A DNA stretch of 64,000 nucleotides from the NCBI GenBank assembly GCA_963777605.1, contig CAVZRV010000027.1, forward strand, positions 32,001 to 96,000. The letters are read 5' to 3'. Source of the stretch: an uncultured Acidobacteriota bacterium (GTDB lineage Bacteria > Acidobacteriota > UBA6911 > RPQK01 > JAPXNP01). The position numbers and the translations under genes are program-made. Of the stretch, positions 1 through 64,000 are shown piece after piece. Below the pieces are notes generated by a model that was not told where the DNA came from, searched no databases, and saw only the letters and a program-made list of their open reading frames with translations. Numbering within the stretch: the first letter of the stretch is position 1; the number at the start of each line of letters is the position of its first letter.

Positions 1-145
1 CGCGGCAGATGATCTATCCTCCCAAGCGGAAGGAATACCCTCCCGCAGACGCGTAGGGTCCACGAAACCAGGCCAGCCGCGCCCTGCCCGAGACGGAACG
101 GGTGCGGCTGGCCTCGAGCAACCTGTTTAGTGATAGGATCTTGGC

Positions 146-442
146 GTGACGTTGAACAGCTCTGATCGCCGCCAACTTCGATCCCTCGCCCACCCGCTGG
201 AAGCCTCCGTCCAGATCGGCCAGCGAGGTCTCACCGATCCCGTTCTTGCGGAAATCGATCTGGCCTTGAATGCCCACGAGTTGATCAAGATCAGGTTCCG
301 GGACTACAAGGATCAAAAGTCGTCTCTATGTGACCAGATCTCGGAGCGGCTGGCCTCTGAAACGGTCGGGATAGTCGGTCATATCGCCATCCTCTACCGT
401 CAAAACCCCGACCCCGAAAAGCAGAAAATTCGCATCCGCTGA
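146..442 (+). CDS. yhbY: YhbY/CRS1 family RNA-binding (ribosome assembly) protein
   Basis: 98 aa; LRSLAHPLEASVQIGQRGLT...HELIKIRF...VGHIAILYR is the typical CRM domain pattern. Confidence 0.9.
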   Translation: MTLNSSDRRQLRSLAHPLEASVQIGQRGLTDPVLAEIDLALNAHELIKIRFRDYKDQKSSLCDQISERLASETVGIVGHIAILYRQNPDPEKQKIRIR

Positions 443-544
443 GACTCGGGGCACCCTTCCGTCACACCGGTCGTCTAATCTGGATTCACCATTTGCCGAT
501 ATTTGTCATCTGGGGGGGCAGGCCCGGTCAGGTGGGGGTGTAAG

Positions 545-1777
545 ATGACGCACGGCGATATATTTGTCGCTCGTCAGCCCATTTTTGATCGGGGGCGGCG
601 AGTCACAGGGTACGAGCTTCTCTTCCGAAGTAGTCGGGAGAATGCGGCGGAGTTTGCCTGCCACCGAACGGCCACAAGCCGCGTGATTTCGGCCAGCTAC
701 CTGGACATTGGTATCCACGAGTTGACGGCCGGTCTGCCCGCCTACATCAATTTCAGCAGGGATCTTCTGCTGGACGGGACAGCGGAAGTCCTGGAACCTC
801 AGCAGGTCGTCATCGAGGTCCTCGAGGACGTCACCCCAGATCCGGAAGTAGTCAGCAGTATCCTGGAATTGAAGAACCGGGGTTTCCGAATTGCCCTGGA
901 TGACTTCACCGGCCGGAATGCCTCGAGCGGACTGCTTCCCCTGGCCGACATTTTGAAGATCGATCTGCTCGAGGTCCCGGCTACTGAGGTAGGTCCCCTT
1001 GTGGAACGAATCCGATCCCGTGCCTCGCCGGGCGTGGTCCTGCTTGCAGAGAAAGTGGAAACCTATGCTCAGCTTTCGGACGCCAAGTTCCAGGATTTCG
1101 ACCTTTTCCAGGGGTATTTCTTCAGCAAACCGGAGGTGATTCAGGGTCCAAGGATCCCCGAGTCGAAGATCTCCCACCTCAAGCTCCTTCAGACTCTTCA
1201 AGCCCCTTCGATCACGGTCTCGGAAATGGAAGACATCATTAAGAGCGATGTTGCTCTCACCACGAAGCTCCTGAAGTACATCAACGCGGCCGCCTTTCCT
1301 TGGGCAAAGCGAATCCAGTCGGTCCGCCACGCACTGGTTCTCCTCGGCGAGTTGAATATTCGCAAGTGGACGGCAATCGTCGCGCTCTCGGAACTCTGTG
1401 CTGAGAAGCCGCGAGAGCTTGCATTGGCTTCAAGTTTCCGGGGCCGATTCTGCGAACTGGCCGGCCATTTGACCAAGTCCTCTCCTTACAACGAGTTGGA
1501 GCATTTTCTCCTCGGGGCGCTTTCAAATCTCGAGGCCATGCTGGACGTTCCCATGGAGCACGTTATCCGTCCACTGCCTATTTCGGATGCAGTAAAGGGA
1601 GCCTTGTGCGGAGAGAAGAGCATCCTGAAAGATCTCCTGGACACGGCCGCGTCCTACGAGAGGGGCGACTGGAACAGCCTCGGCGAATTGTGTCGCCGGA
1701 TCAACCTGCGAGAAAACGCCCTCCCCGAGATCTATCGGGATGCCCTGGTCTGGAGCGACCGGGTGCTCCGGATCTGA
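545..1777 (+). CDS. EAL and HDOD domain c-di-GMP signalling protein (YuxH/PdeH-like)
   Basis: FVARQPIFD...GYELLFR, IALDDF, LLAEKVET, FQGYFF, then HDOD (LLKYINAA, ALVLLG). ATG at 545 preferred over the TTG at 503. Confidence 0.88.
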   Translation: MTHGDIFVARQPIFDRGRRVTGYELLFRSSRENAAEFACHRTATSRVISASYLDIGIHELTAGLPAYINFSRDLLLDGTAEVLEPQQVVIEVLEDVTPDPEVVSSILELKNRGFRIALDDFTGRNASSGLLPLADILKIDLLEVPATEVGPLVERIRSRASPGVVLLAEKVETYAQLSDAKFQDFDLFQGYFFSKPEVIQGPRIPESKISHLKLLQTLQAPSITVSEMEDIIKSDVALTTKLLKYINAAAFPWAKRIQSVRHALVLLGELNIRKWTAIVALSELCAEKPRELALASSFRGRFCELAGHLTKSSPYNELEHFLLGALSNLEAMLDVPMEHVIRPLPISDAVKGALCGEKSILKDLLDTAASYERGDWNSLGELCRRINLRENALPEIYRDALVWSDRVLRI

Positions 1778-1818
1778 ACCGGGTGGATTGCGCTATACTG
1801 CTCCATTCTTGAATTCTA

Positions 1819-3000
1819 GTGCACGGGATGCAGCAGGACCCAGTGATTGAACAAGAGGTCGTCAAAGAGCGACTGCAGTCCATCAAGCGGATCGTAGTCA
1901 AAGTCGGAACCAACCTCCTCCGGGGAACCGACGAGGGACTGAACCTGAATTTCATGGACTGCCTGGCCCGCCAGGTCGGCGCCGTCCGGTCCAGGGGCGT
2001 TGACGTAATCCTGGTTTCGTCGGGCGCTGTCGGCGCCGGTGCTTACGAACTGGGTTTTGACCAGCCGCCCTCCGAAACCAATGTCCGCCAGGCATTGGCG
2101 GCTGTCGGGCAGTCGCGGCTGATGCACCATTACAAGCAGGTCTTCTCGCGCCATGACATCAAGGTCGCCCAAGTTCTCCTCACTCGCGACAGCCTCGACC
2201 ACAGGAAGCGTTACCTCAACGCCCGCAACGCTTTTGAGACACTGCTCTCCTGGGATGTCCTGCCCATCGTCAATGAAAACGACACCATCGCAATCGAGGA
2301 ACTCAAGTTCGGGGACAACGATCAACTGGCTGCATTGATTGCCGGAAAGATTGATGCCGACCTGCTGATCATCCTGACCGACGTGCAGGGCATCTTCGAT
2401 CGCCCCCCGTCCCTGCCAGACGCCCAGCGAATCCCCTTTCTTCAACTCGATCAGCAGGCAACGATCGAAATCGGTGAGGGAGGCGCCAGCGCCTTCGGCT
2501 TGGGAGGCATGCGAAGCAAGCTGGAAGCAGCTCGATTGGCGACAACAGCCGGGATCCTGACCTTTATTGGTCCCGGCCGAACCGACGAAATTCTCCTCCG
2601 CATCCTCGACGGCGAGAATCTCGGCACCTGGTGTGAACCCTATCGGAAGCGGATTTCGGCCCGCAAGCGGTGGCTCGCCCTCGGAAAACGCAGGGGAGAG
2701 GGGCGAATCTACATCGATGCCGGTGCCGAGAAGGCCCTCCGAACAGGGGGCAAAAGCCTGCTCCCCTCAGGCGTCTCCCGGGTTGAGGGTGACTTCCATC
2801 AGGGAGACCTGATAAGGGTCTACGGTGCTCCGCTCAAGGAAATCGCCGTCGGGCTCTCACAGTACTCGGCGGAGGAATTGCAGGCCGTGCTGGGGCTGAA
2901 GACTCCCGAGGTCCAGCGCCTGCTTGGCGAGAGGCAAAACCTTGAAGTGATCCACCGGGACGACATGGTCGTCTTCGACGAAGGACTGGATAATGGCTGA
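1819..3000 (+). CDS. proB: glutamate 5-kinase with PUA domain
   Basis: RIVVKVGT, VSSGAV, NENDT, FGDND, GGMRSKL; C-terminal PUA domain; adjacent to proA. Confidence 0.97.
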   Translation: MHGMQQDPVIEQEVVKERLQSIKRIVVKVGTNLLRGTDEGLNLNFMDCLARQVGAVRSRGVDVILVSSGAVGAGAYELGFDQPPSETNVRQALAAVGQSRLMHHYKQVFSRHDIKVAQVLLTRDSLDHRKRYLNARNAFETLLSWDVLPIVNENDTIAIEELKFGDNDQLAALIAGKIDADLLIILTDVQGIFDRPPSLPDAQRIPFLQLDQQATIEIGEGGASAFGLGGMRSKLEAARLATTAGILTFIGPGRTDEILLRILDGENLGTWCEPYRKRISARKRWLALGKRRGEGRIYIDAGAEKALRTGGKSLLPSGVSRVEGDFHQGDLIRVYGAPLKEIAVGLSQYSAEELQAVLGLKTPEVQRLLGERQNLEVIHRDDMVVFDEGLDNG

Positions 3001-4261
3001 CGAATTCTCCATCGAAGCGATGATCCGCAACGTCTGCCGGGCTGCCCGCAAGGCGTGGCATGATATGGCCGAACTCCAACCGGATGCCAAAGAGCAGGCC
3101 CTCAGGAAGATGGCGACAGTGATTCGGGATCATCGGTTAAAGATCCAGCGGGCAAATCAGCGTGATCTCGAGGCGGGCCGCGAACGGGACTTGAGCGCTG
3201 CGATGCTCGATCGCCTCGAACTGACCGACTCCCGAATTGAAGGAATGGCTGCTGGACTCGAAGAGATTGCGGCCATGCCCGATCCGGTCGGCGAGGTAGT
3301 CTCCCAGACTCGGCGGCCCGGTGGCCTGGAAGTCGGTCGAGTCCGTATTCCCCTGGGAGTCGTGACCATCATCTACGAATCCCGTCCCAACGTTACGGCT
3401 GATGCCGCCGGACTCTGCTTCAAGGCGGGCAACGCCACGATTCTGAGGGGAGGCTCCGAGGCGATTCACTCCAACCTCGAAATTGCCCGCTCCGTTCGAA
3501 AGGCGCTGTCCGACTGCAGGATCAATCCCGACGCCGTCCAGGTTATCGATACGCCGTCCCGGGACGCGGTGGGCTGTCTCCTACGCCAGAGTGACATGAT
3601 CGACGTGGTGATTCCGCGCGGGGGAAAGAGCCTGATCCAGCGAGTCGTGGAAGAATCGACGGTTCCCGTGATCAAGCACTACGAGGGGATCTGCCATCTC
3701 TACGTTCACTCCGAGGCCGACCTGGACATGGCCCTGCGGATCGTCGTGAATGCGAAGGCCCAGCGACCCGGGACCTGCAATGCAATGGAGACTTTGCTGG
3801 TTGACCGGGCCGTTGCGGGCGTATTCCTTCCCCTCCTGGGAGCTGAATTCGAGCGCCTCGGGATCGGGGTGTACGGCTGCCCCGAAACAGCTACCCTCAT
3901 GACGGTAACGGCGGAGGCATCCGAGGAGAATTACCGGACTGAGTACCTGTCGATGACCTGTAACGTCCGCATTGTCTCCGGATTGGACCAGGCCGTCGAA
4001 CACATTGAGCAGTTTGGTTCGAACCACACCGAATCGATCGTCACGCGCTCCTATGCGGCCGCCCGCAAATTTGTCCGGGTGGTGGACTCTTCTTCAGTTA
4101 TGGTGAATGCGAGCACCCGGCTGGCAGATGGCGGAGTGTACGGCCTCGGAGCGGAGATCGGGATCAGCACGGACAAGCTCCACGCCTACGGCCCGATGGG
4201 GGTCAAGGAACTGACGGCGTGTAAATTCGTCGTTTTCGGAGACGGACACCTTCGCGAATGA
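2993..4261 (+). CDS. proA: gamma-glutamyl phosphate reductase
   Basis: IYESRPNVT, PRGG, CNAMETLL, VNASTRLADG, GAEIGIST. Confidence 0.97.
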   Translation: MADEFSIEAMIRNVCRAARKAWHDMAELQPDAKEQALRKMATVIRDHRLKIQRANQRDLEAGRERDLSAAMLDRLELTDSRIEGMAAGLEEIAAMPDPVGEVVSQTRRPGGLEVGRVRIPLGVVTIIYESRPNVTADAAGLCFKAGNATILRGGSEAIHSNLEIARSVRKALSDCRINPDAVQVIDTPSRDAVGCLLRQSDMIDVVIPRGGKSLIQRVVEESTVPVIKHYEGICHLYVHSEADLDMALRIVVNAKAQRPGTCNAMETLLVDRAVAGVFLPLLGAEFERLGIGVYGCPETATLMTVTAEASEENYRTEYLSMTCNVRIVSGLDQAVEHIEQFGSNHTESIVTRSYAAARKFVRVVDSSSVMVNASTRLADGGVYGLGAEIGISTDKLHAYGPMGVKELTACKFVVFGDGHLRE

Positions 4262-4268
4262 GCTTGCA

Positions 4269-6931
4269 TTATAGAGGCAGCCAGTAGTTCAGTTTGACCA
4301 GGAATACGTTCTCAGGCGGTGTCGAGAAGAGATTCCCGAGGTTGTGCCCGAGAGATTCATTGGTCACTCCTTCGAACAGGGACCTTCCCTGGGTCCAGAC
4401 GACGTAGACTACCGATCCCGGCGTGTATTCCCAGCGCGCCACGAGATTGGAGCGAAATTCCCGGAAATTGAAGTCGGGGTTCGCAATCGAATAGTCGAAG
4501 TTCCCGTCCCCAGTCTCGTCGAAGTAGTATCTGCGGTCGGCCTGGTCGTAGGAGATTCGGTCGCCCTGAAAAACTTCGAATCGCTGGTTGAAGTCGTTGG
4601 CCCGCGGATCGGTGAACCTTTTGAACCGAGAGTAAATGCCGGTAGAAACGTACGGGTTGCCGAAGTACTGGATCGTAAACTCCGGGGTGACGGCGAAGTC
4701 GAGGCGGAATGTCAATCCCAGTGTCCTCTGATCGATATTCGCCACCAGGTCCCGTCGATCCCCCTCGAAGTCTGTGCGCTCCACATATTGAAAAATGTCG
4801 TGGTTTAACGAGTACTCGGCCGAAGTTGAAAAGAGGAGGGGGTTCCGAATCCGAAAGCTCACTCCCGGAGAGAACCGCTTGAAGCTCGATTCCCGGTTGT
4901 CGTAACGGTGAGCGTGATAATTGAACTGAAAGCTGACTCTGCGGGAGTTGTCGGTCTCAAGCGTGGTATTGGATGACCAGAATCCGAGCAGTTTGACCCC
5001 AGGCCCTCCCCGCAGCAGCCGGGTGTCGAGCGAATCGCCGATCCGTGCGAGTTGGGCTGTAGCGGCCCACTTGTTCTTGAAGACGACCTCGACAGCACCG
5101 GAAACCGTCGGCCTCAGGAAGTCACCGGAGAAATCCCACTGCGCCTCCTGCTGGAATTCCAGGGTATACTCCCGGAAGATCCCCTTCGGTTCGGTGTAAA
5201 CGTAGGCCACTGAGGTCTCCTGGTCTACCGTGTCGGCGATCCGCAGGTAGCCAAGGTCGTTCAACTCCAGTCCGGGGGACCGCCAGCTCACCGTCTCGTG
5301 GAACCGCCAGGGGCCATTAGCTCCTTTCCGACCTCGATCTCACCGCCATGACCCTGAAGGCTCGTCCGGTTCGGGTCGAGTCGAACGTGTTCGGCATCCG
5401 GCCGCTGGAAGTAGCGGGCCGAAGCCTCCTGAAGCTGCAAGATCGATTCACGGCTTCCTCGAACGTCACTGAAGAGGACCTTGGCATCGAAGAAGTAGGT
5501 CTTGTCTTTCCAATGATGGCGAAAATCGAGGCCGCCCGCGTTGGCGTCGGCGGGAAGAAACTCGAGTTGCGGGTCATCAATACCCCGATGGGTTGACGTG
5601 AACATCCCGCCGAAGATCGTGTTGCTGCCGTTGAAATCCTTCTGGACTCTTCCAACAGCGTAATTGGACAAGGGAGCCACGTTTTCAGTTCTCGAAGTCC
5701 CCCCCGGAGAGAGAATGTCGGCCGACTCCTTGGAAGTGATGCCATCGATCACTCCGACGGAGAGACCACCTGCGGTCTTTCCGGTCAGTTTCACAGCCCC
5801 CAGTATGGAGGTGCTGGCGGGGGCTCTCACGAATTCCGAGTTCGGATCCACCACGGGTTCGTACCGCGGGGCTTCTCCGATTCTCCGGGAATAGAAAAGA
5901 AGGTCATCCCCTAAATCGAAATCGAAGATGGTCTTCCCCTCAAGAAAGAACGGTCGCTTCTCTTCATAGAAAGTCTCGAACGCGGTGATATTCAGCACCG
6001 ACGGATCGACTTCAACCTGCCCGAAGTCAGGGTTGACGGTAAAGTCGAGGGTGAACGCACTGTTCAACCCCAGCTTCCCGTCGAGCCCGGCCGATCCGGT
6101 CCAGTCGGTACGGTTCCGCGTGGAGGTGAAGAAATCGGGAGCAGACTTCACCTCGCCCAATACGTACGGAAGGAGCTCAATTCGCCGGCTTTTCGGAATC
6201 CCGTGAATTCCGTGCAACTCCCCAATGGAATACAAGTGCCCCGGGTTGTCCCTCCCGATCAGGTTCCACTGGTCCTCCTCACGGTTGCGATTGATCCATC
6301 GCCAGGAATGAAGCCCCCAGACCTGGACGTCCCTGTCGGAGTATCGCAACTGGCTCAAGGGTATTCTCATCTCTGCAGTCCAGGCCCCCGGCTCGCTTCC
6401 AACCGCTCCGTACCAGACCGGATCCCAACTCGTGTCCCAACCATCGTTCCTCAGGATGAGATCAACCTTTGCGCCGGCTGCCGTGAGATCAAACTCGAAC
6501 CCCGTGCGATGATCAAAATAGCTGTCGAAACAGACGCCGATGACATCACCCTCGATGGCGTCCCGCCGGCCGAGCTTACGATCAATTTTGTCAGGTTCAG
6601 TGTCGAAGGCCCGGAAGGCAACGTAGACGTTCTGGTCGTCGTAAAGGATCTTGATCTCGGTCTCCTGCGAGGGGGGACCACCGTCTACTGGCATGAACTG
6701 CTGGTACCCACGCGACCAGATTCCCTCTTCCCAGCAGGGATCGGTCAGCGTGCCATCGATCTTGGGAGGCTCACCAACCAGGCGCTGGGTATAGTAGATC
6801 CGCTTTCCCTCCGGGGTTCGCGGATCCTTTTCGTTGCCCGAAGCCACATCCTGGAAACCAAACGCCGGAGAAGCGGACAGAACCGTCACGCCCACCGACC
6901 AGACAACAGCTCGAAACCAGCTCAAATTCAT
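4269..6931 (-). pseudogene. DUF5916/CBM9-like exported protein split by one frameshift near 5320
   Basis: ORF 5288-6931 (signal peptide, PKIDGTL, WTAEMRIP, VNPDFGQVE, YEEKRPFF, YSRRIG) continues in another frame into ORF 4269-5291 (SPGLELNDLG...FLVKLNYW). Confidence 0.75.
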
Positions 6932-7210
6932 CTTTCAGCATCCACTCGAGCACCAGACCAGGCAACGATCGACCACTTGCTCAATGACCTGCTCTCGCTG
7001 ATCGTTTCCGAAAGGAGTCGTCCCAACCGCCACCCTCACATCGTCCGAACCTGAACCGAATGTCAACTTCATCGGTCATGGGATTCTACCAATTGAATCA
7101 AGGTCGCACCTGCATTTTTCGGAAGATTTCCCAGGGTCCAGCCAGCCCGACCGGCGGCGGTGTGGAGATCATTCACCGGCTGACCGATGCAAGCCAACGC
7201 CCCCGAACGA

Positions 7211-8857
7211 TCATCTCCGTTCGAGCTTGAACCAGAGAAACGCGTGCGGTCCTGGAGTCAGAAAGTACGGGAGCTCGCCGATTCGCGGAAACTCGTTCCG
7301 CCCAATCATCTCAACCGGAGTCATCCCTTCGTAACGCGACAGGTCGAGCTCCACCGGCTGGGCGAACCTGGACAGGTTGGAAATAACCAGAATGATCTCG
7401 TCGTCCAGTCGGCGGATAAAGACGAGGACACGACGGTTTGACGGTTTGAGAAACTCCATGGTCCCGCGGGAGAATGCCCGATAGCGCCGTCGCAACCCGA
7501 TCAGTCTCCGCATGAACTGGAGGAGCGAGGAAGAATTTCGCTCCTGGGCTTCCACGTTGACGGCCTGAAAGCCGTAAACCGGGTCCATGATCACCGGCAG
7601 GTAGAGCCGCGCCGGATCCGCCTTCGAAAAGCCGGCATTGCGGTCCCCGGTCCACTGCATCGGAGTTCGAACGCCGTCCCGGTCGCCCAGGAATATATTG
7701 TCCCCCATGCCGATCTCATCCCCGTAGTAGATCACCGGTGTCCCAGGCAGTGAAAGCAGCAGGCTGCTGAGCAGTTCGGCCCGTCGTCGGCTCTTGTCCA
7801 GCAGGGGAGCCAGACGCCTCCGGATCCCGACATTCAGCCTCATCCGGCTGTCGCCAGCAAATTCGGAATACATGTAGTCCCGCTCTTCGTCAGTGACCAT
7901 TTCGAGCGTGAGTTCATCGTGGTTTCGCAGGAAAAGCGCCCACTGGCAAGTCTCTGGAATTTCCGGAGTTCGTTCCAGAATCTCCGTGATCGGTCTGCGA
8001 TCTTCCTGGCGGAGCGCCATGAAGATCCGCGGCATGAGCGGAAAATGAAACGCCATATGGCACTCATCTCCGTCTCCAAAATAGGGGCGGACGTCCTCAG
8101 GCCACTGGTTGGCTTCGGCAAGCAGCATCCGGTTCGAGTAATTGGCGTCGATTTCACGACGCAATCGCTTGATCACCTCGTGCGTCTCGGGAAGGTTCTC
8201 GCAATTAGTCCCATCCCGTTCCACCAGGTACGGCACGGCATCCAGCCGGAGCCCGTCCACGCCCATATCGAGCCAGTAACGAAGGGCCTTGATAATCGAC
8301 CGGATCACCGCCGGGTTGTCGAAGTTCAAGTCGGGTTGATGGGCGAAGAACCGATGCCAGTAGTAAGCTTCGGCCTCGGAATCCCAGGTCCAATTTGACT
8401 TCTCCGTGTCGGTGAAGATGATTCGGGCATCCCGGTATCGGGTATCGGTGTCACTCCAGACGTAGTAATTTCGGTACGACGTGCCCGGCCCCGACCGGCG
8501 GGCCCGCTGGAACCAGGGGTGCTGGTCGGAGGTGTGGTTGATCACGAGTTCGGTGATCACCCTGAGGTTTCTGCGGTGCGCCTCGCGAACGAAACGCCTG
8601 AAATCCTGCAATGTCCCGTAATCGGGATGAACCCCCCGGTAGTCGGCAATATCGTAGCCGTCATCTTTCAGCGGTGAAGGATAGAACGGCAGCAGCCAGA
8701 TTGTATTGATTCCCAGACTTTCGATGTAATCGAGCTTCTGGATCAGCCCGCGGAAGTCTCCACGACCGTCGTTGCTGGCGTCAAAGAACGCCTTCACGTG
8801 AAGCTCGTAGATGATGGCATCCTTGTACCAGAGCGGGTCCTCTCCAAATTTGTCCAT
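7211..8857 (-). CDS. treS: trehalose synthase (maltose alpha-D-glucosyltransferase, GH13)
   Basis: [53 protein letters not shown]. Confidence 0.96.
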
Positions 8858-9149
8858 TACGCCCTCACGATCGGCCAGCCTCCCCGCGCAAGGCTGGGTA
8901 GCCTGCCACGAACACTCATTTCAAGCCCAAGCTGCTATGGTCCTGGAAAATCTCGCAAAACACGAGAAAGGTAGGACTTAAACCTATAATTTACAATATT
9001 TTATAGAAATTCTAGCGCTTGAACCCTCGGTTCGTCAAGTCAAGGTCTGATTTGCCGAAGGTCCGAGCGGATCAAGGATAAAGACTGAGTTTACCCGATA
9101 ATCCGACTTGAATGGGCAAAGGATTAGTTCACTCGGCGGCCGAAGCCGT

Positions 9150-9915
9150 TGATGAACGCCCGATGTTGATAGCTGCCTCAAAACGTTCGATAACCGAGAG
9201 CACAGCTCGTCAGAACCTCAACTGCGTATCGATCCGAGAGCCTGAGCGCCGACTCAGCAGAACATGGCTAAAAGCCATTCCAATGAACACTGGAACAACT
9301 ACCCAGCTTAGCACTCTCAGAGCAGGCAAAGAAGGAGCATAGTCGGCTCCAAAGACCAACAACAGCAGCGGTTTTCCAAACACGAACAGGAAGCCGGCGA
9401 TCGGAATTGAAACCGAAATCATGAGCAACAGCGACCGGCGGAAGAGCCGCTTAAATCGGAGACTGGCTCCGGGTAATGCTGCAAAAGAAGGGAGCACAGC
9501 ACTGAAGATGCCAAGCGGTATGTTGTTAAGTGCTTGGGGAATCCGAGCGACGGCCGCATAGATCCCGGCGTCGTAGGGCGCAGCCAGAAACGTCAAGAAG
9601 GAGACCGCAATGCGACTTGACACACTTTGGAACAGGGTCGCCAACCCAAACAGCGCCAAGGGCCACCTTCAACCCCATCAAAAGCGAGAGAATCTCACTT
9701 GACCGGCCAGGTTCTGACGAAATCAACCTCAGTGCCGTGTTGTGAATGCCCAAATCCCCACCGATGAGCAGCATCTGCACGATACTCCATCCAAATGAAT
9801 AGAGTCCAAAATCATGGGGACCCAACGCTCTGGCAAGAACGACCATAAAGATCGTCGGGATCACCAACGTGATCCCGAAAGCCGTCATTTGAGCAACCGC
9901 ATTTACAGCTATCAT
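9150..9915 (-). pseudogene. Wzx-type flippase remnant with internal deletions
   Basis: N-terminal LARALGPHDFGLYSF segment (9526-9915) joins out of frame to the mid-protein AGIYAAVARI...FGADY segment (9210-9659). Total ~760 bp versus ~1.4 kb expected. Confidence 0.7.
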
Positions 9916-9943
9916 CAGCGCTAAATTACGAGAATAGCCTAAG

Positions 9944-11974
9944 ATGCCGACGCCCGATAATCCTTTTTCTAAATTCGGCTTTCAAGTTAAAGAGTGCTAT
10001 CCTTTTCAGGTGATTCGGAAGTGTCTGTGGGCGATCGTCTTTGCCTCTTCGATCGCTCTGCTGACTTTGTTTTTCACTTTTCCGTTTCATAGACTGCTAT
10101 TCGGGCTGGTTTGTGTTGTAGTCGGAGCAGCCACGCTTCGGAGCGCGTCTCTTGGACTCTTTGTATTCCTTCTCTTCACGCTCCCGACACTCCAGATTCC
10201 AGCACTAAGCGGCTTGCCTTACTTCTTCGGACCCGAACCACCGATGCTGGCGTTCATTGCAGTCGTCTCGCTGAAGAATCTGCTCGTTCCTCGCCCACTC
10301 GAGTTTGGCGATATCCCGGCTGCTTTTCTTATCCTTTTCGTCACTGCTGTCTGCGCGTCGGCGTTTCTGGTTTGGCTTTCGCTTTGGCAATTTCCCGGGC
10401 CTTGGCCGATACTCCTGACGCTCGACGGAATCAGGCAGGTCTTCTTTTGGAGATGGGGAAATCCACTGAATTTCCTTCGGGTTGGGCTACTATTTCTGGA
10501 AGGCCCTGTCATCCTGTTCTGTGTGCTCAGTACCTTTCGACAACGCCCGGGGCAAACGGTCCGTGCAATCATCTCAGCACTGTTCATTTTGGCAACTTTG
10601 TTGATGGCCTATTCGGCAGCCGAACTTCTCATTCGCGGGAAGACACTGAGTTTGCATCCGGGCTTCGGGCCTGTTTTCATGGACCGCAATGCCTATGCGG
10701 CATTTTGGGTTGCGATCGTTCCTCTTGGGCTGGCCTCAACCGCCCAGACTCGTGGCCGTCTTCGGATGGCCCTCGTTCTCTTCACGGCTGCTGCAGCAGT
10801 GTTTTGTCTTATCTCCTTGTCTGTCACGGGGGTCTTCTCACTGATCGTCGCAACTTTTCTCTACTTTCTGCTGGCCACGCCCAAACCGACCCCATTGCTG
10901 ATTGCCCGGCGGTTCATTCCGGCACTGGTGATTTTCCTCCTGGTGTCACCAGCCATCGTATGGTTGGTTTCGATGAGTCCTAAGCTGCAGCAGAATCTGC
11001 AGGCTCGAATGGGGGAACGAATCGCTTTCTGGCTCCCTGCCGTGACAATGGCGGAGGAAAAGCCGTTTCTTGGACTTGGCCCCGGGGAGTTCTATCGTCT
11101 TCTCCCTCTGTACCGTGAGAGGAACGATGACCTGCCCGCATCAGCCTTCAAACAGGAAAATGCCCATAACTATTACCTTCAACTAGGGGCCGAGATCGGA
11201 ATCCTGGGAGTGCTCGGGTTCCTAGGCCTCAACATCTCTCTGATCTTTGGTTCTCTACAGGGCCTCGCCGAGGGCGCTTCGTACGATTTTCCCGAGCCGA
11301 GATCAAAGATCTCGACGGATCCGGGAACTTCCACGAACCCCAACGGGCACTCTGTGTCAGAACAGTTAAGAACCATTCGAAACAACTTCCCAAATGGACG
11401 AAGCGTGCTGGCAGGCCTGCTCGCCGCGCTTATCGGGCTATTGGTTTTTTCGGTGGCACAGCACCCCTTGCTACGGCTCGATTTTCAAATCTTCTTTTGG
11501 ACACTGGCCGCCGTTATCGCCGGATCCGCTCCCCAGAAGAACTCTCGTGCCCGCCAAAAATTCAAGACCGCAGCGCTGTTGCTCGTACTCCTGGCCACAC
11601 TGGGGCAATATGCATTCAATCCTCTCACAGACCGTACCAATTTCAGCTACGGTCTGCACGCCGATCCGTCGCACCCTGGATCCTCCAATTTCCGAACGGA
11701 GTCCCTCGTCTTTAGAAGGATTACCGGAAACGCCAGGGAGACCAACTTTCAAATCCGAAGTTGGCAAGGGACAGGAAATCAGAAGGTCCGTCTGTACGTC
11801 AACGGATCCTGGAACGAGGAAGAACTGAGTGGACGCAAATGGGTTCCTGTCCCCGTGGTTGGCCGAATGGGTCACTCAACGGACCTGGGCATCCAGGTAA
11901 TCGACTCCTTGCCTATCGGCTTCGCCGACAGCTGGGGCGCAGGAGTGCTCCTGTCGGAGGCACCAGGTCCGTAG
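9944..11974 (+). CDS. O-antigen ligase family (Wzy_C) membrane protein, possible O-oligosaccharyltransferase
   Basis: multiple TM segments; ERIAFW...PFLGLGPGEF...AHNYYLQLGAEIGILG. Confidence 0.8.
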   Translation: MPTPDNPFSKFGFQVKECYPFQVIRKCLWAIVFASSIALLTLFFTFPFHRLLFGLVCVVVGAATLRSASLGLFVFLLFTLPTLQIPALSGLPYFFGPEPPMLAFIAVVSLKNLLVPRPLEFGDIPAAFLILFVTAVCASAFLVWLSLWQFPGPWPILLTLDGIRQVFFWRWGNPLNFLRVGLLFLEGPVILFCVLSTFRQRPGQTVRAIISALFILATLLMAYSAAELLIRGKTLSLHPGFGPVFMDRNAYAAFWVAIVPLGLASTAQTRGRLRMALVLFTAAAAVFCLISLSVTGVFSLIVATFLYFLLATPKPTPLLIARRFIPALVIFLLVSPAIVWLVSMSPKLQQNLQARMGERIAFWLPAVTMAEEKPFLGLGPGEFYRLLPLYRERNDDLPASAFKQENAHNYYLQLGAEIGILGVLGFLGLNISLIFGSLQGLAEGASYDFPEPRSKISTDPGTSTNPNGHSVSEQLRTIRNNFPNGRSVLAGLLAALIGLLVFSVAQHPLLRLDFQIFFWTLAAVIAGSAPQKNSRARQKFKTAALLLVLLATLGQYAFNPLTDRTNFSYGLHADPSHPGSSNFRTESLVFRRITGNARETNFQIRSWQGTGNQKVRLYVNGSWNEEELSGRKWVPVPVVGRMGHSTDLGIQVIDSLPIGFADSWGAGVLLSEAPGP

Positions 11975-12009
11975 TCCTTCGTCACTGCTGGTGTCGTATC
12001 ACAGAGCAC

Positions 12010-12834
12010 CTAAACAAAGATGCCTGCCAGTAGCACGAGCACGAGGGTGGCCAGCGCGAAGATTACCGAAACCCATGCCTCAGGTACCCCTTTTCGAAGA
12101 AGGCGATGGGACAGGTGATCTTTTCCTCCCTGGAAGGGCGAAACGCCTCGGAAGATTCGAGTCAGAGATACGAAAAGTGTATCGACCAACGGCACACCGA
12201 GAACGAGCACCGGAATCCACCAGCGGTTCAAAGGCATACCATACAGGGGCAAAACAGCCAGAGCGAAGCCTACCAAATGGCTACCGCTATCCCCTAAATA
12301 AAGGCCGGCAGGTGGGCGATTGAAACACAGGAATGCCGCGAGCGCCCCGGCAAGCGGAACAAGTGCCCAGTCAGCACCTTGACCTAACCAGGTGAATCCA
12401 AGCGCAGCAACCAGGCCAACACTTGGCGCCAGACCATCCATGTTGTCGAGGAGGTTAAGTGAATTGGTCGTCCCAACTATCCAGAAATACCAGACCGGAA
12501 GAGCCCACCAGCCGATGACGAGGTAAAGGTCTCCTCCCCATGTACTGGTGGAAACAAAGGCGATAAAGAGCACTGCTGCCACAGACTGACCAGCGAACTT
12601 GGCGAGTGGGCTGAGTTTGACCAAATCATCAACTGCGCCCACCAGGAAGACCAGGGCCAAGGTGAACCAGAAAAGGCGGAGCGTGAATAGCGCACTCGGC
12701 CCATGGCCCCAAAAGACGCCCGCAAGCATGGCAATCAGAACAGCGTATCCCCCCAACCGAGGTGGGTTGGAGGGGTCTCTTCTCAAAAAAAAAGCCAGCA
12801 CGAGGCTGGCCCCAAAAGCGATCAAGAAGGCCAC
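12010..12834 (-). CDS. MraY/WecA family undecaprenyl-phosphate sugar-phosphate transferase
   Basis: VGAVDD, NSLNLLDNMDGLA, YLGDSGS, HLSHRL. Confidence 0.88.
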   Translation of the reverse strand: MAFLIAFGASLVLAFFLRRDPSNPPRLGGYAVLIAMLAGVFWGHGPSALFTLRLFWFTLALVFLVGAVDDLVKLSPLAKFAGQSVAAVLFIAFVSTSTWGGDLYLVIGWWALPVWYFWIVGTTNSLNLLDNMDGLAPSVGLVAALGFTWLGQGADWALVPLAGALAAFLCFNRPPAGLYLGDSGSHLVGFALAVLPLYGMPLNRWWIPVLVLGVPLVDTLFVSLTRIFRGVSPFQGGKDHLSHRLLRKGVPEAWVSVIFALATLVLVLLAGIFV

Positions 12835-12879
12835 GGGCCGTCATTATCAGGCCCCCGGCGCTTGCTAAGCAAGTATGGT

Positions 12880-13899
12880 CTACTTCACCGCCGTCGTCTT
12901 CGAGTGATCCGGGTCTTCCCTGTTCACCAGGCGTCGCCCGTTCGGTATCGATAACCCCGCTGCAAAGCCCGCCAGAAATGCCAGGTTGCCTCCCAGAATG
13001 AAGATTGGGGATCGCAATCCCAGCCATACCGAGCGGCGGAATGCCTCAATCAGGGTCACCCGGGAGAAGGATAGTGAAAGAAGTAAAAGGATAACGCCCA
13101 CCCACCATTTCAACAGCAAGCCCAAGGGTGCCAGCCCAAGTGCGACCAACTGGAGCCTGCGCGACGGGGGAGTGCTCGAGTCCGAGAGGGCCTTTCCCGA
13201 GTAGCGGCGGTAGAGGCGAGGCGCAAATCGGCCGTATAGGAATCGCCGCTTCAGGTGATGGGACAGTGACTCAGGATGGCGATGCTCCACGACTGCATCT
13301 GAAACGTAGCGCATCCGGATCCCTTCCGATGCGAGCCGGAACGAGAGTTCCAGGTCCTCCAGTTTCCCGAATCCTTCATCAAAGGGGTCCTCGGGAAGGG
13401 CGTCCTTCCGGAAGGCACAGGTCGCGGTATTGACGAAGTCCGTGTCCGGGAACCGCTCCATCCGCTCGTAGCGACGGTCCAGTTCGATCTGGATCATCCG
13501 GGCGACCCAGTTCCCCTGCCCCGACACAAACCGGCCCACCGTTCCCTGGCAGTCGGAGTCGTCGCTGCCGGTTTGCCGATGCCGGACAGCCAGGGGCAGG
13601 GCCATCTGCTCGATCCAGCCCGGCCCCGGTACACAGTCCGCGTCGAGAAAGAGGATCCTCCCTCCGGATGACTCCCTCAATCCCCGGTTTCGAGCCGCCG
13701 ACGCACCTCGCCCGTCGATCTGAACCAGGCGGACCGGAAACCGACGCGCGATCGCGGCAGTGTCGTCCGACGAGCCGTCATCGACAACGATGACCTCGAA
13801 ACGGGTCGTGTCGACGGTCTGCCGAGACAGTCCGTCCAGGCACGCACCCAGCGTCCTCGCCCCGTTCCGAACCGGGATGATAACCGAGAAGTCGATCAA
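12880..13899 (-). CDS. glycosyltransferase family 2
   Basis: FSVIIPVRN, VVDDGSSD, ARNRG, FLDADC, EDLEL. TTG start at 13899 preferred; the ORF-track extension to 14283 is repeat-derived. Confidence 0.88.
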   Translation of the reverse strand: MIDFSVIIPVRNGARTLGACLDGLSRQTVDTTRFEVIVVDDGSSDDTAAIARRFPVRLVQIDGRGASAARNRGLRESSGGRILFLDADCVPGPGWIEQMALPLAVRHRQTGSDDSDCQGTVGRFVSGQGNWVARMIQIELDRRYERMERFPDTDFVNTATCAFRKDALPEDPFDEGFGKLEDLELSFRLASEGIRMRYVSDAVVEHRHPESLSHHLKRRFLYGRFAPRLYRRYSGKALSDSSTPPSRRLQLVALGLAPLGLLLKWWVGVILLLLSLSFSRVTLIEAFRRSVWLGLRSPIFILGGNLAFLAGFAAGLSIPNGRRLVNREDPDHSKTTAVK

Positions 13900-13934
13900 C
13901 AGGTTAGCCTTTGCATACTTTAGGGGCCTCACGG

Positions 13935-14070
13935 GGTTCCAGGTTCCAAGGTTCCGGGGTTCCGAGGTTCCAAGGTTCCGGGGTTCCGAGGTTCCGAGTT
14001 CCGAGGTTTCGGGTTCCGAGGTTTCGGGTTCCGAGGTTTCGAGGTTCCAAGGTTCCGGGGTTCCGAGGTT
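13935..14070. repeat. degenerate 7/8-mer tandem array (GGTTCCRR / GGTTTCG)
   Basis: ggttccaa ggttccgg ggttccga ... repeated. Confidence 0.95.
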
Positions 14071-14093
14071 TCGGCGGTGGCGCGGTTTGGTGC

Positions 14094-14141
14094 CGGACAC
14101 AGAGCCGGGGGTAAGGCGAAGCCGCGGCCCCGGGTTCCCGG
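14094..14141 (-). repeat. dispersed hairpin repeat family B (partial inverted copy)
   Basis: reverse complement matches 20516-20576 and 58049-58109. Confidence 0.85.
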
Positions 14142-14156
14142 CACGGTGCCCAGCGC

Positions 14157-14254
14157 GGAATCGGGAATCGGGAATCGGGAATCGGGAATCGGGAATCGGG
14201 AATCGGGAATCGGGAATCGGGAATCGGGAATCGGGAATCGGGAATCGGGAATCG
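14157..14254. repeat. perfect heptamer tandem repeat (GGAATCG)14
   Basis: counted directly: 98 bp. Confidence 0.98.
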
Positions 14255-14683
14255 GGTAGGAAGTGTCCCCGTTCCACGTTCATTGTTCAAGGGGAAAACC
14301 GCACAAATGGCGAAAACCCCCGCGCCGCCCCCGCAAAAACCTTCTGCCAGTGCGACAAGGGGCTCAAGGTTCCCAGTTCCATGTTCAAGCGGGGCACCGC
14401 ACAAAACCCGACCAACCCACGCGCCGAACGCAAACCCATTTCCTGCCCCGGCCAGCCACAAAACCCAAAGGCGCAACGTCATTTCCAGCCCTGGGCAGCG
14501 CCCAGGGAAACCCCGACACACCAAGAAGTCCCTGCGCTGAAAGCGCGACTCAACCCCTCCGCGCATCCTCCGCGTCGTCGCGCCATCACGGCTTGCCCAA
14601 CGGGTTCCGAGGTTTCTGGTTTCTGGTTTCTGGTTCCTTTGAGAGATGATCGCTGATTTTGGAGATCGGACGTTCTTTCGGTG

Positions 14684-14822
14684 TTCAGAACGCGAGTGAA
14701 GCGAGCGCGTCTCCAGGCCTCCATCCGCCGCCGATCCTGGATCTTGCCGCCCGCAGCCTCCGGCAGAACTCCCGGCGGTTAGAGCACGTCTGCAGCAGCG
14801 CTCGCTTCACTCGCGTTCTGAA
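14684..14822. repeat. REPIN-like doublet family A (25-bp perfect inverted repeat, 89-bp spacer)
   Basis: ttcagaacgcgagtgaagcgagcgc (14684-14708) and its exact reverse complement (14798-14822). Confidence 0.9.
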
Positions 14823-14887
14823 ATCCGCCTCCCCAGGATCCAGCCGGCCACTCCTTGCGGCGCACCAGGCCGGAACCCCGCGAACAC

Positions 14888-15075
14888 AGCCCGCCTCAGG
14901 CGGGCGGAATCGAGTAGCCCAGGACGAAGCAAAGCGGAGTCCTGGGTGCGCGCGGCCTGTCGCCAACCCAAGCCCCGCTCGCGGGGCGGAATGGAGTAGC
15001 CCAGGACAAAGCGAAGCGACGTCCTGGGTCTCCCGGCCGACCCCCAACCCAAGTCCCGCCCCGGCGGGACGACAG
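14888..15075. repeat. tandem BIME-like palindromic units (~82 bp period)
   Basis: two copies of gggcggaatNgagtagcccaggacRaagcRaagcg...tcctgggt alternating with GC hairpins. Confidence 0.75.
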
Positions 15076-15168
15076 GGCTAGGGTCAGGAGGCAGGAGACA
15101 GGAGACAGGAGACCGAGCTCCACTTACTCGAACCCCGGAACCTTACTGGTCGATCGCCCTGGCCCAAA

Positions 15169-15192
15169 GACAGGCGGGGACGCCTGTCCCAC
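15169..15192 (-). repeat. GTGG-type REP hairpin
   Basis: minus strand GTGGgacaggcgtccccgcctgtc, 15 nt after the dehydrogenase stop codon. Confidence 0.7.
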
Positions 15193-15207
15193 ATCGAGAC
15201 GCGCGCC

Positions 15208-16512
15208 CTAGAGTTTCACCACGTTCTCATGCCGCCCCTTGAACGCATCCCGGCTGTCGAAGATCAACTGGGCCGAGCGCTGGATCATGCCGTAATCGAC
15301 CCTGGAGTGATCGGTCACCAGCACCACGATGTCATACCCGGCAACGGCCTCCGCCGTCAGATCAATCGAGCGTTTCTGGATATCGACCGTCCCGTGATCC
15401 GAGCGCAGATTCGGGACATACGGATCGTGGTAGTCCACCTCCGCCCCGTCCGCCTCCAGCAGCCGAATGATGTCCATCGCCGGCGATTCCCTGGTGTCGC
15501 TGACATCGCGCTTATAGGCCACGCCCAGTACCAGGACCCTGGCCCCGTTGACCGCCTTGCGCTGCCGGTTCAAGGCTTTGGCTACCTTCCCTACACAGTA
15601 CTCCGGCATCTCCGTGTTGATCTCGCTCGCCAGTTCAATGAACCGGGCGTTGTAGTTCAGTGACTTCAGCTTCCACGACAGGTAGAGCGGATCGATCGGG
15701 ATGCAGTGTCCGCCCAGTCCCGGCCCCGGATAGAAGGGCATGAAGCCGAACGGTTTCGTCGAGGCCGCCCCGATCACTTCCCAGACCGAGATCCCCAGCT
15801 TGTCGCACATCACCGCCACTTCGTTGACCAGCCCGATGTTGACCACCCGGAACGTGTTCTCGAGCAACTTCACCATCTCGGCCGCCTGCGTACAGGAGAC
15901 CGGGACCACCCGGTCGATCACCTGTTCGTAGAGAAACTGCACGATCGCCGTGCACTCGGGCGTTACGCCCCCGATCACCTTCGGCGTGTTCTTGGTGTTG
16001 AAAACGGCGTTTCCGGGATCGACCCGCTCGGGGGAGAAGGCGATGAAGACGTCCTTGCCGACCTCGAAACCGGCCGCCTCGATCTCGGTCCGCACGATCT
16101 CGTCGGTGGTCCCGGGATAGGTGGTGCTTTCGAGCACGACCAGCATGTCCTTGTGGAGGTGGGGCAGGACTCCCTGGACGGCCTGGGTGACGTAGCTGAT
16201 GTCCGGGTCGCGGGTCTTCTTCAACGGCGTGGGGACACAGATGCTCACGCAATCGACCGAGGACATGAAGTCATAAGTGGTGTAGGCTTTGAACTTGCCG
16301 GTCGCCACCCCGCCGGCGACCGCCGAGTCGGGCACGTCGAGGACGTGCGAGCGTCCGGCGTTTAACCCATCCACCTTCTCTTTCAACACGTCAACGCCGT
16401 GCACCTCGAACCCGGCCCGAATGAACTCCATGGCCAGCGGCAACCCAACGTAGCCGAGCCCGACAATCCCGATCTTCGCTTCCCGTTTTGCAATCTTCTG
16501 TTTCAGTGACAT
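15208..16512 (-). CDS. nucleotide-sugar dehydrogenase (UDP-GlcNAc 6-dehydrogenase, WbpA-like)
   Basis: GLGYVGLP, CVPTP, ESTTYPGTT, FSPERVDPGN, KLLENTFR, GGHCIPIDP. Confidence 0.92.
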   Translation of the reverse strand: MSLKQKIAKREAKIGIVGLGYVGLPLAMEFIRAGFEVHGVDVLKEKVDGLNAGRSHVLDVPDSAVAGGVATGKFKAYTTYDFMSSVDCVSICVPTPLKKTRDPDISYVTQAVQGVLPHLHKDMLVVLESTTYPGTTDEIVRTEIEAAGFEVGKDVFIAFSPERVDPGNAVFNTKNTPKVIGGVTPECTAIVQFLYEQVIDRVVPVSCTQAAEMVKLLENTFRVVNIGLVNEVAVMCDKLGISVWEVIGAASTKPFGFMPFYPGPGLGGHCIPIDPLYLSWKLKSLNYNARFIELASEINTEMPEYCVGKVAKALNRQRKAVNGARVLVLGVAYKRDVSDTRESPAMDIIRLLEADGAEVDYHDPYVPNLRSDHGTVDIQKRSIDLTAEAVAGYDIVVLVTDHSRVDYGMIQRSAQLIFDSRDAFKGRHENVVKL

Positions 16513-16701
16513 GTCCTGTTTCGTTCCTGGTTTCTGGTTCCTGGTTGAACGTGACCAACGACCTCAGCGAAACCCCCGCGCCACCGCGCCTCTGCGGTTG
16601 ATCCACCTGAAATGTTAAGGGTTTCGGGTTTCCGGTGGAAGGAATCGGGGAAAGGGAATCCGGAACCCGATATCCCAGCACTTAAAAACCTCGAAACTCG
16701 C

Positions 16702-17649
16702 CTAAACTCTCTCTCTCAAGTCGAGGAAATGCTGCACCGTCCGAGCAAGCCCGTCCCGAAAGCCGGTCTGAGCCCGAAAACCCATCACTTCCTCCGCCCG
16801 TGATACGTCGGCCAGGCTGTGCCGCACGTCCCCGCTCCGGGCTTCACGATACTCCGGGCGAAAATCCGTCTTCAAAACCACATTTAAGATCGACACCAAC
16901 TCATTCAGACTGTAGCATTTCCCAAGGCCAATGTTCAGTACGCTTCCAGCCGGGGCGCAATCGGCGGCTGTAAGGTTGGCATGGACGATATTCCCCACGT
17001 AGACGAAGTCTCTCGTCTGCTCTCCATCCCCGAAAATGATCGGGGCGCGCCCGTCGATCATTCGGGTGATGAACTTGGGAATCACGGCGGCGTAGTCCGA
17101 CGCCGGGTCCTGTCGCGGACCAAAGACATTGAAGTACCGCAGGGCCACGACCGGGAATGAATACAGGTCCCGGAAAAGCCGCGCGTAGACTTCGTCCATG
17201 TACTTGGAAGCGGCGTAAGGGGACTTGGGAGCGGGCACCATCGACTCCCGCTTCGGCAATTCAGGATCATCTCCGTAGATGGCGCAAGTCGAAGCGAAAA
17301 CCACCTTCTCGACACCGGCCCGACGAGCCGCCTCGAGCACGTTCAGAGTACCGGTGACGTTGATGTCATGGCACAACTGCGGTTCCTCCACCGACTTCTG
17401 AACCGAAACCATCGCCGCCTGATGGAAGACTCTCCTCGCGCCTTCGAAGGCCGGGACAAGCGCAGCACGATCCCGGATGTCCGCCTGGACGAACTCGAAC
17501 CGTCCGCCATGATCACGATCCAATCCCTCGAGGTTCTCCAGTTTTCCAGTGCTCAGGTTGTCAATCACCCGGACGCTCCGCCCCGCCTCCAGCAACCCCC
17601 GCACCAGATGCCCCCCAATAAACCCAGCCCCCCCAGTAACTATATCCAC
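16702..17649 (-). CDS. NAD-dependent epimerase (UDP-GlcNAc 4-epimerase, WbpP-like)
   Basis: TGGAGFIG, HQAA, YAASK, LRYFNVFGPRQDP. Confidence 0.9.
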   Translation of the reverse strand: MDIVTGGAGFIGGHLVRGLLEAGRSVRVIDNLSTGKLENLEGLDRDHGGRFEFVQADIRDRAALVPAFEGARRVFHQAAMVSVQKSVEEPQLCHDINVTGTLNVLEAARRAGVEKVVFASTCAIYGDDPELPKRESMVPAPKSPYAASKYMDEVYARLFRDLYSFPVVALRYFNVFGPRQDPASDYAAVIPKFITRMIDGRAPIIFGDGEQTRDFVYVGNIVHANLTAADCAPAGSVLNIGLGKCYSLNELVSILNVVLKTDFRPEYREARSGDVRHSLADVSRAEEVMGFRAQTGFRDGLARTVQHFLDLRERV

Positions 17650-17679
17650 GACTATTCCTAGGTTGTGTGGTTGAGGGAT

Positions 17680-18230
17680 CTCAACGCAAAGGCGCTAAGA
17701 TCGCTAAGATTTCCTTTGTTTCTTTCTCTCGACGCAAGTTCCCTCGACAATTTCACAAGCTCGCACGTTATTAGATAACGATGAGCAAAGCACAACAAAT
17801 CGAATCTATTGCAGCCGAAATTGTCGATGCAGCCGTTAAAGTCCATCGCCAACTCGGACCAGGTCTCCTGGAGTCAGCTTACCGGAGATGCCATTCGTAC
17901 GAGTTGCGGAAGAGAGGACTGAAGCTTCGTCCAGAAATCAGACTGCCTATAAAGTACGATGGAATCACACTGGATGCGGGTTACCGGATAGATGCCTGGG
18001 TCGAAGGACTGGTAATCATCGAACACAAGACTGTCAGGCGCCTCCTGCCTATTCACGAAGCTCAGTTGCTGACCTACCTCCGCCTCACGGGATGTACGCT
18101 TGGCTTTCTGCTCAACTGGTACACCGTCCGAATGAAACAAGGCATCAAGCGGATGGTACTGAACCACCCAGAAGATACCCATTTCAAACAAACTATAGAA
18201 CCTTAGCGTCCTTCGCGCCTTCGCGTTGAG
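17680..18230 (+). mobile_element. GxxExxY gene cassette bounded by 29-bp imperfect inverted repeats
   Basis: left arm ctcaacgcaaaggcgctaagatcgctaag versus reverse complement of right arm ctcaacgcgaaggcgcgaaggacgctaag (25/29 identical). Mobility is inferred. Confidence 0.55.
17781..18206 (+). CDS. GxxExxY protein (PD-(D/E)XK nuclease-like)
   Basis: VHRQLGPGLLESAY, YRID...IIEHK, HEAQLLTYLRL. Confidence 0.93.
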   Translation: MSKAQQIESIAAEIVDAAVKVHRQLGPGLLESAYRRCHSYELRKRGLKLRPEIRLPIKYDGITLDAGYRIDAWVEGLVIIEHKTVRRLLPIHEAQLLTYLRLTGCTLGFLLNWYTVRMKQGIKRMVLNHPEDTHFKQTIEP

Positions 18231-19647
18231 AATCCACGCTGGGGACGGAGAGGAATCCGAGGTAGACTCCGCCCACCAGGGCGATGGCGAGGCTCGGGTA
18301 GGGGTAGTCACCGACGAAGGAGATTGCGACGAGCGAGAGCAGCACCCAGGTGAGCATCACTTCGAAGACCCGCCAGCGACCGAGATCGACTTCTCCGAAC
18401 TCCAGTCTGAACGTTGCCACAGCCAGGGTCACTGCCGCCCACCAGAAACTGCCGAGTTTGGCTCCCAGGGGAATGGCATCGGTCATCATATAGGTCAACT
18501 GAGCCAGCAGGCCGGCTCCCACTCCCAGTGCGAGGGCCCGCCGAAACGACGAACCCGTCCGGCGCCCCGAAAGCCAGAGCATCCGACCGATGGCGGTCAG
18601 GATCCCCGCATAGGCCACCAGCCCCGGAATCCCGAGGTCCAGGGCGGTTTGCAGGAACTGGTTGTGCGCGCTCGCAATATCCGTATCCGGGGAGATGAGG
18701 AAGAGGGGATAAAGGACGTGGACCACCTTCCGGAAGGCATTCATCCCCATCCCGGTAAAGGGAAAATCCTGAATCCCGTAAACCGCCCGGTTCCAGATCT
18801 CCATCCGCGCCGCCAGTCCGATCTCACCGGCGCCCGATTCCACCACCTCGCCGACGGCCTCCTGGTTCCAGGGCGCCCACACCAGCAACCCGACGACGGC
18901 GAGCACCACTACTCCGAGGGCGGCCCATCGAAGCCAGCGGTACCGGATAACCAGCAGCAACCCGATCGACACCATAAAGCCGGCCCAGGCACTGCGGGAC
19001 TGGGTCAGGACCAGAACCCCCAAAGCCCCCGAGCCACCCGCGAGCAGGACCCACCCGAGGGCGCGGCCCCACCGCTCCCCGACGATCTGCCTCGTCAACA
19101 TCCAGCCCAGCACTCCGATCAGGGGCAGAAACAGGACCAGGGAGCCACCCACCGGGTTGGCATTGAGTGCGCCTTCGGGCACAGGAACCGGAAGCCGGGG
19201 CGGCAGATACGGGATAACCGCCCGCACCAGCGGCAATTTCGCGGAGAAGGGGGTGATCAGAAAGCCGAGCAGCGCAAAACCGAGTCCGCCAAGACAGAAG
19301 AGCCCGGTCGCAATCCAGAGTCGACGGTCCCGATCCAGCCACTGAATGGCGGCCAGGAGCGCAAATACCCCCAGCAGCGTCCCCGCAATCTTCCCCAGGC
19401 TGAACGAGACATCGAACGTCGCCCAGACACTGACCCCAACCATGATCAGCAGGGCCAGCAACAACGGATTCAGGAGATTCGGCTCAACAAAGTGCCGCCG
19501 GACCACAAACCCGGCGACCCAAACCAGCGGCACAGCCAAAACCACGGGCATCCAGGGCAACCGCGGGAAAAGCAACAGCGGCGCGAGAATCGCCACTACT
19601 CCCAGGTGTACCCAACTGTGTAAACTCGCTGCCCGACCCAGGTTCAT
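18193..19647 (-). CDS. O-antigen ligase family protein
   Basis: LNANPVGG, TQSRSAW, RMEIW, PFTGMG, AHNQFLQTALDLGIPG. Confidence 0.85.
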   Translation of the reverse strand: MNLGRAASLHSWVHLGVVAILAPLLLFPRLPWMPVVLAVPLVWVAGFVVRRHFVEPNLLNPLLLALLIMVGVSVWATFDVSFSLGKIAGTLLGVFALLAAIQWLDRDRRLWIATGLFCLGGLGFALLGFLITPFSAKLPLVRAVIPYLPPRLPVPVPEGALNANPVGGSLVLFLPLIGVLGWMLTRQIVGERWGRALGWVLLAGGSGALGVLVLTQSRSAWAGFMVSIGLLLVIRYRWLRWAALGVVVLAVVGLLVWAPWNQEAVGEVVESGAGEIGLAARMEIWNRAVYGIQDFPFTGMGMNAFRKVVHVLYPLFLISPDTDIASAHNQFLQTALDLGIPGLVAYAGILTAIGRMLWLSGRRTGSSFRRALALGVGAGLLAQLTYMMTDAIPLGAKLGSFWWAAVTLAVATFRLEFGEVDLGRWRVFEVMLTWVLLSLVAISFVGDYPYPSLAIALVGGVYLGFLSVPSVDSQREGAKDAKVL

Positions 19648-19804
19648 TTTCGATTTACGAGGTTCGATTTACGATTGATCAGGAAGGAATCGGGGAGCGA
19701 GAAGCGGGAATCGAGAACAGGCTCAGGACCCATGGAGTCCCAATCTGCCCCACAACTGCGTCTGTCGCCCCCAATTCCAAATCACCAATCGAAAATCGTA
19801 AATC

Positions 19805-20161
19805 TCAAGCCCCGAGCCCCAGTTTCCCGGCCACATCGTCAAGGCGACGGTCCAGGCTCCAGATCCCCAGGGTGCAAATTAGCGCTGAGGCAAGCAGGTG
19901 CATATCCACCCAGCCCAACCCTTGCCCCATCAACCGCCGACGTTCGATCATTTCGAGCACCTCGGCATCCCCGACCCGCGCTGCTTCGGGCAACGCCGTC
20001 AGAAGATGCAGGATCTCATCCCGATTCTTCAGGTTCCCGCAAGCCAGTTCGCCGATCACAAAGGAATGGACGGCCACCCGCTCTTCATCGAGCAACAAAG
20101 CCAGCTTCGGCAGGCCCGAGCGCAGGTGCTCGACCCAGACCGAGGTATCCACGAGAATCAC
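19805..20161 (-). CDS. vapC: VapC PIN-domain toxin
   Basis: ILVDTSVWVEHLR, VIGELACG, GWVDMHLLAS, WSLDRRL; GTG start at 20161. Confidence 0.9.
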   Translation of the reverse strand: MILVDTSVWVEHLRSGLPKLALLLDEERVAVHSFVIGELACGNLKNRDEILHLLTALPEAARVGDAEVLEMIERRRLMGQGLGWVDMHLLASALICTLGIWSLDRRLDDVAGKLGLGA

Positions 20162-20165
20162 GCCT

Positions 20166-20354
20166 TCAAGATCTCCGTCGTGGGATAGCCTCGAGTCCCG
20201 GTTCGCTCCCGCCAAGCCGTCTCAGTCGCCGCCCGCTCTCCCGGGCAATCAGAGCCTTCAAGCCCTCATGAATGAGCTTCGTCTTCTCTTCTATCCCACT
20301 CAACCGCGCCGCCTCGCTGATCAGTCGATCATCCAGATTCAACGTCGTCCGCAT
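20166..20354 (-). CDS. vapB: VapB antitoxin
   Basis: MRTTLNLDDRLISEA...KTKLIHEGLKALI...LGGS, directly upstream of vapC. Confidence 0.88.
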   Translation of the reverse strand: MRTTLNLDDRLISEAARLSGIEEKTKLIHEGLKALIARESGRRLRRLGGSEPGLEAIPRRRS

Positions 20355-20515
20355 CTGCATCAGTATGCACTCTACATGCAGACTCAGTCAACATGCGCAT
20401 CCCCGGCAAGCCGATCCCCCTCCGCGTCTTGGCGTTGCAATTCGAAGTCTCCAGATTGAAGGTTCAGGTTAGCTGGGCCCCCGGCGGCGCCGGACCATTC
20501 AAAGAGTGAAACTGG

Positions 20516-20576
20516 GTCCGCGAACCCGGGGGCGCGGCTTCGCCTTACCCCCGGCTCTGTGTCCGTGCCATTCCAC
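20516..20576 (+). repeat. dispersed hairpin repeat family B
   Basis: 61 bp identical to 58049-58109, with similarity extending to ~130 bp. Confidence 0.92.
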
Positions 20577-20699
20577 GTTTCAAATGGACCCAGGGTCCAA
20601 GCTTCAGGTGAAGGTTCAAGTCAGCCTGGCCGCCGCGCTCCCCGCGGATCATTCAGAACGTGAAAATGGACCTGGCAGAGCGTGAAAATGGACCTGGCG

Positions 20700-20900
20700 C
20701 AAGGCGCCTTGGTTTCAGCCCAGGGCTTGCCCTGGGTCTGTGGTGGCCGGGCACTTCGATTGCGGCCTGTAAGGTCGCACCCCGGATTCACTTCGTCCGA
20801 AGCGGTGTTCAGCCCCTTCAGGGCTGGATTCTTGATGGGTGGACCGTGAACCCAGGCAAATGCCTGGGCTGGAAACAGGCCCCCTTCAGGGGCCCGCCCG
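20700..20900. repeat. cluster of REP-like palindromes (cccaggg..ccctggg; gccccttcagggc)
   Basis: the same hairpin types recur at 14485-14547, 48131-48225 and 48895-48957. Confidence 0.7.
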
Positions 20901-21111
20901 GCGCCGATCCCGTGATCATCACTCATCCACGTCTGGCACCGGACCAGGAACCAGGATCCAGCCGAGAGCCACGGCTTCTGAGTTCTGCCGATAGCCCGAA
21001 TCTCCGTCCAGACGCGTCCAAATCATCCAGGATTTCCAGTTCATCCAGATTGAAGGTTCAAGCTTAGCCGGGCAATCGGCTTCGGCCACGAGACAAGCAG
21101 AGATGCTTATC

Positions 21112-23436
21112 CTACTCGCCGACGGTCTTCCGACTCTTCCCCATGGCCACGACACGCCGGCGGTATCCGAAGTCCAACGACTCGAAGACTTCGTAGACGG
21201 CGGCCGGATCCCCATCCGCCACCGCGGACTCGAGTCGATTCAGCGCCTCGCGCACCTGCGCCGTTTCCCGGTTGACGGGCTGGGCCACAAAGATCTTCGA
21301 ATAGCGAGTGTCCCGCACGCCGTGCTCCCGCCCGGTCAAGAGTTCCTCGAACATCTTTTCGCCGGGGCGCAATCCAGTGTACTCAATGTCGATGTCTTCT
21401 CCGAGCACAAGCCCGGACTGCTCGATCAGGTCTCGGGCCAGGTCGGCGATCTTGACCGGATCCCCCATATCGAGAACGAACGTCTCTCCGCAGCCGGCCA
21501 GTGAGCCGGCCTGCAGCACCAACTGGACGGCCTCGGGAATGGTCATAAAGTAGCGCTTGATCTCGGGGTGGGTCACCTGGATGTTGCGTCCCTGAGAGAT
21601 CCGCTTCTGGAAGGTCGGCACGACGCTGGCCCTGCTGCCGAGCACGTTTCCAAAGCGCACGCAGCAAAGGCGCGTCCGTTCGGTTTTCTTTGCCGCGCCG
21701 CGCATCACCATCTCCGCAACCCGCTTCGACGCACCCATGACGCTGGTCGGATTGACCGCCTTGTCGGTCGAGATCATCAGGAACCGCTCCGCCCCCGTTT
21801 CCACCGCGAGCTCAACGACGTTCCGCGTCCCGAAAATGTTGTTGGCAACGGCCTCCGTGGGGTTGTGCTCCATCATGGGAACATGCTTGTAGGCAGCCGC
21901 GTGCAGGATCACTTCGGGACGATAATCGGCAAAGACCTGCGCCAGGCGACGGCGGTCCCGGACGTCGGCCATGATCTCAACCAGCGGCGTGGGCGAGTTT
22001 TCACGAAGGTCGATTGCGACCTCGAAAAGTCCATTCTCGTCCTTGTCCAACAGCAGAAGGCTCTGCGGGCTGTAGTCCCGCAACTGGCGAACGATTTCCG
22101 AGCCGATCGACCCGGCGGCCCCGGTCACCAGGATCCGCTTTCCGGCGTAGGCCGAAATCAACTGGGCATCGCCCTCCGGAAACTCGACACTGTCCCGACC
22201 CAGCAAGTCCTCGATCCGCACGGGTCTGCAATCGGCTCACCCGGACGCGGCCAAGCAGGATCTCCGACAGCGCGGGCACGCTGCTGACCTTGATCCCTTC
22301 AGCTTCACAGTCCGCCACGATTCGCCGTGCGGCAACCTTGGGAACGCTCGGCATCGCCAGGATGACCTCGTCCACCGAGGTCGCCTCGACGATTTCCCGG
22401 ATCTGGCGGGTCGTTCCCAGAACCCGCACTCCGTGGATCTCCCGCTTGCGTTTCCGCGGGTCGTCGTCCAGGAATCCGACGATCTCGAAATCTCTCCGCC
22501 GCCCCAGTTCATCGATCAGCTGAACCCCGGCATCGCCGGCGCCGACCAGAAGCACCCGGCGTCGATTGACCCGTTCCGGATGGCGGCCCCCGCGCCAGAC
22601 GGAGTGACGGAACTGGACCCGGCGCAACCCTCGAACCGAGAGAAGCCCTACGAAGGCCAGCGGCGCATGGACCATCAGGATGCCAAAGGGTATCCGCAGC
22701 AGCGGGTACTGTTCCAGTAACAGAATCCGCGCAACAATCAGCGTCAGCGCCGCAGTCGAAACCGCCAATCCGATCACGATCGCTTCCCGAATACTCGTGA
22801 ACCGCCAGACAAAGCGCCCGACACCCCAGAACTGGGTAACCAGGATGTAGAGAAGAATCACGTAAGGGGCGACGACGATGAACTGTTTCTGGTAATTGAT
22901 CGGGGGCATCCCGTCAAACCGGATCAGGTAACTGAATGCCAGGGTCCCCCCAACCGCCACTGCGTCAATAAAGAGCTGGGCCCCGCGGCTGAAGGGAACC
23001 TTATCCTGAATCCCCAGCCCGATGTTCCGGCTCATCGCATACGCCGCAAATCCGACCAGCGCACAGATCCAGGCCAACGCCCAGGTGACTCGCGGAAACA
23101 CGTGATCCTGGGGCAGAAGCACGCTGATGAGGCCCATCAGGGCAAAGAAGGAAGTCAAGGCAGCCAGGTCAGTGACCGGAGACTGCTGCAGGCGGGGAAT
23201 CGCAGCCAGCAGCACCCGGTAGCCCAGATAGCAGCCGAACCCGAGAAGAAACCCAGGGAACAGGGCGTGGCGAAAAGCCTCGACAGAATAGCTCACGTAG
23301 GCCCAGTAACGCCGACGAGCTCTCGCCGGAAGCCGCCGGCCCAAAAAGGAGAAACCGGACGCTCAAAGCCGCCATCAACGACGCCGACACCAAGCCCGAC
23401 AACGCCGCGAAAGCGCAACGGATCCTTCCAAGTCAT
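21112..23436 (-). pseudogene. CapD/PglF-type polysaccharide biosynthesis protein (membrane-bound nucleotide-sugar 4,6-dehydratase), frameshifted
   Basis: TM region plus VLLVGAGDAG/FLDDD (22001-23344), then IEDLLGR, TGAAGSIGSE, HAAAYKHVP, STDKAVNP, RFGNVLGS, GLRPGEK (21112-22221). Frameshift near 22225, with probable further shifts near 23300 and 23425. Confidence 0.8.
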
Positions 23437-23632
23437 TCCCAACAGTCCTGTCCCCGGCTCACGAAACAATGGTCGTCCCCCCCAGAAACGATTTACGACC
23501 GTCGGCGGCGGTCAACCTTCATCGAGAGCTCGACCGCTTACCTTGGGTTTCGGGTAGAAAAAGCATCCCCACCTGCTCCCTGATCGAAGCCACCAACCCA
23601 CCCAACCGGTAGGAAATCGGGAAACCACGACG

Positions 23633-23851
23633 CTACCCGGTCTTCTCCAGAATCAGGTTCTCCGTCGAGAGATTGAAAATGTCACGAAGCGAATAATTCC
23701 TGGCAGCATCCAGTACTTCGAACCCGATGACCAAACCCTGCTCGTCCAGATCAAGGATCACACCGTCCGACACTTCCCTGGATTCAGCAATCTCCTTCTC
23801 CTGAATTCGGATGTAGAGGGCATCGACATCACGATCATATTCGATTCTCAT
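23633..23851 (-). CDS. DUF2283 family putative antitoxin
   Basis: MRIEYDRDVDALYIRI...GVILDLDEQGLVIGFEVLDA. Confidence 0.88.
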   Translation of the reverse strand: MRIEYDRDVDALYIRIQEKEIAESREVSDGVILDLDEQGLVIGFEVLDAARNYSLRDIFNLSTENLILEKTG

Positions 23852-24028
23852 GAAAGATCCTTCCAGACAACCGTGATCACGACTGTCTCCTGATCGGTCT
23901 CCTTATAGGTTACTCTCAGAATGCGTTCACCGAATAACTTTGCTGCATTCTTCCTCCCGAAAGCCGACTCCTCCACGCGACTCGGCCCTTTCAGGACATC
24001 GAGTACTTCCGATTCAGAAACCTGCCGG
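23848..24028 (-). pseudogene. DUF4258 family putative toxin, N-terminally truncated
   Basis: VSESEVLDVLKGP...GRKNA...ILRVTY...VVITVVW overlaps the DUF2283 start; the N-terminus is replaced by repeat DNA. Confidence 0.65.
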
Positions 24029-24048
24029 CCTCCCTGGCCGGCCCTCCC

Positions 24049-24103
24049 CCTCCGCGTCACCGCGGTGATCAGCTTATCGAGTTCGTTTCGAGTAACGGGT
24101 TTC
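24049..24103 (+). repeat. direct repeat, left of abrB-vapC
   Basis: cctccgcgtcaccgcggtga...tcgtttcgagtaacggg, second copy at 24975-25028. Confidence 0.85.
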
Positions 24104-24238
24104 GGGCGCACAACATCCGGGAATCGGGAAAAACACAACAGCCCCGCAACCTGAACCAGAACCGTAGAACTTGGCACGTTGACCACTAAACGTAGAACTT
24201 ATTGATTTTCGGGGTAACATAGTCGCAAGAGGTGTAAC

Positions 24239-24475
24239 ATGGCGACATCCCGGGTAACTGAAAAGGGTCAGGTTGTCATTCCCGCCGAAATCAGGCGTAA
24301 ATACAACATCAAGAAGGGTACCCGCGTCGTGGTTACGGAGACCGAGGGCCGGGCGATCCTGGTCAAGCCGATCCCCGATGACCCGATCGAGGCGTCTAAA
24401 GGCGCACTGAAAGGGAAGATATCCCTGGCAAACGCCCTGATCGAGGATCGACGCGAGGAAGCCGCGCGTGGATGA
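24239..24475 (+). CDS. AbrB/MazE family antitoxin
   Basis: SRVTEKGQVVIPAEIRRKYNIKKG. Confidence 0.92.
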   Translation: MATSRVTEKGQVVIPAEIRRKYNIKKGTRVVVTETEGRAILVKPIPDDPIEASKGALKGKISLANALIEDRREEAARG

Positions 24476-24872
24476 AACCTACGTTCTGGACAGCTACGCT
24501 TTACTGGCTCATCTCGAGGGAGAGGCCGGCGCCGGCCGGGTCGAGTCCATCCTGAGAGCAGCTCAAGAGGGGAAAACAAGACTATTCCTGTCGGTAATCA
24601 ATCTGGACGAGATCTTCCACATCACGCTTCGAGAATTGGGTCACAGAAAAGCCGAAGAGGCCCTTTTCCTCGTCGAGCAGCTTCCGCTGGAAATTGTCGA
24701 TGCCGACCGGGAACTGACTCTCCAAGCCGCGCGGCTCAAAGCCGCCTACCCGGTCGCCTACGCCGACTGTTTCGCCGCGGCACTGGCCAGACGGGAACAG
24801 GCAAAGGTCGTCACCGGCGACCCGGAATTCGACCGTTTCGGCCAGGAAGTCCCCATCGAACGCCTTCCCTGA
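24468..24872 (+). CDS. vapC: VapC PIN-domain toxin
   Basis: YVLDSYALLA, LSVINLDE, YADCFAAALA, VVTGDPEF. Confidence 0.9.
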   Translation: MDETYVLDSYALLAHLEGEAGAGRVESILRAAQEGKTRLFLSVINLDEIFHITLRELGHRKAEEALFLVEQLPLEIVDADRELTLQAARLKAAYPVAYADCFAAALARREQAKVVTGDPEFDRFGQEVPIERLP

Positions 24873-24974
24873 CGGAAGCATTTTCGGTTTACGATTTCAG
24901 ATTTTCGATTTGATCGGCCCCTCGTACGCGGGCATCAACTCAGAAGCGCCCAACCCCTCCGCGAAACCTCAGCG

Positions 24975-25028
24975 CCTCCGCGCCACCGCGGTGAACAACG
25001 GCCGAGATCGTTTCGAGTAACGGGCTTC
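24975..25028 (+). repeat. direct repeat, right of abrB-vapC
   Basis: see 24049-24103. Confidence 0.85.
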
Positions 25029-25082
25029 TGGTTTCGAGTGGGAATAGCGGGCAAGCCAGAAAGACCAGAAACCCCTAAAACC

Positions 25083-25440
25083 CTAAACCCCAGTCCCCAG
25101 CACTCCCACGATCCGGTCCGCCGCCCGCCCATCCCAAAGCGGAATCTCCCGAGCCCGCTTCGGCGCCTTCAGCTGCGCCATCGCCGCCCGATACACCGCC
25201 TCCGGATCACTCCCCGCCAAAACATTCGACCCCAACTCAACGGTAATCGGCCGCTCCGTATTGTCCCGAGCGGTCACGCAGGGGACATCCAGAAAGGACG
25301 TCTCCTCCTGGATTCCCCCGCTGTCGGTCACCACCAGCCGGGCATGCTTCATCACCCCAAGAAACTCCAGGTACCCCATCGGCTCGACCAGTTCGAGCCC
25401 TTTCAACGGCGGCCCGCCGTTTTCCGAGAACCGTTTCCCA
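25083..25440 (-). pseudogene. wecB: UDP-GlcNAc 2-epimerase (non-hydrolysing), C-terminal fragment
   Basis: EPMGYLEF, VTDSGGIQEE, RDNTERP, WDGRAADRI; roughly the N-terminal two thirds are missing. Confidence 0.85.
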
Positions 25441-25604
25441 ACCACGTTAAGAATGCGAATCACATTAACTCCCCGATCAAGGGACTCCAAGCCCGCTTTG
25501 GAGTGCTGAAGCGGAGCAAGGTAAAAACAGCTTATTCCCGACGCGGAGATCGGCGAGGTCAAGAAGAAGTCCCGAACCTTCAATCTTGAGGCACACCAAT
25601 AGTA

Positions 25605-26663
25605 TCAAGCACCGAAACCACCTCTTCTCATAAACACTCGCCTCTCGGCACGATGTGTAAACGCGAGAAGCGCCAGGAACAGAACTGGCACGATCACAAT
25701 CGAAGCCAATCCGGCAGAAGAGTACCCGGCGGCTAAAAGCACAGCAAGACCTGACCCAGTCAAAGCCAGCCCACCATAAAGGACCGTAACGAACTGGTGA
25801 GAGTACCCGGCAATCACCAGGCGCTGGTAGAGATGAGACCGGTGGGCTTTGAAAACGTTCTCCCCCCGCAGCACACGCCGACATAACGTGAAGGAAGAAT
25901 CCGCTAAAAACGGCCACAGTAAAAGAGCACTACTGAGAAGAAATACGGGATCCATGACGCCACTTACAATCGTCATGATCGCAAAGGCGAAGCCCAGGAA
26001 GGAACTGCCGACGTCCCCCATGAAGATTCGGGCAGGAGACCAGTTATGCACTAAGAAGCCAACCGATGCCCCCAGAACAAGGGCTCCAAGAACCAACAAG
26101 AAAGCGCTACCGCTGTAAACCCCAATTCCGAGCCACCCCAAGGATGCAGTGACCGACTGTACACCAGCAATGCCATCGATCCCATCCATGAAATTGTAGA
26201 TATTCGTCACTCCCACGATCCAGACGACAGCGACTCCCAATACCAGAAAAGCCACCGACGGATCTGGAACACTGGTTAAGTTCGGTTGATCAAAGATCCG
26301 AAATGCCCAAACCCACCCGACAGCTATACACACTTGAACGACAAGGCGAAGTAACGCGGACAGAGGGCGGACATCATCAATGAAGCCAAGGATGGCAACT
26401 GCAAACGATGACGCGGCAAATGCCAGAACCGATCGCCAACCGATTCCCGGAAAGAACAGTCTCCCTAAGAAAAGGCCGCCTATAGTGACAACAACGATCG
26501 CCGCCCCTCCTCCTCGCGGCGTCGGATTCTGATGCGAACTGCGTTGGTTGGGAACATCCAGAACCTGATTCCTGGCGGCCCAAACAACAAGACGAGCAAC
26601 CAGACCCGCCGAAATGAACCCGGACACGAAGACCACAACGGCGAGAAAAAGACCGGTCCTCAT
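25605..26663 (-). CDS. MraY/WecA (WbpL-like) initiating sugar-phosphate transferase
   Basis: DVPNQRSSHQNPTPRGGG, GFIDD, NFMDGIDG, FMGDVGS, AHRSHLYQRL; ATG at 26663. Confidence 0.9.
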   Translation of the reverse strand: MRTGLFLAVVVFVSGFISAGLVARLVVWAARNQVLDVPNQRSSHQNPTPRGGGAAIVVVTIGGLFLGRLFFPGIGWRSVLAFAASSFAVAILGFIDDVRPLSALLRLVVQVCIAVGWVWAFRIFDQPNLTSVPDPSVAFLVLGVAVVWIVGVTNIYNFMDGIDGIAGVQSVTASLGWLGIGVYSGSAFLLVLGALVLGASVGFLVHNWSPARIFMGDVGSSFLGFAFAIMTIVSGVMDPVFLLSSALLLWPFLADSSFTLCRRVLRGENVFKAHRSHLYQRLVIAGYSHQFVTVLYGGLALTGSGLAVLLAAGYSSAGLASIVIVPVLFLALLAFTHRAERRVFMRRGGFGA

Positions 26664-26689
26664 CGAGTAATTGAATCCTGAAAATGTGA

Positions 26690-27270
26690 GCCGCTCAAAG
26701 CGGTCAAAACGTCGCCGCCTGCGCGGCAACTTGCGCCACCTGAAGGTGGCTACTGATCAAACAGTTTAGGCTGATCCCGACGTCGATCCTCCGCTTCCTG
26801 TTGTTGGATGTACTCACGGATGACGGCCTCTTCGCGGCCCACCGTCGAAACGAAGTACCCACAGGCCCAGAAGTGCTGGCCCACGAAATTCCGCCGCCTC
26901 TCGCTGAAGTTCCGGGCGATGTGGATCGCACTCTTCCCCTTGATGTAACCCACGACCCAGGCCTACCGAGTCTTTCGGCGGAATCGAGATCATCATGTGT
27001 ACGTGATCCGGTCTCACTTTCCTGGTGTTGAGCCAACTGCCGAAACAGCGGACCCAGTTCCCCGCGCAACGTCCCAAAAATCACTTTCCTCCGGTATTTC
27101 GGGATAAACAGCACGTGATACTTACACTCCCACTTCGTGTGCGTTAGACTTCTGTAGTTCGTCATTGAACTCCCTTTCGTGCAGCTTTGGTCGGCTCACG
27201 AAGGGGAGTTCTCATTCAGATTTCCGCAAATGTCAAACTTCGGCTGCCTCCCCGGCAGAGCCGGGGGGAC
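26690..27270 (-). mobile_element. tnpA: IS200/IS605 family element with degenerate tnpA
   Basis: HTKWECKYHV.FIPKYRRK, PDHVHM, YIKGKS, FW..GYFVSTVG, EYIQQQ across frames; subterminal hairpins ccccggcagagccgggg and gccacctgaaggtggc. Confidence 0.88.
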
Positions 27271-27292
27271 TCTCGATTTGGTCTAGAATCCG

Positions 27293-28291
27293 TCAGTCGG
27301 CCGAGGCCATCTGCCGGACAGTCTCCTGCCAGCCCGTTCGAAGGTCGAACCGAGGTCTAAAACCCAAGCGAGCAGCGATCTTCCGCCCACTAACGGCAAC
27401 ATCTTCAACCATCTTATCTACCGTATTTACGGTTATCGGAGAATCCCGGTGAAGGTGGGCGAAGACAAACTCACACGATTGCGCCAATGATCGGGCCAAC
27501 GGGACCGGGATATGAAACCTCGGAGGACTCTTCCCTAGGGCCGCGGAGATTTCACCAACGATTTCGCTGAAGGTATGAATCGAACCGTCGGTAACATTAA
27601 ATGTTTCACCGGATGCAAGCGGATGCTCGGCCGCAAGAATGGCAGCAGAGGATACATCTTCCACATGAACGAGCGTTCGCCGATTCCTTCCTTTCCCTAT
27701 CGGAACGAACCAACCTCGCTTCAGAGCGTTTACCAGGCGAGGATAGTTGCCCTTCATTCGAGGCCCATAGACCGCCCCAAGCCTCAAGATCACGGCATTG
27801 CTGTCCTGCCGCACCAACTCCTCAGCCCTCGCTTTGGTTTCTGCGTACAGCGAGTCCGGAGAAACGGAAGAAGTTTCATCCCAAACGAGCCCGGCTCGGC
27901 TTGGACCGTAGACATTGACTGTACTGAAAAAAACAAAACGGCTAACCCCTGCCCGCCTCGCAGCGTCGAGCACAATTTCCGTTCCATGAACATTTACTAA
28001 CTCGTACTCCGAACGCATCTCTTCGGTCTGTCGATTAATGTGCAGCTTTGCCGCCAAATGGAAAACCACGTCCGCCCCAGAGGCAGCCCGGTCAACCGCA
28101 CCCGGCTCGGTAATATCAGCAAGCATCGGTGTCACTTTTTCGCTGTACGGGAGACCAACCCCCGATCGATCCAGTGCCCGTACAGGATAGCCACGAAGTA
28201 ACAACTGTCGAATCAGCCCCGGCCCAATTGCTCCAGAAGAACCCGTAACAAGTGCGACAGGCCGACTACCTTGGTTCTGGCGTGCCGACAT
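27293..28291 (-). CDS. NAD-dependent epimerase/dehydratase
   Basis: TGSSGAIG, FHLAA, YAETK, VYGP, VHVED. Confidence 0.85.
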   Translation of the reverse strand: MSARQNQGSRPVALVTGSSGAIGPGLIRQLLLRGYPVRALDRSGVGLPYSEKVTPMLADITEPGAVDRAASGADVVFHLAAKLHINRQTEEMRSEYELVNVHGTEIVLDAARRAGVSRFVFFSTVNVYGPSRAGLVWDETSSVSPDSLYAETKARAEELVRQDSNAVILRLGAVYGPRMKGNYPRLVNALKRGWFVPIGKGRNRRTLVHVEDVSSAAILAAEHPLASGETFNVTDGSIHTFSEIVGEISAALGKSPPRFHIPVPLARSLAQSCEFVFAHLHRDSPITVNTVDKMVEDVAVSGRKIAARLGFRPRFDLRTGWQETVRQMASAD

Positions 28292-29543
28292 CGGACTCTC
28301 GCTCCGTCAATTCCCGAATCAAAGCATCATACTGGAGGGCAACCGTACGCTTCGAATGGCGCTCAACGACGTACCGTCGACCACTTTCCCCCTTTGCAAG
28401 GCCTTCCTTCCGGTTCTCATAAGCGTGTCGGACAGCTTCAGACATCGCCTTTGCATCGTCAGGGGGAACGGTCCAGCCACAATCGGCCTCCTTCACGACC
28501 CACGTCAACTCCGAGTCCGTGTCCGCCGACACCAGAACCGGGCGCCCAGCAGCCATTATTGTGTAAATCTTCGATGGAAATGTCCCCTGCGCAGTACCTT
28601 GCTTAAGTGGAACAACACACAAGTCGCACGCCGCATAGATATCTGGAACGACCGACGACGGTTGGTATGGCAACATGAGCAGGTTTTCTAAGCCCTTCCT
28701 CGTAACTTCACTCTTAAGCCAATCTCGCCGCGACCCATCGCCAATCAAGACAAATTTAAGTTCAGATAAATCTCGCAATCCTTCCGCTGCACCCAAGATG
28801 CTCTCAAAACTTTGAGTCAATCCTAAATTACCCGCGTACAGAACAACAAAGCTGTCGTCAAATCCATGGTGACTTGAGAACGCATTCTTTCGATCAAGAG
28901 GCCTGATGAATTCCGTATCGACAAAATTCGGGATGACTCGAAGTTTCGATTCTGGAACTCCCTTCGAAATAAGCCTTTTTCTGAAGAATTCCGAAATAAC
29001 AACGACCGTCCTTGCCCTACGGTAGACGAACATCTCTAATTTAAAAAGAATCCGAATTAGAAATCGATTCCGGATAACGCCCAGACTAACTGCAATATCC
29101 GGGTAAATTTCTTGAACATTGTAGATGAAGCCACCACCGCCCCTCATTGAAAGCAGCCAGGCCACGAGGCCAATACTCAGGGGAGGAGAAGGCGCAAAGA
29201 TAATGTCCCATCGCGGAGCCTTGATAAGACTGGCGCAAAGACTCAAGAAATGAAAACTTGCATAGTCGAACAATCGACCTATGATTCGACTACCCTTTGC
29301 CTTTACACGAGCGTGGTACACGGTTATTCCATCGCAGTTGCTTTCATCGAGAAGCCCCGCCCAACAACGTTTGAGCGGTTGGACCCTCCTGGCGTCGACA
29401 TCACAGTTATAATGTGGCGTTGTTGTCGCCACAGTCAACTTATGCCCCAATCCCTGCAACTCAAGCCCCAATTGAGTAAGCAGAACGGATGTAGAAACTG
29501 CGTCAGGTGAAAAGACGAGTGTCGTAAAGAGAATCTCAGCCAC
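28266..29543 (-). CDS. glycosyltransferase family 4 (WcaI/WbuB-like)
   Basis: SPPL, YNVQEIYPD, IPNFVD, YAGNLG, FPSKIYTIMAAGRPV. Confidence 0.9.
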   Translation of the reverse strand: MAEILFTTLVFSPDAVSTSVLLTQLGLELQGLGHKLTVATTTPHYNCDVDARRVQPLKRCWAGLLDESNCDGITVYHARVKAKGSRIIGRLFDYASFHFLSLCASLIKAPRWDIIFAPSPPLSIGLVAWLLSMRGGGGFIYNVQEIYPDIAVSLGVIRNRFLIRILFKLEMFVYRRARTVVVISEFFRKRLISKGVPESKLRVIPNFVDTEFIRPLDRKNAFSSHHGFDDSFVVLYAGNLGLTQSFESILGAAEGLRDLSELKFVLIGDGSRRDWLKSEVTRKGLENLLMLPYQPSSVVPDIYAACDLCVVPLKQGTAQGTFPSKIYTIMAAGRPVLVSADTDSELTWVVKEADCGWTVPPDDAKAMSEAVRHAYENRKEGLAKGESGRRYVVERHSKRTVALQYDALIRELTERESDVGTPEPR

Positions 29544-29624
29544 TTACCACCAAAATCCCTGAGCTCTTATGCCCAAAGCTCCGTGGGCACAAATACAACC
29601 ATTCGTATACCGGCCCCTGCGACA

Positions 29625-30542
29625 TCAGTTGTCTGTGGCCCTACGATCTGAACGATCACTTCCAAACTTCCCAAGGCCGTAGTCCAATGTAGTTGAATAC
29701 CTCGCCTCATAAACACAAGCATCCACGTAGAATCGGAACCAAAATCCATGAAGAACATGATAGATCAAACCTGGTGTTCCGTCGAGGAAACCGCCGCGCA
29801 CAACATACCGAAGCAGGAAGTACAGAAGGCTGCGGATGAACATGGGGCTGCGTGCGTAAATCGAAGTTCGCAACCACCTCCGCCTCTCGATCGCGGAACC
29901 AGTTATGTTCGCTTGCACCTGTCCAACCGCGGAACCAAGGGTCTTTGACCGCAATTCAGCTGCTTCCATTTGTGCCCACCGATTGTGGCGAGCGGTCCAC
30001 GAGAACAGTGATGAGGCCGTCTCTTCTATGAGATCACTTTCTAGCCTGTTTGTCCCACCGATAACCAGAAAATGCTGATCGTATCTTCGGCTCTCACACC
30101 TGCCACAACTTCTCCTAAAAACTCGGCAATGATATGTCGGGTAGATTCCTCCATGCTTAATGTAACTTCCCAGAAACCTTATCTTTCGACGTACCAGGAA
30201 GCCATTGACTCTTTCAAATTGACCCTCACTAAATGCGTTTCTGATCTGTTCAGTCAGATCAGGACTCACCCGTTCATCGGCATCGATGTGAAAAACCCAA
30301 TCATGTGAAAGTGGAAGGTTGTCTTGTGCCCAGTTCCGCTGAGACGCGTAGTCGAGAAAAGGGTGTTCAAAGATATTCCTAGTATATTGTGAAGCGATCT
30401 CTAAAGTTCTGTCGGAGCTCCCTGAGTCAACAATGAAAATTTCGTCAGCCCATCCCTCGATTGTGTCCAGGCAAGACTTGATATTCTTCTCTTCATCTTT
30501 GGTAAGCACAACAGCAGACAAAGGAATTCTACAATTCTTCAT
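29625..30542 (-). CDS. glycosyltransferase family 2
   Basis: VVLTKDEE, VDSGSSDRT, QRNWA, HIDADE, GFLDG. Confidence 0.9.
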   Translation of the reverse strand: MKNCRIPLSAVVLTKDEEKNIKSCLDTIEGWADEIFIVDSGSSDRTLEIASQYTRNIFEHPFLDYASQRNWAQDNLPLSHDWVFHIDADERVSPDLTEQIRNAFSEGQFERVNGFLVRRKIRFLGSYIKHGGIYPTYHCRVFRRSCGRCESRRYDQHFLVIGGTNRLESDLIEETASSLFSWTARHNRWAQMEAAELRSKTLGSAVGQVQANITGSAIERRRWLRTSIYARSPMFIRSLLYFLLRYVVRGGFLDGTPGLIYHVLHGFWFRFYVDACVYEARYSTTLDYGLGKFGSDRSDRRATDN

Positions 30543-30551
30543 CTTAGAAAA

Positions 30552-31223
30552 CTATCCGACAATATCTGTGGACAAGGTTTGCGGAGCAGACTTCTTGAGT
30601 GCTACTATAAATTGGCACATCCAAACGGGCCAATACCGACCTATTCCTTTCCAGAAGACAGGCTCAAAACCAGCGGTCCATAAACACCGTTCTAGAGAGG
30701 CCCGAGTAAAGAACCTGATATGAGACAAATATGGGCTGTAATGTGTCTCAAAAGAAGTCAGCGCAATTAGGACATTCTTTACAAACCCATGATACGGAAC
30801 CGTTAATATCAGCGCCCCTCCAGGATCCAGTAACCGATTAAACTCTACAAGTGTGATGTGGACATCCAGGAGATGCTCCAAAACTTCTGTACACCAAATG
30901 GCACCGAACCTCCGATGACGTGAAAATGGTAGTGAAGTTTGCAGCGATGCCACCGCAAATCTACCGTGGGGAAAGCTCTTCCGTGCTTTGCCGATCGCAA
31001 ACGGCGAGAGATCGATGCTCGTCACCCTGTGGCCAAAATCGGCCATGAATTTACTGAACTCCCCACTTCCACAACCCGCATCCAGAATCGAGCACCGCTC
31101 TCCCAGATTACCCAAGATAGATTTCAGAGTGGCCTTTCGCTCCGCGACCAGAAGCCCTCCCTCGGCCGGAGATCCTCCCTCTCGCTGCCAATACCGGTCG
31201 TAGAACTCTCTACTTTCCTTCAC
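30552..31223 (-). CDS. class I SAM-dependent methyltransferase
   Basis: ILDAGCGSG, EVLEHL, LTVP, HIRFFT; GTG start overlaps the upstream stop. Confidence 0.88.
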   Translation of the reverse strand: MKESREFYDRYWQREGGSPAEGGLLVAERKATLKSILGNLGERCSILDAGCGSGEFSKFMADFGHRVTSIDLSPFAIGKARKSFPHGRFAVASLQTSLPFSRHRRFGAIWCTEVLEHLLDVHITLVEFNRLLDPGGALILTVPYHGFVKNVLIALTSFETHYSPYLSHIRFFTRASLERCLWTAGFEPVFWKGIGRYWPVWMCQFIVALKKSAPQTLSTDIVG

Positions 31224-32374
31224 TTGGCGCCTCCCTGTAGATCCAAGTGTGCGGCCCGGTAGGCCTCTAGCGTGACTTCCGCCGTCCTCTTCCACGAGAA
31301 CCGCTGTAAGTGCGTTCTGGAACGATTCACTAGGTCTTCTCTAAAATCTCTGTCGCTAACGACTCTTTTGATAGCTGATGCCAAACCGTCCACATCGCCA
31401 AGTGCAACGATAACTCCTGCATCACCGACCACTTCTGGAAGCGAGCAACGATCCGACGCCACAACGGGGGTCTCACATGCCATTGCTTCCAGCACGGTCA
31501 ACCCAAAGCCTTCGAATCTGGAAACTGTCACGTAGACAGCCGCGGCACGGTAGAGGGCGGACAAATCCTCGTCATGAACGAATCCCAACAGCTGAACACG
31601 GTTAGCTATCCCAAGAGATTCGGCTTCTCTTTCAATCTCTATTCGAGCGCCGTAATCATTTCCAACGATAACCAAGCTCAGATCTGTACTCATCGCACCC
31701 TGGTGAAGCCGCCCCAACGCCCGAACCAGCATCAATGGGTTCTTGTGGGGCCCTACGGCCCCCACACTTAGAATGAAAGGATCTTTGACACCATACTTTG
31801 CGCAAACTCGCTTCACATCGTCATCGGTTCCAGAATAGCGCCGGCGCTCGTGCACAGCCAACGGAGTGACCACAACTTTTTCCGGAGGAATGTCCAAGTA
31901 TTGCACGATGTCACGCTTAGAGTATTCAGAGATTGTCAATACCCGTCTCGCGCGTTTCGCTGAAAGGGGGACAAACAGTCGCCAGTACGCCAGCTTCGCA
32001 CGACCAACGAACTCCGGATGGGCTCTATATAACATGTCACAAATTGTAACGACAGTCGGGCCCGTAGCGAAAATCGGAGAAACGTAGCCCGGAGAGTGAA
32101 GTACATCCAGTCGTAGACGTCTGGACAAGACCGGTAATGTGAGTTGCTCCCACAAGATTCGCCACAACTGAGGACGAGCCCTAACTGGCAATCGCAAGGA
32201 TTGGACATTTGACCTGCCCGGCTGAAACTTTTCACAATTCTGACTGTTTGTAAACAGGAAATATTCGTTTTCCGAGTCGATCTCACACAATGTATCAACC
32301 AACTCACAAGCATACAATCCTATTCCGCCCGACAGGCCAGGTGCGAAAGGCAGAAGATTTATCCCTATCCTCAA
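31220..32374 (-). CDS. glycosyltransferase family 4 (mannosyltransferase-like)
   Basis: WEQ, VVTICD, ISEYSK, PHKN, EGFGLTVLEAMAC. Confidence 0.9.
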   Translation of the reverse strand: MRIGINLLPFAPGLSGGIGLYACELVDTLCEIDSENEYFLFTNSQNCEKFQPGRSNVQSLRLPVRARPQLWRILWEQLTLPVLSRRLRLDVLHSPGYVSPIFATGPTVVTICDMLYRAHPEFVGRAKLAYWRLFVPLSAKRARRVLTISEYSKRDIVQYLDIPPEKVVVTPLAVHERRRYSGTDDDVKRVCAKYGVKDPFILSVGAVGPHKNPLMLVRALGRLHQGAMSTDLSLVIVGNDYGARIEIEREAESLGIANRVQLLGFVHDEDLSALYRAAAVYVTVSRFEGFGLTVLEAMACETPVVASDRCSLPEVVGDAGVIVALGDVDGLASAIKRVVSDRDFREDLVNRSRTHLQRFSWKRTAEVTLEAYRAAHLDLQGGAK

Positions 32375-32570
32375 CTGCTATCTCCCTCTATACTTTAGAT
32401 GCGCTTACCTCAAAAAACCCACGAATAACTTATAGGAGAAGGCCTTTTTCAGCCTCCGCACCCATGGCGCCTCATGCCCCTCTTGTCCACCTTAGCCTCA
32501 CTCCAAATTTCGAAATCTAGATTGAGGGACTGAGCCACACTTGTTTGAATTAGAAATTCAGGATTGAGGG

Positions 32571-33645
32571 GCTGAGCCCCGCCTCGTACGATTGGGTTTA
32601 GCAAAAAGACCTGATCGAAAGAGGAGTACTCAGCCCGTGAACCGATTTCGCAGCATCTTCAGTCAACTTCTCCAGCATTTTCCGCGTCTCGAGTTCCAGG
32701 AATTGGTCCGAGAGACCAAAGCCGAGCGTCACGCCCGGGGTTTCGCCTGCTGGACCCAGTTCGTCTCCATGCTGTTCTGCCAGCTGGGCAGAGCCCACAG
32801 CCTAAGGGAAATCTGTGGAGGTCTGGCCAGTTGCGAAGGCAAACTGAGCCATCTCGGAATCCGGATTCCGAAGCGTTCTACCCTCGCCTATGCCAACGAA
32901 CACCGTCCCTGGCAGCTGTACGAGCAGGTTTTCCATCGTCCGCTGGATCGCTGCCGAACCTTGACCGTCGGTCGGCGCCGCACCCGCCTATGGCGGGCAA
33001 AAATCCATTGGTGAGTCTGGATGCCACGGTGATCGATCTGTGCGCGTCGCTATTCGACTTGGCTCAGTTCCAGCGCACGAAAGGGGCCGTCAAGCTCCAT
33101 CTGCTGTTGGATCACGACGGGTATCTGCCCACCTTTGCCTGCGTTACCGAAGGGAAGGCGTCCGATCTGTCGGTGGCGCGCAAGCTGCACTTCCCAGCCG
33201 GAACCATCGTGGTCTTCGATCGAGGCTTCAACGACTACGACTGGTTTGCCGAATTGACCGACTTTCGTTCAAGGCCCTCAAGCACAATCTGAAGATCAAG
33301 ACGTTCGTGGGCGTCACGCCGAATGCCCTGAAAACCCAGGTTTAGACAGCACTGATCGCCATGCTGATCCTGCGCTATCTGCAGTTGAAGTCGGCCTACG
33401 ACTGGTCCTTGTCCAATCTGGCGGCGCTGTTGCGCATGAATCTGTTCGTGCATCGCGACTTATGGCCTGGCTGAACGAGCCGTTCGAATCCCCGCCCGAG
33501 CCGCCGGAGGCCGCTCAACCAGCGCTTCCCTTCATCTAATCCGGACAGCAAAATCGGAGGCCTGGACACGGACAACGCGAAAATCGAGTCGGAAACCCAG
33601 TCAGGGCGCGGGGGTGGTTCTCAGATCTCCGCCAATTTGGACAGT
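32571..33645 (+). mobile_element. IS4 family (DUF4372-type) element; transposase frameshifted and internally deleted
   Basis: SIFSQLL, CWTQFVSMLFCQL, RSTLAYAN, LDATVI, KGAVKLH, VFDRG, FKALKHNLKIKTF; DDE core truncated and an in-frame TAG present. Confidence 0.85.
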
Positions 33646-33714
33646 GGGACTGAGCCCAGCTTCGTATGATTGGGTTTGTCGAAAAGACCTGATCGCAGCG
33701 GAGGACTCAGCCCC

Positions 33715-35268
33715 TCAATCCTGAATTGTTGATTCGGAAATTTTCGCTGATTCGCACAGTACCCTCTTCTTTTGGCTAATATACACAATTCCTCCAAGAA
33801 AGATGACAGGGTAAAGAAATCCTGGACTTAATAGTCTAAATGATAGAAAGACCCACACGCCAAACGAAAGTATGACCAAAGTTTCGTACCGTTTCCTTCG
33901 CCGCCACGCTCTCAAGCCAAAACGATCAAAAATCCTAACGATTGAACCTAGTAAAGCACCTCCGAAAACAGCCCCCAACCATCCCCAACTCATATACCAC
34001 TGGCCGACGATACCGGGCAACATATTTCCTCCCGATTTATCAATGTCAATATTCCATCGAAATAAACTGTAGAGCCAAACTGTCCCTGACACAGGCTTGT
34101 TGGGCCACAGAAATCTCGGGATCGGTGAGACTAGAAATGTTTTAAGAATGTTCTCATTCTGATATGGCACCATTTCGGGCACGAGCCGAACGACAAATAC
34201 CGTTTCCCTAAAATAGTCGATTGTCCCTCTCAGCGTGAGCCAATCTGCCCAAATTTCTGTTGAGATGCTATCACGCGTCCTTTCAGTCCGAAATAATACC
34301 TGAAACTGGACTAACAGTATGATAAAGAAAGTTGCGCTCACTCCTATTCTAATAGCTTTTACTTTGTGCGTTCTCCATATTTTCATCAACCAAAGCCCGC
34401 ACGGCGGTATAATCACCAATGCGACAATCGATCGCGTACCGAAATCAAGATAAACGAGAGCAGTGGTAAACAGAGCAATTATCAAGATTCCAGTACGAGT
34501 CGTAATTCTCAGCTTCTTCTCTTCCAGTATGCTCCACAGTAGTGCGGTTCCCGCGACCAAGCCACTACTACACAAGTAACCCAATGCGCTTGCTTCATTC
34601 CCAAATCGACTAACTTGAATCCACGGCTTTACAACGGACCGCCCCCCAAGAACCGCCTTCACCACACTTGCAACGCTTTCTCCATACAAGAAGTACGGCA
34701 ACAATCCAACAAGGCAAGCGCAAAGAGCCAAACCCAACAGTCGCTTCCTACACGTCCTCCTAGGTCTTACCCATCGTCTCCGGCGAAGGTTCAACATTAC
34801 GTCCACCACAAACATTGCTCCCATACCACTTAGCAGAAACAATGCAATACAGGTCAACGCCAAGATGAACGGTCCAACATTCTCCGGCGACTCGGTAGGA
34901 GTTTCGGCGCCCAAACCAGCAAGGCTCACCATTAGTGGGTATGCGTACCAAATTAGAAAAGCGAGGACAAAAAAGAATCCTGCAGCATCCCCATGTCTCC
35001 CCAGACCGAATACGCCTTCGATTACAAGGGCCGTCAAGCAAATAAACAGCGTCAACCCCAACCAGAAGAAGCTATCGTGGCTTGGCCGGCCAATTGCCAA
35101 GACAGTTAGACAAGCAACCAAAGGCACTCCCGCGACCAGACACCTGGCCAACAACCTGTCCGATGGATTCTGAAACCACTCCGTCTTTCTTAACAGGAAT
35201 CCATCAAGGCTCGGAACTCTCCGTTGATAATCCTTACTAAAGCTCCTATGCACTTGCACGTAATCCAC
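33715..35268 (-). CDS. putative Wzy O-antigen/EPS polymerase
   Basis: about 10 or more TM segments, GTRS motif, PIPRFLWPNKP, GQWYMSWGWLG; located in a polysaccharide cluster. Confidence 0.7.
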   Translation of the reverse strand: MDYVQVHRSFSKDYQRRVPSLDGFLLRKTEWFQNPSDRLLARCLVAGVPLVACLTVLAIGRPSHDSFFWLGLTLFICLTALVIEGVFGLGRHGDAAGFFFVLAFLIWYAYPLMVSLAGLGAETPTESPENVGPFILALTCIALFLLSGMGAMFVVDVMLNLRRRRWVRPRRTCRKRLLGLALCACLVGLLPYFLYGESVASVVKAVLGGRSVVKPWIQVSRFGNEASALGYLCSSGLVAGTALLWSILEEKKLRITTRTGILIIALFTTALVYLDFGTRSIVALVIIPPCGLWLMKIWRTHKVKAIRIGVSATFFIILLVQFQVLFRTERTRDSISTEIWADWLTLRGTIDYFRETVFVVRLVPEMVPYQNENILKTFLVSPIPRFLWPNKPVSGTVWLYSLFRWNIDIDKSGGNMLPGIVGQWYMSWGWLGAVFGGALLGSIVRIFDRFGLRAWRRRKRYETLVILSFGVWVFLSFRLLSPGFLYPVIFLGGIVYISQKKRVLCESAKISESTIQD

Positions 35269-35326
35269 AACCTCTTTGACTCACACCTTCAAAACACTCC
35301 CAAAAACGTCACTATTCCTCTGAGAT

Positions 35327-36262
35327 CTACCTCTCACCGGTTTCCAAGTCAGATAGAAGGGAGTAATTGCCTGAGAATCCCGGTGCGTTGCGAATACCCT
35401 TTCTTAGAATAAAAAGAGCTTTATCCCGATCGCCATCATCATTATAAGTTCTGGCGAGCCAATAATAGCTTTCGCCTAGTTTTTCATCCAAATCAATAGC
35501 TTCTGCGAGATACTTTATAGTTAAACTATACTTTCCTCTAACATAATAATATCTGCCAAGTAACGTCTTTGACAGCACGCCTGGGTTCGCCCTGTCGAAT
35601 GCCTCACACGCATTATAGGAGCTAGTAGAAAAGGAGATACTCTTCACTGACTCCAAGCACTCATACCGGTACATTTCCGCCTTCGTCGGATCATACTTCT
35701 CAGAGATCCTATTCGCGATCCTGAAGAAACGGAATGCCTTTTCGATATCTCCGTCCTGTTCCAACACCGCACGTCCCCAATGGGCAAAGATTGAACTTAC
35801 CTTGAGCGCCATCTCCTCGTTAGCGATCGGCGTTACAGACAGGCCCAAGCGATCTAGGATCTCCACCTCGTAACAAAGGTCAGCAATAGTTCTTCTGTTC
35901 CCAAAAGACGCATTCCTGCGGAATCGAGCAAGGCGTAGCCTGTCAGACTCGCAAAGCAAGCTCAGATGAGATTTAATTCTCATCAATCTGGCGTCCCCGG
36001 GTGCCCGACTGACCGCCTCCAGAAATGACCTCGCTTCACTACAGACTTCCTCACCTGCGAGCCGTTGATTACCGAAGACCTCAGGTGGTCCATTCTTCGC
36101 CGTCAGCACAGACGATCCCTTTAATCCCGACAGCGTTATTAGGCTACCTCTGAAGAAAGTCCATTGGTGACCGGAAGTTGTAACAGCCGCAGAGACGAGA
36201 AGCACCAGCAACAAAAGCCTCACTAAACTTTCAACTTTCTCTCTTGATCTCACGAACCGCAA
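35327..36262 (-). CDS. hypothetical membrane-anchored TPR-like protein
   Basis: N-terminal hydrophobic stretch; C-terminal LGRYYYVRGKY...AIDLD...YYWLA TPR-like helices. Confidence 0.55.
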   Translation of the reverse strand: MRFVRSREKVESLVRLLLLVLLVSAAVTTSGHQWTFFRGSLITLSGLKGSSVLTAKNGPPEVFGNQRLAGEEVCSEARSFLEAVSRAPGDARLMRIKSHLSLLCESDRLRLARFRRNASFGNRRTIADLCYEVEILDRLGLSVTPIANEEMALKVSSIFAHWGRAVLEQDGDIEKAFRFFRIANRISEKYDPTKAEMYRYECLESVKSISFSTSSYNACEAFDRANPGVLSKTLLGRYYYVRGKYSLTIKYLAEAIDLDEKLGESYYWLARTYNDDGDRDKALFILRKGIRNAPGFSGNYSLLSDLETGER

Positions 36263-36337
36263 GTTTTCTCCCGTTTACCAAGGCACCGCCAACAATCTAG
36301 CCTATAACCAGGCGCCTCAAGACGCTACAATCTAGCC

Positions 36338-37583
36338 AGTACAGCGTTCATAAAATAGAGCTTCAATGAAGCTACACATGGACTTCGTCCACTTGATATT
36401 TCCAGCGGAAGACTACCGGATCCAGATTAACTTCTTCGAGGTATTGTTCAATGCGTGATTTCAACTCCGCTTGGGAGCTAACTCGCAGCCCACGCAAGAA
36501 GGAGCGCGTCATTTTGCTGAAGAAGACCTCGATCAAGTTCAGCCAGGATCCGTGTTTCGGCGTAAAGACCAGGTTGGGTCGGTTGGCCAGATGGCGTTGC
36601 ATCTCCTTCGAAAAGTGGGAGGGGTGATTGTCGAGAACCACGCGGATTTTCCAATCCTCCGGGTAGGAGCGGTACAGCAGTTCGAGCAGCTCAATGAACT
36701 CTTGACTGCGGTTTCGCTCGCGCACCAGACCCCAGGACCCTGGCCCGTGTGCAGATCGAGGCCACTCAACAGCCGCAGGGGTGCCATGACGGATGTATTC
36801 CGAGTCCAGCCCCCGACGCGCCAGTTCGCCCGCTCGAAAACGATAATCGGCTAGAGTCGTAGCCAGCGCCTGGATCCCCGGTCTTTCGTCCACACACACC
36901 GTGGCCATCGTCCGTTCGCCGACCACTTTCGATTCGTTAATCAGTGCTACCTCCTTGTAGACCACCAGAATCTGCGCTTTCTTCTTCTCAAACTCCGGGT
37001 CCCGGGCTTCCAGAAGATAGCGAATCTTTTGAGGGCGCACGGCGTCCGCCTTCAGGATGCCGAACACCAATGCTTTACCGGCCCGCTCCAGATGCGGATA
37101 TCCTGCTGCGTGGGCATTCCGACGGATATGTCGGGCCAAGGCTGCGTAGGTCCACAGTTCAACGGCGTACCCCAGATCGGTCGGTTTCTGACACGCCAGA
37201 TCCACGACCCACGCTCGGGCTTCGTCGCTGATCGTCGCCGGGGTGATCTCCCAGTGCCGTATCCACCCCCTGCGACAACGCCTTTCGGATACACCAATCT
37301 ACCTTCGTTCGGGTTGTGCCCATTTTGCGGGCGATGGCCGAGATGCTTTCCCCGGCCTCAAAGGCCAGCAACATCTGAGAACGGGTGACGGTCGCATGTT
37401 TGGCCGTCCGGGACCGGGACAGTCACTCCAAAGCCCTTCTTTGCTCTTCGGACAACTGAAGCTTGGCCTTTCGGCTGATAAACGGCATGGCGTCTCCTCC
37501 AGCACATCTGTCAAAATTACGAAACCTCTTCGAGCCACGGCCACACAGCTTTCATTCTATATCTCGCTAGCTTGGGAGTTCTA
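36338..37583 (-). mobile_element. IS630 family element, transposase pseudogene (element ends approximate)
   Basis: ATG at 37488 with HTH region (ISAIARKMG), then WTYAALA, VDERPGIQAL, EYIRHGT, VLDNH, FTPKHGSWLNLIE; stops and frameshifts present. Confidence 0.85.
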
Positions 37584-37806
37584 ATCTAAAATAGACAATC
37601 GGCATCGCATTTGGTCAACAACGGCACGTTGACCGTTCAATCTTGCACAGGCAGGAAGATGAAGAGTCCTGCTAATAAATTTACTTCATCCCGCATTTAC
37701 TGTAAATATTAGATTTCATGTTGTCATAAAATAATACGTTATAAATCTAGTTCTAGAATTTTAATCTACGTAGTTTTATAACGCAATGCACATCATATAC
37801 GTTGAA

Positions 37807-39015
37807 TTAACTTCGAGTCAGTACTCTCCGCAACGAGTAAATAAAGTCGCCATTATGCCTATCTAAAGTGAAATGGCTTCGGATTCTCTTAATCGTTTTG
37901 GTGCGCAAGTCTCGGTATTTCTCGAAAGACATCTGGAGAGCTCGTCCGCAAGCTGAGGAAATTGATTCGATCGAACAGTCCCCCAAGTCAAGCCCACAAT
38001 CCGAGATATCTATATTCGCTTGACTAGGAAGAATGGGGACTAGACCATGCGCCATGGATTCGAGGACGGAACCTGGTTGACCCTCAGCGCAGGTTGCAGA
38101 GATTGTCCAGGCACAAATACTTGCGAGTTCCTTGAATTCCCGAGATCTCATTTCCACGAACCCATGATAATGAATATTCTCAGCTTCAAGTTCCTGTTGA
38201 TAGATTCTTGCAAACCCTGCGTCAAGTCGCTGGCAGATATGCAGATGGGATGTTGAATCGAAAAACGCCTCGAGTAGAAGGTCTAACCCCTTATGGATAT
38301 TTCCATCTCCGCTAAAGAACAGGAAGTGACTTTGCGCCGACTGGAAATCTGCTTTGGTAATCGCAGGCAGGTCATAGGCAACCGGAAAGACCGCCGAGTC
38401 AAATGCAAAAACATTCTTAAATCCAGCATACGATTCGAGAACATTTCGATTTCCCAGACAAATGATTGCATCGGCGATCTGGTTAGCCTCCTCTTCTCCT
38501 GCGGTGATTGGACGGTCTGGAGGTAAGAGGTACCCGCGGCGAACTGCGAGGTCGTAGATTCGTTTCGCCTCACTTACATTTGCGGCCTTCCAGTAGAGGC
38601 CCGTGGAAAGATAAACTTTTACAGTATTCTTATCCAGCGCTTCCGATAGTCGAATGAAGTTATGTCCAGAATGGCCTACAAAGAGGTCATACTGCTTCCT
38701 CGGGCGCCATGAGTTGTTGTCAAAGTTGACTAGATCTACAACATAACCCATTCGATTAAGACAGTGTGCAATCTCCTGGGCTCGGCCTCGACTGTGAAAG
38801 CGAGTTCGGTCTCGAAGATTCGGAACTGGGAGTAGAGGCGCGACATGAAAAGCGAGAAGCGCTCTACCGACCGACTCCCCAACTAGACTCTCACAAAAAT
38901 CTGTGATGACGCGCCGTTTTGCGTATTCAACCAGAAGTTTCGAGGTGACAGATCTACTTGAGACAAACTGACTCAGCCCATGGCTGATCCACTTAGATAC
39001 CGTGCCCTTAGTCAG
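37807..39015 (-). CDS. glycosyltransferase (GT4-like), probable CTG start
   Basis: HKGLDLLLEAF, EGQPGSVLESMAHGLVPI. The frame is open upstream of the ATG at 38751 to a CTG at 39015 preceded by GAGGTAGGGG. Confidence 0.75.
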   Translation of the reverse strand: MTKGTVSKWISHGLSQFVSSRSVTSKLLVEYAKRRVITDFCESLVGESVGRALLAFHVAPLLPVPNLRDRTRFHSRGRAQEIAHCLNRMGYVVDLVNFDNNSWRPRKQYDLFVGHSGHNFIRLSEALDKNTVKVYLSTGLYWKAANVSEAKRIYDLAVRRGYLLPPDRPITAGEEEANQIADAIICLGNRNVLESYAGFKNVFAFDSAVFPVAYDLPAITKADFQSAQSHFLFFSGDGNIHKGLDLLLEAFFDSTSHLHICQRLDAGFARIYQQELEAENIHYHGFVEMRSREFKELASICAWTISATCAEGQPGSVLESMAHGLVPILPSQANIDISDCGLDLGDCSIESISSACGRALQMSFEKYRDLRTKTIKRIRSHFTLDRHNGDFIYSLRRVLTRS

Positions 39016-39128
39016 AATATACCCCTACCTCGAGTGGCCTAGAGTCACTCTTTCAACCCAACCTGAATCACTCCTAAACGCCCCCGATTCCCACGATAGC
39101 GGACTCAGCCAACCGAGTTGAACGATAA

Positions 39129-40514
39129 TTACGCTGCGGTCACTCTGTCAGCCCTGTAGCGGAAGTTATGGTAGACCCAGTACGCACCCGGTGCCTGGAG
39201 GAGCAATGAAACGCCAAGATAGCCAAGCCCCAACCCGAGACCTCCCCAAAACCTCGCCCCAAAATAGGACACAACAACAACAAGAATCGCATTCACGAAC
39301 AGAAACCCTGCTAATGGCTCCCGCTTGAACGCACGAAAGTACACACACAACCCTTGCACCATTACGCCTATCACCCCACCAAGCAGCACAGCCACAGCTC
39401 CTCCCGGAGACAACAACCTTCCCACAAAGCCAAGGTGCAGCCATGCTCCGACGACAAGGCCCACCGAAACAGCGATACTGCCAGCCGACGCCACAATTGC
39501 GGCCTGTCCCAACGCAGCACCAAACTCCCTGTTCAATCGCTCCACTTCGCCCCGGGCGACAAACATCCCGAACCGGGGAACCTTCGTACTCAACCAGTTC
39601 GCGGCCACTGCACTCAGGACGCTTAGAATCGAGATTGTCATTCCAACCTTACCCGCCAATACTGGTCCGGAGGCGAGGAATGCCAGCGGAGTGAGAGCGT
39701 AACTCACAAGGTATCCACTGGCAAATGACACAGCTACCCGCCACTGCATCGGCCACACCTCTTCTTTCCAGTTCATCCCCGATTCCGCCGAAGCCACAAA
39801 ACTGCCCTTGATGAGCGGCCAATGTGTTCTTCTCAGGTACAGACTGCCCCAAATCACGCTACTCGCGGAAGCAACCACCAGCGCCCATAAGCCAGCGCCC
39901 AATGCGATCGCTGCACAGATCAACGTCACATAAACAATCCGCTGTCCCAATCGCTGTCGCCAGTAAGAAACCACCTCGTCGACTGCCAGTAAAGTCTGAT
40001 ACAAGGGTACCAAAAGGAAATTCAAGCAACTGACTATCACTATGCACAACCAGGGCCACAACCAATAAATACCGTCGCTACCCGCTCTCGAAAAAAAAGC
40101 AACACCACCTGCGCCAACTATTCCAAGATACAGGACTCCGGCGGACGCATACCACCGTACGGCCGATTGCACCAATGATCGGAATCGTGCAAGCGCAATC
40201 CGATCTCCCGTCAGCCCATCGTTGGATCCATAATTCAACAAAGCCCTCTCGTGACTGCCAAACTGCACAATCACTTGGCCAACTCCCAACTCAAATAACG
40301 ACTGCATCGAGACAAAAGAGGCAAACGTATAGTAATATCCCTGCGCCGCTGGCGAAAAATGAAGTGCGACCATTATCGCGACAAGTGGACCGCTCGCAAT
40401 CGCTACGCAGTTAGTTGCTAACGCTACACCAATACTCTTCTCAATCCCAATCCATAAAGAGATCCTCCGAACAGCTTCCGCAACTAAATTCCCGATTCCA
40501 TTTAAACTTATCAC
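39129..40514 (-). CDS. wzx: Wzx flippase
   Basis: FSPAAQGYYYTF, FELG, PMQWR, multiple TM segments. Confidence 0.8.
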   Translation of the reverse strand: MISLNGIGNLVAEAVRRISLWIGIEKSIGVALATNCVAIASGPLVAIMVALHFSPAAQGYYYTFASFVSMQSLFELGVGQVIVQFGSHERALLNYGSNDGLTGDRIALARFRSLVQSAVRWYASAGVLYLGIVGAGGVAFFSRAGSDGIYWLWPWLCIVIVSCLNFLLVPLYQTLLAVDEVVSYWRQRLGQRIVYVTLICAAIALGAGLWALVVASASSVIWGSLYLRRTHWPLIKGSFVASAESGMNWKEEVWPMQWRVAVSFASGYLVSYALTPLAFLASGPVLAGKVGMTISILSVLSAVAANWLSTKVPRFGMFVARGEVERLNREFGAALGQAAIVASAGSIAVSVGLVVGAWLHLGFVGRLLSPGGAVAVLLGGVIGVMVQGLCVYFRAFKREPLAGFLFVNAILVVVVSYFGARFWGGLGLGLGYLGVSLLLQAPGAYWVYHNFRYRADRVTAA

Positions 40515-40544
40515 GTATACTAGCTATTCTAGAAAAAGCATTCT

Positions 40545-41465
40545 TTAACCGCCCAAGATTGGGTAGCTCAGGCCAGACTCGGCAACGACCGCATCAATAT
40601 CTCTCACATTCTCTCTAGATAGGGTTCCGCTCCAAAAGAATGGGAAGGATCGGTCCTCGACTATTTCAGCCCATCTATAAAGGCCATGCAGAGTCCTGTG
40701 AGTCATAAGAGACGGAGTGAATATGTAAGACGGATGAATATCCTGATTGACACCAACATAATTCAGGAGTTTTCTCGTTTCATCGAATGGTGATTGATAG
40801 AAATCTTCGTACTTAACACAGCACACATCCTCAGAACGCAACCTCTCCACGGCAATAGAGTGCGTCGCCGCCCACATTAATGCTATCTTTTCAAGTTTTG
40901 AATAGCGATTGTTTCTAATATTATCTCTGAACTTCTTAAATCTTTCACTAAACTCCTCAGAGAATATAACTCTCTCAAGGAATGCGCCCCAATGGAAATC
41001 CCAACCGAACTCTTCCCAAAAACGGCTTCTTCGCACTATAGATGCGATTACTGCCCGAGGATCTCGAACTACAAATACGACTCGGCAGGAAAGATCATTA
41101 ATAAACAGACCAATCGGCATATTAAGCCTAATTTCTTTAAATCCAATAATTTTGCAATTATCATAAACAAGATCTGAAAATTCCTCAGTAACTTGATCAA
41201 TACTGCCGACCAGATGATTTCTAAGAAGCCATTTACTTCGGACTGCTCCCGAAACCGCCTTGTCGACATGGTTTCGAATGACCAAGGCCTGCTCCTTATT
41301 GACATTCGGACGGTAGACAAGATCTCGAGATTCCGGGAAAACTGCCGGGTGCAAAGGTTCGAATAGAATCAGGCCCCCAGCGGCCTTGGACAATATGTCG
41401 GAAATCCATGTCGTTCCGGATCTCCCAAACCCCAGGATTGCGAGTCTCTTCTTTGTCTCGCCCAT
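40545..41465 (-). CDS. sulfotransferase family protein
   Basis: 5'-PSB motif GRSGTTW, FEP, 3'-PB motif VRDPRAVIAS, KYED. Confidence 0.88.
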   Translation of the reverse strand: MGETKKRLAILGFGRSGTTWISDILSKAAGGLILFEPLHPAVFPESRDLVYRPNVNKEQALVIRNHVDKAVSGAVRSKWLLRNHLVGSIDQVTEEFSDLVYDNCKIIGFKEIRLNMPIGLFINDLSCRVVFVVRDPRAVIASIVRRSRFWEEFGWDFHWGAFLERVIFSEEFSERFKKFRDNIRNNRYSKLEKIALMWAATHSIAVERLRSEDVCCVKYEDFYQSPFDETRKLLNYVGVNQDIHPSYIFTPSLMTHRTLHGLYRWAEIVEDRSFPFFWSGTLSRENVRDIDAVVAESGLSYPILGG

Positions 41466-41639
41466 GGTTAATCAGGGTCTAACAGGTTATCTTATCTTCG
41501 ATGACGACTGGTAACCGCCAACATAACCTTTAATCGAAACACTTCACCTTTAGCTCAATTTCTTAGTTCGATCAGCGCGAAAGGCACGTCTACTGGTAGT
41601 GAAACTCTATGTTCCGCCCTCGGTAACCTGCCGCTCCAC

Positions 41640-42569
41640 TCACGGGTACGTTTTGGCTATCCCGTCTTGAAGCGAGAATCTCGATTTCCATCCGATCTCT
41701 GAAATTCGGTCAGCGCGGAAATTTCTTGCTTTTACGCCTACCGGTCCTTCTACGTGGCGGATGTTGACCTTCTTTCCAGCAACGGAGGCTACCGTTTCAA
41801 CCAGTTCATCTACCGAAACGTATTCCCGGCGGCCGATGTTTACGCCGTTCTCCAAGTTCGACTGCATGAGCAGGCGGATTCCGTCGAGCATGTCTTCGAT
41901 GTAGGTGTAGGCTCGCATTGCGGTGCCGTCGCCCCAGACTTCTATGGTTCCGCCGTCTTCAATCTCGGCTACCTTGCGGCACATGGCGGCGGGAGCTTTC
42001 TCCCGACCGCCTCGCCAGGTCCCTTCGGGTCCGTAACAGTTCTGGAAACGGGCGATCCGGATTGCCATGTCGTAGCGCCGGCCGTAGGCCATGGCGGTCC
42101 GCTCGGCATAGAACTTCTCCCAGCCGTATTCGTTATGGGGCAGAGCCGGGTAGGCCTCGTCCTCGGACAGTTCGGGTTCGTCCTTGGTCATGTCGCGATA
42201 GACACAGGCGGAGGAAGAGAAGAAGTATCGTGGAACGCCGGCTCGGGCGCTGGCATCGATCATGTGAATGTTGATCAGGGCGCTGTTGCGCATGATTTCG
42301 CACTCGGCGGAATCGATGAATCCCATTCCGCCCATGTCGGCCGCCAGTTGATAGACCTCGTCGAAGAATCCTCCGTTCGGCCCGTGGACCGCCTGTTTGC
42401 AGTTCTCAGGCTCCCGCAGGTCCAGAACACAAAAATCGTCGGCTGCAGTGGGAGAAAACTCGGGATGTTTCAGGTCGACGCCTCTTACCCAGTAGCCTTC
42501 ATTGACGAGGCGCTTGACCAGGTGGGAACCGATGAATCCACCTGCGCCACAAACCAGTGCTCGTTTCAC
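41640..42569 (-). CDS. GDP-mannose 3,5-epimerase-like SDR
   Basis: GAGGFIG, LAADMGGMGFI, SSSACVY, YGWEK, GGREKAPAAMCRK. Confidence 0.88.
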   Translation of the reverse strand: MKRALVCGAGGFIGSHLVKRLVNEGYWVRGVDLKHPEFSPTAADDFCVLDLREPENCKQAVHGPNGGFFDEVYQLAADMGGMGFIDSAECEIMRNSALINIHMIDASARAGVPRYFFSSSACVYRDMTKDEPELSEDEAYPALPHNEYGWEKFYAERTAMAYGRRYDMAIRIARFQNCYGPEGTWRGGREKAPAAMCRKVAEIEDGGTIEVWGDGTAMRAYTYIEDMLDGIRLLMQSNLENGVNIGRREYVSVDELVETVASVAGKKVNIRHVEGPVGVKARNFRADRISEIGWKSRFSLQDGIAKTYP

Positions 42570-42808
42570 AACATTCTCCTAATGACGCTCGGACCGGATC
42601 TTCCACTGATGGCCAAATATCGTGAGAAATCCAGATCCTGTGTAATCAGAACCATCCCTTTGGCCCACGCCCAGTCGAGGATCTCTTCGTCGCTAGCAGA
42701 GGCGGGCAAAACTGCGGACACTCTCAGCACCTGCCAACCGGCATCTCTCAGGGAGTCTACCGTCGCCGGCGAAATATTCATGTCCGCGAGAAATCTAAGG
42801 GGACCCAC
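42566..42808 (-). pseudogene. DUF5615 PIN-like toxin, C-terminally truncated
   Basis: RFLADMNIS, SDEEIL, LITQDLDF, PSVI, then a stop overlapping the epimerase start. Confidence 0.75.
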
Positions 42809-42810
42809 GT

Positions 42811-43041
42811 TCAAGCGGCCGGAGGGGAAACGATCTGTTCCGACGCCAGCCAAGCCGCATACTGTATTGCCTGGCGGACATCCTCTTCTTCGAGTTCCGG
42901 ATAGGCGGCAACAACGTCTTGAGCAGTCCGACCTTGTGCGAGCATCTTAAGGACAACGCTCACAGTGATTCTCATGCCCCGGATGGTAGCTTGTCCCAAG
43001 CATACATGAGGGTTGATTGTGATGCGCTCCAATCCCTTCAT
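42811..43041 (-). CDS. DUF433 family antitoxin
   Basis: RITINPHVCLGQATIRGMRITV...YPELEEEDVRQAIQYA. Confidence 0.92.
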   Translation of the reverse strand: MKGLERITINPHVCLGQATIRGMRITVSVVLKMLAQGRTAQDVVAAYPELEEEDVRQAIQYAAWLASEQIVSPPAA

Positions 43042-43126
43042 AGTTCAAAAAATAGCACAGTCAACGAGTTCGAGAAAACCTTTTCGGGTTCAGGGTTTCG
43101 AATGATTCAGCATCTGGACGCTGGTC

Positions 43127-43549
43127 CTACTTTGGGTTCATCCTCCCGACAATTGCACGGGTGAACGCCCGGAGGTCGTTGAGGTGCTCCTGAATGATGT
43201 TGTAAACCTGGTGATGATCGACTTCCCAGTAGACGTGGATCAGCATATTCCGAAAGCGCGCCATTCTCTGGAGCTGCTCTCCAAGATCAGGCGTCACCCA
43301 GCCTTCTTCCGCCAGGAGTTTGAAGCAGGCGGCATAGCCTTCCGGGACCTTTCTCACGGTTTTTGCACTGACGTGGTAGCAAAGAGCAATCGCGGCTTCT
43401 ATTGCCACCAACAGTCGATAGCAGGCGATATCCTGCAGATCGTTGTTCCCGAGGAAGACCTCTTCGGAAAGGCCGGCGATCTTCTCCAGCCTCTGAACGG
43501 ATGCCTCAATTTCCTGACACCGCGAGCGAATCAAGTCCGGATTCAGCAT
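43127..43549 (-). CDS. HEPN (DUF86, HepT-like) RNase toxin
   Basis: AIEAAI...FRNMLIHVY (RX4H motif). Confidence 0.9.
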   Translation of the reverse strand: MLNPDLIRSRCQEIEASVQRLEKIAGLSEEVFLGNNDLQDIACYRLLVAIEAAIALCYHVSAKTVRKVPEGYAACFKLLAEEGWVTPDLGEQLQRMARFRNMLIHVYWEVDHHQVYNIIQEHLNDLRAFTRAIVGRMNPK

Positions 43550-43932
43550 TATTCCCCGAAAGCCTCCACTGTTGCACGACGCAAGAGAGGTTCCACGTCG
43601 AGATAGGTTCTCAGAGTCTCTTCAAACACCCGATCGTGGACTTCTTCGTCACGCACTTCGATCAAGCGCCCCTTCAGGACATGGAAGAGGAACGTGACGG
43701 GGGCATCATTCAAGATTCGCAGGTCGACGGGGACATTCAAATCATCCAGACGGGAGTGAAGATGATTGAGAAGATCACCGCAGTCCTTGCAGGATGATTC
43801 CCCCAGCCAGATTCCGACATCGATGTCACGGTTGGAATCCCGTTCCAGAAACGATCCATACAGATAAGCGAATGCAATTCCCGTCGTCTCTTGAATGGCA
43901 GCCTGGATTCGGTTGAAGATCTCGTCGTTCAT
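43549..43932 (-). CDS. minimal nucleotidyltransferase (MNT) antitoxin
   Basis: AYLYGSF...DIDVG...VDLRILNDAP. Confidence 0.9.
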   Translation of the reverse strand: MNDEIFNRIQAAIQETTGIAFAYLYGSFLERDSNRDIDVGIWLGESSCKDCGDLLNHLHSRLDDLNVPVDLRILNDAPVTFLFHVLKGRLIEVRDEEVHDRVFEETLRTYLDVEPLLRRATVEAFGE

Positions 43933-44025
43933 CAAGGTTCTTCAGAATTTCTAATCGCTTGTCCTCTCCATGGTCGCAAGCTGGAAGCTCGCGCTACGGG
44001 GGAGAAAGACTCAACGAGCATCTAC

Positions 44026-44244
44026 CTACTCAAATGCTTCTTTCGGGAGGCCGGACTGGCGAACAATGGAAAGCAACGTACCTTTGCGCAACTCACTGTG
44101 CTGCGGAACTGGCACAGTCACCGTGGAACCGGCCAACTGAAGTTGCATCACCACGTGACTTCCGCGGCGCCTGACTTCGCGAAAGCCGTGTTTTTCCAAA
44201 ATAGCGCAGGCCTCTTTTCCCGAAAGAGTTCGGAGCTTACCCAA
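44026..44244 (-). CDS. hicA: HicA toxin
   Basis: LSGKEA..IL..HGF..VRRRGSH...VPVP.H.EL..GTL.SI; TTG start. Confidence 0.92.
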   Translation of the reverse strand: MGKLRTLSGKEACAILEKHGFREVRRRGSHVVMQLQLAGSTVTVPVPQHSELRKGTLLSIVRQSGLPKEAFE

Positions 44245-44458
44245 CGGCTACCTGCAAGCTTGTCACGTAGACTTCTTCGTGGAGCCTTTGCCGTACCTCC
44301 TCGGCCGAGGCGGTTTCGAAGAACAATTCTACGGCCTCCCGGAGATTTTCTCGGGCCTCGTCGATCGTTTGTCCCTGGCTGGCGACATCCACCTCGGGGC
44401 AAAGTGCGACATAGCCGTCTCCTTCGCGTTCGATCACCGCTGTCAATCGTTTTGTCAT
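44237..44458 (-). CDS. hicB: HicB antitoxin (short type)
   Basis: AVIEREGDGYVALCPEVDVASQGQTIDEARENLREAVELF. Confidence 0.92.
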   Translation of the reverse strand: MTKRLTAVIEREGDGYVALCPEVDVASQGQTIDEARENLREAVELFFETASAEEVRQRLHEEVYVTSLQVAVG

Positions 44459-44496
44459 TTGGTTTGATTATCTCAGGAATCTAGGGAGTCGAGGAT

Positions 44497-44690
44497 TTCA
44501 GTTTGGACTTTGCCGTTCGGTTTCGACCTTCGACTTCGATTTTCGGCTTAGGCGTTCAGGGCTTCCAGTTTCGAATCTTGCGCCCCTGGTGGCAATGCAG
44601 CAATTGAATTCGCACTTCGCACTTCGGTTTCATCGTTCGCCTTCGGAATTCGGTTTCGCCGTTCGGAGTTCCGGATTTCGGGCCTTCGGG
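44497..44690. repeat. two TTCG-ladder elements (44497-44575, 44609-44690)
   Basis: TTCG units with spacer lengths 3,3,2,3,2,3,2,3. Confidence 0.85.
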
Positions 44691-44820
44691 TCGGTGCCAA
44701 TTCACACAATCCCTCCCCCCGGGGGGCAAGTCACCCCCGGAATCCTGGTGTCCCTCCCCAATCTGCTGATATCCTTTGAAGACGCTTCCAATCAAACCCA
44801 TCTTCTGAAAACTCACCACA

Positions 44821-47800
44821 TCAACACACGCTCAGTTCAAGACCATCCTGACTGATCGAGTAGTCGAAGAAGCGTTTTCGGTCATTGATCTTGTTATTGC
44901 TAAGGATCCGTCGAGCATGCCGGGCTGACTCCGATGAACTGCAGATCATGGCCAGGAAGCCTCCGCCGCCGGCGCCGAGGAGTTTGGCTCCTTGGATGTG
45001 GGGGTGGAGTTGTTCCAGCAGGGATTCGATCTCCGGGGTGGTGGAGTTGGGGTCCAGTTCTTTGTTGAGCTCCCAGGATTCGCCGATCAGTTTGCCGAAG
45101 CCGGGCATGTCTCTTCGGGAGAGGGCGTCGGCGAGTTGGTGGGGGAGGGCCTGGAGGTTGCGGTAGGTGGCCAGGGTCTCCCGGTTGCGGTCGAGATAGC
45201 GGCCGACGACTTCGTGGAGGATGTTTTTGGCCAGGCGGCGGATTCCGGTGTACAAGAGGAGGGTCTGTCCTCCGTTCTTTGTCGGCTCGATCAGGTCCGA
45301 CGGGACGAAGTGGATCATGGGGTCGGGCACTAGTCCCGGCCGCGTGGTGATCAGCTTCGTGCCGCCGACGCAGCCGCCGATCTGGTCCTGCCAGCCGCCG
45401 CCGGTGGTCAGTTCCTGCTCGAGTTGCAGCACCCGGTTGAAAAGGTCCCGCTGGGTCGGTTCCCTGCCCGTCAAACGCGCCAGGACCGCGACCAGGACGG
45501 CCGCCATGACGCTCGATGTTCCCAGGCCGCTGCCACTGGGAATTGCCGCCAGCGTGGTCAGCTCGATTCCGCCTCCAAAGTGCTCGAGGATCTGCTCGAG
45601 AGTGGTCACACCTCGAGGCCAGGTCCCGGTTTCGGTCGAGAATCCGGAGAGCACCAGCGCGGCCTTGGCCAGGCCGAACCCGTCGGTCCGGTACTGATGC
45701 AGTTCCTCCAGTTCCCGGATCGTGACCGAAACGCCGTGGTCGATGGAGGTCAACTTGATGTGCGGTTCGGAACAGGTCCGGGCGTAGGCATGGATGGGGG
45801 GCTGGCCGTTCAGGTTGACCGCCACGTTCAGCACGCATCCCCCGTTTTCCAGGGCGTAAGGCGGCGTGTCGGTCCAGCCGCCGCCCAGGTCGAGCCTCGC
45901 CGGCGCGCGCCCCCAGATGATTTCGTCGCTGCGGATCGATATTCTCGGGGGATCAAGCTTCGCTCGGTCCCCCAACAAAATAGTTTGGCTCAGATTGGTA
46001 AAGGCCAGATTCTGGAGGGTAACCGTCCAGTCATCGCCGGACTCGGCGGCGGCGCCGAAATCGACTCCGAACGATTCGAGCCAGGTTCTGGTCTCGTCGT
46101 CGAGTAACCTTTCGACGCCGGTCGAAGTTTCGGCTGCGACCTGTGGAGGCAGCAACTGCATCGCCGAGCCGAGGCTGTGGAAAATGCGGGAGAGCTCCAG
46201 CCGTTCCAGCTTCCAGGCCCCGCTCGTCTCGCCGAACTGCCGGAATGCTTCGTTGAGGATTTCGGCGACAAATGCCTTTCGATCGCCGGCATCGAATCTG
46301 GAAAGCACCAGGGCCAACTCCCGGGCAGAGAATCCACTGTCGAGGCGGAACAGTGAGGGAATCATCGAGCGTAGTTCCCAGGCACGATTGGCCAGCCGCC
46401 GCTCGTGGAACGATTCCTGTTCGGCCAGTTCGGCAATTTCCGCGCAACTGAATCGCTGCGCCTCCCGCCAGACCGCCTTCTCGGCGGTTGAAGCGGCTGC
46501 CGGGTCAACCATCCAAACCCACGAATCCCAGGAAGCCGGTTCGACGATTGCAGGGAACAGCCGTGCGGTCCAGAGGGTCCGCTCCTCCGGGGGAACTCCT
46601 GCATCCCAGATCGACACAGGATCGACATCCATCGACACCATCCAGTCGTCCATCGGCAGGCCGCAGAAGACGATGCCATCGGCAAATGACTGCTGGAAGG
46701 TGTCATCCATCCCATAGCAGCGGACGAACCAACAGAGTTGGCCCGTTTTCGACGTTCCCGGAGTCACATCGAAACAGGCTCCCTGAGGAATTTCGATCGG
46801 TCGATCGAGGTCGAGGCCCACCAGGACGTTGTCTCCGCCAAGTTGAAGATCGGCCCGAACCCGGCAACCTTCCACCCAGGAACGGCTTCCGTCGATGTCG
46901 CCTTCCTCGGTGATGTTCTGGATGCTGAGACAGTGGTCAAACGAGGAGAATCCCTGCTCACGGCTCACCAATTCGGAACCGCTGGTCACCAACTGGCGCA
47001 GCGTGCCGAAGTGGAAGAAGCCGCACCGATTGACCACCTGGCAGGAGAAGGGAACCTCACCAAGGTGCGCAAAAAGTGCTTCCAGATCAGCATCACCGAA
47101 ACGGGAAACGCTGCGCCGGGCTTCCTCCCGGTAGGCAGCAAGGTCGGTCTCGGATCCCATTGCGCAACAGATCTCCCGGTAGAAGTCGAGCCCCTTGTCC
47201 AGGATCGCGGCCGTCAGTTCCGAGCGGGGCAGGAGTTCTCCCGATTCCGATGGCCGAGGGCCAATCAGTTCCAACAGGCGGAGTGCCGTTTCAGCGTCGA
47301 AGCTGAAAATTCCGATATCCAGCAGCGACTTCCCGAACCGGGTAACCGCTCCCAGGCGCACCTGGTCCTCGACGGAAGGTTTTTGAAGAAAGCGCCTGAC
47401 CCGTCCTTCGGGGTCGCGAGAGTAAACTCCGTGATTGGCGGCCAGGGCCGGATCAGCATAGGTTGCCAGGCCGGTCAAACCAGGTCCGGTGGGTTCCAGG
47501 CTTTCCGGATCGAAATCCAGGAGCACGTCGCCCGACGTGATGATCACTTGCCCACGCCCGGTCTGCGGCTCCGGGATGCCCAGGTAGATGGGCAACTGCC
47601 GATCGAACACGGTGACCGGCACGGCCCGGGCGGACTCGACCGGCAGAGGGACAAAGCTCTTGCCGCACGGCCCATAGGGAGGCAGCCGGCGGGCATCCCC
47701 GCCCGCGTGGACGATCAGGATTCGCAGCGACTCGAGAACCTCGAGCCAGGCGCCGCGATCGCCCTTGCGGTCGGAATCCTCCTCCAGTTCTCGATTCAGC

Positions 47801-47985
47801 ACCTCGAGCAGGCAGAACAGGGTGCTGCCGCCGCTGCCGACCCGGCAACCGTCAGGGTCGGGGACAACCAGGACGTTACAGATCCCTGCCAGAAAGCCCA
47901 GTTCCTGCCGCAGGGAGAGTTGCTCGCGGTAGGCGTCGGCCTGGCGGTCACTCGATGCCGTGATGATCAGGTAATCCCAGGACAT
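44821..47985 (-). CDS. fkp: bifunctional L-fucokinase/GDP-L-fucose pyrophosphorylase (Fkp-like)
   Basis: RVGSGGST, HAGGDARRLP, HGVY, FLQKPS, HFGT; GHMP domain PARLDLGGGWTDTPP, IPSGSGLGTSS, TTGGGWQDQ, GAGGGG. Confidence 0.9.
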   Translation of the reverse strand: MSWDYLIITASSDRQADAYREQLSLRQELGFLAGICNVLVVPDPDGCRVGSGGSTLFCLLEVLNRELEEDSDRKGDRGAWLEVLESLRILIVHAGGDARRLPPYGPCGKSFVPLPVESARAVPVTVFDRQLPIYLGIPEPQTGRGQVIITSGDVLLDFDPESLEPTGPGLTGLATYADPALAANHGVYSRDPEGRVRRFLQKPSVEDQVRLGAVTRFGKSLLDIGIFSFDAETALRLLELIGPRPSESGELLPRSELTAAILDKGLDFYREICCAMGSETDLAAYREEARRSVSRFGDADLEALFAHLGEVPFSCQVVNRCGFFHFGTLRQLVTSGSELVSREQGFSSFDHCLSIQNITEEGDIDGSRSWVEGCRVRADLQLGGDNVLVGLDLDRPIEIPQGACFDVTPGTSKTGQLCWFVRCYGMDDTFQQSFADGIVFCGLPMDDWMVSMDVDPVSIWDAGVPPEERTLWTARLFPAIVEPASWDSWVWMVDPAAASTAEKAVWREAQRFSCAEIAELAEQESFHERRLANRAWELRSMIPSLFRLDSGFSARELALVLSRFDAGDRKAFVAEILNEAFRQFGETSGAWKLERLELSRIFHSLGSAMQLLPPQVAAETSTGVERLLDDETRTWLESFGVDFGAAAESGDDWTVTLQNLAFTNLSQTILLGDRAKLDPPRISIRSDEIIWGRAPARLDLGGGWTDTPPYALENGGCVLNVAVNLNGQPPIHAYARTCSEPHIKLTSIDHGVSVTIRELEELHQYRTDGFGLAKAALVLSGFSTETGTWPRGVTTLEQILEHFGGGIELTTLAAIPSGSGLGTSSVMAAVLVAVLARLTGREPTQRDLFNRVLQLEQELTTGGGWQDQIGGCVGGTKLITTRPGLVPDPMIHFVPSDLIEPTKNGGQTLLLYTGIRRLAKNILHEVVGRYLDRNRETLATYRNLQALPHQLADALSRRDMPGFGKLIGESWELNKELDPNSTTPEIESLLEQLHPHIQGAKLLGAGGGGFLAMICSSSESARHARRILSNNKINDRKRFFDYSISQDGLELSVC

Positions 47986-48007
47986 TTGTGAATTGGGGTT
48001 TGGGGTT

Positions 48008-48225
48008 TTCAGTTAGCACTTCGCACTTCGGTTTCGTCGTTCGACTTCGTCATTCGCCGTTCGTAGTTTCGAGTTTCGGGTTTCGGGTTTCGAGCGATTG
48101 GCCGTCTTCCGATTCACCCCCGAGGATCGCGCCCTTACAGGGCGCCAGCTTCGTCAGGGCGCTCGGTTTCCCAGGGTCGCGCTGCGCTTCACCCTGGGCT
48201 GAAATGATCCGGCCCTTTCAGGGCC
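48008..48225. repeat. TTCG ladder plus REP-hairpin composite (left direct repeat of hicBA-2)
   Basis: matches 48806-48957. Confidence 0.85.
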
Positions 48226-48325
48226 GCAAATCGGTTTCGTTGACGGGCATTGCTCACGTACTGAAATGCGTGCCCCCGGCCGACCATGTGGGGAATGTGA
48301 CCATGTGCCGCAGCGGGATTTCTTT

Positions 48326-48550
48326 TCAAAGAAGGGAGAGAAACTGTTCCACGGTTAAGCCGGCTTCGCGGATCAGCGCTCTCAGGGTTCCTTTTGAGAT
48401 CTCTCGATGGTCGGGAACGACGAGGCGCCGATGGGGCGGTGTGGTCTGCCGAAGAATCATGTGGCTGCCGCGCTGGCGATCCAGTTGATAAGAAAGCTTC
48501 GAGAACGCCCGTACAACTTCCCGACCGGAAACAACGGGAAGTCGCGTCAG
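48326..48550 (-). CDS. hicA: HicA toxin with CTG start (absent from the ORF track)
   Basis: hand translation: (M)TRLPVVSGREVVRAFSKLSYQLDRQRGSHMILRQTTPPHRRLVVPDHREISKGTLRALIREAGLTVEQFLSLL*; the CTG overlaps the hicB TGA. Confidence 0.85.
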   Translation of the reverse strand: MTRLPVVSGREVVRAFSKLSYQLDRQRGSHMILRQTTPPHRRLVVPDHREISKGTLRALIREAGLTVEQFLSLL

Positions 48551-48759
48551 ATGCTCACCTCAACCACTTCTTCCGAGATCGAGGGAGGAACGGGTTCATC
48601 GTGTTCTCTTAGACTTTCGAGGTACAGTTCGATGGCCTCCCGAATGTTGACCAACGCTTCCTCTCTCGTCGTTCCCTGAGAGATACATCCGGGCAGAGAA
48701 GGAGCCTCCGCAACATAGATCCCGTCTTCATCCACTTCGATCAATACCCTGTATTTCAT
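48547..48759 (-). CDS. hicB: HicB antitoxin (short type)
   Basis: MKYRVLIEVDEDGIYVAEAPSLPGCISQGTTREEALVNIREAIELY. Confidence 0.92.
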   Translation of the reverse strand: MKYRVLIEVDEDGIYVAEAPSLPGCISQGTTREEALVNIREAIELYLESLREHDEPVPPSISEEVVEVSI

Positions 48760-48805
48760 AGGCTTCAATGGGTTACGAGTGAAATGATAGCAGGGTTTGA
48801 GTTTC

Positions 48806-48957
48806 TTCAGTTCGCACTTCGCACGTCGGTTTCGACCTTCGAGTTCGGCGTTCGGCTTCGTCGTTCGAAGTTTCGGATATCGGGTTTCGAGCAATCGGTT
48901 TCCCAGGATCGCGCTTCGCTTGGCCCTGGGCTGAGATGATCCGGTCCTTTCAGGGCC
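48806..48957. repeat. TTCG ladder plus REP-hairpin composite (right direct repeat of hicBA-2)
   Basis: matches 48008-48225. Confidence 0.85.
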
Positions 48958-49128
48958 AAAACAACAGGAAATGGCCTCAGATGCTCCCCTCAAGCACGTC
49001 CTCCGAAATCTCTCCTGGTGTCGTGTGAACGTCCAGAGCCGCGCTCGCTTCACCCCCGTTCTAAAATGCAGGAACCAGGAACCCCACCGAAATCAGCCAT
49101 CTCAACGAGACAAGCGCGAACGCTTGCC

Positions 49129-49911
49129 CTACCCCCTCAGCATTGGGATCGAGCACAGAATCAACAGGCTCGCAAGCAGCCCGCGGAGGAGCCGTTCCGG
49201 CAGTTGTACGGTCAGGCGGCTACCCAGTAGCACGCCGGGGATTGATCCGATCAGCAAGAGCGCTACCAGACGGAAATCGATGTCGCCGATGAAGAAATGC
49301 CCGACGGCTGCGGTTCCGACCAGGATTGCGGCATGAGCGATGTCGGTGCCCACCAGGCGATCGGTCGAAGTCGCGGCGGTCAGAACCAGCAGGGCCAGGA
49401 TCACGCTTCCACTGCCGATCGAGGTCAAACCGACCAGGAACCCGCCCAGCGCGCCGATTGCAATCACGCGGTTGCGATTGTGCTTCCGGGCAGCTTTGGT
49501 TTCGCCCTGATGACTTTCCCTGCGGACGAGGCGCCATAACATGGAGAAGGCTACCAGCAGCAAGGCCAGACCGATCAACCGTCCCAGGGAGCGTTCGACG
49601 AGTTCGGGATTCCGATGGCGCAACCAGACCAGGAGTTCGACGGCCACGATCGATGCGGGGACACTGCCCAGCGCGAGGTCTCGCACGAGGCGGGTGTCGA
49701 TGGTTCCCTGACGCCAGTGCTGAAACGCTCCCGCAATCTTGGTCAAGCCGGCATACGCCAGGTCCGTTCCCACGGCAACAGAAGGAGGTAAGCCGACAAC
49801 CAGGATCAGGAAGGGTGTCGCCAGCACTCCTCCGCCCATTCCCGTCATTCCTACCAGCACGCCAACCGTGAAACCGAACAGTGGCAACTGCAAGTAATCC
49901 AAGCTTCGCAC
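49129..49911 (-). CDS. TSUP (TauE/SafE) family transporter
   Basis: GMTGMGGG, AVGTDL, GLTSIGSG, VGTDIAHA, GSIPG. Confidence 0.9.
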   Translation of the reverse strand: MRSLDYLQLPLFGFTVGVLVGMTGMGGGVLATPFLILVVGLPPSVAVGTDLAYAGLTKIAGAFQHWRQGTIDTRLVRDLALGSVPASIVAVELLVWLRHRNPELVERSLGRLIGLALLLVAFSMLWRLVRRESHQGETKAARKHNRNRVIAIGALGGFLVGLTSIGSGSVILALLVLTAATSTDRLVGTDIAHAAILVGTAAVGHFFIGDIDFRLVALLLIGSIPGVLLGSRLTVQLPERLLRGLLASLLILCSIPMLRG

Positions 49912-50337
49912 CTGTCACTTACATTATCCGGGGACAATGTGACCTGCCCCGTCCCCCCAGAAGACGTAGAGTAATTTAGCACAGGGGGGTGCGGACTTCA
50001 GAACAGGAAACCGCGCCTGCCCGATTCCAAACGGAGATGGATGGACCGCGGCAAAACGGCGGAAGGACGAGAATTACCTGCCCCGCGGATACATCCAAAG
50101 CAACAGTGGATGACCCTAAGTCGTGACGCTTCAATTCCGTTCAGCAATTGTGCCGAAATTGGGCGAGTGGATGGGGCGCCAGAGAGAAATGGCGAAGGCG
50201 CGCCGACTTTCCAGTCGCCGCGCCTTTCGCCAAGCTGATTCACAAGGAAGACCGATACCGAGACTGCTAGCGAGACTTCCGCCTACAGCGGCAGGTGGCT
50301 ACCGCTGATGACCGGAGGTCGCCCGGAATGCTTCGTA

Positions 50338-51162
50338 CTAGGCCCGAAGGCGACGGACAAAGCCGGCTCCGAGAAGGCCAAACCCCAAAAGCAGGAGCGA
50401 GCTTGGCTCGGGAACGCTATAGCCGGTGATCTGATCCTGCCTGCTTTGATTCGTCAAAACGAAGAGCGTGCTTGAATCTGTCCAGGAGGAGTCAGTAGCG
50501 GCACTCTTCAGCCAGCCGTTTGCCAGCCCGATTGCCGTGGCAACGTTGCCCCCAGTGTTGTCGGCCCAAAATGTCGAAGATGTGGAGCTTGTGCTGTAGC
50601 CGGAATAGGCAGCACCGACATCGTACCCCCCGGAGCCTGCTAGAGTGGAGTCGTAGCTGTCGTAGACCAATTCCCATACAACGAGCTGAAAAGCGGCCGA
50701 AGTGACAGCATCATGGACGCCCCTCTTTTCGATTACATTTGTCCACAGCTTGCCCAGGAGTTCAGCCTCATCGGCCGTAATCAGGCCAACATTCTGAGAC
50801 CCAAAATAGTGAGGCCCCGTTGAATTCGTGTATCCGCTGGGACTTACCGGGAGATAACTACCGGTCAAAGGGTCCGGGGCAGTCGGGTCACCGATCTTCT
50901 CGCCCAACTGGACGCAAAAGGTCTGAACAGTGACGGCAGGGGTCGAAGTGGTCTCAAAGTCGAACATGCCCGCCCCGTTATCGAAGTGGTACACTTCCGT
51001 TCCAACTTGCAGGTATTTGTCGATTGTCTGAGGAGGATCGAATGTGTAACCGGTGTAAGTCAGGTCAATCGAGACACCCAACTCAACCGGCCCGGCGAAA
51101 GTCATCGAGGAAAACACAGCAAACGTTGCTACAGTGAAAAGCGCCCAAGTGAATCTCTTCAT
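50338..51162 (-). CDS. PEP-CTERM surface protein with putative Cys-Gln thioester domain
   Basis: signal peptide; TFCVQ...AFQLVVWE; C-terminal VPEPSSLLLLGFGLLGAGFVRRLRA. Confidence 0.88.
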   Translation of the reverse strand: MKRFTWALFTVATFAVFSSMTFAGPVELGVSIDLTYTGYTFDPPQTIDKYLQVGTEVYHFDNGAGMFDFETTSTPAVTVQTFCVQLGEKIGDPTAPDPLTGSYLPVSPSGYTNSTGPHYFGSQNVGLITADEAELLGKLWTNVIEKRGVHDAVTSAAFQLVVWELVYDSYDSTLAGSGGYDVGAAYSGYSTSSTSSTFWADNTGGNVATAIGLANGWLKSAATDSSWTDSSTLFVLTNQSRQDQITGYSVPEPSSLLLLGFGLLGAGFVRRLRA

Positions 51163-51246
51163 CGTTCTTCCTTCAGAGTCAGCAAAACCAACAACCCATT
51201 TCGCCCCACGCAGACGGGGGCAAACATCACGATCTGAATACCTGAA

Positions 51247-51263
51247 AGCAACAGGTATTCCAA
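51247..51263 (-). promoter_or_regulatory. sigma-54 (-24/-12) promoter of the PEP-CTERM gene
   Basis: minus strand TTGGAATACCTGTTGCT (GG-N10-GC), 84 nt upstream of the ATG. Confidence 0.65.
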
Positions 51264-51773
51264 AACGCTGTCGAGACCGGCAGGATCAATCTTCCCGAGC
51301 CTCAACTGCGATCAGGACTATTACTTCGAGGCATCCGGCTGCAGTTTACACGATCGGATATAAGACTGCTGAATCTTGACACTATGTAACAAGCTTCCAC
51401 TTTTGTGGTTGGTTCTCCATAGGATCACGCTCCACTAATGCAGAAAGCGCCTCCGCCACAGACCCTATGGGTTCTCGCCGGCTAACTCGAAGTTTCGGAA
51501 ATCCGGCCCTGCAGCTTCCGTGGCTGCCAGACCATCGAGCAAACGTCCTCCTTCACACGATATACTGAGCGTTCAGTAACGAGGGTTCGCTGTGCGGCCA
51601 GATAGCAGGCCTGTGGCTCACGCTTTCGACAATCACGGAACCGGGAAAAACCCGGCCCGAGTCTCTCCCTTTTTGACGGCCGCACTTCACAGAATATCCG
51701 TCCTGGGACTACAGGCAGATGCATGCGTGATCAAGGTATTTCGAAATGTAGCGCCTACCGAGGTGATCCTCGG

Positions 51774-52997
51774 ATGCAAGGGACTGAACTCTTAGTCAGC
51801 ATCCTCAAGGCTGCCGACCTCCAGTTGCTGCGCAAAGCACTGCCACGAGCGTCGCATCAAGACTGGAATGGCCTCTTATCAGTCGCGAGCGCGTCCCGGA
51901 TTTCCCCCTATGTCTACACCCGGCTGAGGGGCCTGTGGGACGTAATCCCGGTCGCTGTGAAAAACCAACTCACGGCGGATTACCGCCGGAACGGTTGTCG
52001 AAACCTTTTGGTCCAGAAGCAGCTGTTCCAGATTGTGAAACCGTTCCAGGAAGCCGGCATACCTTTGCTCGCTCTGAAGGGCGTGCATCTGATTGGGGAG
52101 ATCTATCGAGATCCTTCTGCCCGGTACGTCGGAGACGTCGACGTAATGGTCCCCCGGTCCTGCCTTCAACAGGCGTCGGATCTTATGAATACGCTGCGAT
52201 TCAATTCGACCTCGTCCATCCCGGTTGAAGCAGAGGCCACCATCAGTCATCACTTGAAGCCGTTCGTAAACGGGAGCGGGATTCGGGTTGAAGTCCATTG
52301 GAATCTGTCCCGTCCCGCCGACAACTACCGCGTTAATCCCTCAGAATTCTGGAATCGGATTCGAACCGTCGAAAAGGGGCCCCTCAGGTTTCACGGTCTT
52401 GGACTCGGAGACCTCCTGTTCCATCTCTGCATCCACACGTCTCAGCACCATCAGTTCGACATCGGGCTCCGGGCGAGTTGTGACATCGCGGAATTGCTTG
52501 AAACCAGCCGCGACCAAATTGACTTCGACGCATTCCTGGACCTCGTGAGTCGAGCTGGCGCCAAAACTGGAACGTTCCTTGCGCTCAGTCTCGCACAGGA
52601 ACTGGCGGGGGCAAGAATCCCCGAACGAATTCTGACTCGCCTTGCACCCGAAGGTTCGTCGGATCGATTGCTCAATGCCGCCCGCAGCCTGGTCTTTGCA
52701 GAGAAGGCCAATCTTCGCTCGATCTCCAGAAACCTCGCCGGCTTCTGGGATGCTCCATCATACAGCTCGAGGCTGAGGGCTTTGGGTTCGCGGATCTTCA
52801 TTCCGCGCCTTGTACTGGCAAGAGCGTACGGCATTCCACCCACATCAAGATGGATCTACCTCTACTACCCGGTCCGGATCTTCGATCTCATGAGGCTGTG
52901 GGGAGGGTCGGCGCTCCAGCTGATGCGGCGAGACAAAACCTCCAGCGAGATTGCCGAATACCGGGCACTGATTTCGAAGTGGCTCTCGCCCCGCTGA
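51774..52997 (+). CDS. nucleotidyltransferase family protein (NTP_transf_5-like)
   Basis: LALKG..L...Y.DP..RYVGDVDVMV, VEVHWNL, HLCIH. Confidence 0.8.
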   Translation: MQGTELLVSILKAADLQLLRKALPRASHQDWNGLLSVASASRISPYVYTRLRGLWDVIPVAVKNQLTADYRRNGCRNLLVQKQLFQIVKPFQEAGIPLLALKGVHLIGEIYRDPSARYVGDVDVMVPRSCLQQASDLMNTLRFNSTSSIPVEAEATISHHLKPFVNGSGIRVEVHWNLSRPADNYRVNPSEFWNRIRTVEKGPLRFHGLGLGDLLFHLCIHTSQHHQFDIGLRASCDIAELLETSRDQIDFDAFLDLVSRAGAKTGTFLALSLAQELAGARIPERILTRLAPEGSSDRLLNAARSLVFAEKANLRSISRNLAGFWDAPSYSSRLRALGSRIFIPRLVLARAYGIPPTSRWIYLYYPVRIFDLMRLWGGSALQLMRRDKTSSEIAEYRALISKWLSPR

Positions 52998-53096
52998 TCC
53001 GAGCTCACTCAAGCGAACAGGGGCGCCCAACGGTCCCTGGATCCACTGTCCCCCGGCATGAAATCGCCAGCAACGCTTTGCCCTTCGGCAGTTCGG

Positions 53097-54074
53097 TCAA
53101 CTTGCCGGCTCCCGTTTGAAGTCGTTTTCCACCATTTCGGTGATCAGGTCGTCGAGCGTTCGCGTGTAGTTCCAGCCGAGTTGGGTTTGAGCCTTGGTGC
53201 AGTCGCCGAGGAGGATATCGACTTCGGCGGGTCGGAACAGGCGCTCGTCCTGGACCACGAATTCGCGGTAGTCGAGATCGACCAGCCGGAAGGCCTTCTC
53301 GCAGAACTCCCTGACCGAGTGGGTTTCGCCCGAAGAGACCACGTAGTCGTCGGGGCGCTCCTGCTGGAGCATTGTCCACATTGCGGTGACGTAGTCCCGG
53401 GCATGTCCCCAGTCACGACGCGCTTCCAGGTTTCCCAGCGGAAGCTTGTCCGCCAGGCCGAGTTTGATCCGGGCAACGCCGCGGCTGATCTTGCGGGTGA
53501 CGAACTCGTATCCGCGCCGGGGCGACTCGTGGTTGTAGAGGATCCCCGATGAAGCGTGGAGCCCGTAGGCCTCGCGGTAGTTGCGGGTCAGGTCGAAACC
53601 GGCAACTTTGGAGATCCCGTAGGCGGACCGCGGATGGAACGCCGTCATTTCGTTTTGGGGCGTTTCCCGGACGCGCCCGAACATTTCGCTCGATGCCGCG
53701 AAGTAAAACCGGCACCCGGGCACCACTTCCTTCAGGGCGGACAGCACGAAGTGCGTACCGTTGATGTTGGTGTTGAGTGTCGAGAACTCGTCCTCGAACG
53801 AGTAGCTGACAAAGCTCTGGGCCGCGAGGTGGTAGCACTCGTCAGGCCGCACCTCCTGAAAAGCCTTGAAAACGCTGGCGTAGCTCTCCAGGGAAGCCGC
53901 GTGAATCTGGATCTCGGGCAGGATGTGCTGGATGCGCCACATCCGGTGTTCCGGGTCCTCAAACGCCACCCGGCGAACTATGCCGTGGACGTCGTAACCC
54001 TGGTCAAGGAGGAACTCGGCCAGGTAACTGCCGTCCTGGCCGGTAATGCCGGTAATCAGTGCTTTCTTTGCCAT
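53097..54074 (-). CDS. gmd: GDP-mannose 4,6-dehydratase
   Basis: ALITGITGQDGSYLAEFLL, LAAQSFV, SSEMFG, NHESPRRG, GNLEARRDWGHA. Confidence 0.96.
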   Translation of the reverse strand: MAKKALITGITGQDGSYLAEFLLDQGYDVHGIVRRVAFEDPEHRMWRIQHILPEIQIHAASLESYASVFKAFQEVRPDECYHLAAQSFVSYSFEDEFSTLNTNINGTHFVLSALKEVVPGCRFYFAASSEMFGRVRETPQNEMTAFHPRSAYGISKVAGFDLTRNYREAYGLHASSGILYNHESPRRGYEFVTRKISRGVARIKLGLADKLPLGNLEARRDWGHARDYVTAMWTMLQQERPDDYVVSSGETHSVREFCEKAFRLVDLDYREFVVQDERLFRPAEVDILLGDCTKAQTQLGWNYTRTLDDLITEMVENDFKREPAS

Positions 54075-54130
54075 GAAGTGGCGGTAATGTAGCACATCGG
54101 GGCGACGGGCGCTGGGTGTTGGGGGAGGTC

Positions 54131-54210
54131 TGTCACTTCGTATTTCGGTTTCGGACTTCGACTTCGATGCTCGGCTTCGCCGTTCGGGATTCCCGGGTTC
54201 AGCGTTCCGC
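54131..54210. repeat. TTCG-ladder element
   Basis: same spacer register as the copies at 44.5, 44.6, 48.0 and 48.8 kb. Confidence 0.8.
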
Positions 54211-54303
54211 GTTCAAGATTCCTCCAGGTCCTATTTAGTCCCACTAATCCCATAAGTCGTACACGTCTTTTCAAAATGGGAACCTGGGGACAGAGTCTTT
54301 CCT

Positions 54304-54350
54304 GCAGGCTGGAAGCCTGCGATACCCATCAGGCTGGAAGCCTGGACTAC
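54304..54350 (-). repeat. tandem REP hairpins (caggctggaagcctg x2), the upxY-proximal one GTAG-type
   Basis: minus strand GTAGtccaggcttccagcctg, 9 nt after the upxY stop; relatives at 43975-43997 and 55084-55130. Confidence 0.75.
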
Positions 54351-54359
54351 ATTGCGGTG

Positions 54360-54854
54360 CTACAGCTTCTCAACGTCGGCGGCGTCGATTTCGCAGGCGA
54401 CGGCCTGCTGGATGAGGTCCACCTTGATGACGAATCGGAAGCGGCTCTTCTTCTCGATGAGATAGCCGTCAAGGCCGCGAAGCGGACCCCGGCGGACTCG
54501 GACGCGGTCGCCGACGACCATTTCCGGAAAAGGGTCGTACGGGAGCTTGCTGAAAACCAGTGTCTTGACTGCCTCGATCTGGCCCGAGTCAACCGCTGCC
54601 GGCTCATTGTTGAACCCGATGATCCGAACCACGGAGGGAACTTTCAGGATATCGAGCCGGCGCTTCTGGACGTCGGTTCGCACGAAGAGGTAACCCGGAA
54701 ACAGCGGAAACTGGACCTCCTTGTGGCGGTCCTTCCACTTCGAGACGACGTTGCGCAGGGGAAGAAAGACCTCAATTTCCCTTTGCCACAGTTCCTCCGC
54801 GACGACTTTCTCGTGGCGACTCTTGGTGTAGATCGCGTACCAGTCGGTGTTCAT
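54360..54854 (-). CDS. UpxY/NusG family transcription antiterminator
   Basis: WYAIYTKSRHEKVV, FLPL, PLFPGYLFV, KOW motif GDRVRVRRGPLRGLDG; at the head of the polysaccharide locus. Confidence 0.92.
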   Translation of the reverse strand: MNTDWYAIYTKSRHEKVVAEELWQREIEVFLPLRNVVSKWKDRHKEVQFPLFPGYLFVRTDVQKRRLDILKVPSVVRIIGFNNEPAAVDSGQIEAVKTLVFSKLPYDPFPEMVVGDRVRVRRGPLRGLDGYLIEKKSRFRFVIKVDLIQQAVACEIDAADVEKL

Positions 54855-54926
54855 GAGCAAAATCGAAGAGATAATTCAAAGGCACCTTTGTGGCGCCGGA
54901 TCACTTAAAGAGTCAAACTCTGTTCA

Positions 54927-55072
54927 AATCGAGGAGCGAGAATCGGGAACCGGGAAGCGAGAATCGGGAATAATCCAACTCCTGATTGAGATGTGCCACG
55001 CCGGCGTTGGAAGCACCCCATTTCCATCATTTGACAACCATTCTCGATACTCGCTTCTCGATTCCCGATTCC
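54927..55072. repeat. inverted pair of degenerate GGGAATC heptamer arrays
   Basis: 54927-54971 (gagaatc gggaacc gggaagc gagaatc gggaat) versus 55040-55072 (attctcg atactcg cttctcg attcccg attcc). Confidence 0.8.
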
Positions 55073-55142
55073 TAACCTGGTCTCAGGTTGGAGGCTGCGA
55101 TCACGGCGACAAGCTGGAAGCATGTCCCACTCCAGTTTCAGG

Positions 55143-57920
<2,778 letters not shown>

Positions 57921-58048
57921 CTATTGACCATTCTATCGAACTTCGCCAAACGGGGCAGCCTTTCAGAGGGAAGCGCTCACCCCTAACACACGGGCGGGAG
58001 TCAAACTGGCTTCTCCGCGGCGGAGATCGTTCAAAAAGTGAAACTCAA

Positions 58049-58109
58049 GTCCGCGAACCCGGGGGCGCGGCTTCGCCTTACCCCCGGCTCTGTGTCCGTG
58101 CCATTCCAC
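58049..58109 (+). repeat. dispersed hairpin repeat family B
   Basis: identical to 20516-20576. Confidence 0.92.
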
Positions 58110-58174
58110 TTTTCAAGTCGACCCAGTCTCCAAGCTTCAGGATGAAGTTTTAGGTCGGCGGAGGCCGGATTCGG

Positions 58175-59638
58175 TCAATCTTCGACGCGGTAGTTGGGAG
58201 CTTCCTTGGTCACGACCACATCATGAACGTGACTCTCGCGGACCCCGTGGTGGGTCACCCGGATGAACTTCGCTTTCTTTTGGAGCAGCCGGATCGTCTT
58301 TACGCCGACGTAACCCATACCGGCGCGGACGCCGCCCATGAGAACGGGAACCAGGTTTTCCAGGCTGCCCTTGTAGGGGACCCGCCCTTCGATTCCTTCG
58401 GGAGCCAGTTTCCGCATCCCAGCTTCCATCGACAGACCGTAGCGGTCTGAGCTGTACCCTCTTGCCATCGCACCCTGGGATCCCATGCCACGATAGGATT
58501 TGTAACTTCGATTCTGGTAAAAAACCAGTTCCCCGGGGGCCTCGTCCGTCCCGGCAAACAGGTTGCCCACCATAATCGAACTGGCGCCTGCCGCGAGAGC
58601 CTTGACGATATCGCCTGAGTACTTTATTCCGCCGTCTGCAACGACCGGGACATCCAGCTTGCGAGCCACTTTGACCGTCTCCATAATCGCGGTTATCTGG
58701 GGAACGCCGGTACCGGTAACGATCCGCGTGGTGCAGATGCTGCCTGGCCCCATGCCCACTTTAAGCCCGTTGGCGCCCGCATCGACAAGCGCCTTGGCGG
58801 CATCTCCGGAAGCGATATTCCCGGCCACCACGTCGGCCGTCTTCAACTTCTTCTTGAGGGCCCGAACCCCGCTGATCACGCGGGCGCTGAAGCCGTGCGC
58901 CGTGTCAAGAACGATGACGTCCGCCCCGGCCCTCTCAAGTTCCCGCGCCCGTTCCACGAAGTCGCCGCTGGCACCCACCGCGGCCCCGACCCGAAGACGT
59001 CCGAAAACGTCCTTGGCCGCGTCAGGGTAGGTGATCATCTTCATGATGTCCTTGACGGTGATCAGGCCCCGAAGCCGGAACTTGTCGTCCACCACGGGCA
59101 GTTTCTCGATGCGATGCTCGTGGAGCTTCTTCTTGGCTTCCACCAGCGAAATCCCTTCCTTGACCGTGACCAGGTTCTCCTTGGTCATCAGTTCAGAGGC
59201 TTCGACATCCAGGTCGGTGGCAAACCGGAGGTCGCGGTTGGTCAGGATGCCAAGCAGGCGTCCCCGGTTATTGGTCACCGGCACCCCGGAAATCTTGTAC
59301 CGGTCCATGATCGCCAGGACTTCGCGCAACTTCGTTTCTGGGCCGACCTGAACGGGATCGACGATCATCCCCGACTCGGACCGCTTGACCTTGTCTACTT
59401 CGACAACCTGCTCGTCGATCGTCATATTGCGGTGAATGATCCCGATTCCTCCGAGGCGTGCCAGCGTGATTGCCATATTGGCTTCCGTCACCGTGTCCAT
59501 GGCAGCCGACGAGAGGGGGATGTTCAGGGGGATGTTCTGGGAGAAGACCGTTTTCAGATCCACCTCGGCCGGCAACACGTCGGATTTAGCCGGCATGAGA
59601 AGGACATCGTCGAATGTGAGAGCTTCGAGCAGTTCCAT
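58175..59638 (-). CDS. guaB: IMP dehydrogenase
   Basis: [17 protein letters not shown] pair, [19 protein letters not shown]. Confidence 0.98.
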
Positions 59639-59769
59639 TGACAGATTATAGCAACCGGGTCAGACGAGGACAATTAGCCCTTTGGAGTGCTCGATTTGGT
59701 CCGTTTTGAGAGTGCAAAATCGACAGGTTCCGCACTTCCAAACTGGCTGGAAGGCTATAATTGTTGGGT

Positions 59770-60324
59770 ATGTGGACAGCTCTAATTCTTGCGGTGCTGA
59801 TGGTGAACGCTCCTGCGGCGCTGGAGGGGAACCCTTCCAGGGTCAACGAGATCCTGGTCCAGATCAAGCAAGGGAAAACCACCTCGGGGCCTGAACGCCT
59901 GGAGTTGACGGAGGAGGACGTCAACGCGTGGCTGAACCTGGTGGTCGAGAACCGGAAAGATTCCGGCGTCCGGCAGGCTCACGTCGATTTCCTCGGTGAG
60001 AACCGAATCGAAGGAACCGCCGAAATCGACATGGACAAGGTGAACCTCGAGGGGTACTCGGCACAACTCTTCAGGAGCCTCTTGCAGGGCGTCCAGAAAG
60101 TTGACGTGACGGGCACGCTCGAGTGTGCCGACGGCAAGGGTGAGTTCAGTATCGAACAGGCTTCACTGAATGGGGTCAGCGTTCCTGCCGTCCTGGTCGA
60201 GCAGATCCTCAGCTACGCGACCAGTCGGCAACCGCCCAACATCGACATCACAGAGCCGTTCGACCTGCCCTCCGACATCCGAAGTGTCGAGGTTCTCAAA
60301 GACAGGATCGTAATCAATCGCTGA
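59770..60324 (+). CDS. hypothetical exported protein
   Basis: signal-peptide-like N-terminus and coding-like composition; family not recognised. Confidence 0.65.
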   Translation: MWTALILAVLMVNAPAALEGNPSRVNEILVQIKQGKTTSGPERLELTEEDVNAWLNLVVENRKDSGVRQAHVDFLGENRIEGTAEIDMDKVNLEGYSAQLFRSLLQGVQKVDVTGTLECADGKGEFSIEQASLNGVSVPAVLVEQILSYATSRQPPNIDITEPFDLPSDIRSVEVLKDRIVINR

Positions 60325-60355
60325 GCTCGAGATTCAATCCGGATCGCTCATTTGA

Positions 60356-60432
60356 AACGCGAAGTCGCGAAGATCGCCAAGGTCATGCTTGGTTTTAAGA
60401 AAGAAAATCTTTGCGCTCTTGGCGCCGCCGTG
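60356..60432. repeat. gene-less inverted pair of GxxExxY-type nonamer repeats
   Basis: aacgcgaagtcgcgaagatcgccaag ... ctttgcgctcttggcgccgccgtg. Confidence 0.65.
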
Positions 60433-60450
60433 AAGTCAGCCGGCACCGGT

Positions 60451-60657
60451 TCAATCCTTGGTGATGCGGATAACCTCGGAAACCCCGTCCATTCCCCGGA
60501 CGACTCCTTCCACCCCGCTCAGCCCGACCCCGACAACCCCGAGGATCGTCCGCTCGATGCCGGTTGAACGGTGGACATCGAAGTCACGGGAGACCAACTC
60601 CCGGATCACGGCCTCGATCTGCTTCTCGGTGGCACCCCGCTGCATGACGACGATCAC
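60451..60657 (-). CDS. stand-alone DAHP synthase N-terminal ferredoxin-like regulatory domain (or truncated aroF)
   Basis: MIVVMQRGATEKQIEAVI...HRSTGIERTILGVVG...GVSEVIRI, then stop. Confidence 0.75.
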   Translation of the reverse strand: MIVVMQRGATEKQIEAVIRELVSRDFDVHRSTGIERTILGVVGVGLSGVEGVVRGMDGVSEVIRITKD

Positions 60658-60977
60658 GGCTCTTTCTCCTTACCGCTTGCCTTCTCCTCGTCGAGCAATT
60701 TCCGGTGTTGACGCTCGGCGCGACGGGTCTCATCGATGATGCGCTCGAAAATCCGGCGAACCGCATCCGGCGTCAGGCTGCCAGTCGCAGCAGTCACGAC
60801 CTTCTTCATGACCTCTTCCTCGCGATCCGGGTCATATACCTGAGCGTCCATGACCGCCTTGATCTTCCCGATTTCGATGGCACATGTTGTCCGGGATCCC
60901 AGCAGGCGCACCAACTCGAGGTCCAGTTGGTCGATCCGATCTCTCCAGTAATCGAGCGTCTTCACGGTCGCATTCAA
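60654..60977 (-). CDS. chorismate mutase (AroQ type)
   Basis: WRDRIDQLDLELVRLL, IGKIK, YDPDREEEV, IFERIIDE. Confidence 0.9.
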   Translation of the reverse strand: MNATVKTLDYWRDRIDQLDLELVRLLGSRTTCAIEIGKIKAVMDAQVYDPDREEEVMKKVVTAATGSLTPDAVRRIFERIIDETRRAERQHRKLLDEEKASGKEKEP

Positions 60978-60978
60978 T

Positions 60979-61734
60979 CTACGGCAGCAGCTGCTTTTTG
61001 ACAAATTCAGTAACGCGGGTTGGAAGGTCGCCACAGTTCCGGTGCTCCTCGATGAACCGGACAATGGCCGATCCCACGATCGCACCGTCGGCGAAAGACC
61101 AGACACGGCGAACGTCTTCCTTGGACTGAATCCCGAATCCAACACCCACCGGGAGTTGGGAATATCGCCGGATCCGTTTGACCATTTCCGGGAGAGACGC
61201 TCCAAGTTCGGTGTGCTTCCCCGTGACCCCGGTTCGGGCCACCAGGTAAATGAAACCGGTGGCCGCCTCCGCGGCACTGCGAATCCGCTCTTCCGGAGAG
61301 GTCGGGGCGACCAGGAAAACCGACCTTAATCCCTTCAACGAAGAACCGATTGTCGAATCCACCCCCCATTCCTCGGCAGTGATATCGGATACCAGCAAGC
61401 CATCGAGTCCGGCCCGGGTCCCTTCCTCGTCGAGACGCTCGATCCCGTAGGCCAGGATCGGGTTGAGATAGGTCATAAATATGAGCGGAACACTGGTTTG
61501 CAACCGCACGTCCCGCACCATCGCCAGGTAGTCGTCAATCGAGTAATGGTGTTTTAGGGCCTCGAACGATGCCCGCTGGATCGTGGGACCGTCGGCAATC
61601 GGGTCGGAAAACGGGATACCGATTTCGATCAGGGAGGCTCCCGAATCAGCGAGCCCGACAACCAGCTCGCGCGTGGTTTCGAGATCGGGGAACCCGGCCG
61701 TAACAAAAGGGATGAAGGCATTCTGACTGAACAT
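60979..61734 (-). CDS. trpA: tryptophan synthase alpha chain
   Basis: EIGIPFSDPIADGPTIQ, GVTG, VGFGI, GAIVGSA. Confidence 0.97.
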   Translation of the reverse strand: MFSQNAFIPFVTAGFPDLETTRELVVGLADSGASLIEIGIPFSDPIADGPTIQRASFEALKHHYSIDDYLAMVRDVRLQTSVPLIFMTYLNPILAYGIERLDEEGTRAGLDGLLVSDITAEEWGVDSTIGSSLKGLRSVFLVAPTSPEERIRSAAEAATGFIYLVARTGVTGKHTELGASLPEMVKRIRRYSQLPVGVGFGIQSKEDVRRVWSFADGAIVGSAIVRFIEEHRNCGDLPTRVTEFVKKQLLP

Positions 61735-61853
61735 GTTTTCGTCCTGATCGACCCGTCGCGACTGGGAGGCTACGCCTCCCGATTGCTGCCGGGCCGGGAA
61801 AGGCGGAACCTTTCGGTCCCGCACCCCAATTCAATCCAGATCTCACAATCGAG

Positions 61854-63053
61854 CTACTTGCGGTCAAGGCCGGCAACCGTCTGAACGTCCTTATCTCCTC
61901 GACCGGACAGGTTGAGGATCACGACCTGGTCTCGAAAGCGCTCGGGATGATCGAGGAGATAGCCCAGCGCGTGAGCCGACTCGAGTGCCGGAATAATGCC
62001 CTCCAGCCGTCCCAGTTCGTGGAATGCCCGCAGAGCCGAATCGTCGTCGACCGAGTCATAGGTGGCCCGGCCCTGTTCCCAGAGGTTGGCATGTTCGGGA
62101 CCGATCGACGGGTAGTCCAAACCGGCTGAGACACTGTGCGTCTCAGCGATCTGGCCATACGCGTCCTGGAGAACATAGCTGAACGTGCCGTGCAAAACGC
62201 CAGGCGCTCCACCCTGAAAACGGGCGGCGTGATCCCCCAGGGACTGCCCACGGCCGCCGGCTTCGATACCGACCAGGGCCACTTCCGAATCATTGAGAAA
62301 TTCGTAGAAGAGCCCCATCGAGTTACTCCCCCCTCCGACACAGGCGATCAGGGCATCAGGCAGCCGGCCTTCCAGTTCCAGGACCTGCTTTCGGGCCTCC
62401 CGCCCGATCACTGCCTGGAAGTCGCGCACCATCATTGGGTACGGATGGGGTCCGAGTACCGAGCCCAGGAGGTAATGGGTGTTCTCGACGTTGGAAACCC
62501 AGTCCCGCATGGCCTCGTTGATGGCGTCCTTCAGAGTACAACTGCCAGAATCGACCGGGATCACCCGGGCGCCCAACATTTCCATCCGGTAGACGTTCAG
62601 CGACTGCCGACGGGTGTCCTCGGTGCCCATGTAGATCTCGCACTCCAGCCCGAGAAGAGCACAAACGGTGGCAGTCGCGACTCCGTGCTGCCCGGCGCCG
62701 GTCTCGGCGATAATCCGGGTCTTGCCCATCCCTTGGGCCAGCAGGGCCTGGCCGAGGGCGTTGTTGATCTTGTGGGCGCCGGTGTGGCAAAGGTCCTCGC
62801 GTTTCAGGTAGACGCGGGCCTGGACCTTCTCCGAGAGGCGCGAGGCCATAAACAGGGGGGTCGGGCGACCCACATAATCCTTGAGAAGTGCATCCAGACG
62901 CGAGTGAAACGTCTCATCCCTGGTTGCCGTGAGATAGGCTCTTTCCAGTTCTTCGACCGGGGCCATCAAGGTTTCCGGGACGAACCGCCCGCCGAACCGG
63001 CCATAGCGTCCGTGAGTGTCGGGGAAGTTCGTGAACTTGGTTGTATCAGTCAT
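61854..63053 (-). CDS. trpB: tryptophan synthase beta chain
   Basis: [36 protein letters not shown]. Confidence 0.99.
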
Positions 63054-63245
63054 GATAATGAGCTACAGGTTTCTGGTTTCTGGTTTCTGGTTTCTGGCCG
63101 GCTTCTGGACCGGACCAGTCAAGACAGCCTTGGGTGAAAGGATCCTGCGACAATGGACGGCAGAAGGCACACTGATTCATCATTGACTATCCCACCCGTT
63201 CAGGGTCACCCCATCAACGACTCTTCGACTGTCGTCAGTAGCAAA

Positions 63246-63395
63246 TTCAGTACGCGAGCGAAGCGAGCGCGACTCCGGTCGGAATGAAACCGCCAGAAGT
63301 CGAATCGAGGAAAGCGAACTGCAAGAAGGAGACGCTACCCAGGACCGGCAAAGGATCGGCGTCCGGCGACGCGCTCGTTTCACTCGCGTTCTGAA
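63246..63395. repeat. REPIN-like doublet family A
   Basis: 63246-63270 and 63371-63395 match the 25-bp arms at 14684 and 14798. Confidence 0.88.
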
Positions 63396-63412
63396 ATACG
63401 GCTTGCTCAAGG

Positions 63413-64000
63413 TCAAGTTTCCCTCCCAAGGAGGCGTGCCAGTTCCGCTCCGGGGTCGTCCGATTCCATGAAGCTGGTGCCGATCAGGAAACCGGTGAAC
63501 CCCGCGTCCCCCAGTTCGATCAACTGGGAGCGATGGGAGATTCCGCTCTCCGCAACCAGGGTGAATCCCGCCTCGCCCTCAAGACGGCGAGCGACGGCAA
63601 ACGATGTGGCAAGGTTGACCTCGAACGTCCGGAGGTTGCGATTGTTGACCCCGATGAGACGACTTCCCGCTTCGACGGCCACTTCCAATTCGCGTTCATC
63701 GTGAACTTCAACCAACGCCTCGAGCCCGAGGTCTTCTCCAAACCGCATCAGTTCGTTGAGCTTTCCGGGATCGAGACCGGCAACGATCAGGAGGTAAGCG
63801 GACGCACCGTTTACGCGGGCTTCCCCCACCTGGTAGCGGTCGATGATGAAATCCTTCCTCAACATGGGAAGCCGGCGGAGGCGCCAGTCCTCGTGCCCTT
63901 CCCGTTCGAACTCCTCATCGGATAACGCCCAGAGTCGCTCCTGCACTTTCCTCACCCGGTCGAGGTAGGAAAGATCCCCCTTGAAGAAACGCTTGTCGGT
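63413..64000 (-). CDS. trpC: indole-3-glycerol phosphate synthase (5' end outside the window)
   Basis: TDKRFFKG, LRKDFII, LVEVH, GVNNRNL, AESGI, LIGTSFM. Confidence 0.95.
   Translation of the reverse strand, partial: TDKRFFKGDLSYLDRVRKVQERLWALSDEEFEREGHEDWRLRRLPMLRKDFIIDRYQVGEARVNGASAYLLIVAGLDPGKLNELMRFGEDLGLEALVEVHDERELEVAVEAGSRLIGVNNRNLRTFEVNLATSFAVARRLEGEAGFTLVAESGISHRSQLIELGDAGFTGFLIGTSFMESDDPGAELARLLGRET

Follow-up and report, generated by a model that had tools for sequence, protein, structure and literature searches.

Seven toxin-antitoxin modules at the joints of a flexible polysaccharide locus in Acidobacteriota: probably an old and slowly reshuffled cluster

A polysaccharide locus of an Acidobacteriota bacterium carries seven toxin-antitoxin (TA) modules within 29.2 kb, and a collinear locus in another genus shares most of them. 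We think that these modules are probably an old, vertically inherited, slowly reshuffled cluster of selfish genes, maintained at the joints of a flexible Wzx/Wzy locus in this family. The 29.2-kb region is 0.43% of the genome and belongs to the window (the whole stretch of DNA that was analyzed, 64,000 nucleotides), which is part of a 605-kb contig, C27. Table 1 gives the positions of the features.

The modules had been listed in an earlier note, made from the sequence, and most of that list stands. Pfam supports both genes in six of the modules and, in the seventh, only the DUF2283 gene. The partner of DUF2283 has no Pfam match at E ≤ 0.01, and its former label, DUF4258, has to be dropped: that model has three matches genome-wide, all outside this locus, and a limit as loose as E ≤ 1 gives none here. 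Possibly, this ORF is an N-terminally truncated toxin. As the note had stated, six modules are co-oriented with the operon, on the minus strand with the sugar genes; abrB-vapC (module 3) is the only one that opposes it. By layout, six of the seven are type II, with small antitoxin and toxin genes that are adjacent or overlap; toxicity and its neutralization are predicted. The pair of MntA-like nucleotidyltransferase and HepT is a candidate type VII module. HepT scores 113.9 bits against HepT_toxin of NCBIfam (cutoff 60) and its partner scores 47.4 bits against MntA, which is under that model's cutoff of 60; stretches like Rx4HxY and GS...DxD are visible in the translations.

When the seven modules were aligned with each other, the only matches were HicA1 with HicA2 (34%) and HicB1 with HicB2 (42%). 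The modules lie between functional blocks: they flank a low-GC glycosyltransferase block to either side and also surround the GDP-sugar genes. The first vapBC module has a promoter-like site at 20391-20362, and its PIN toxin likely starts at a GTG near 20161. Module 4 ends in a stop that overlaps the start of the epimerase gene downstream of it (41640-42569). A few modules look impaired, namely hicA2 (no canonical start: its open frame, 48326-48559, has no ATG, GTG, or TTG ahead of the HicA domain), the DUF2283 partner, and, in the other genus, a truncated HepT.

Table 1. Positions in the window of the TA modules, repeats, and other features of the locus.
Feature	Position	Strand	Details
vapBC module 1	19805..20360	-	VapB 20166-20360 (VapB_antitoxin, 4.4e-16); PIN ORF 19805-20215 (7.8e-08)
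DUF2283 gene and upstream ORF	23633..24186	-	DUF2283 23633-23851 (4.7e-19); ORF 23848-24186; 4-nt overlap
abrB-vapC module 3	24239..24872	+	AbrB-MazE 24239-24475 (MazE_antitoxin, 5.9e-13); PIN 24468-24872 (4.1e-18)
Module 4, DUF433/DUF5615 PIN-like	42566..43041	-	DUF433 42811-43041 (1.9e-22); DUF5615 42566-42853 (2.5e-16)
MntA-like nucleotidyltransferase/HepT	43127..43935	-	Polbeta 43549-43935 (6.2e-13); HepT-like 43127-43549 (1.2e-30)
hicBA module 1	44026..44458	-	HicB-like 44237-44458 (weak UPF0150 match); HicA 44026-44244 (4e-17)
hicBA module 2	48326..48759	-	HicB 48547-48759 (HicB_lk_antitox, 4.7e-12); HicA domain 48356-48526 (1.1e-16)
58-nt direct repeat bracketing module 3	24049-24106, 24975-25031		83% identity; itself a heptad-like leader sequence
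Duplicated hicBA2 flank, copy A	48008-48580		same three blocks as copy B, broken by 61 nt and 303 nt (carries hicA2)
Duplicated hicBA2 flank, copy B	48806-49010		heptad element, 63-nt hairpin block, remnant of hicB 3' end; contiguous
Two ~75-nt heptad elements upstream of hicB1	44498-44574, 44606-44681	+	nhmmer E 2e-15, 4e-18
Heptad element upstream of gmd start (non-TA gene)	54131..54202	+	nhmmer E 5e-15; ORF begins 35 nt downstream
Dispersed hairpin-rich MITE-like repeat copies	20440..20960		between vapB1 and wbpM-like gene
GxxExxY gene with inverted arms	17676..18235	+	gene 17781-18206; 36-nt word-repeat arms 17676-17711, 18199-18235
NusG paralog, UpxY family	54360..54860	-	Pfam NusG, 2.6e-22; head of locus
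Low-GC variable block	25605..41465	-	GC3 0.44-0.56 versus 0.68-0.85 in flanking sugar-nucleotide genes
Glycos_transf_4	25605-26729	-	Pfam; candidate initiating transferase
Wzy_C	18193-19647		Pfam
IS200-like transposase remnant	26704-27165		Pfam
IS4-like transposase remnant	32592-33292		Pfam
IS630-like transposase remnant	36372-37374		Pfam

TA genes are strongly concentrated at this locus. The earlier note had suggested comparing their density inside and outside it, and we searched the genome with nine Pfam families (PIN, 8 matches; HicA, 5; HepT, 2; DUF433, 2; DUF2283, 1; ParE, 1; PIN_3, 1; MazF and Gp49, none). Seven of the 20 matches fall within the 29.2 kb, far over the genome level (0.087 expected; Poisson P ~7e-12), although this share is inflated because five of the nine families were picked for occurring at the locus. 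Adding three matches to DUF4258 makes it seven of 23. The next best 30-kb interval anywhere in the genome has three matches, and C29, another flexible area that bears TA genes, has just three per 30 kb.

Between 54860 and about 12000, the genes lie on the minus strand with the exception of a few inserts (Pfam scan), and the polysaccharide locus is headed at its 5' end by a UpxY-family NusG paralog (antiterm_UpxY, NCBIfam NF033644; 124.6 bits versus a cutoff of 100), which is the third and weakest of the genome's three NusG matches. Its role in antitermination is putative. The source organism is a soil or sediment bacterium, and the locus would make a surface sugar polymer. The capsular polysaccharide loci of Bacteroides are headed by UpxY, and here, too, a paralog of this family heads a long co-directional polysaccharide locus. 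Unlike in Bacteroides, the link is not conserved, because in G014 (the genome from the other genus) and in G002 the ortholog of this paralog (87% amino acid identity) adjoins secA, with the polysaccharide genes missing there. The variable block encodes glycosyltransferases, a methyltransferase, a sulfotransferase, a Wzy-like polymerase (TIGR04370, 52.5 bits; cutoff 40), and a Wzx-like flippase (57.1 bits, far under its model's cutoff of 300), and it holds three transposase remnants that the earlier note did not mention. Any "decay" of sugar genes is unsure, because the split genes seen in the locus could stem from misassembly.

The main result comes from a comparison with G014, where 1100-1176 kb of contig C5 is collinear with our locus (GT2; UDP-glucose dehydrogenase, 83% amino acid identity; epimerase, 76%; Wzy_C, 65%). 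The content of TA modules is not invariant: G014 shares five of the seven, retains a remnant of one, and lacks one. It also has about a dozen extra modules, and their order is permuted relative to the window. Zone A of the G014 locus has seven modules plus a remnant, zone B has about 12 modules or remnants within 16 kb, and at least 8 of the 35 PIN matches in this genome fall in the orthologous locus. Of vapBC module 1, just a 29-amino-acid piece of VapB remains, at the same place beside Wzy_C, while tblastn found no counterpart of the DUF2283 module in the G014 locus. The orthologs of the other five are 56-88% identical: hicBA1 at 88% and 80%, hicBA2 at 84% and 67%, module 3 at 68% and 71%, module 4 at 86% and 60% (again with the epimerase downstream, as a 5' fragment), and MNT at 56%, with HepT cut to about 35-40 amino acids and present in two copies.

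For the six of eight TA genes where it could be computed, dN/dS is 0.03-0.18 (0.03 and 0.12 for hicBA1, 0.18 and 0.10 for module 3), and two sugar genes gave 0.06 and 0.15; these values are rough because dS is above 1 everywhere, which is to say saturated. By these estimates, the five shared modules are under purifying selection and have diverged to the same depth as the sugar genes. Because their age matches that of the sugar genes, they do not represent recent traffic. Purifying selection is expected of any functional module, and it does not single out addiction. The G014 locus also contains epimerase fragments between modules, segmental duplications of 84-99% identity, and fragments of gmd and wbpM alleles like those of the window's genome (84-90%), next to divergent alleles that are intact.

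TA genes in the locus are demonstrated in three genomes of two genera. Among the 15 other genomes of the family, close orthologs of HicB1 (72-88% amino acid identity) are found in three (G014, G002, and G006) and an ortholog of the DUF433 protein in one (G014, 86%), with the remaining family matches at 34-51%. In G010, a PIN ORF follows gmd and a HEPN ORF from a different family follows fucokinase, at joints that correspond to those here. Relative to G014, hicB1 is elsewhere in G002, and hicA1 has been lost. The earlier note anticipated breakpoints within repeats, but in the closest comparison, which is within the other genus (G002 against G014), the three junctions that were read closely are at microhomologies and share no long repeat. 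Two of these junctions are inside genes; the sites are in coding DNA of MNT and the epimerase, at one edge of the spacer unit, and at one unit that is heptad-like.

Short-repeat DNA does occur near the TA modules, as the note said, but it is found genome-wide, is not specific to TA genes, and also precedes other genes. The 75-nt heptad element has 34 copies in the genome, including upstream of fucokinase and gmd, and there are 240 heptanucleotide arrays. Two test pieces of the MITE-like repeat gave 44 and 64 matches with blastn-short, mostly 90-100% identical. Intergenic heptanucleotide repeats are known elsewhere, such as the STRR of heterocystous cyanobacteria. Going by the available parts of the papers, ours resemble these and the repeats of Xanthomonas and Nostoc (heptamers; PMC4692102) and Beggiatoaceae (TAACTGA; PMC4679880) in being degenerate 7-nt tandem units that are intergenic, genome-wide, and often just upstream of genes; unlike those, some of them make up a conserved 75-nt element in which the units follow a set order.

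Direct repeats do enclose two modules, with scores of z 20 for abrB-vapC and z 37 for hicBA2. The flanks of the other five show no direct or inverted repeats above shuffled controls, and we found no single repeat that is common to all seven. The 58-nt repeat around abrB-vapC has no further copies in the genome (blastn-short). The bracketing of hicBA2 is a decayed tandem duplication of hicBA: the blocks of the two flank copies are 82%, 90%, and 83% identical (bl2seq), and the hicB remnant in copy B translates as a HicB-like C-terminus with its terminal stop codon. The GxxExxY gene reported nearby is also confirmed (PDDEXK_3 in Pfam; TIGR04256, 126.6 bits). Inverted word-repeat arms enclose this gene (z 9.6) but none of the seven TA modules (z -0.8 to 2.4), and tblastn found no match to GxxExxY in the retrieved G014 locus. 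Finally, a 182-nt repeat is confined to inter-cassette positions of the G014 array (5 of 5 copies) and is common to G002; reading it as part of an old array offers nothing beyond segmental duplication.

How could such a cluster form and persist? The modules probably entered singly, over a long time, because the seven are mutually unrelated. They would survive because their loss kills or arrests the cell, by addiction or "post-recombinational killing"; on present sequence evidence, an addiction-type stabilization of the locus is plausible. Ordinary homologous, unequal, and illegitimate recombination would move the modules and let them decay, and the same processes would swap polysaccharide alleles. 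As a side effect, deleting or replacing the adjoining sugar genes would become costly. Co-orientation may be the outcome of selection against disruptive insertions in a long operon that is read through by an UpxY-type factor. The heptad repeats would be general intergenic leader elements, and at most short patches of homology.

In replacement islands, conserved sugar-nucleotide genes flank a low-GC variable block of glycosyltransferase, Wzx, and Wzy genes. Our locus has the same flanked low-GC block, and, as in the flexible islands for O-chain or polysaccharide synthesis (PMC11898729, from the available part of the paper), its replaced alleles leave remnants. Among titles and the openings of abstracts, we found no description of TA arrays inside such islands. 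A precedent for the effect is MvpAT, of the VapBC family, on the Shigella virulence plasmid: according to the available part of the source, experiments showed that it protects adjacent DNA locally by "post-recombinational killing" (PMC5629016). There, as here, TA genes beside a costly surface or virulence block would hinder its deletion, by what we infer to be the same mechanism. Unlike the single, experimentally studied module on a plasmid, the locus here is chromosomal, has 7 to ~19 modules, and is argued from inference.

Alternatively, the cluster might be a defense island, in which abortive RNase toxins (PIN, HicA, and HepT) are grouped by a locus for a likely phage receptor so that receptor variation and defense are inherited together. 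Antiphage activity has been reported for TA families of this sort, and the array is under purifying selection in two genera and is co-oriented and tightly packed with glycan genes. Nevertheless, the coupling to phage defense that the earlier note envisioned found no support: none of 15 proteins matches the defense models of PADLOC, and the Pfam scan of the window did not find other defense genes (restriction, CRISPR, or Abi). We consider this explanation unlikely.

Somewhat less likely still, the modules could be neutral junk: if the joints of an island tolerate insertions, then TA genes, IS remnants, MITEs, and GxxExxY would accumulate there and leave the locus unaffected. The three transposase remnants, the MITE-like repeat, the GxxExxY cassette, and gene fragments do lie at the same locus, truncated modules are common in G014 and G002, and the position of the locus is not conserved (the UpxY-SecA neighborhood of those two genomes is without it). 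But five modules are intact or nearly so across genera, with the low dN/dS given above; C29 is much poorer in TA genes; and the IS elements have decayed while most TA genes have not.

We are just as doubtful of a bolder idea, that the TA array serves the glycan operon as a conserved functional partner, with its modules embedded in an UpxY-controlled transcript and read through with it. If this were so, then silencing, deletion, or replacement of the operon would stop the supply of antitoxin and free several RNases. Receptor loss (for example, under phage pressure) or allele replacement would be punished, and the array would be a multi-toxin lock on the type of surface polysaccharide, kept across genera.

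Very improbable, in our view, is the earlier note's integron-like but integrase-free traffic, in which an enzyme encoded elsewhere would cut and insert cassettes at short repeats: the varying content and permuted order are real, but the repeats are genome-wide and none is common to the modules, the shared modules have diverged as far as their neighbors, and the junctions between G002 and G014 are inside genes, at microhomologies. The direct repeats around two modules and the placement of the 182-nt repeat could be counted in its favor. So could the places where homology between the window's genome and G014 stops, at the coding ends of modules, but these do not define cassette ends because the flanks are unalignable anyway at ~70-77% coding identity. 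In run X2, HepT-MNT pieces are 98-99.7% identical and the fucokinase pieces listed differ at ~10% of positions, which is weak evidence for it at a contig depth of 2-4. The note was right that no integrase is visible: the Pfam scan of the window found none, and Phage_integrase (PF00589) matches 27 places in the genome but none on C27, so a tyrosine recombinase is missing from all 605 kb. No canonical attC is visible either, as the note said: in alignments of flank against flank, inverted arms appear at none of the seven modules and direct repeats at two, so that a structured site does not end every cassette.

Chromosomal (super)integrons, such as those of Vibrio, hold many unrelated, co-oriented TA operons in one array; the content of these cassettes differs between relatives, and they have been proposed to prevent the loss of neighboring DNA. 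Our cluster resembles them in its packed, unrelated, co-oriented TA operons and in its variation between relatives. Unlike them, it has no IntI and no attC-like element common to its cassettes, and its modules are old and interleaved with a biosynthetic operon, with rearrangements that end at microhomologies.

Polysaccharide loci are among the most exchanged and most often lost regions of bacterial genomes, and TA genes are known to hinder the loss of adjacent DNA. With seven modules in one genus, ~19 modules or remnants in another, and orthologs under purifying selection, this locus lends itself to testing whether chromosomal TA genes lock in the type of surface glycan or merely persist selfishly. 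It also illustrates that no integron-like machine is needed for a cassette-like pattern of variable content, permuted order, and flanking repeats.

Toxin-antitoxin (TA) genes are concentrated in the polysaccharide locus far beyond what the rest of the genome would predict. A six-frame Pfam search of genome G000 (6.73 Mb in 53 contigs) gave 8 hits for PIN, 5 for HicA, 2 for HepT, 2 for DUF433 (one of them broken), and 1 each for DUF2283, ParE, and PIN_3, with none for MazF or Gp49. Seven of these 20 hits lie inside the 29.2-kb region, as compared to 0.087 expected (P about 7e-12); our choice of families favors this window, and adding three hits to DUF4258 changes the result little. The next richest 30-kb window, on contig C29, contains 3 TA hits; among its other contents are a reverse transcriptase, an IS element, a fragment of a restriction enzyme, and split genes, as in an ordinary flexible region.

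Both partners are supported by Pfam in six of the seven modules and one partner only in the seventh. The ORF upstream of DUF2283 has no Pfam match at E<=0.01. The earlier note had labeled this ORF as DUF4258, and we could not support that, as the model matches three other places in the genome only. Judging by eye, we take the ORF to resemble the C-terminal part of DUF4258 proteins. HepT scores above its NCBIfam equivalog cut-off and MntA below its own. hicA2 lies in an open frame of 77 codons in which no ATG, GTG, or TTG precedes the HicA domain; a CTG in this frame overlaps the stop codon of hicB2, and the hicA2 ortholog in the related genome G014 is N-terminally short too. Six modules are co-oriented with the operon, as had been noticed before, and abrB-vapC3 is inverted. 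Except for a distant pair of HicA proteins (34% identity) and of HicB proteins (42%), the modules are mutually unrelated, so they appear to be separate acquisitions and not local copies.

The surroundings of the modules are a mosaic. From about 9 to 54.9 kb, almost every gene is on the - strand and belongs to the polysaccharide locus: gmd, a bifunctional fucokinase/GDP-fucose pyrophosphorylase, epimerases, UDP-glucose dehydrogenase, a WbpM/CapD-like gene, a WecA-like initiating transferase, glycosyl-, methyl-, and sulfotransferases, a Wzy-like polymerase, a Wzx-like ORF, and two Wzy_C proteins. The nearest named relative of the fucokinase is from an uncultured Acidobacteriota MAG (63%). A NusG paralog heads the locus; it passes the NCBIfam model for UpxY (124.6 bits against a cut-off of 100) and is the weakest of the three NusG hits in the genome. 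The sugar-nucleotide genes have a GC3 of 0.68-0.85, as against 0.44-0.56 at 25.6-41.5 kb (transferases, polymerase, flippase, and IS remnants) and intermediate values (0.56-0.73) in the TA genes. Modules 2 and 3 (DUF2283 and abrB-vapC3) adjoin this low-GC block on the left, and modules 4-6 (DUF433/DUF5615, MNT/HepT, and hicBA1) adjoin it on the right, immediately beyond an epimerase gene. All three transposase genes in the locus are decayed, and a profile search of the whole genome gave 27 hits to Phage_integrase, none of them on the window's contig (C27). Scans for promoters and terminators gave no more sites than shuffled sequence.

Several genes of the window appear to be split or truncated. 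The WbpM-like gene consists of two overlapping frames (its G014 counterpart is a single 809-aa ORF), DUF5916 is spread over two ORFs, the flippase is broken into two pieces, and only the C-terminal third of UDP-GlcNAc 2-epimerase is present. wecB is split in G014 as well. Either true pseudogenization or indel errors of the assembly could account for this.

None of 40 relatives is from the same genus, and the best metagenome contig is only 53% identical in the fucokinase. We reached an orthologous locus in G014 via a cluster of PIN hits, and at least 8 of the 35 PIN hits of that genome lie within it. GT2, UDP-glucose dehydrogenase (83% amino acid identity), an epimerase (76%), and Wzy_C (65%) are collinear with the window, and a 29-aa remnant of VapB1 adjoins Wzy_C in the same place. 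G014 also has orthologs of abrB-vapC3 (68% and 71% identity), DUF433-DUF5615 (86% and 60%), hicBA1 (88% and 80%), hicBA2 (84% and 67%), and MNT (56%, with HepT cut to ~35-40 aa and in two copies). The shared modules are in a different order, and by Pfam there are others that the window's locus does not have: VapB-PIN, Phd-PIN, lone PINs, and three nucleotidyltransferase-HEPN pairs. In all, zone A of the G014 locus has 7 modules and a remnant, and zone B has about 12 modules or remnants in 16 kb.

The UpxY-type gene is 87% conserved beside secA in both G014 and G002 (another genome of the same genus, g3) and is not followed by polysaccharide genes in either, which means that the locus does not keep one fixed position. 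In the related genome G010, whose gmd, NTP_transf_5, PEP-CTERM, epimerase, and fucokinase genes form a syntenic stretch, gmd is followed by a PIN ORF and fucokinase by a HEPN (PF05168) ORF; these single ORFs are putative TA-type genes of other families at the corresponding joints. In G004, the fucokinase is in an unrelated context without TA genes. We also searched 160 fucokinase loci across phyla (2.48 Mb) with the window's 14 TA proteins, using tblastn, and obtained hits in two; the search was insensitive, as it missed the HEPN gene of locus L001 as well, and the one conclusion it allows is that fucokinase is not accompanied by these particular modules.

The shared modules seem to be old. 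For six TA genes shared by G000 and G014, dN/dS is 0.03-0.18 (no dS was obtained for DUF433 or MNT, and DUF5615 was left out), and for the sugar genes it is 0.06 (epimerase3) and 0.15 (the C-terminal part of WbpM). dS between shared genes is 1.1-2.2, which is saturated. Because dN/dS is low and dS is comparable to that of the sugar genes, we think that the modules are as old as their neighbors and have been kept functional.

How does the array change? Homology at the DNA level between G000 and G014 ends at the coding ends of the modules, and spacers would be unalignable anyway given 70-77% coding identity. Breakpoints were read between G002 and G014, which are of one genus and not of the window's own lineage. 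The flanks are 92-97% identical, hicB1 is elsewhere in G002, and hicA1 is gone from G002. We assessed three of the four junctions: the first falls 49 nt 5' of hicB1, at a lone heptad-like unit, the second has 7 nt of microhomology between MNT and epimerase coding DNA, and the third runs from the edge of a spacer unit into the MNT gene. These sequences point to illegitimate and homologous recombination rather than to site-specific exchange. Zone B of G014 has abundant segmental duplications (84-99% identity), and the epimerase pieces between its modules are an internally deleted copy and end fragments. G014 also carries fragments of wbpM and gmd that are 79-90% identical to the window's alleles, alongside intact copies that are more divergent from them (50-78%), which is the signature of allele replacement in the polysaccharide locus.

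It is conceivable, though unlikely, that modules are exchanged in an integron-like manner via a spacer repeat of the G014 type. The cassettes of G014 are separated by a composite spacer that combines a conserved ~130-nt core with a heptad array and is confined to the TA array in genus g3. A 182-nt piece of it has five copies in G014, all within the array, and in G002 it is on short contigs of the corresponding array (C158 and C117); three further G002 contigs have matches that are weaker and shorter. But the locus of the window lacks both of the two defining features of integron-like traffic for which we tested, an integrase nearby and a structured recombination site at the end of every cassette. 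The 182-nt piece is absent from G000 and G010 and has no match in Rfam; more broadly, Rfam gave no matches at the gathering score in the window, L178, or L179, nor at E<=0.1 in L179:1-12000. Within the core, about 60 nt are near-invariant, and the spacer also occurs directly 5' of an epimerase start.

Four kinds of repeats occur in the window: a ~75-nt element, heptanucleotide arrays, a MITE-like repeat, and local duplications. In alignment, the conserved ~75-nt element consists of degenerate 7-nt units, the order of which is fixed. With nhmmer, it has 34 copies in the genome at E<1e-4, of which 5 are in the window. Elements in the window lie 7-40 nt 5' of the start codons of hicB1, fucokinase, hicB2, and gmd, so two of these four genes are not TA genes. 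The element is often a few dozen bases 5' of a start codon, on the strand that gives CGAA-type units in the mRNA, and some pairs form inverted arms. We rejected the idea that it is a general leader, as an ORF of at least 130 aa starts within 150 nt, in the matching direction, for no more than about a third of the 34 copies. TRF found 240 tandem heptanucleotide arrays with at least 3 copies in the genome (one unit type occurs 45 times), with 13 in the window versus 2.3 expected and 5 in the region versus 1.05 expected. Such arrays also surround the PIN module of G010, and heptamer parallels are described in Xanthomonas/Nostoc (PMC4692102) and in Beggiatoaceae (PMC4679880). The MITE-like repeat is rich in hairpins and has dozens of further copies on many contigs, mostly 90-100% identical.

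When we aligned flanks against flanks, with shuffled controls, direct repeats stood out for only two of the seven modules (hicBA2 and abrB-vapC3), and inverted arms were found in the flanks of none. abrB-vapC3 is bracketed by a 58-nt repeat (83% identity). The flank unit of hicBA2 comprises a heptad element, a 63-nt hairpin block, and a remnant of a hicB 3' end, which in translation is a HicB-like C-terminus; it is contiguous upstream of hicB2, and a second copy downstream is interrupted by hicA2. From these sequences, we read the flanks as a probable tandem pair of hicBA cassettes, of which the upstream copy has decayed.

Sites and features in the window (G000:C27:32001-96000) and in related sequences. 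Bare coordinates are window positions.
Feature	Location	Remark
Genes apparently split or truncated	4269-6931, 9210-9915, 21112-23344, 25083-25583	
Longest heptanucleotide array of the window	14157-14256	perfect, 14 copies; 5' of or in N-terminal part of GT2 ORF
Inverted word-repeat arms around GxxExxY gene	17676-18235	36 nt; z 9.6
GxxExxY (PDDEXK_3)	17781-18206	strand opposite to locus; between epimerase gene and Wzy_C
Wzy_C leader	19648-19804	two heptad runs, inverted arms ~100 nt apart
Recurrence of Wzy_C leader, ATG included	24879-24915	beyond vapC3 end, other strand
MITE-like repeat	20440-20960	copies clustered on C24 and C7:1120-1148 kb
IS200/Y1-type transposase remnant	26704-27165	
HepT-MNT pieces from run X2	43116-43997	
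Fucokinase pieces from run X2	45155-45928	
hicA2 frame	48326-48559	
Heptad element	44498-44681, 48009-48086, 48807-48883, 54131-54202	
Heptad element elsewhere	G000:C7, C10, C31, C41, C42 and others	inverted pair, e.g., C10:396029/396056
Orthologous locus	G014:C5:1100-1176 kb	
wbpM and gmd fragments	G014:C5:1114990-1115305, 1174900-1175140	
Composite spacer	L179:3539-3781, 7358-7743, 8616-8806, 9389-9616, 1538-1602; L180, L181	L179, G014:C5:1161.5-1169.6 kb; L180 and L181, G002

The GxxExxY gene has no counterpart in the G014 locus by tblastn. The corresponding site has three consecutive ORFs of 86-94 aa without a Pfam family.

Only two public read runs (X1 and X2) contained 7-8% of sampled words, and both gave low-depth contigs; parts of the locus without read coverage carry no information. 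Near-identical, low-depth pieces from X1 span the joint of DUF433 and HepT and the joint of hicB1 and its heptad element, so this arrangement is present outside this assembly or in the assembly's source sample. In X2, from a rhizosphere, the HepT-MNT pieces are 98-99.7% identical to the window and the fucokinase pieces differ at about 10% of positions, both among the matches listed. This contrast is between a few contigs of depth 2-4 and may hint that a mobile module is shared between lineages by exchange, or it could reflect several relatives in one sample. We did not count a 280-nt skip across hicA1 in X2, which is from one contig with a 31-nt side.

Clusters of TA genes are already known from flexible regions and from superintegrons. 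In a literature search of limited depth, we found no description of a dense, genus-spanning TA array amid polysaccharide operon genes. The array might have a role in defense, but none of 15 proteins matched the defense models of PADLOC. A VapBC-family module on a Shigella plasmid was shown to protect adjacent DNA locally by "post-recombinational killing" (PMC5629016), and by analogy the modules here may have a local protective effect. Our results fit with a TA array of long standing, located at the joints of a flexible glycan locus: addiction would retain the array within the locus, and the same recombination that swaps glycan alleles would also rearrange the array.

Follow-up and report, generated by a model that had tools for sequence, protein, structure and literature searches.

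CGAA ladders upstream of start codons in an Acidobacteriota sugar-gene cluster belong to a dispersed intergenic repeat family

The five CGAA ladders in a sugar-gene cluster of an uncultured Acidobacteriota bacterium are members of a dispersed intergenic repeat family that has no dedicated link to that cluster. As the ladders recur between unrelated genes across the genome and in a few relatives, they represent a genome-wide repeat rather than a control site special to the sugar genes. The explanation that we favor, with a probability of about 0.5, is that of an old compound repeat which was born by slippage, copied as a block, and kept where its CGAA strand is transcribed, with no dedicated function.

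In the window, i.e., the whole 64-kb stretch of DNA that was analyzed, the elements are approximately 80–90 nt long and show TTCG on the plus strand, that is CGAA on the minus (gene) strand, at all five places. The ladders and their neighboring genes are:

54360–54860, minus strand: upxY, an UpxY-family NusG paralogue and first gene of the minus-strand cluster (NCBIfam 'UpxY family' model, 124.6 bits, cut-off 100)
54131–54211, minus strand: ladder 5, lying 149 nt beyond the stop of upxY; gmd starts 35 nt (GTG) or 56 nt (ATG 54074) after it (sequence-model E 1.1e-18)
53097–54095, minus strand: gmd, GDP-mannose 4,6-dehydratase (GDP_Man_Dehyd), the likely true start being ATG 54074
48805–48893, minus strand: ladder 4, ending 46 nt before the start of hicB-2 at 48759 (sequence-model E 2.7e-21)
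48547–48759, minus strand: hicB-2 (70 aa)
48326–48460, minus strand: hicA-2 fragment (44 aa), matching the C-terminal half of the HicA profile only
48006–48096, minus strand: ladder 3, ending 22 nt before the start of fkp at 47985 (sequence-model E 6.7e-20)
44821–47985, minus strand: fkp (Fucose_pyrophosphorylase plus GHMP kinase)
44604–44689, minus strand: ladder 2, in tandem with ladder 1 across a gap of about 20 nt (sequence-model E 1e-21)
44495–44584, minus strand: ladder 1, the most degenerate copy, ending 38 nt before hicB-1 (sequence-model E 7.6e-17)
44237–44458, minus strand: hicB-1
44026–44244, minus strand: hicA-1 (hicB-1 and hicA-1 together 44026–44458)

The original prediction, made from the sequence of the window alone, had placed four ladders shortly before the starts of hicB-1, fkp, hicB-2, and gmd, which agrees with the measured distances of 22–56 nt, and its gene names hold as well (gmd, fkp, and hicB/hicA by profile matches, upxY by passing the UpxY family model). 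In all four intergenic regions concerned (264–369 nt), the ladder is located at the start-proximal end. The five ladders could be aligned with each other, and their CGAA cores are separated on the minus strand by 3,2,3,2,3,2,3,3 bases; the spacer code of 3,3,2,3,2,3,2,3 given previously for the plus strand is thus correct and common to the copies without gaps. The accompanying count of 10–12 units fits three ladders, with 11 (48008), 10 (44609), and 10 (48806) exact CGAA cores, but is generous for the other two (7 at 54131 and 6 at 44497), because the rest of their units are degenerate (TGAA, GGAA, CAAA). A six-unit pattern (spacing 2,3,2,3,3; up to 3 mismatches) matched six times at the five ladder places, always on the minus strand, whereas 100 shuffled versions of the window with preserved dinucleotides gave 0 matches each. 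The element was rightly described as real, non-random, co-oriented, and conserved in register. Likewise, a model built from 25 genome copies detected exactly five ladders in the window (E 1e-21 to 8e-17), the runner-up match having an E value of 1.2. The ladder does not qualify as a simple heptanucleotide tandem repeat, since its spacing alternates between 3 and 2 and TRF yielded only short, low-scoring pieces with periods of 7, 13, and 26 (scores 30–79; 64–100 % matches). The view that it is not a described element is in line with our searches: Rfam gave 0 matches at E≤1 for window positions 40000–58000 and, at five other ladder loci, only a tRNA at E≤0.1, and the literature search found no paper printing the repeat. 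Separately, the final unit of ladder 3 reads TAACTGA, which may be coincidence, and the window also has a 14-copy array without mismatches, the unit of which is GGGAATC in rotated form.

Genome-wide, nhmmer returned 47 matches at E≤0.1 (29 of them at E<1e-6), 46 of which fall outside called genes, and the sequence model returned 40. About 30 copies are strong, and approximately 26 of the best 31 lie outside the window. The 25 copies that align share one spacing, with a 1-nt indel in only 5 of them. Their neighbors are functionally unrelated and include a ROK kinase, a GFO/IDH oxidoreductase, PadR, PEP carboxylase, an H+-pyrophosphatase, a transposase HTH protein, DUF2203, and beta-propeller proteins, among others, and the distance to the next start outside the window ranges from 3 to 1199 nt. 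Between co-directional genes, CGAA is found on the mRNA strand in 17 cases and on the opposite strand in 3 (10 to 3 after collapsing duplicates); five copies are located between convergent genes, three are antisense, and some adjoin tRNA genes or tRNA-like fragments. As copies were collected with a profile rewarding CGAA and gene calls were crude, these figures carry an ascertainment bias. The proposed genome-wide pattern search bore out the conserved register and the strand bias of 17 to 3, but not the expected linkage to upxY.

This distribution also weakens the leading example offered originally, namely that the UpxY antiterminator is loaded or reloaded at the ladders, or that these act as anti-Rho elements, in a polysaccharide operon. 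All five ladders of the window do lie downstream of the UpxY-model gene, on the same strand and in untranslated gaps of the long sugar-gene cluster. However, with most copies elsewhere, only one of the three NusG-domain genes of the genome (that of the window) with ladders nearby, and the other two on contig C8 with none, the linkage fails. Furthermore, the fkp orthologue loci of relatives lack the ladder, being preceded instead by different short-period repeats, and antisense copies, copies between convergent genes, and copies beside tRNA genes are hard to reconcile with such a role, which we consider highly improbable.

Among the aligned copies, pairwise identity amounts to 0.81 in CGAA columns as compared to 0.57 in spacer columns (Mann-Whitney p 3e-5), and the register is nearly free of indels despite 18–35 % divergence. 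Judged from the alignment, this better conservation of CGAA fits a reader of the phased motif. The sense RNA of the window ladders is U-poor (11–12 % T) and folds weakly, i.e., no better than shuffled sequences (z +0.34 to +1.51 in five of five), and all ten folds of both strands likewise stay within z −0.98 to +1.51; the ladder is a direct-repeat array. No ladder carries a sigma-70-like promoter or terminator-like site. Because CGAA and register are kept better than the spacers, a protein-read RNA scaffold is a possible, if tentative, alternative, in which the transcribed ladder would serve as a multivalent single-strand platform for a predicted RNA-binding protein that is oligomeric or binds cooperatively, or for the ribosome via an S1- or cold-shock-type protein. 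Phased CGAA just upstream of starts devoid of a Shine-Dalgarno motif would then set translation or mRNA stability, as was put forward as a hypothesis for the TAACTGA repeats (PMC4679880). Apart from core conservation, such a platform would be consistent with the co-directional orientation bias, the U-poor and weakly folded RNA, the persistence of the code across genera and its recurrence in distant families, and the lack of Shine-Dalgarno-like 4-mers in the window genes behind a ladder (0 of 4 as compared to 38 % of 3237 genes, a difference that is not significant). On the other hand, downstream genes have no function in common, the next start may be as far as 1199 nt away, and copies that are antisense, between convergent genes, beside tRNA genes, or in the non-coding tandem units of relatives would be out of place. 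A more specific and still more doubtful version holds that the ladder is the binding code of a candidate oligomeric single-strand nucleic-acid-binding protein, with a 13-base (7+6) register kept across genera and serving a post-transcriptional network. If true, a TRAP-like principle would be used genome-wide, over functionally unrelated genes without a Shine-Dalgarno motif.

The favored slippage origin draws on the abundance of 7-base repeats. Outside called genes, the genome harbors 263 tandem arrays of period 7, as compared to 19 for period 6 and 63 for period 8; CGAAGTG accounts for 12 of the 263, and the most common heptad is AACCAGG (63). Related genomes contain CGAA-NNN arrays that are perfect or nearly so, such as CGAAGCT ×14 and CGAATGT ×5, and in one relative a CGAAGTG tail is expanded on the same 5' part of the ladder. 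A relative of another genus carries copies in which the code is identical and the spacers are almost so (66 bits), the fkp of a congener being only 63 % identical at the protein level, and the 2,3,2,3,3 code with other spacers reappears in multiple copies in distantly related families of the phylum. This code was present in 11 of 401 genomes as compared to 3 of 401 for an aperiodic control code, a control that cannot separate selection from slippage of 13-mers. Relatives also have copies adjacent to tRNA genes or within non-coding tandem units. Considering the excess of 7-base arrays, the perfect CGAA-NNN arrays of relatives, and the local duplication described below, the previous statement that simple slippage does not explain the ladders was too strong.

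Four of the five window ladders are each other's closest relatives, and part of the cluster stems from local duplication. The ladders at 44609, 48008, and 48806 are 81–82 % alike and mutual nearest relatives, and those nearest to the ladder at 44497 are 48008 and 48806. Two of them are accompanied by a hairpin module (C), which has only two occurrences in the genome:

48164–48225, minus strand: hairpin module C, copy 1, beside ladder 3, the two forming one arm of the direct repeat that encloses the hicB-2 cassette
48896–48957, minus strand: hairpin module C, copy 2, immediately upstream of ladder 4

The resulting block of module C and ladder (~150 nt) is present in the same direction on either side of the hicB-2/hicA-2 cassette. 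Hairpin modules (B, C) accompany the ladder in several configurations, and in 10 copies aligned with their flanks the ladder lies inside a composite of ~340 nt bounded by inverted hairpin modules, with ends reading TGGAGTGC...GCACTCCA. A MITE would have terminal inverted repeats as well as target-site duplications, and the five window ladders are without these inverted ends. The flanking repeat could hint at an attC-like recombination or insertion site, consisting of ladder and neighboring hairpin, for small cassettes such as toxin-antitoxin pairs that enter operons. It would suit this idea that the window ladders precede successive unrelated co-oriented genes, that inverted ladder copies in one relative flank a pair resembling an antitoxin and a PIN toxin (read from translation), and that some copies adjoin tRNA genes or tRNA-like fragments. 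Nevertheless, the idea seems unlikely, given that the 605-kb contig of the window (C27) contains 0 tyrosine recombinases, all 26 PF00589 matches being elsewhere, that the ladder has no inverted symmetry, and that most copies flank no cassette. The flanking copies are, moreover, only ~80–90 % alike, so that the event is old, and at 6 inspected loci of the 9 genomic Y1_Tnp matches none of the hairpin motifs of module B was found.

The toxin-antitoxin neighbors also bear on another reading, according to which the ladder would be a double-stranded DNA operator coated by dimers of a small DNA-binding protein, such as one of the ribbon-helix-helix type, which would repress or insulate neighboring promoters, notably those of toxin-antitoxin cassettes. 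Proteins of this type polymerize on DNA in which 4-bp boxes or 7-bp heptads form an array, and their operators, being arrays of short boxes with 2–3-bp spacers, presumably resemble the ladder. Toxin-antitoxin genes are indeed frequent neighbors, with hicBA twice and MNT/HepT in the window and Doc and an MNT-type gene elsewhere, and the ladder-flanked pair of the relative mentioned above may be added on the basis of its translation. Yet both HicB proteins are short (70–73 aa) and have no DNA-binding domain by Pfam, the majority of copies are not beside toxin-antitoxin genes, the alternating 7/6 spacing gives no constant register on duplex DNA, and a strand bias relative to transcription would be unexpected for a duplex operator. 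We regard this reading as improbable.

In the compound-repeat explanation, the ladder comprises 9–12 CGAA cores on the gene strand, with spacers of alternately 3 and 2 bases, i.e., about four repeats of a 13-base double unit followed by two terminal 7-base CGAAGTG units. Replication slippage, with its strong favor for 7-base units in this genome and its relatives, would make and remodel such arrays, and misalignment and correction among neighboring units could preserve the shared core and register while the spacers drift. The finished array would have been copied as a block, partly locally and otherwise to about 25 other intergenic sites, and would have survived mostly by being tolerated where the CGAA strand is transcribed, as a U-poor, weakly folding leader without terminator- or promoter-like signals. 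Any effect on gmd, fkp, and hicB would then presumably be generic, namely that of an unstructured spacer before starts lacking a Shine-Dalgarno motif. Against this, a reader of phased CGAA that exerts selection would account for the conservation of core and register at least as simply as homogenization does, and neutral DNA would not keep both code and spacers across genera, except after a recent move of the element. The recurrence of the code in distant families and the start-proximal position of the ladder in all four intergenic regions of the window also count against it.

Heptamer-type repeats are among the most common unexplained features of bacterial intergenic DNA, and the published cases (TAACTGA, GGGAATC, and cyanobacterial arrays) are still without a mechanism. 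The CGAA ladder family adds a further case in another phylum, the Acidobacteriota, and possesses a property that these published cases lack, namely a fixed 7/6 compound register over ~30 diverged copies and across genera, with cores kept better than spacers. This register provides an experimental handle for distinguishing a protein-read repeat from a mere slippage product. For annotation, it follows as a warning that such ladders are not to be taken as operon-specific regulatory sites.

Among known systems, the TRAP site of the Bacillus trp leader comprises 9–11 NAG triplets spaced by 2–3 nt. The ladder resembles it in having about 10 short cores with 2–3 variable bases between them, all on one strand and ahead of a start codon, but its cores are 4-base CGAA rather than NAG, its period is 6–7 rather than 5–6, and it occurs at ~30 sites before unrelated genes. 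As, in addition, TrpBP (PF02081) gave 0 matches in this 96.7 % complete genome, with the Bacillus subtilis control matching, the TRAP analogy drawn originally fails both in motif and for want of a TRAP-family gene. A recruitment site for a specialized NusG paralogue of the UpxY/RfaH type was rejected in view of the copies outside the operon of the paralogue and of ladders near only 1 of 3 NusG genes, and an integron attC site in view of folding that does not exceed shuffles and the lack of PF00589 matches on contig C27. The REP/BIME elements of enterobacteria and REPIN doublets are dispersed, modular, mosaic intergenic repeats. The ladder shares this dispersed, intergenic, and modular nature and is joined with hairpin modules, including the ~340-nt inverted-repeat composite, but is itself a direct-repeat array without a palindrome, and an assignment as REP/REPIN was dismissed after none of the 6 inspected of 9 Y1 (RAYT-type) transposase loci showed the module B hairpin motifs.

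Closer parallels are found among heptanucleotide repeats, the long simple-sequence forms of which are reported to be in excess in prokaryotes (Mrazek et al. 2007, as cited in PMC4679880 and PMC4692102), and in the GGGAATC/GGGGAYT repeats that Xanthomonas and Nostoc carry (Rehm et al. 2015, PMC4692102). As far as these accounts go, they have in common with the present genome an intergenic excess of 7-base arrays, inverted pairs, and slippage as proposed origin, but the ladder is not simple, being a compound array with 7/6 alternation, differing spacers, and a register kept at ~30 sites. The closest published analogue are the TAACTGA pre-start heptamers, direct repeats described from marine Beggiatoaceae, some Cyanobacteria, and Bacteroidetes, for which that account assigns no function but proposes S1, Csp, and CsrA as binders (MacGregor 2015, PMC4679880). 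Both are short-period intergenic direct repeats with a patchy phylogenetic spread, are mostly oriented forward with respect to the start codons that they precede (for the ladder, 5 of 5 in the window and 17 of 20 co-directional contexts), and precede genes without common function. The ladder is no TAACTGA repeat proper, as its core is CGAA and TAACTGA appears only in the last unit of one copy. According to the same account, the TAACTGA repeats are 2–6 perfect copies of one heptamer ending a few nt from the start, whereas the ladder is a degenerate array of ~65–90 nt that combines 9–12 CGAA cores, fixed 7/6 spacing, and whole-block copying and ends 22–56 nt (window) or anywhere up to more than 1 kb (elsewhere) from the next start.

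On the plus strand of the window, TTCG recurs every 6-7 bases at five places, so that all five ladders show CGAA on the gene (minus) strand.

CGAA ladders and nearby features (positions within the window)
44497, minus strand: CGAA ladder 1
44609, minus strand: CGAA ladder 2
48008, minus strand: CGAA ladder 3
47992-47963: single promoter-like site, beginning 14 nt below ladder 3 and extending into fkp
48806, minus strand: CGAA ladder 4
54131, minus strand: CGAA ladder 5
54360-54860, minus strand: NusG paralogue, 124.6 bits with the NCBIfam UpxY model (cut-off 100)

That these five elements are real, as originally predicted, is borne out by three lines of evidence. All five could be aligned with each other; a six-unit pattern with the spacers 2,3,2,3,3 (up to 3 mismatches) gave six matches at the five ladder places, exclusively on the minus strand, as compared to none when the window was shuffled 100 times with dinucleotides preserved; and a sequence-only covariance model built from 25 genome copies recovered exactly these five (E 1e-21 to 8e-17; next match E 1.2). 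Exact CGAA cores number 11 in ladder 3, 10 each in ladders 2 and 4, 7 in ladder 5, and 6 in ladder 1, the other units being degenerate. Likewise, the naming of the NusG paralogue as UpxY and of the flanking genes as gmd, fkp, and two hicB genes with hicA partners proved correct, with MNT/HepT located further down. The ladders end 22 nt before the start of fkp, 38 nt before hicB-1, 46 nt before hicB-2, and 35-56 nt before gmd, depending on whether its GTG or ATG start is used.

The window is part of a 6.73 Mb assembly (53 contigs, 58.8% G+C), in which an nhmmer profile seeded with the five window copies and iterated twice found 47 matches at E<=0.1, 29 of them at E<1e-6, spread over eleven contigs, while the covariance model returned 40 matches at E<=0.001. 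All but one of the 47 nhmmer matches are free of overlap with genes called by a crude codon-bias caller made for this analysis (5441 genes, 84% coding). The predicted spacing code is thus real, albeit as a property of the whole family rather than of the window set: 25 aligned copies share the spacing 3,2,3,2,3,2,3,3 (gene strand) over approximately 60 columns, and only five of them carry a single-base indel, implying descent of the copies from one array. Nothing is common to the genes that follow the non-window copies, which encode, for example, a ROK kinase, a GFO/IDH oxidoreductase, a PadR regulator, PEP carboxylase, an H+-pyrophosphatase, a transposase HTH protein, DUF2203, beta-propeller proteins, and several products without a Pfam family. 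The proposed linkage to upxY fails at this scale, as the genome has no more than three NusG-domain genes, of which the two on another contig (C8) have no ladder close by; a site specific for UpxY, which the arrangement in the window might evoke, is accordingly highly improbable.

A strand bias was likewise anticipated. Among the 31 best nhmmer matches, each placed relative to its nearest genes from the crude caller, 17 ladders between co-directional genes have CGAA on the mRNA strand and three are opposite, while five lie between divergent and five between convergent genes and one at a contig end. Collapsing near-identical copies and the window cluster leaves a co-directional tally of 10 versus 3, so that an orientation bias persists, yet, with antisense and convergent copies present, no rule; the distance to the next start ranges from 3 to 1199 nt among the nhmmer matches. 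From their position within a co-oriented gene cluster, the window ladders themselves are presumably transcribed.

Local duplication also tempers the count of five co-oriented copies. A 62-nt hairpin module occurs only twice in the genome, just upstream of ladders 3 and 4, with which it forms a direct repeat of about 150 nt around hicB-2 and a truncated hicA-2. The latter toxin gene (48326-48460, minus strand) looks truncated since its 44 aa cover no more of the 58-position HicA profile than positions 31-58; hicB-2, unlike hicA-2, is intact. The ladders at 44609, 48008, and 48806 are 81-82% identical and mutually nearest relatives, the nearest relatives of the ladder at 44497 are those at 48008 and 48806, and the ladder at 54131 is closest to two copies 30 kb off on the same contig. 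Given this kinship and the direct-repeat block, the five ladders, although indeed all on one strand, represent at most about three independent events.

Many copies outside the window are embedded in larger structures, with a module of about 95 nt comprising two GGAAGC-N4-GCTTCC hairpins directly after the ladder and this module again, inverted, before it. The resulting composite of about 340 nt has the ends TGGAGTGC...GCACTCCA (10 copies aligned over their flanks) and consists of the two inverted modules around about 50 nt plus the CGAA ladder (e. g., extracted loci L002:2700-3350, L004:4150-4750, and L003:2750-3350). Thirty-one occurrences of a stricter core motif, CAACGGAAGC-N4-GCTTCC, were counted in the genome, some of them without a ladder. 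The composite may be MITE-like or REPIN-like; the window has no copy of the 95-nt module, and the six Y1 (RAYT-type) transposase loci inspected, out of nine, showed no link to this module.

Within the ladders, conservation is uneven. Across 23 non-redundant copies, a sample drawn from a profile that itself rewards CGAA and thus bears on this comparison, mean pairwise identity is 0.81 in the 36 CGAA columns versus 0.57 in the 21 spacer columns (Mann-Whitney p 3e-5), reaching 0.95 at the second A of the core. Indels are rare even though ladder copies diverge by 18-35%, and a relative from another genus (G014) keeps the spacing code and most spacers; for comparison, the fkp product of its congener G010 has only 63% protein identity to that of the source genome. 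This conservation of core and register fits selection on phased CGAA, as would be expected if, in a generalized form of the original prediction, the ladder were a multivalent platform on the transcript that is read by a protein or the ribosome. The same facts also fit inter-unit correction restoring the common parts together with recent movement between lineages, and we regard the transcript platform as a tentative possibility. A role of the ladder as a duplex operator on which a small DNA-binding protein polymerises appears improbable.

The sense RNA of the ladders is U-poor (11-12% T) and folds no better than shuffles in all five window ladders (z +0.34 to +1.51), the antisense strand having the stronger absolute folding. 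A Shine-Dalgarno-like 4-mer is missing from all four genes that follow a window ladder; its frequency is 38% among 3237 genes and 17% among random 17-mers, and at n=4 the difference is not significant. A scan of 43900-55200 for sigma-70-type promoters and terminators gave one promoter-like and seven terminator-like sites, fewer than in shuffles, and placed no terminator-like site on any ladder.

Short-period arrays are a general feature of this genome. As intergenic base autocorrelation was dominated by period 3 from genes missed by the crude caller, with a faint bump at 7 and 14, TRF was used in its place and yielded 2337 arrays without overlap; of the arrays that are not enclosed entirely by called genes, 263 have period 7, compared with 19 of period 6, 63 of period 8, 24 of period 13, and 47 of period 14. 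The heptads are diverse (e. g., AACCAGG in 63, AAACCAG in 20, and CGAAGTG in 12 period-7 arrays). Eight arrays carry AAATCAC, a heptad of the type to which the omega repressor from plasmid pSM19035 presumably binds. Several arrays and transposase genes lie in the window itself.

Short-period arrays and transposase genes in the window
13935-14070: 8-mer array of GGTTCCGA, 17.5 copies, beside the GGAATCG array
14157-14256: perfect GGAATCG x14.3 array (TRF)
about 26798-27135, minus strand: two adjacent Y1 (IS200/IS605-type) transposase fragments, one with an in-frame TAG
36372-37205: DDE_3 transposase, within the cluster's low-G+C glycosyltransferase part
63068-63097: perfect (GGTTTCT)x4.3 array, AGAAACC on the gene strand

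The first two arrays overlap or adjoin the 5' end of a called ORF (12880-14283, minus strand) that probably runs too far. The GGTTTCT array, another short-period array before a start codon, precedes the start of the gene at 61854-63053 (minus strand) by 15 nt. Upstream of upxY, two inverted heptad arrays about 60 nt apart (54940-55071) could form a long hairpin, and a terminator-like hairpin (54881-54897) is found just before the upxY start.

Taken together, we favor, with a probability of roughly 0.5, a passive origin, in which the ladder is an old compound array made by slippage, copied as a block, and retained mainly as a harmless leader. The array, made up of a 13-base double unit and two heptads, would have arisen by the same slippage process that fills the genome with heptamer arrays, and would then have been block-copied locally and to other intergenic sites, being retained mainly in the orientation that yields a harmless, unstructured, and U-poor piece of leader.

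Among 40 relatives, the covariance model found matches in 13, including five of the 15 from the same taxonomic family. True homologues with the same spacing code occur in G014, where one ladder lies about 50 nt upstream of a putative antitoxin and PIN toxin pair, with an inverted copy on the far side. By translation alone, this small pair (L047:4190-5150) reads like a ribbon-helix-helix antitoxin and a PIN toxin; it is flanked by two ladders in inverted orientation, with GAACCAG heptads between ladder and start. Other relatives have simpler arrays, often perfect CGAA-NNN heptamers (CGAAGTG, CGAAGGG, CGAATGT, CGAAGCT x14), many of them paired with an inverted complement. In G010, an expanded CGAAGTG run comes after the 5' part of the ladder, and both lie within 354-nt non-coding tandem units adjoining a tRNA gene; at this locus (L045:1100-2360), three to four such units lie beside tRNA-Gly, each with a CCCGTTCT-type ladder and then a CGAA ladder, and are crossed by spurious ORFs of 462-508 aa. 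In the source genome, one ladder (L017:2885-3062) lies 40 nt past the 3' end of tRNA-Pro. In four near-identical segments of about 250 nt in G014 (L183, L184, L185, and L189), a CGAA array is linked to a tRNA-like 3' fragment not recognized as a gene by ARAGORN; these segments may be attachment-site remnants of integrated elements. A role of the ladder itself as a cassette insertion site seems unlikely. An integron-like site was also considered and rejected, as no integron-like recombinase was found on the window's contig.

Orthologues of fkp are present in six of the 40 relatives, and no CGAA ladder precedes them in the five regions inspected (those with a full-length match). Other repeats occupy this place, namely hairpin units of 150 nt in G010 and heptad arrays in inverted pairs in both G040 and G023. 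The position before fkp attracts short-period repeats in several lineages. The pairs in the latter two (L172 and L173) are long, of the CTGACGG and GCGGAAT types, and lie about 90-130 nt before fkp.

Across 401 sampled genomes of the phylum, the code 2,3,2,3,3 (up to 2 mismatches) gave 37 matches in 11 genomes, 15 of them in the source genome; the reversed pattern was never found, and an aperiodic order of the same spacers was 7-fold rarer (5 matches in 3 genomes). Since tandem duplication of a 13-mer predicts the same rarity, this control is no proof of selection. The code matches of distant genomes belong to separate multi-copy families with other spacers: G155 has ladder arms in inverted arrangement, and both G158 and G056 carry compound 6/7-mer mosaics. 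At least 119 stretches, drawn from many phyla, contain the pattern CGAA-N2-3-(CGAAGTG)x2-C, a count that alone does not mark CGAAGTG as special, and among viral contigs only two carry matches to the heptamer pattern.

No Rfam family was matched by the ladders or the 95-nt hairpin module, and a TRAP system was dismissed as no TRAP gene was found in the source genome. The ladders lack the defining features of TRAP sites, of attC sites (folding, recombinase), and of REP/RAYT systems (six Y1 loci inspected out of nine). Literature joining heptamer repeats with Acidobacteria was not found, nor were two consecutive CGAAGTG units in print on either strand, supplementary files aside. While no earlier description of the CGAA ladder repeat was found in the literature, the general heptamer-repeat phenomenon is already known: an excess of heptanucleotide repeats in prokaryotes and a slippage hypothesis go back to Mrazek et al. 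2007 (as cited in the portions consulted of PMC4679880 and PMC4692102), and the GGGAATC heptamer, of which the GGAATCG unit in the window is a rotation, has been studied in Xanthomonas (PMC4692102, in part). The nearest published analogue, going by excerpts of PMC4679880, is the TAACTGA repeat of Beggiatoaceae, whose forward-oriented heptamers precede the starts of unrelated genes, mostly without ribosome-binding sites. What sets the CGAA family apart from TAACTGA and simple heptamer repeats is that its arrays are compound and degenerate, keep a fixed 7/6 register, and recur as blocks.
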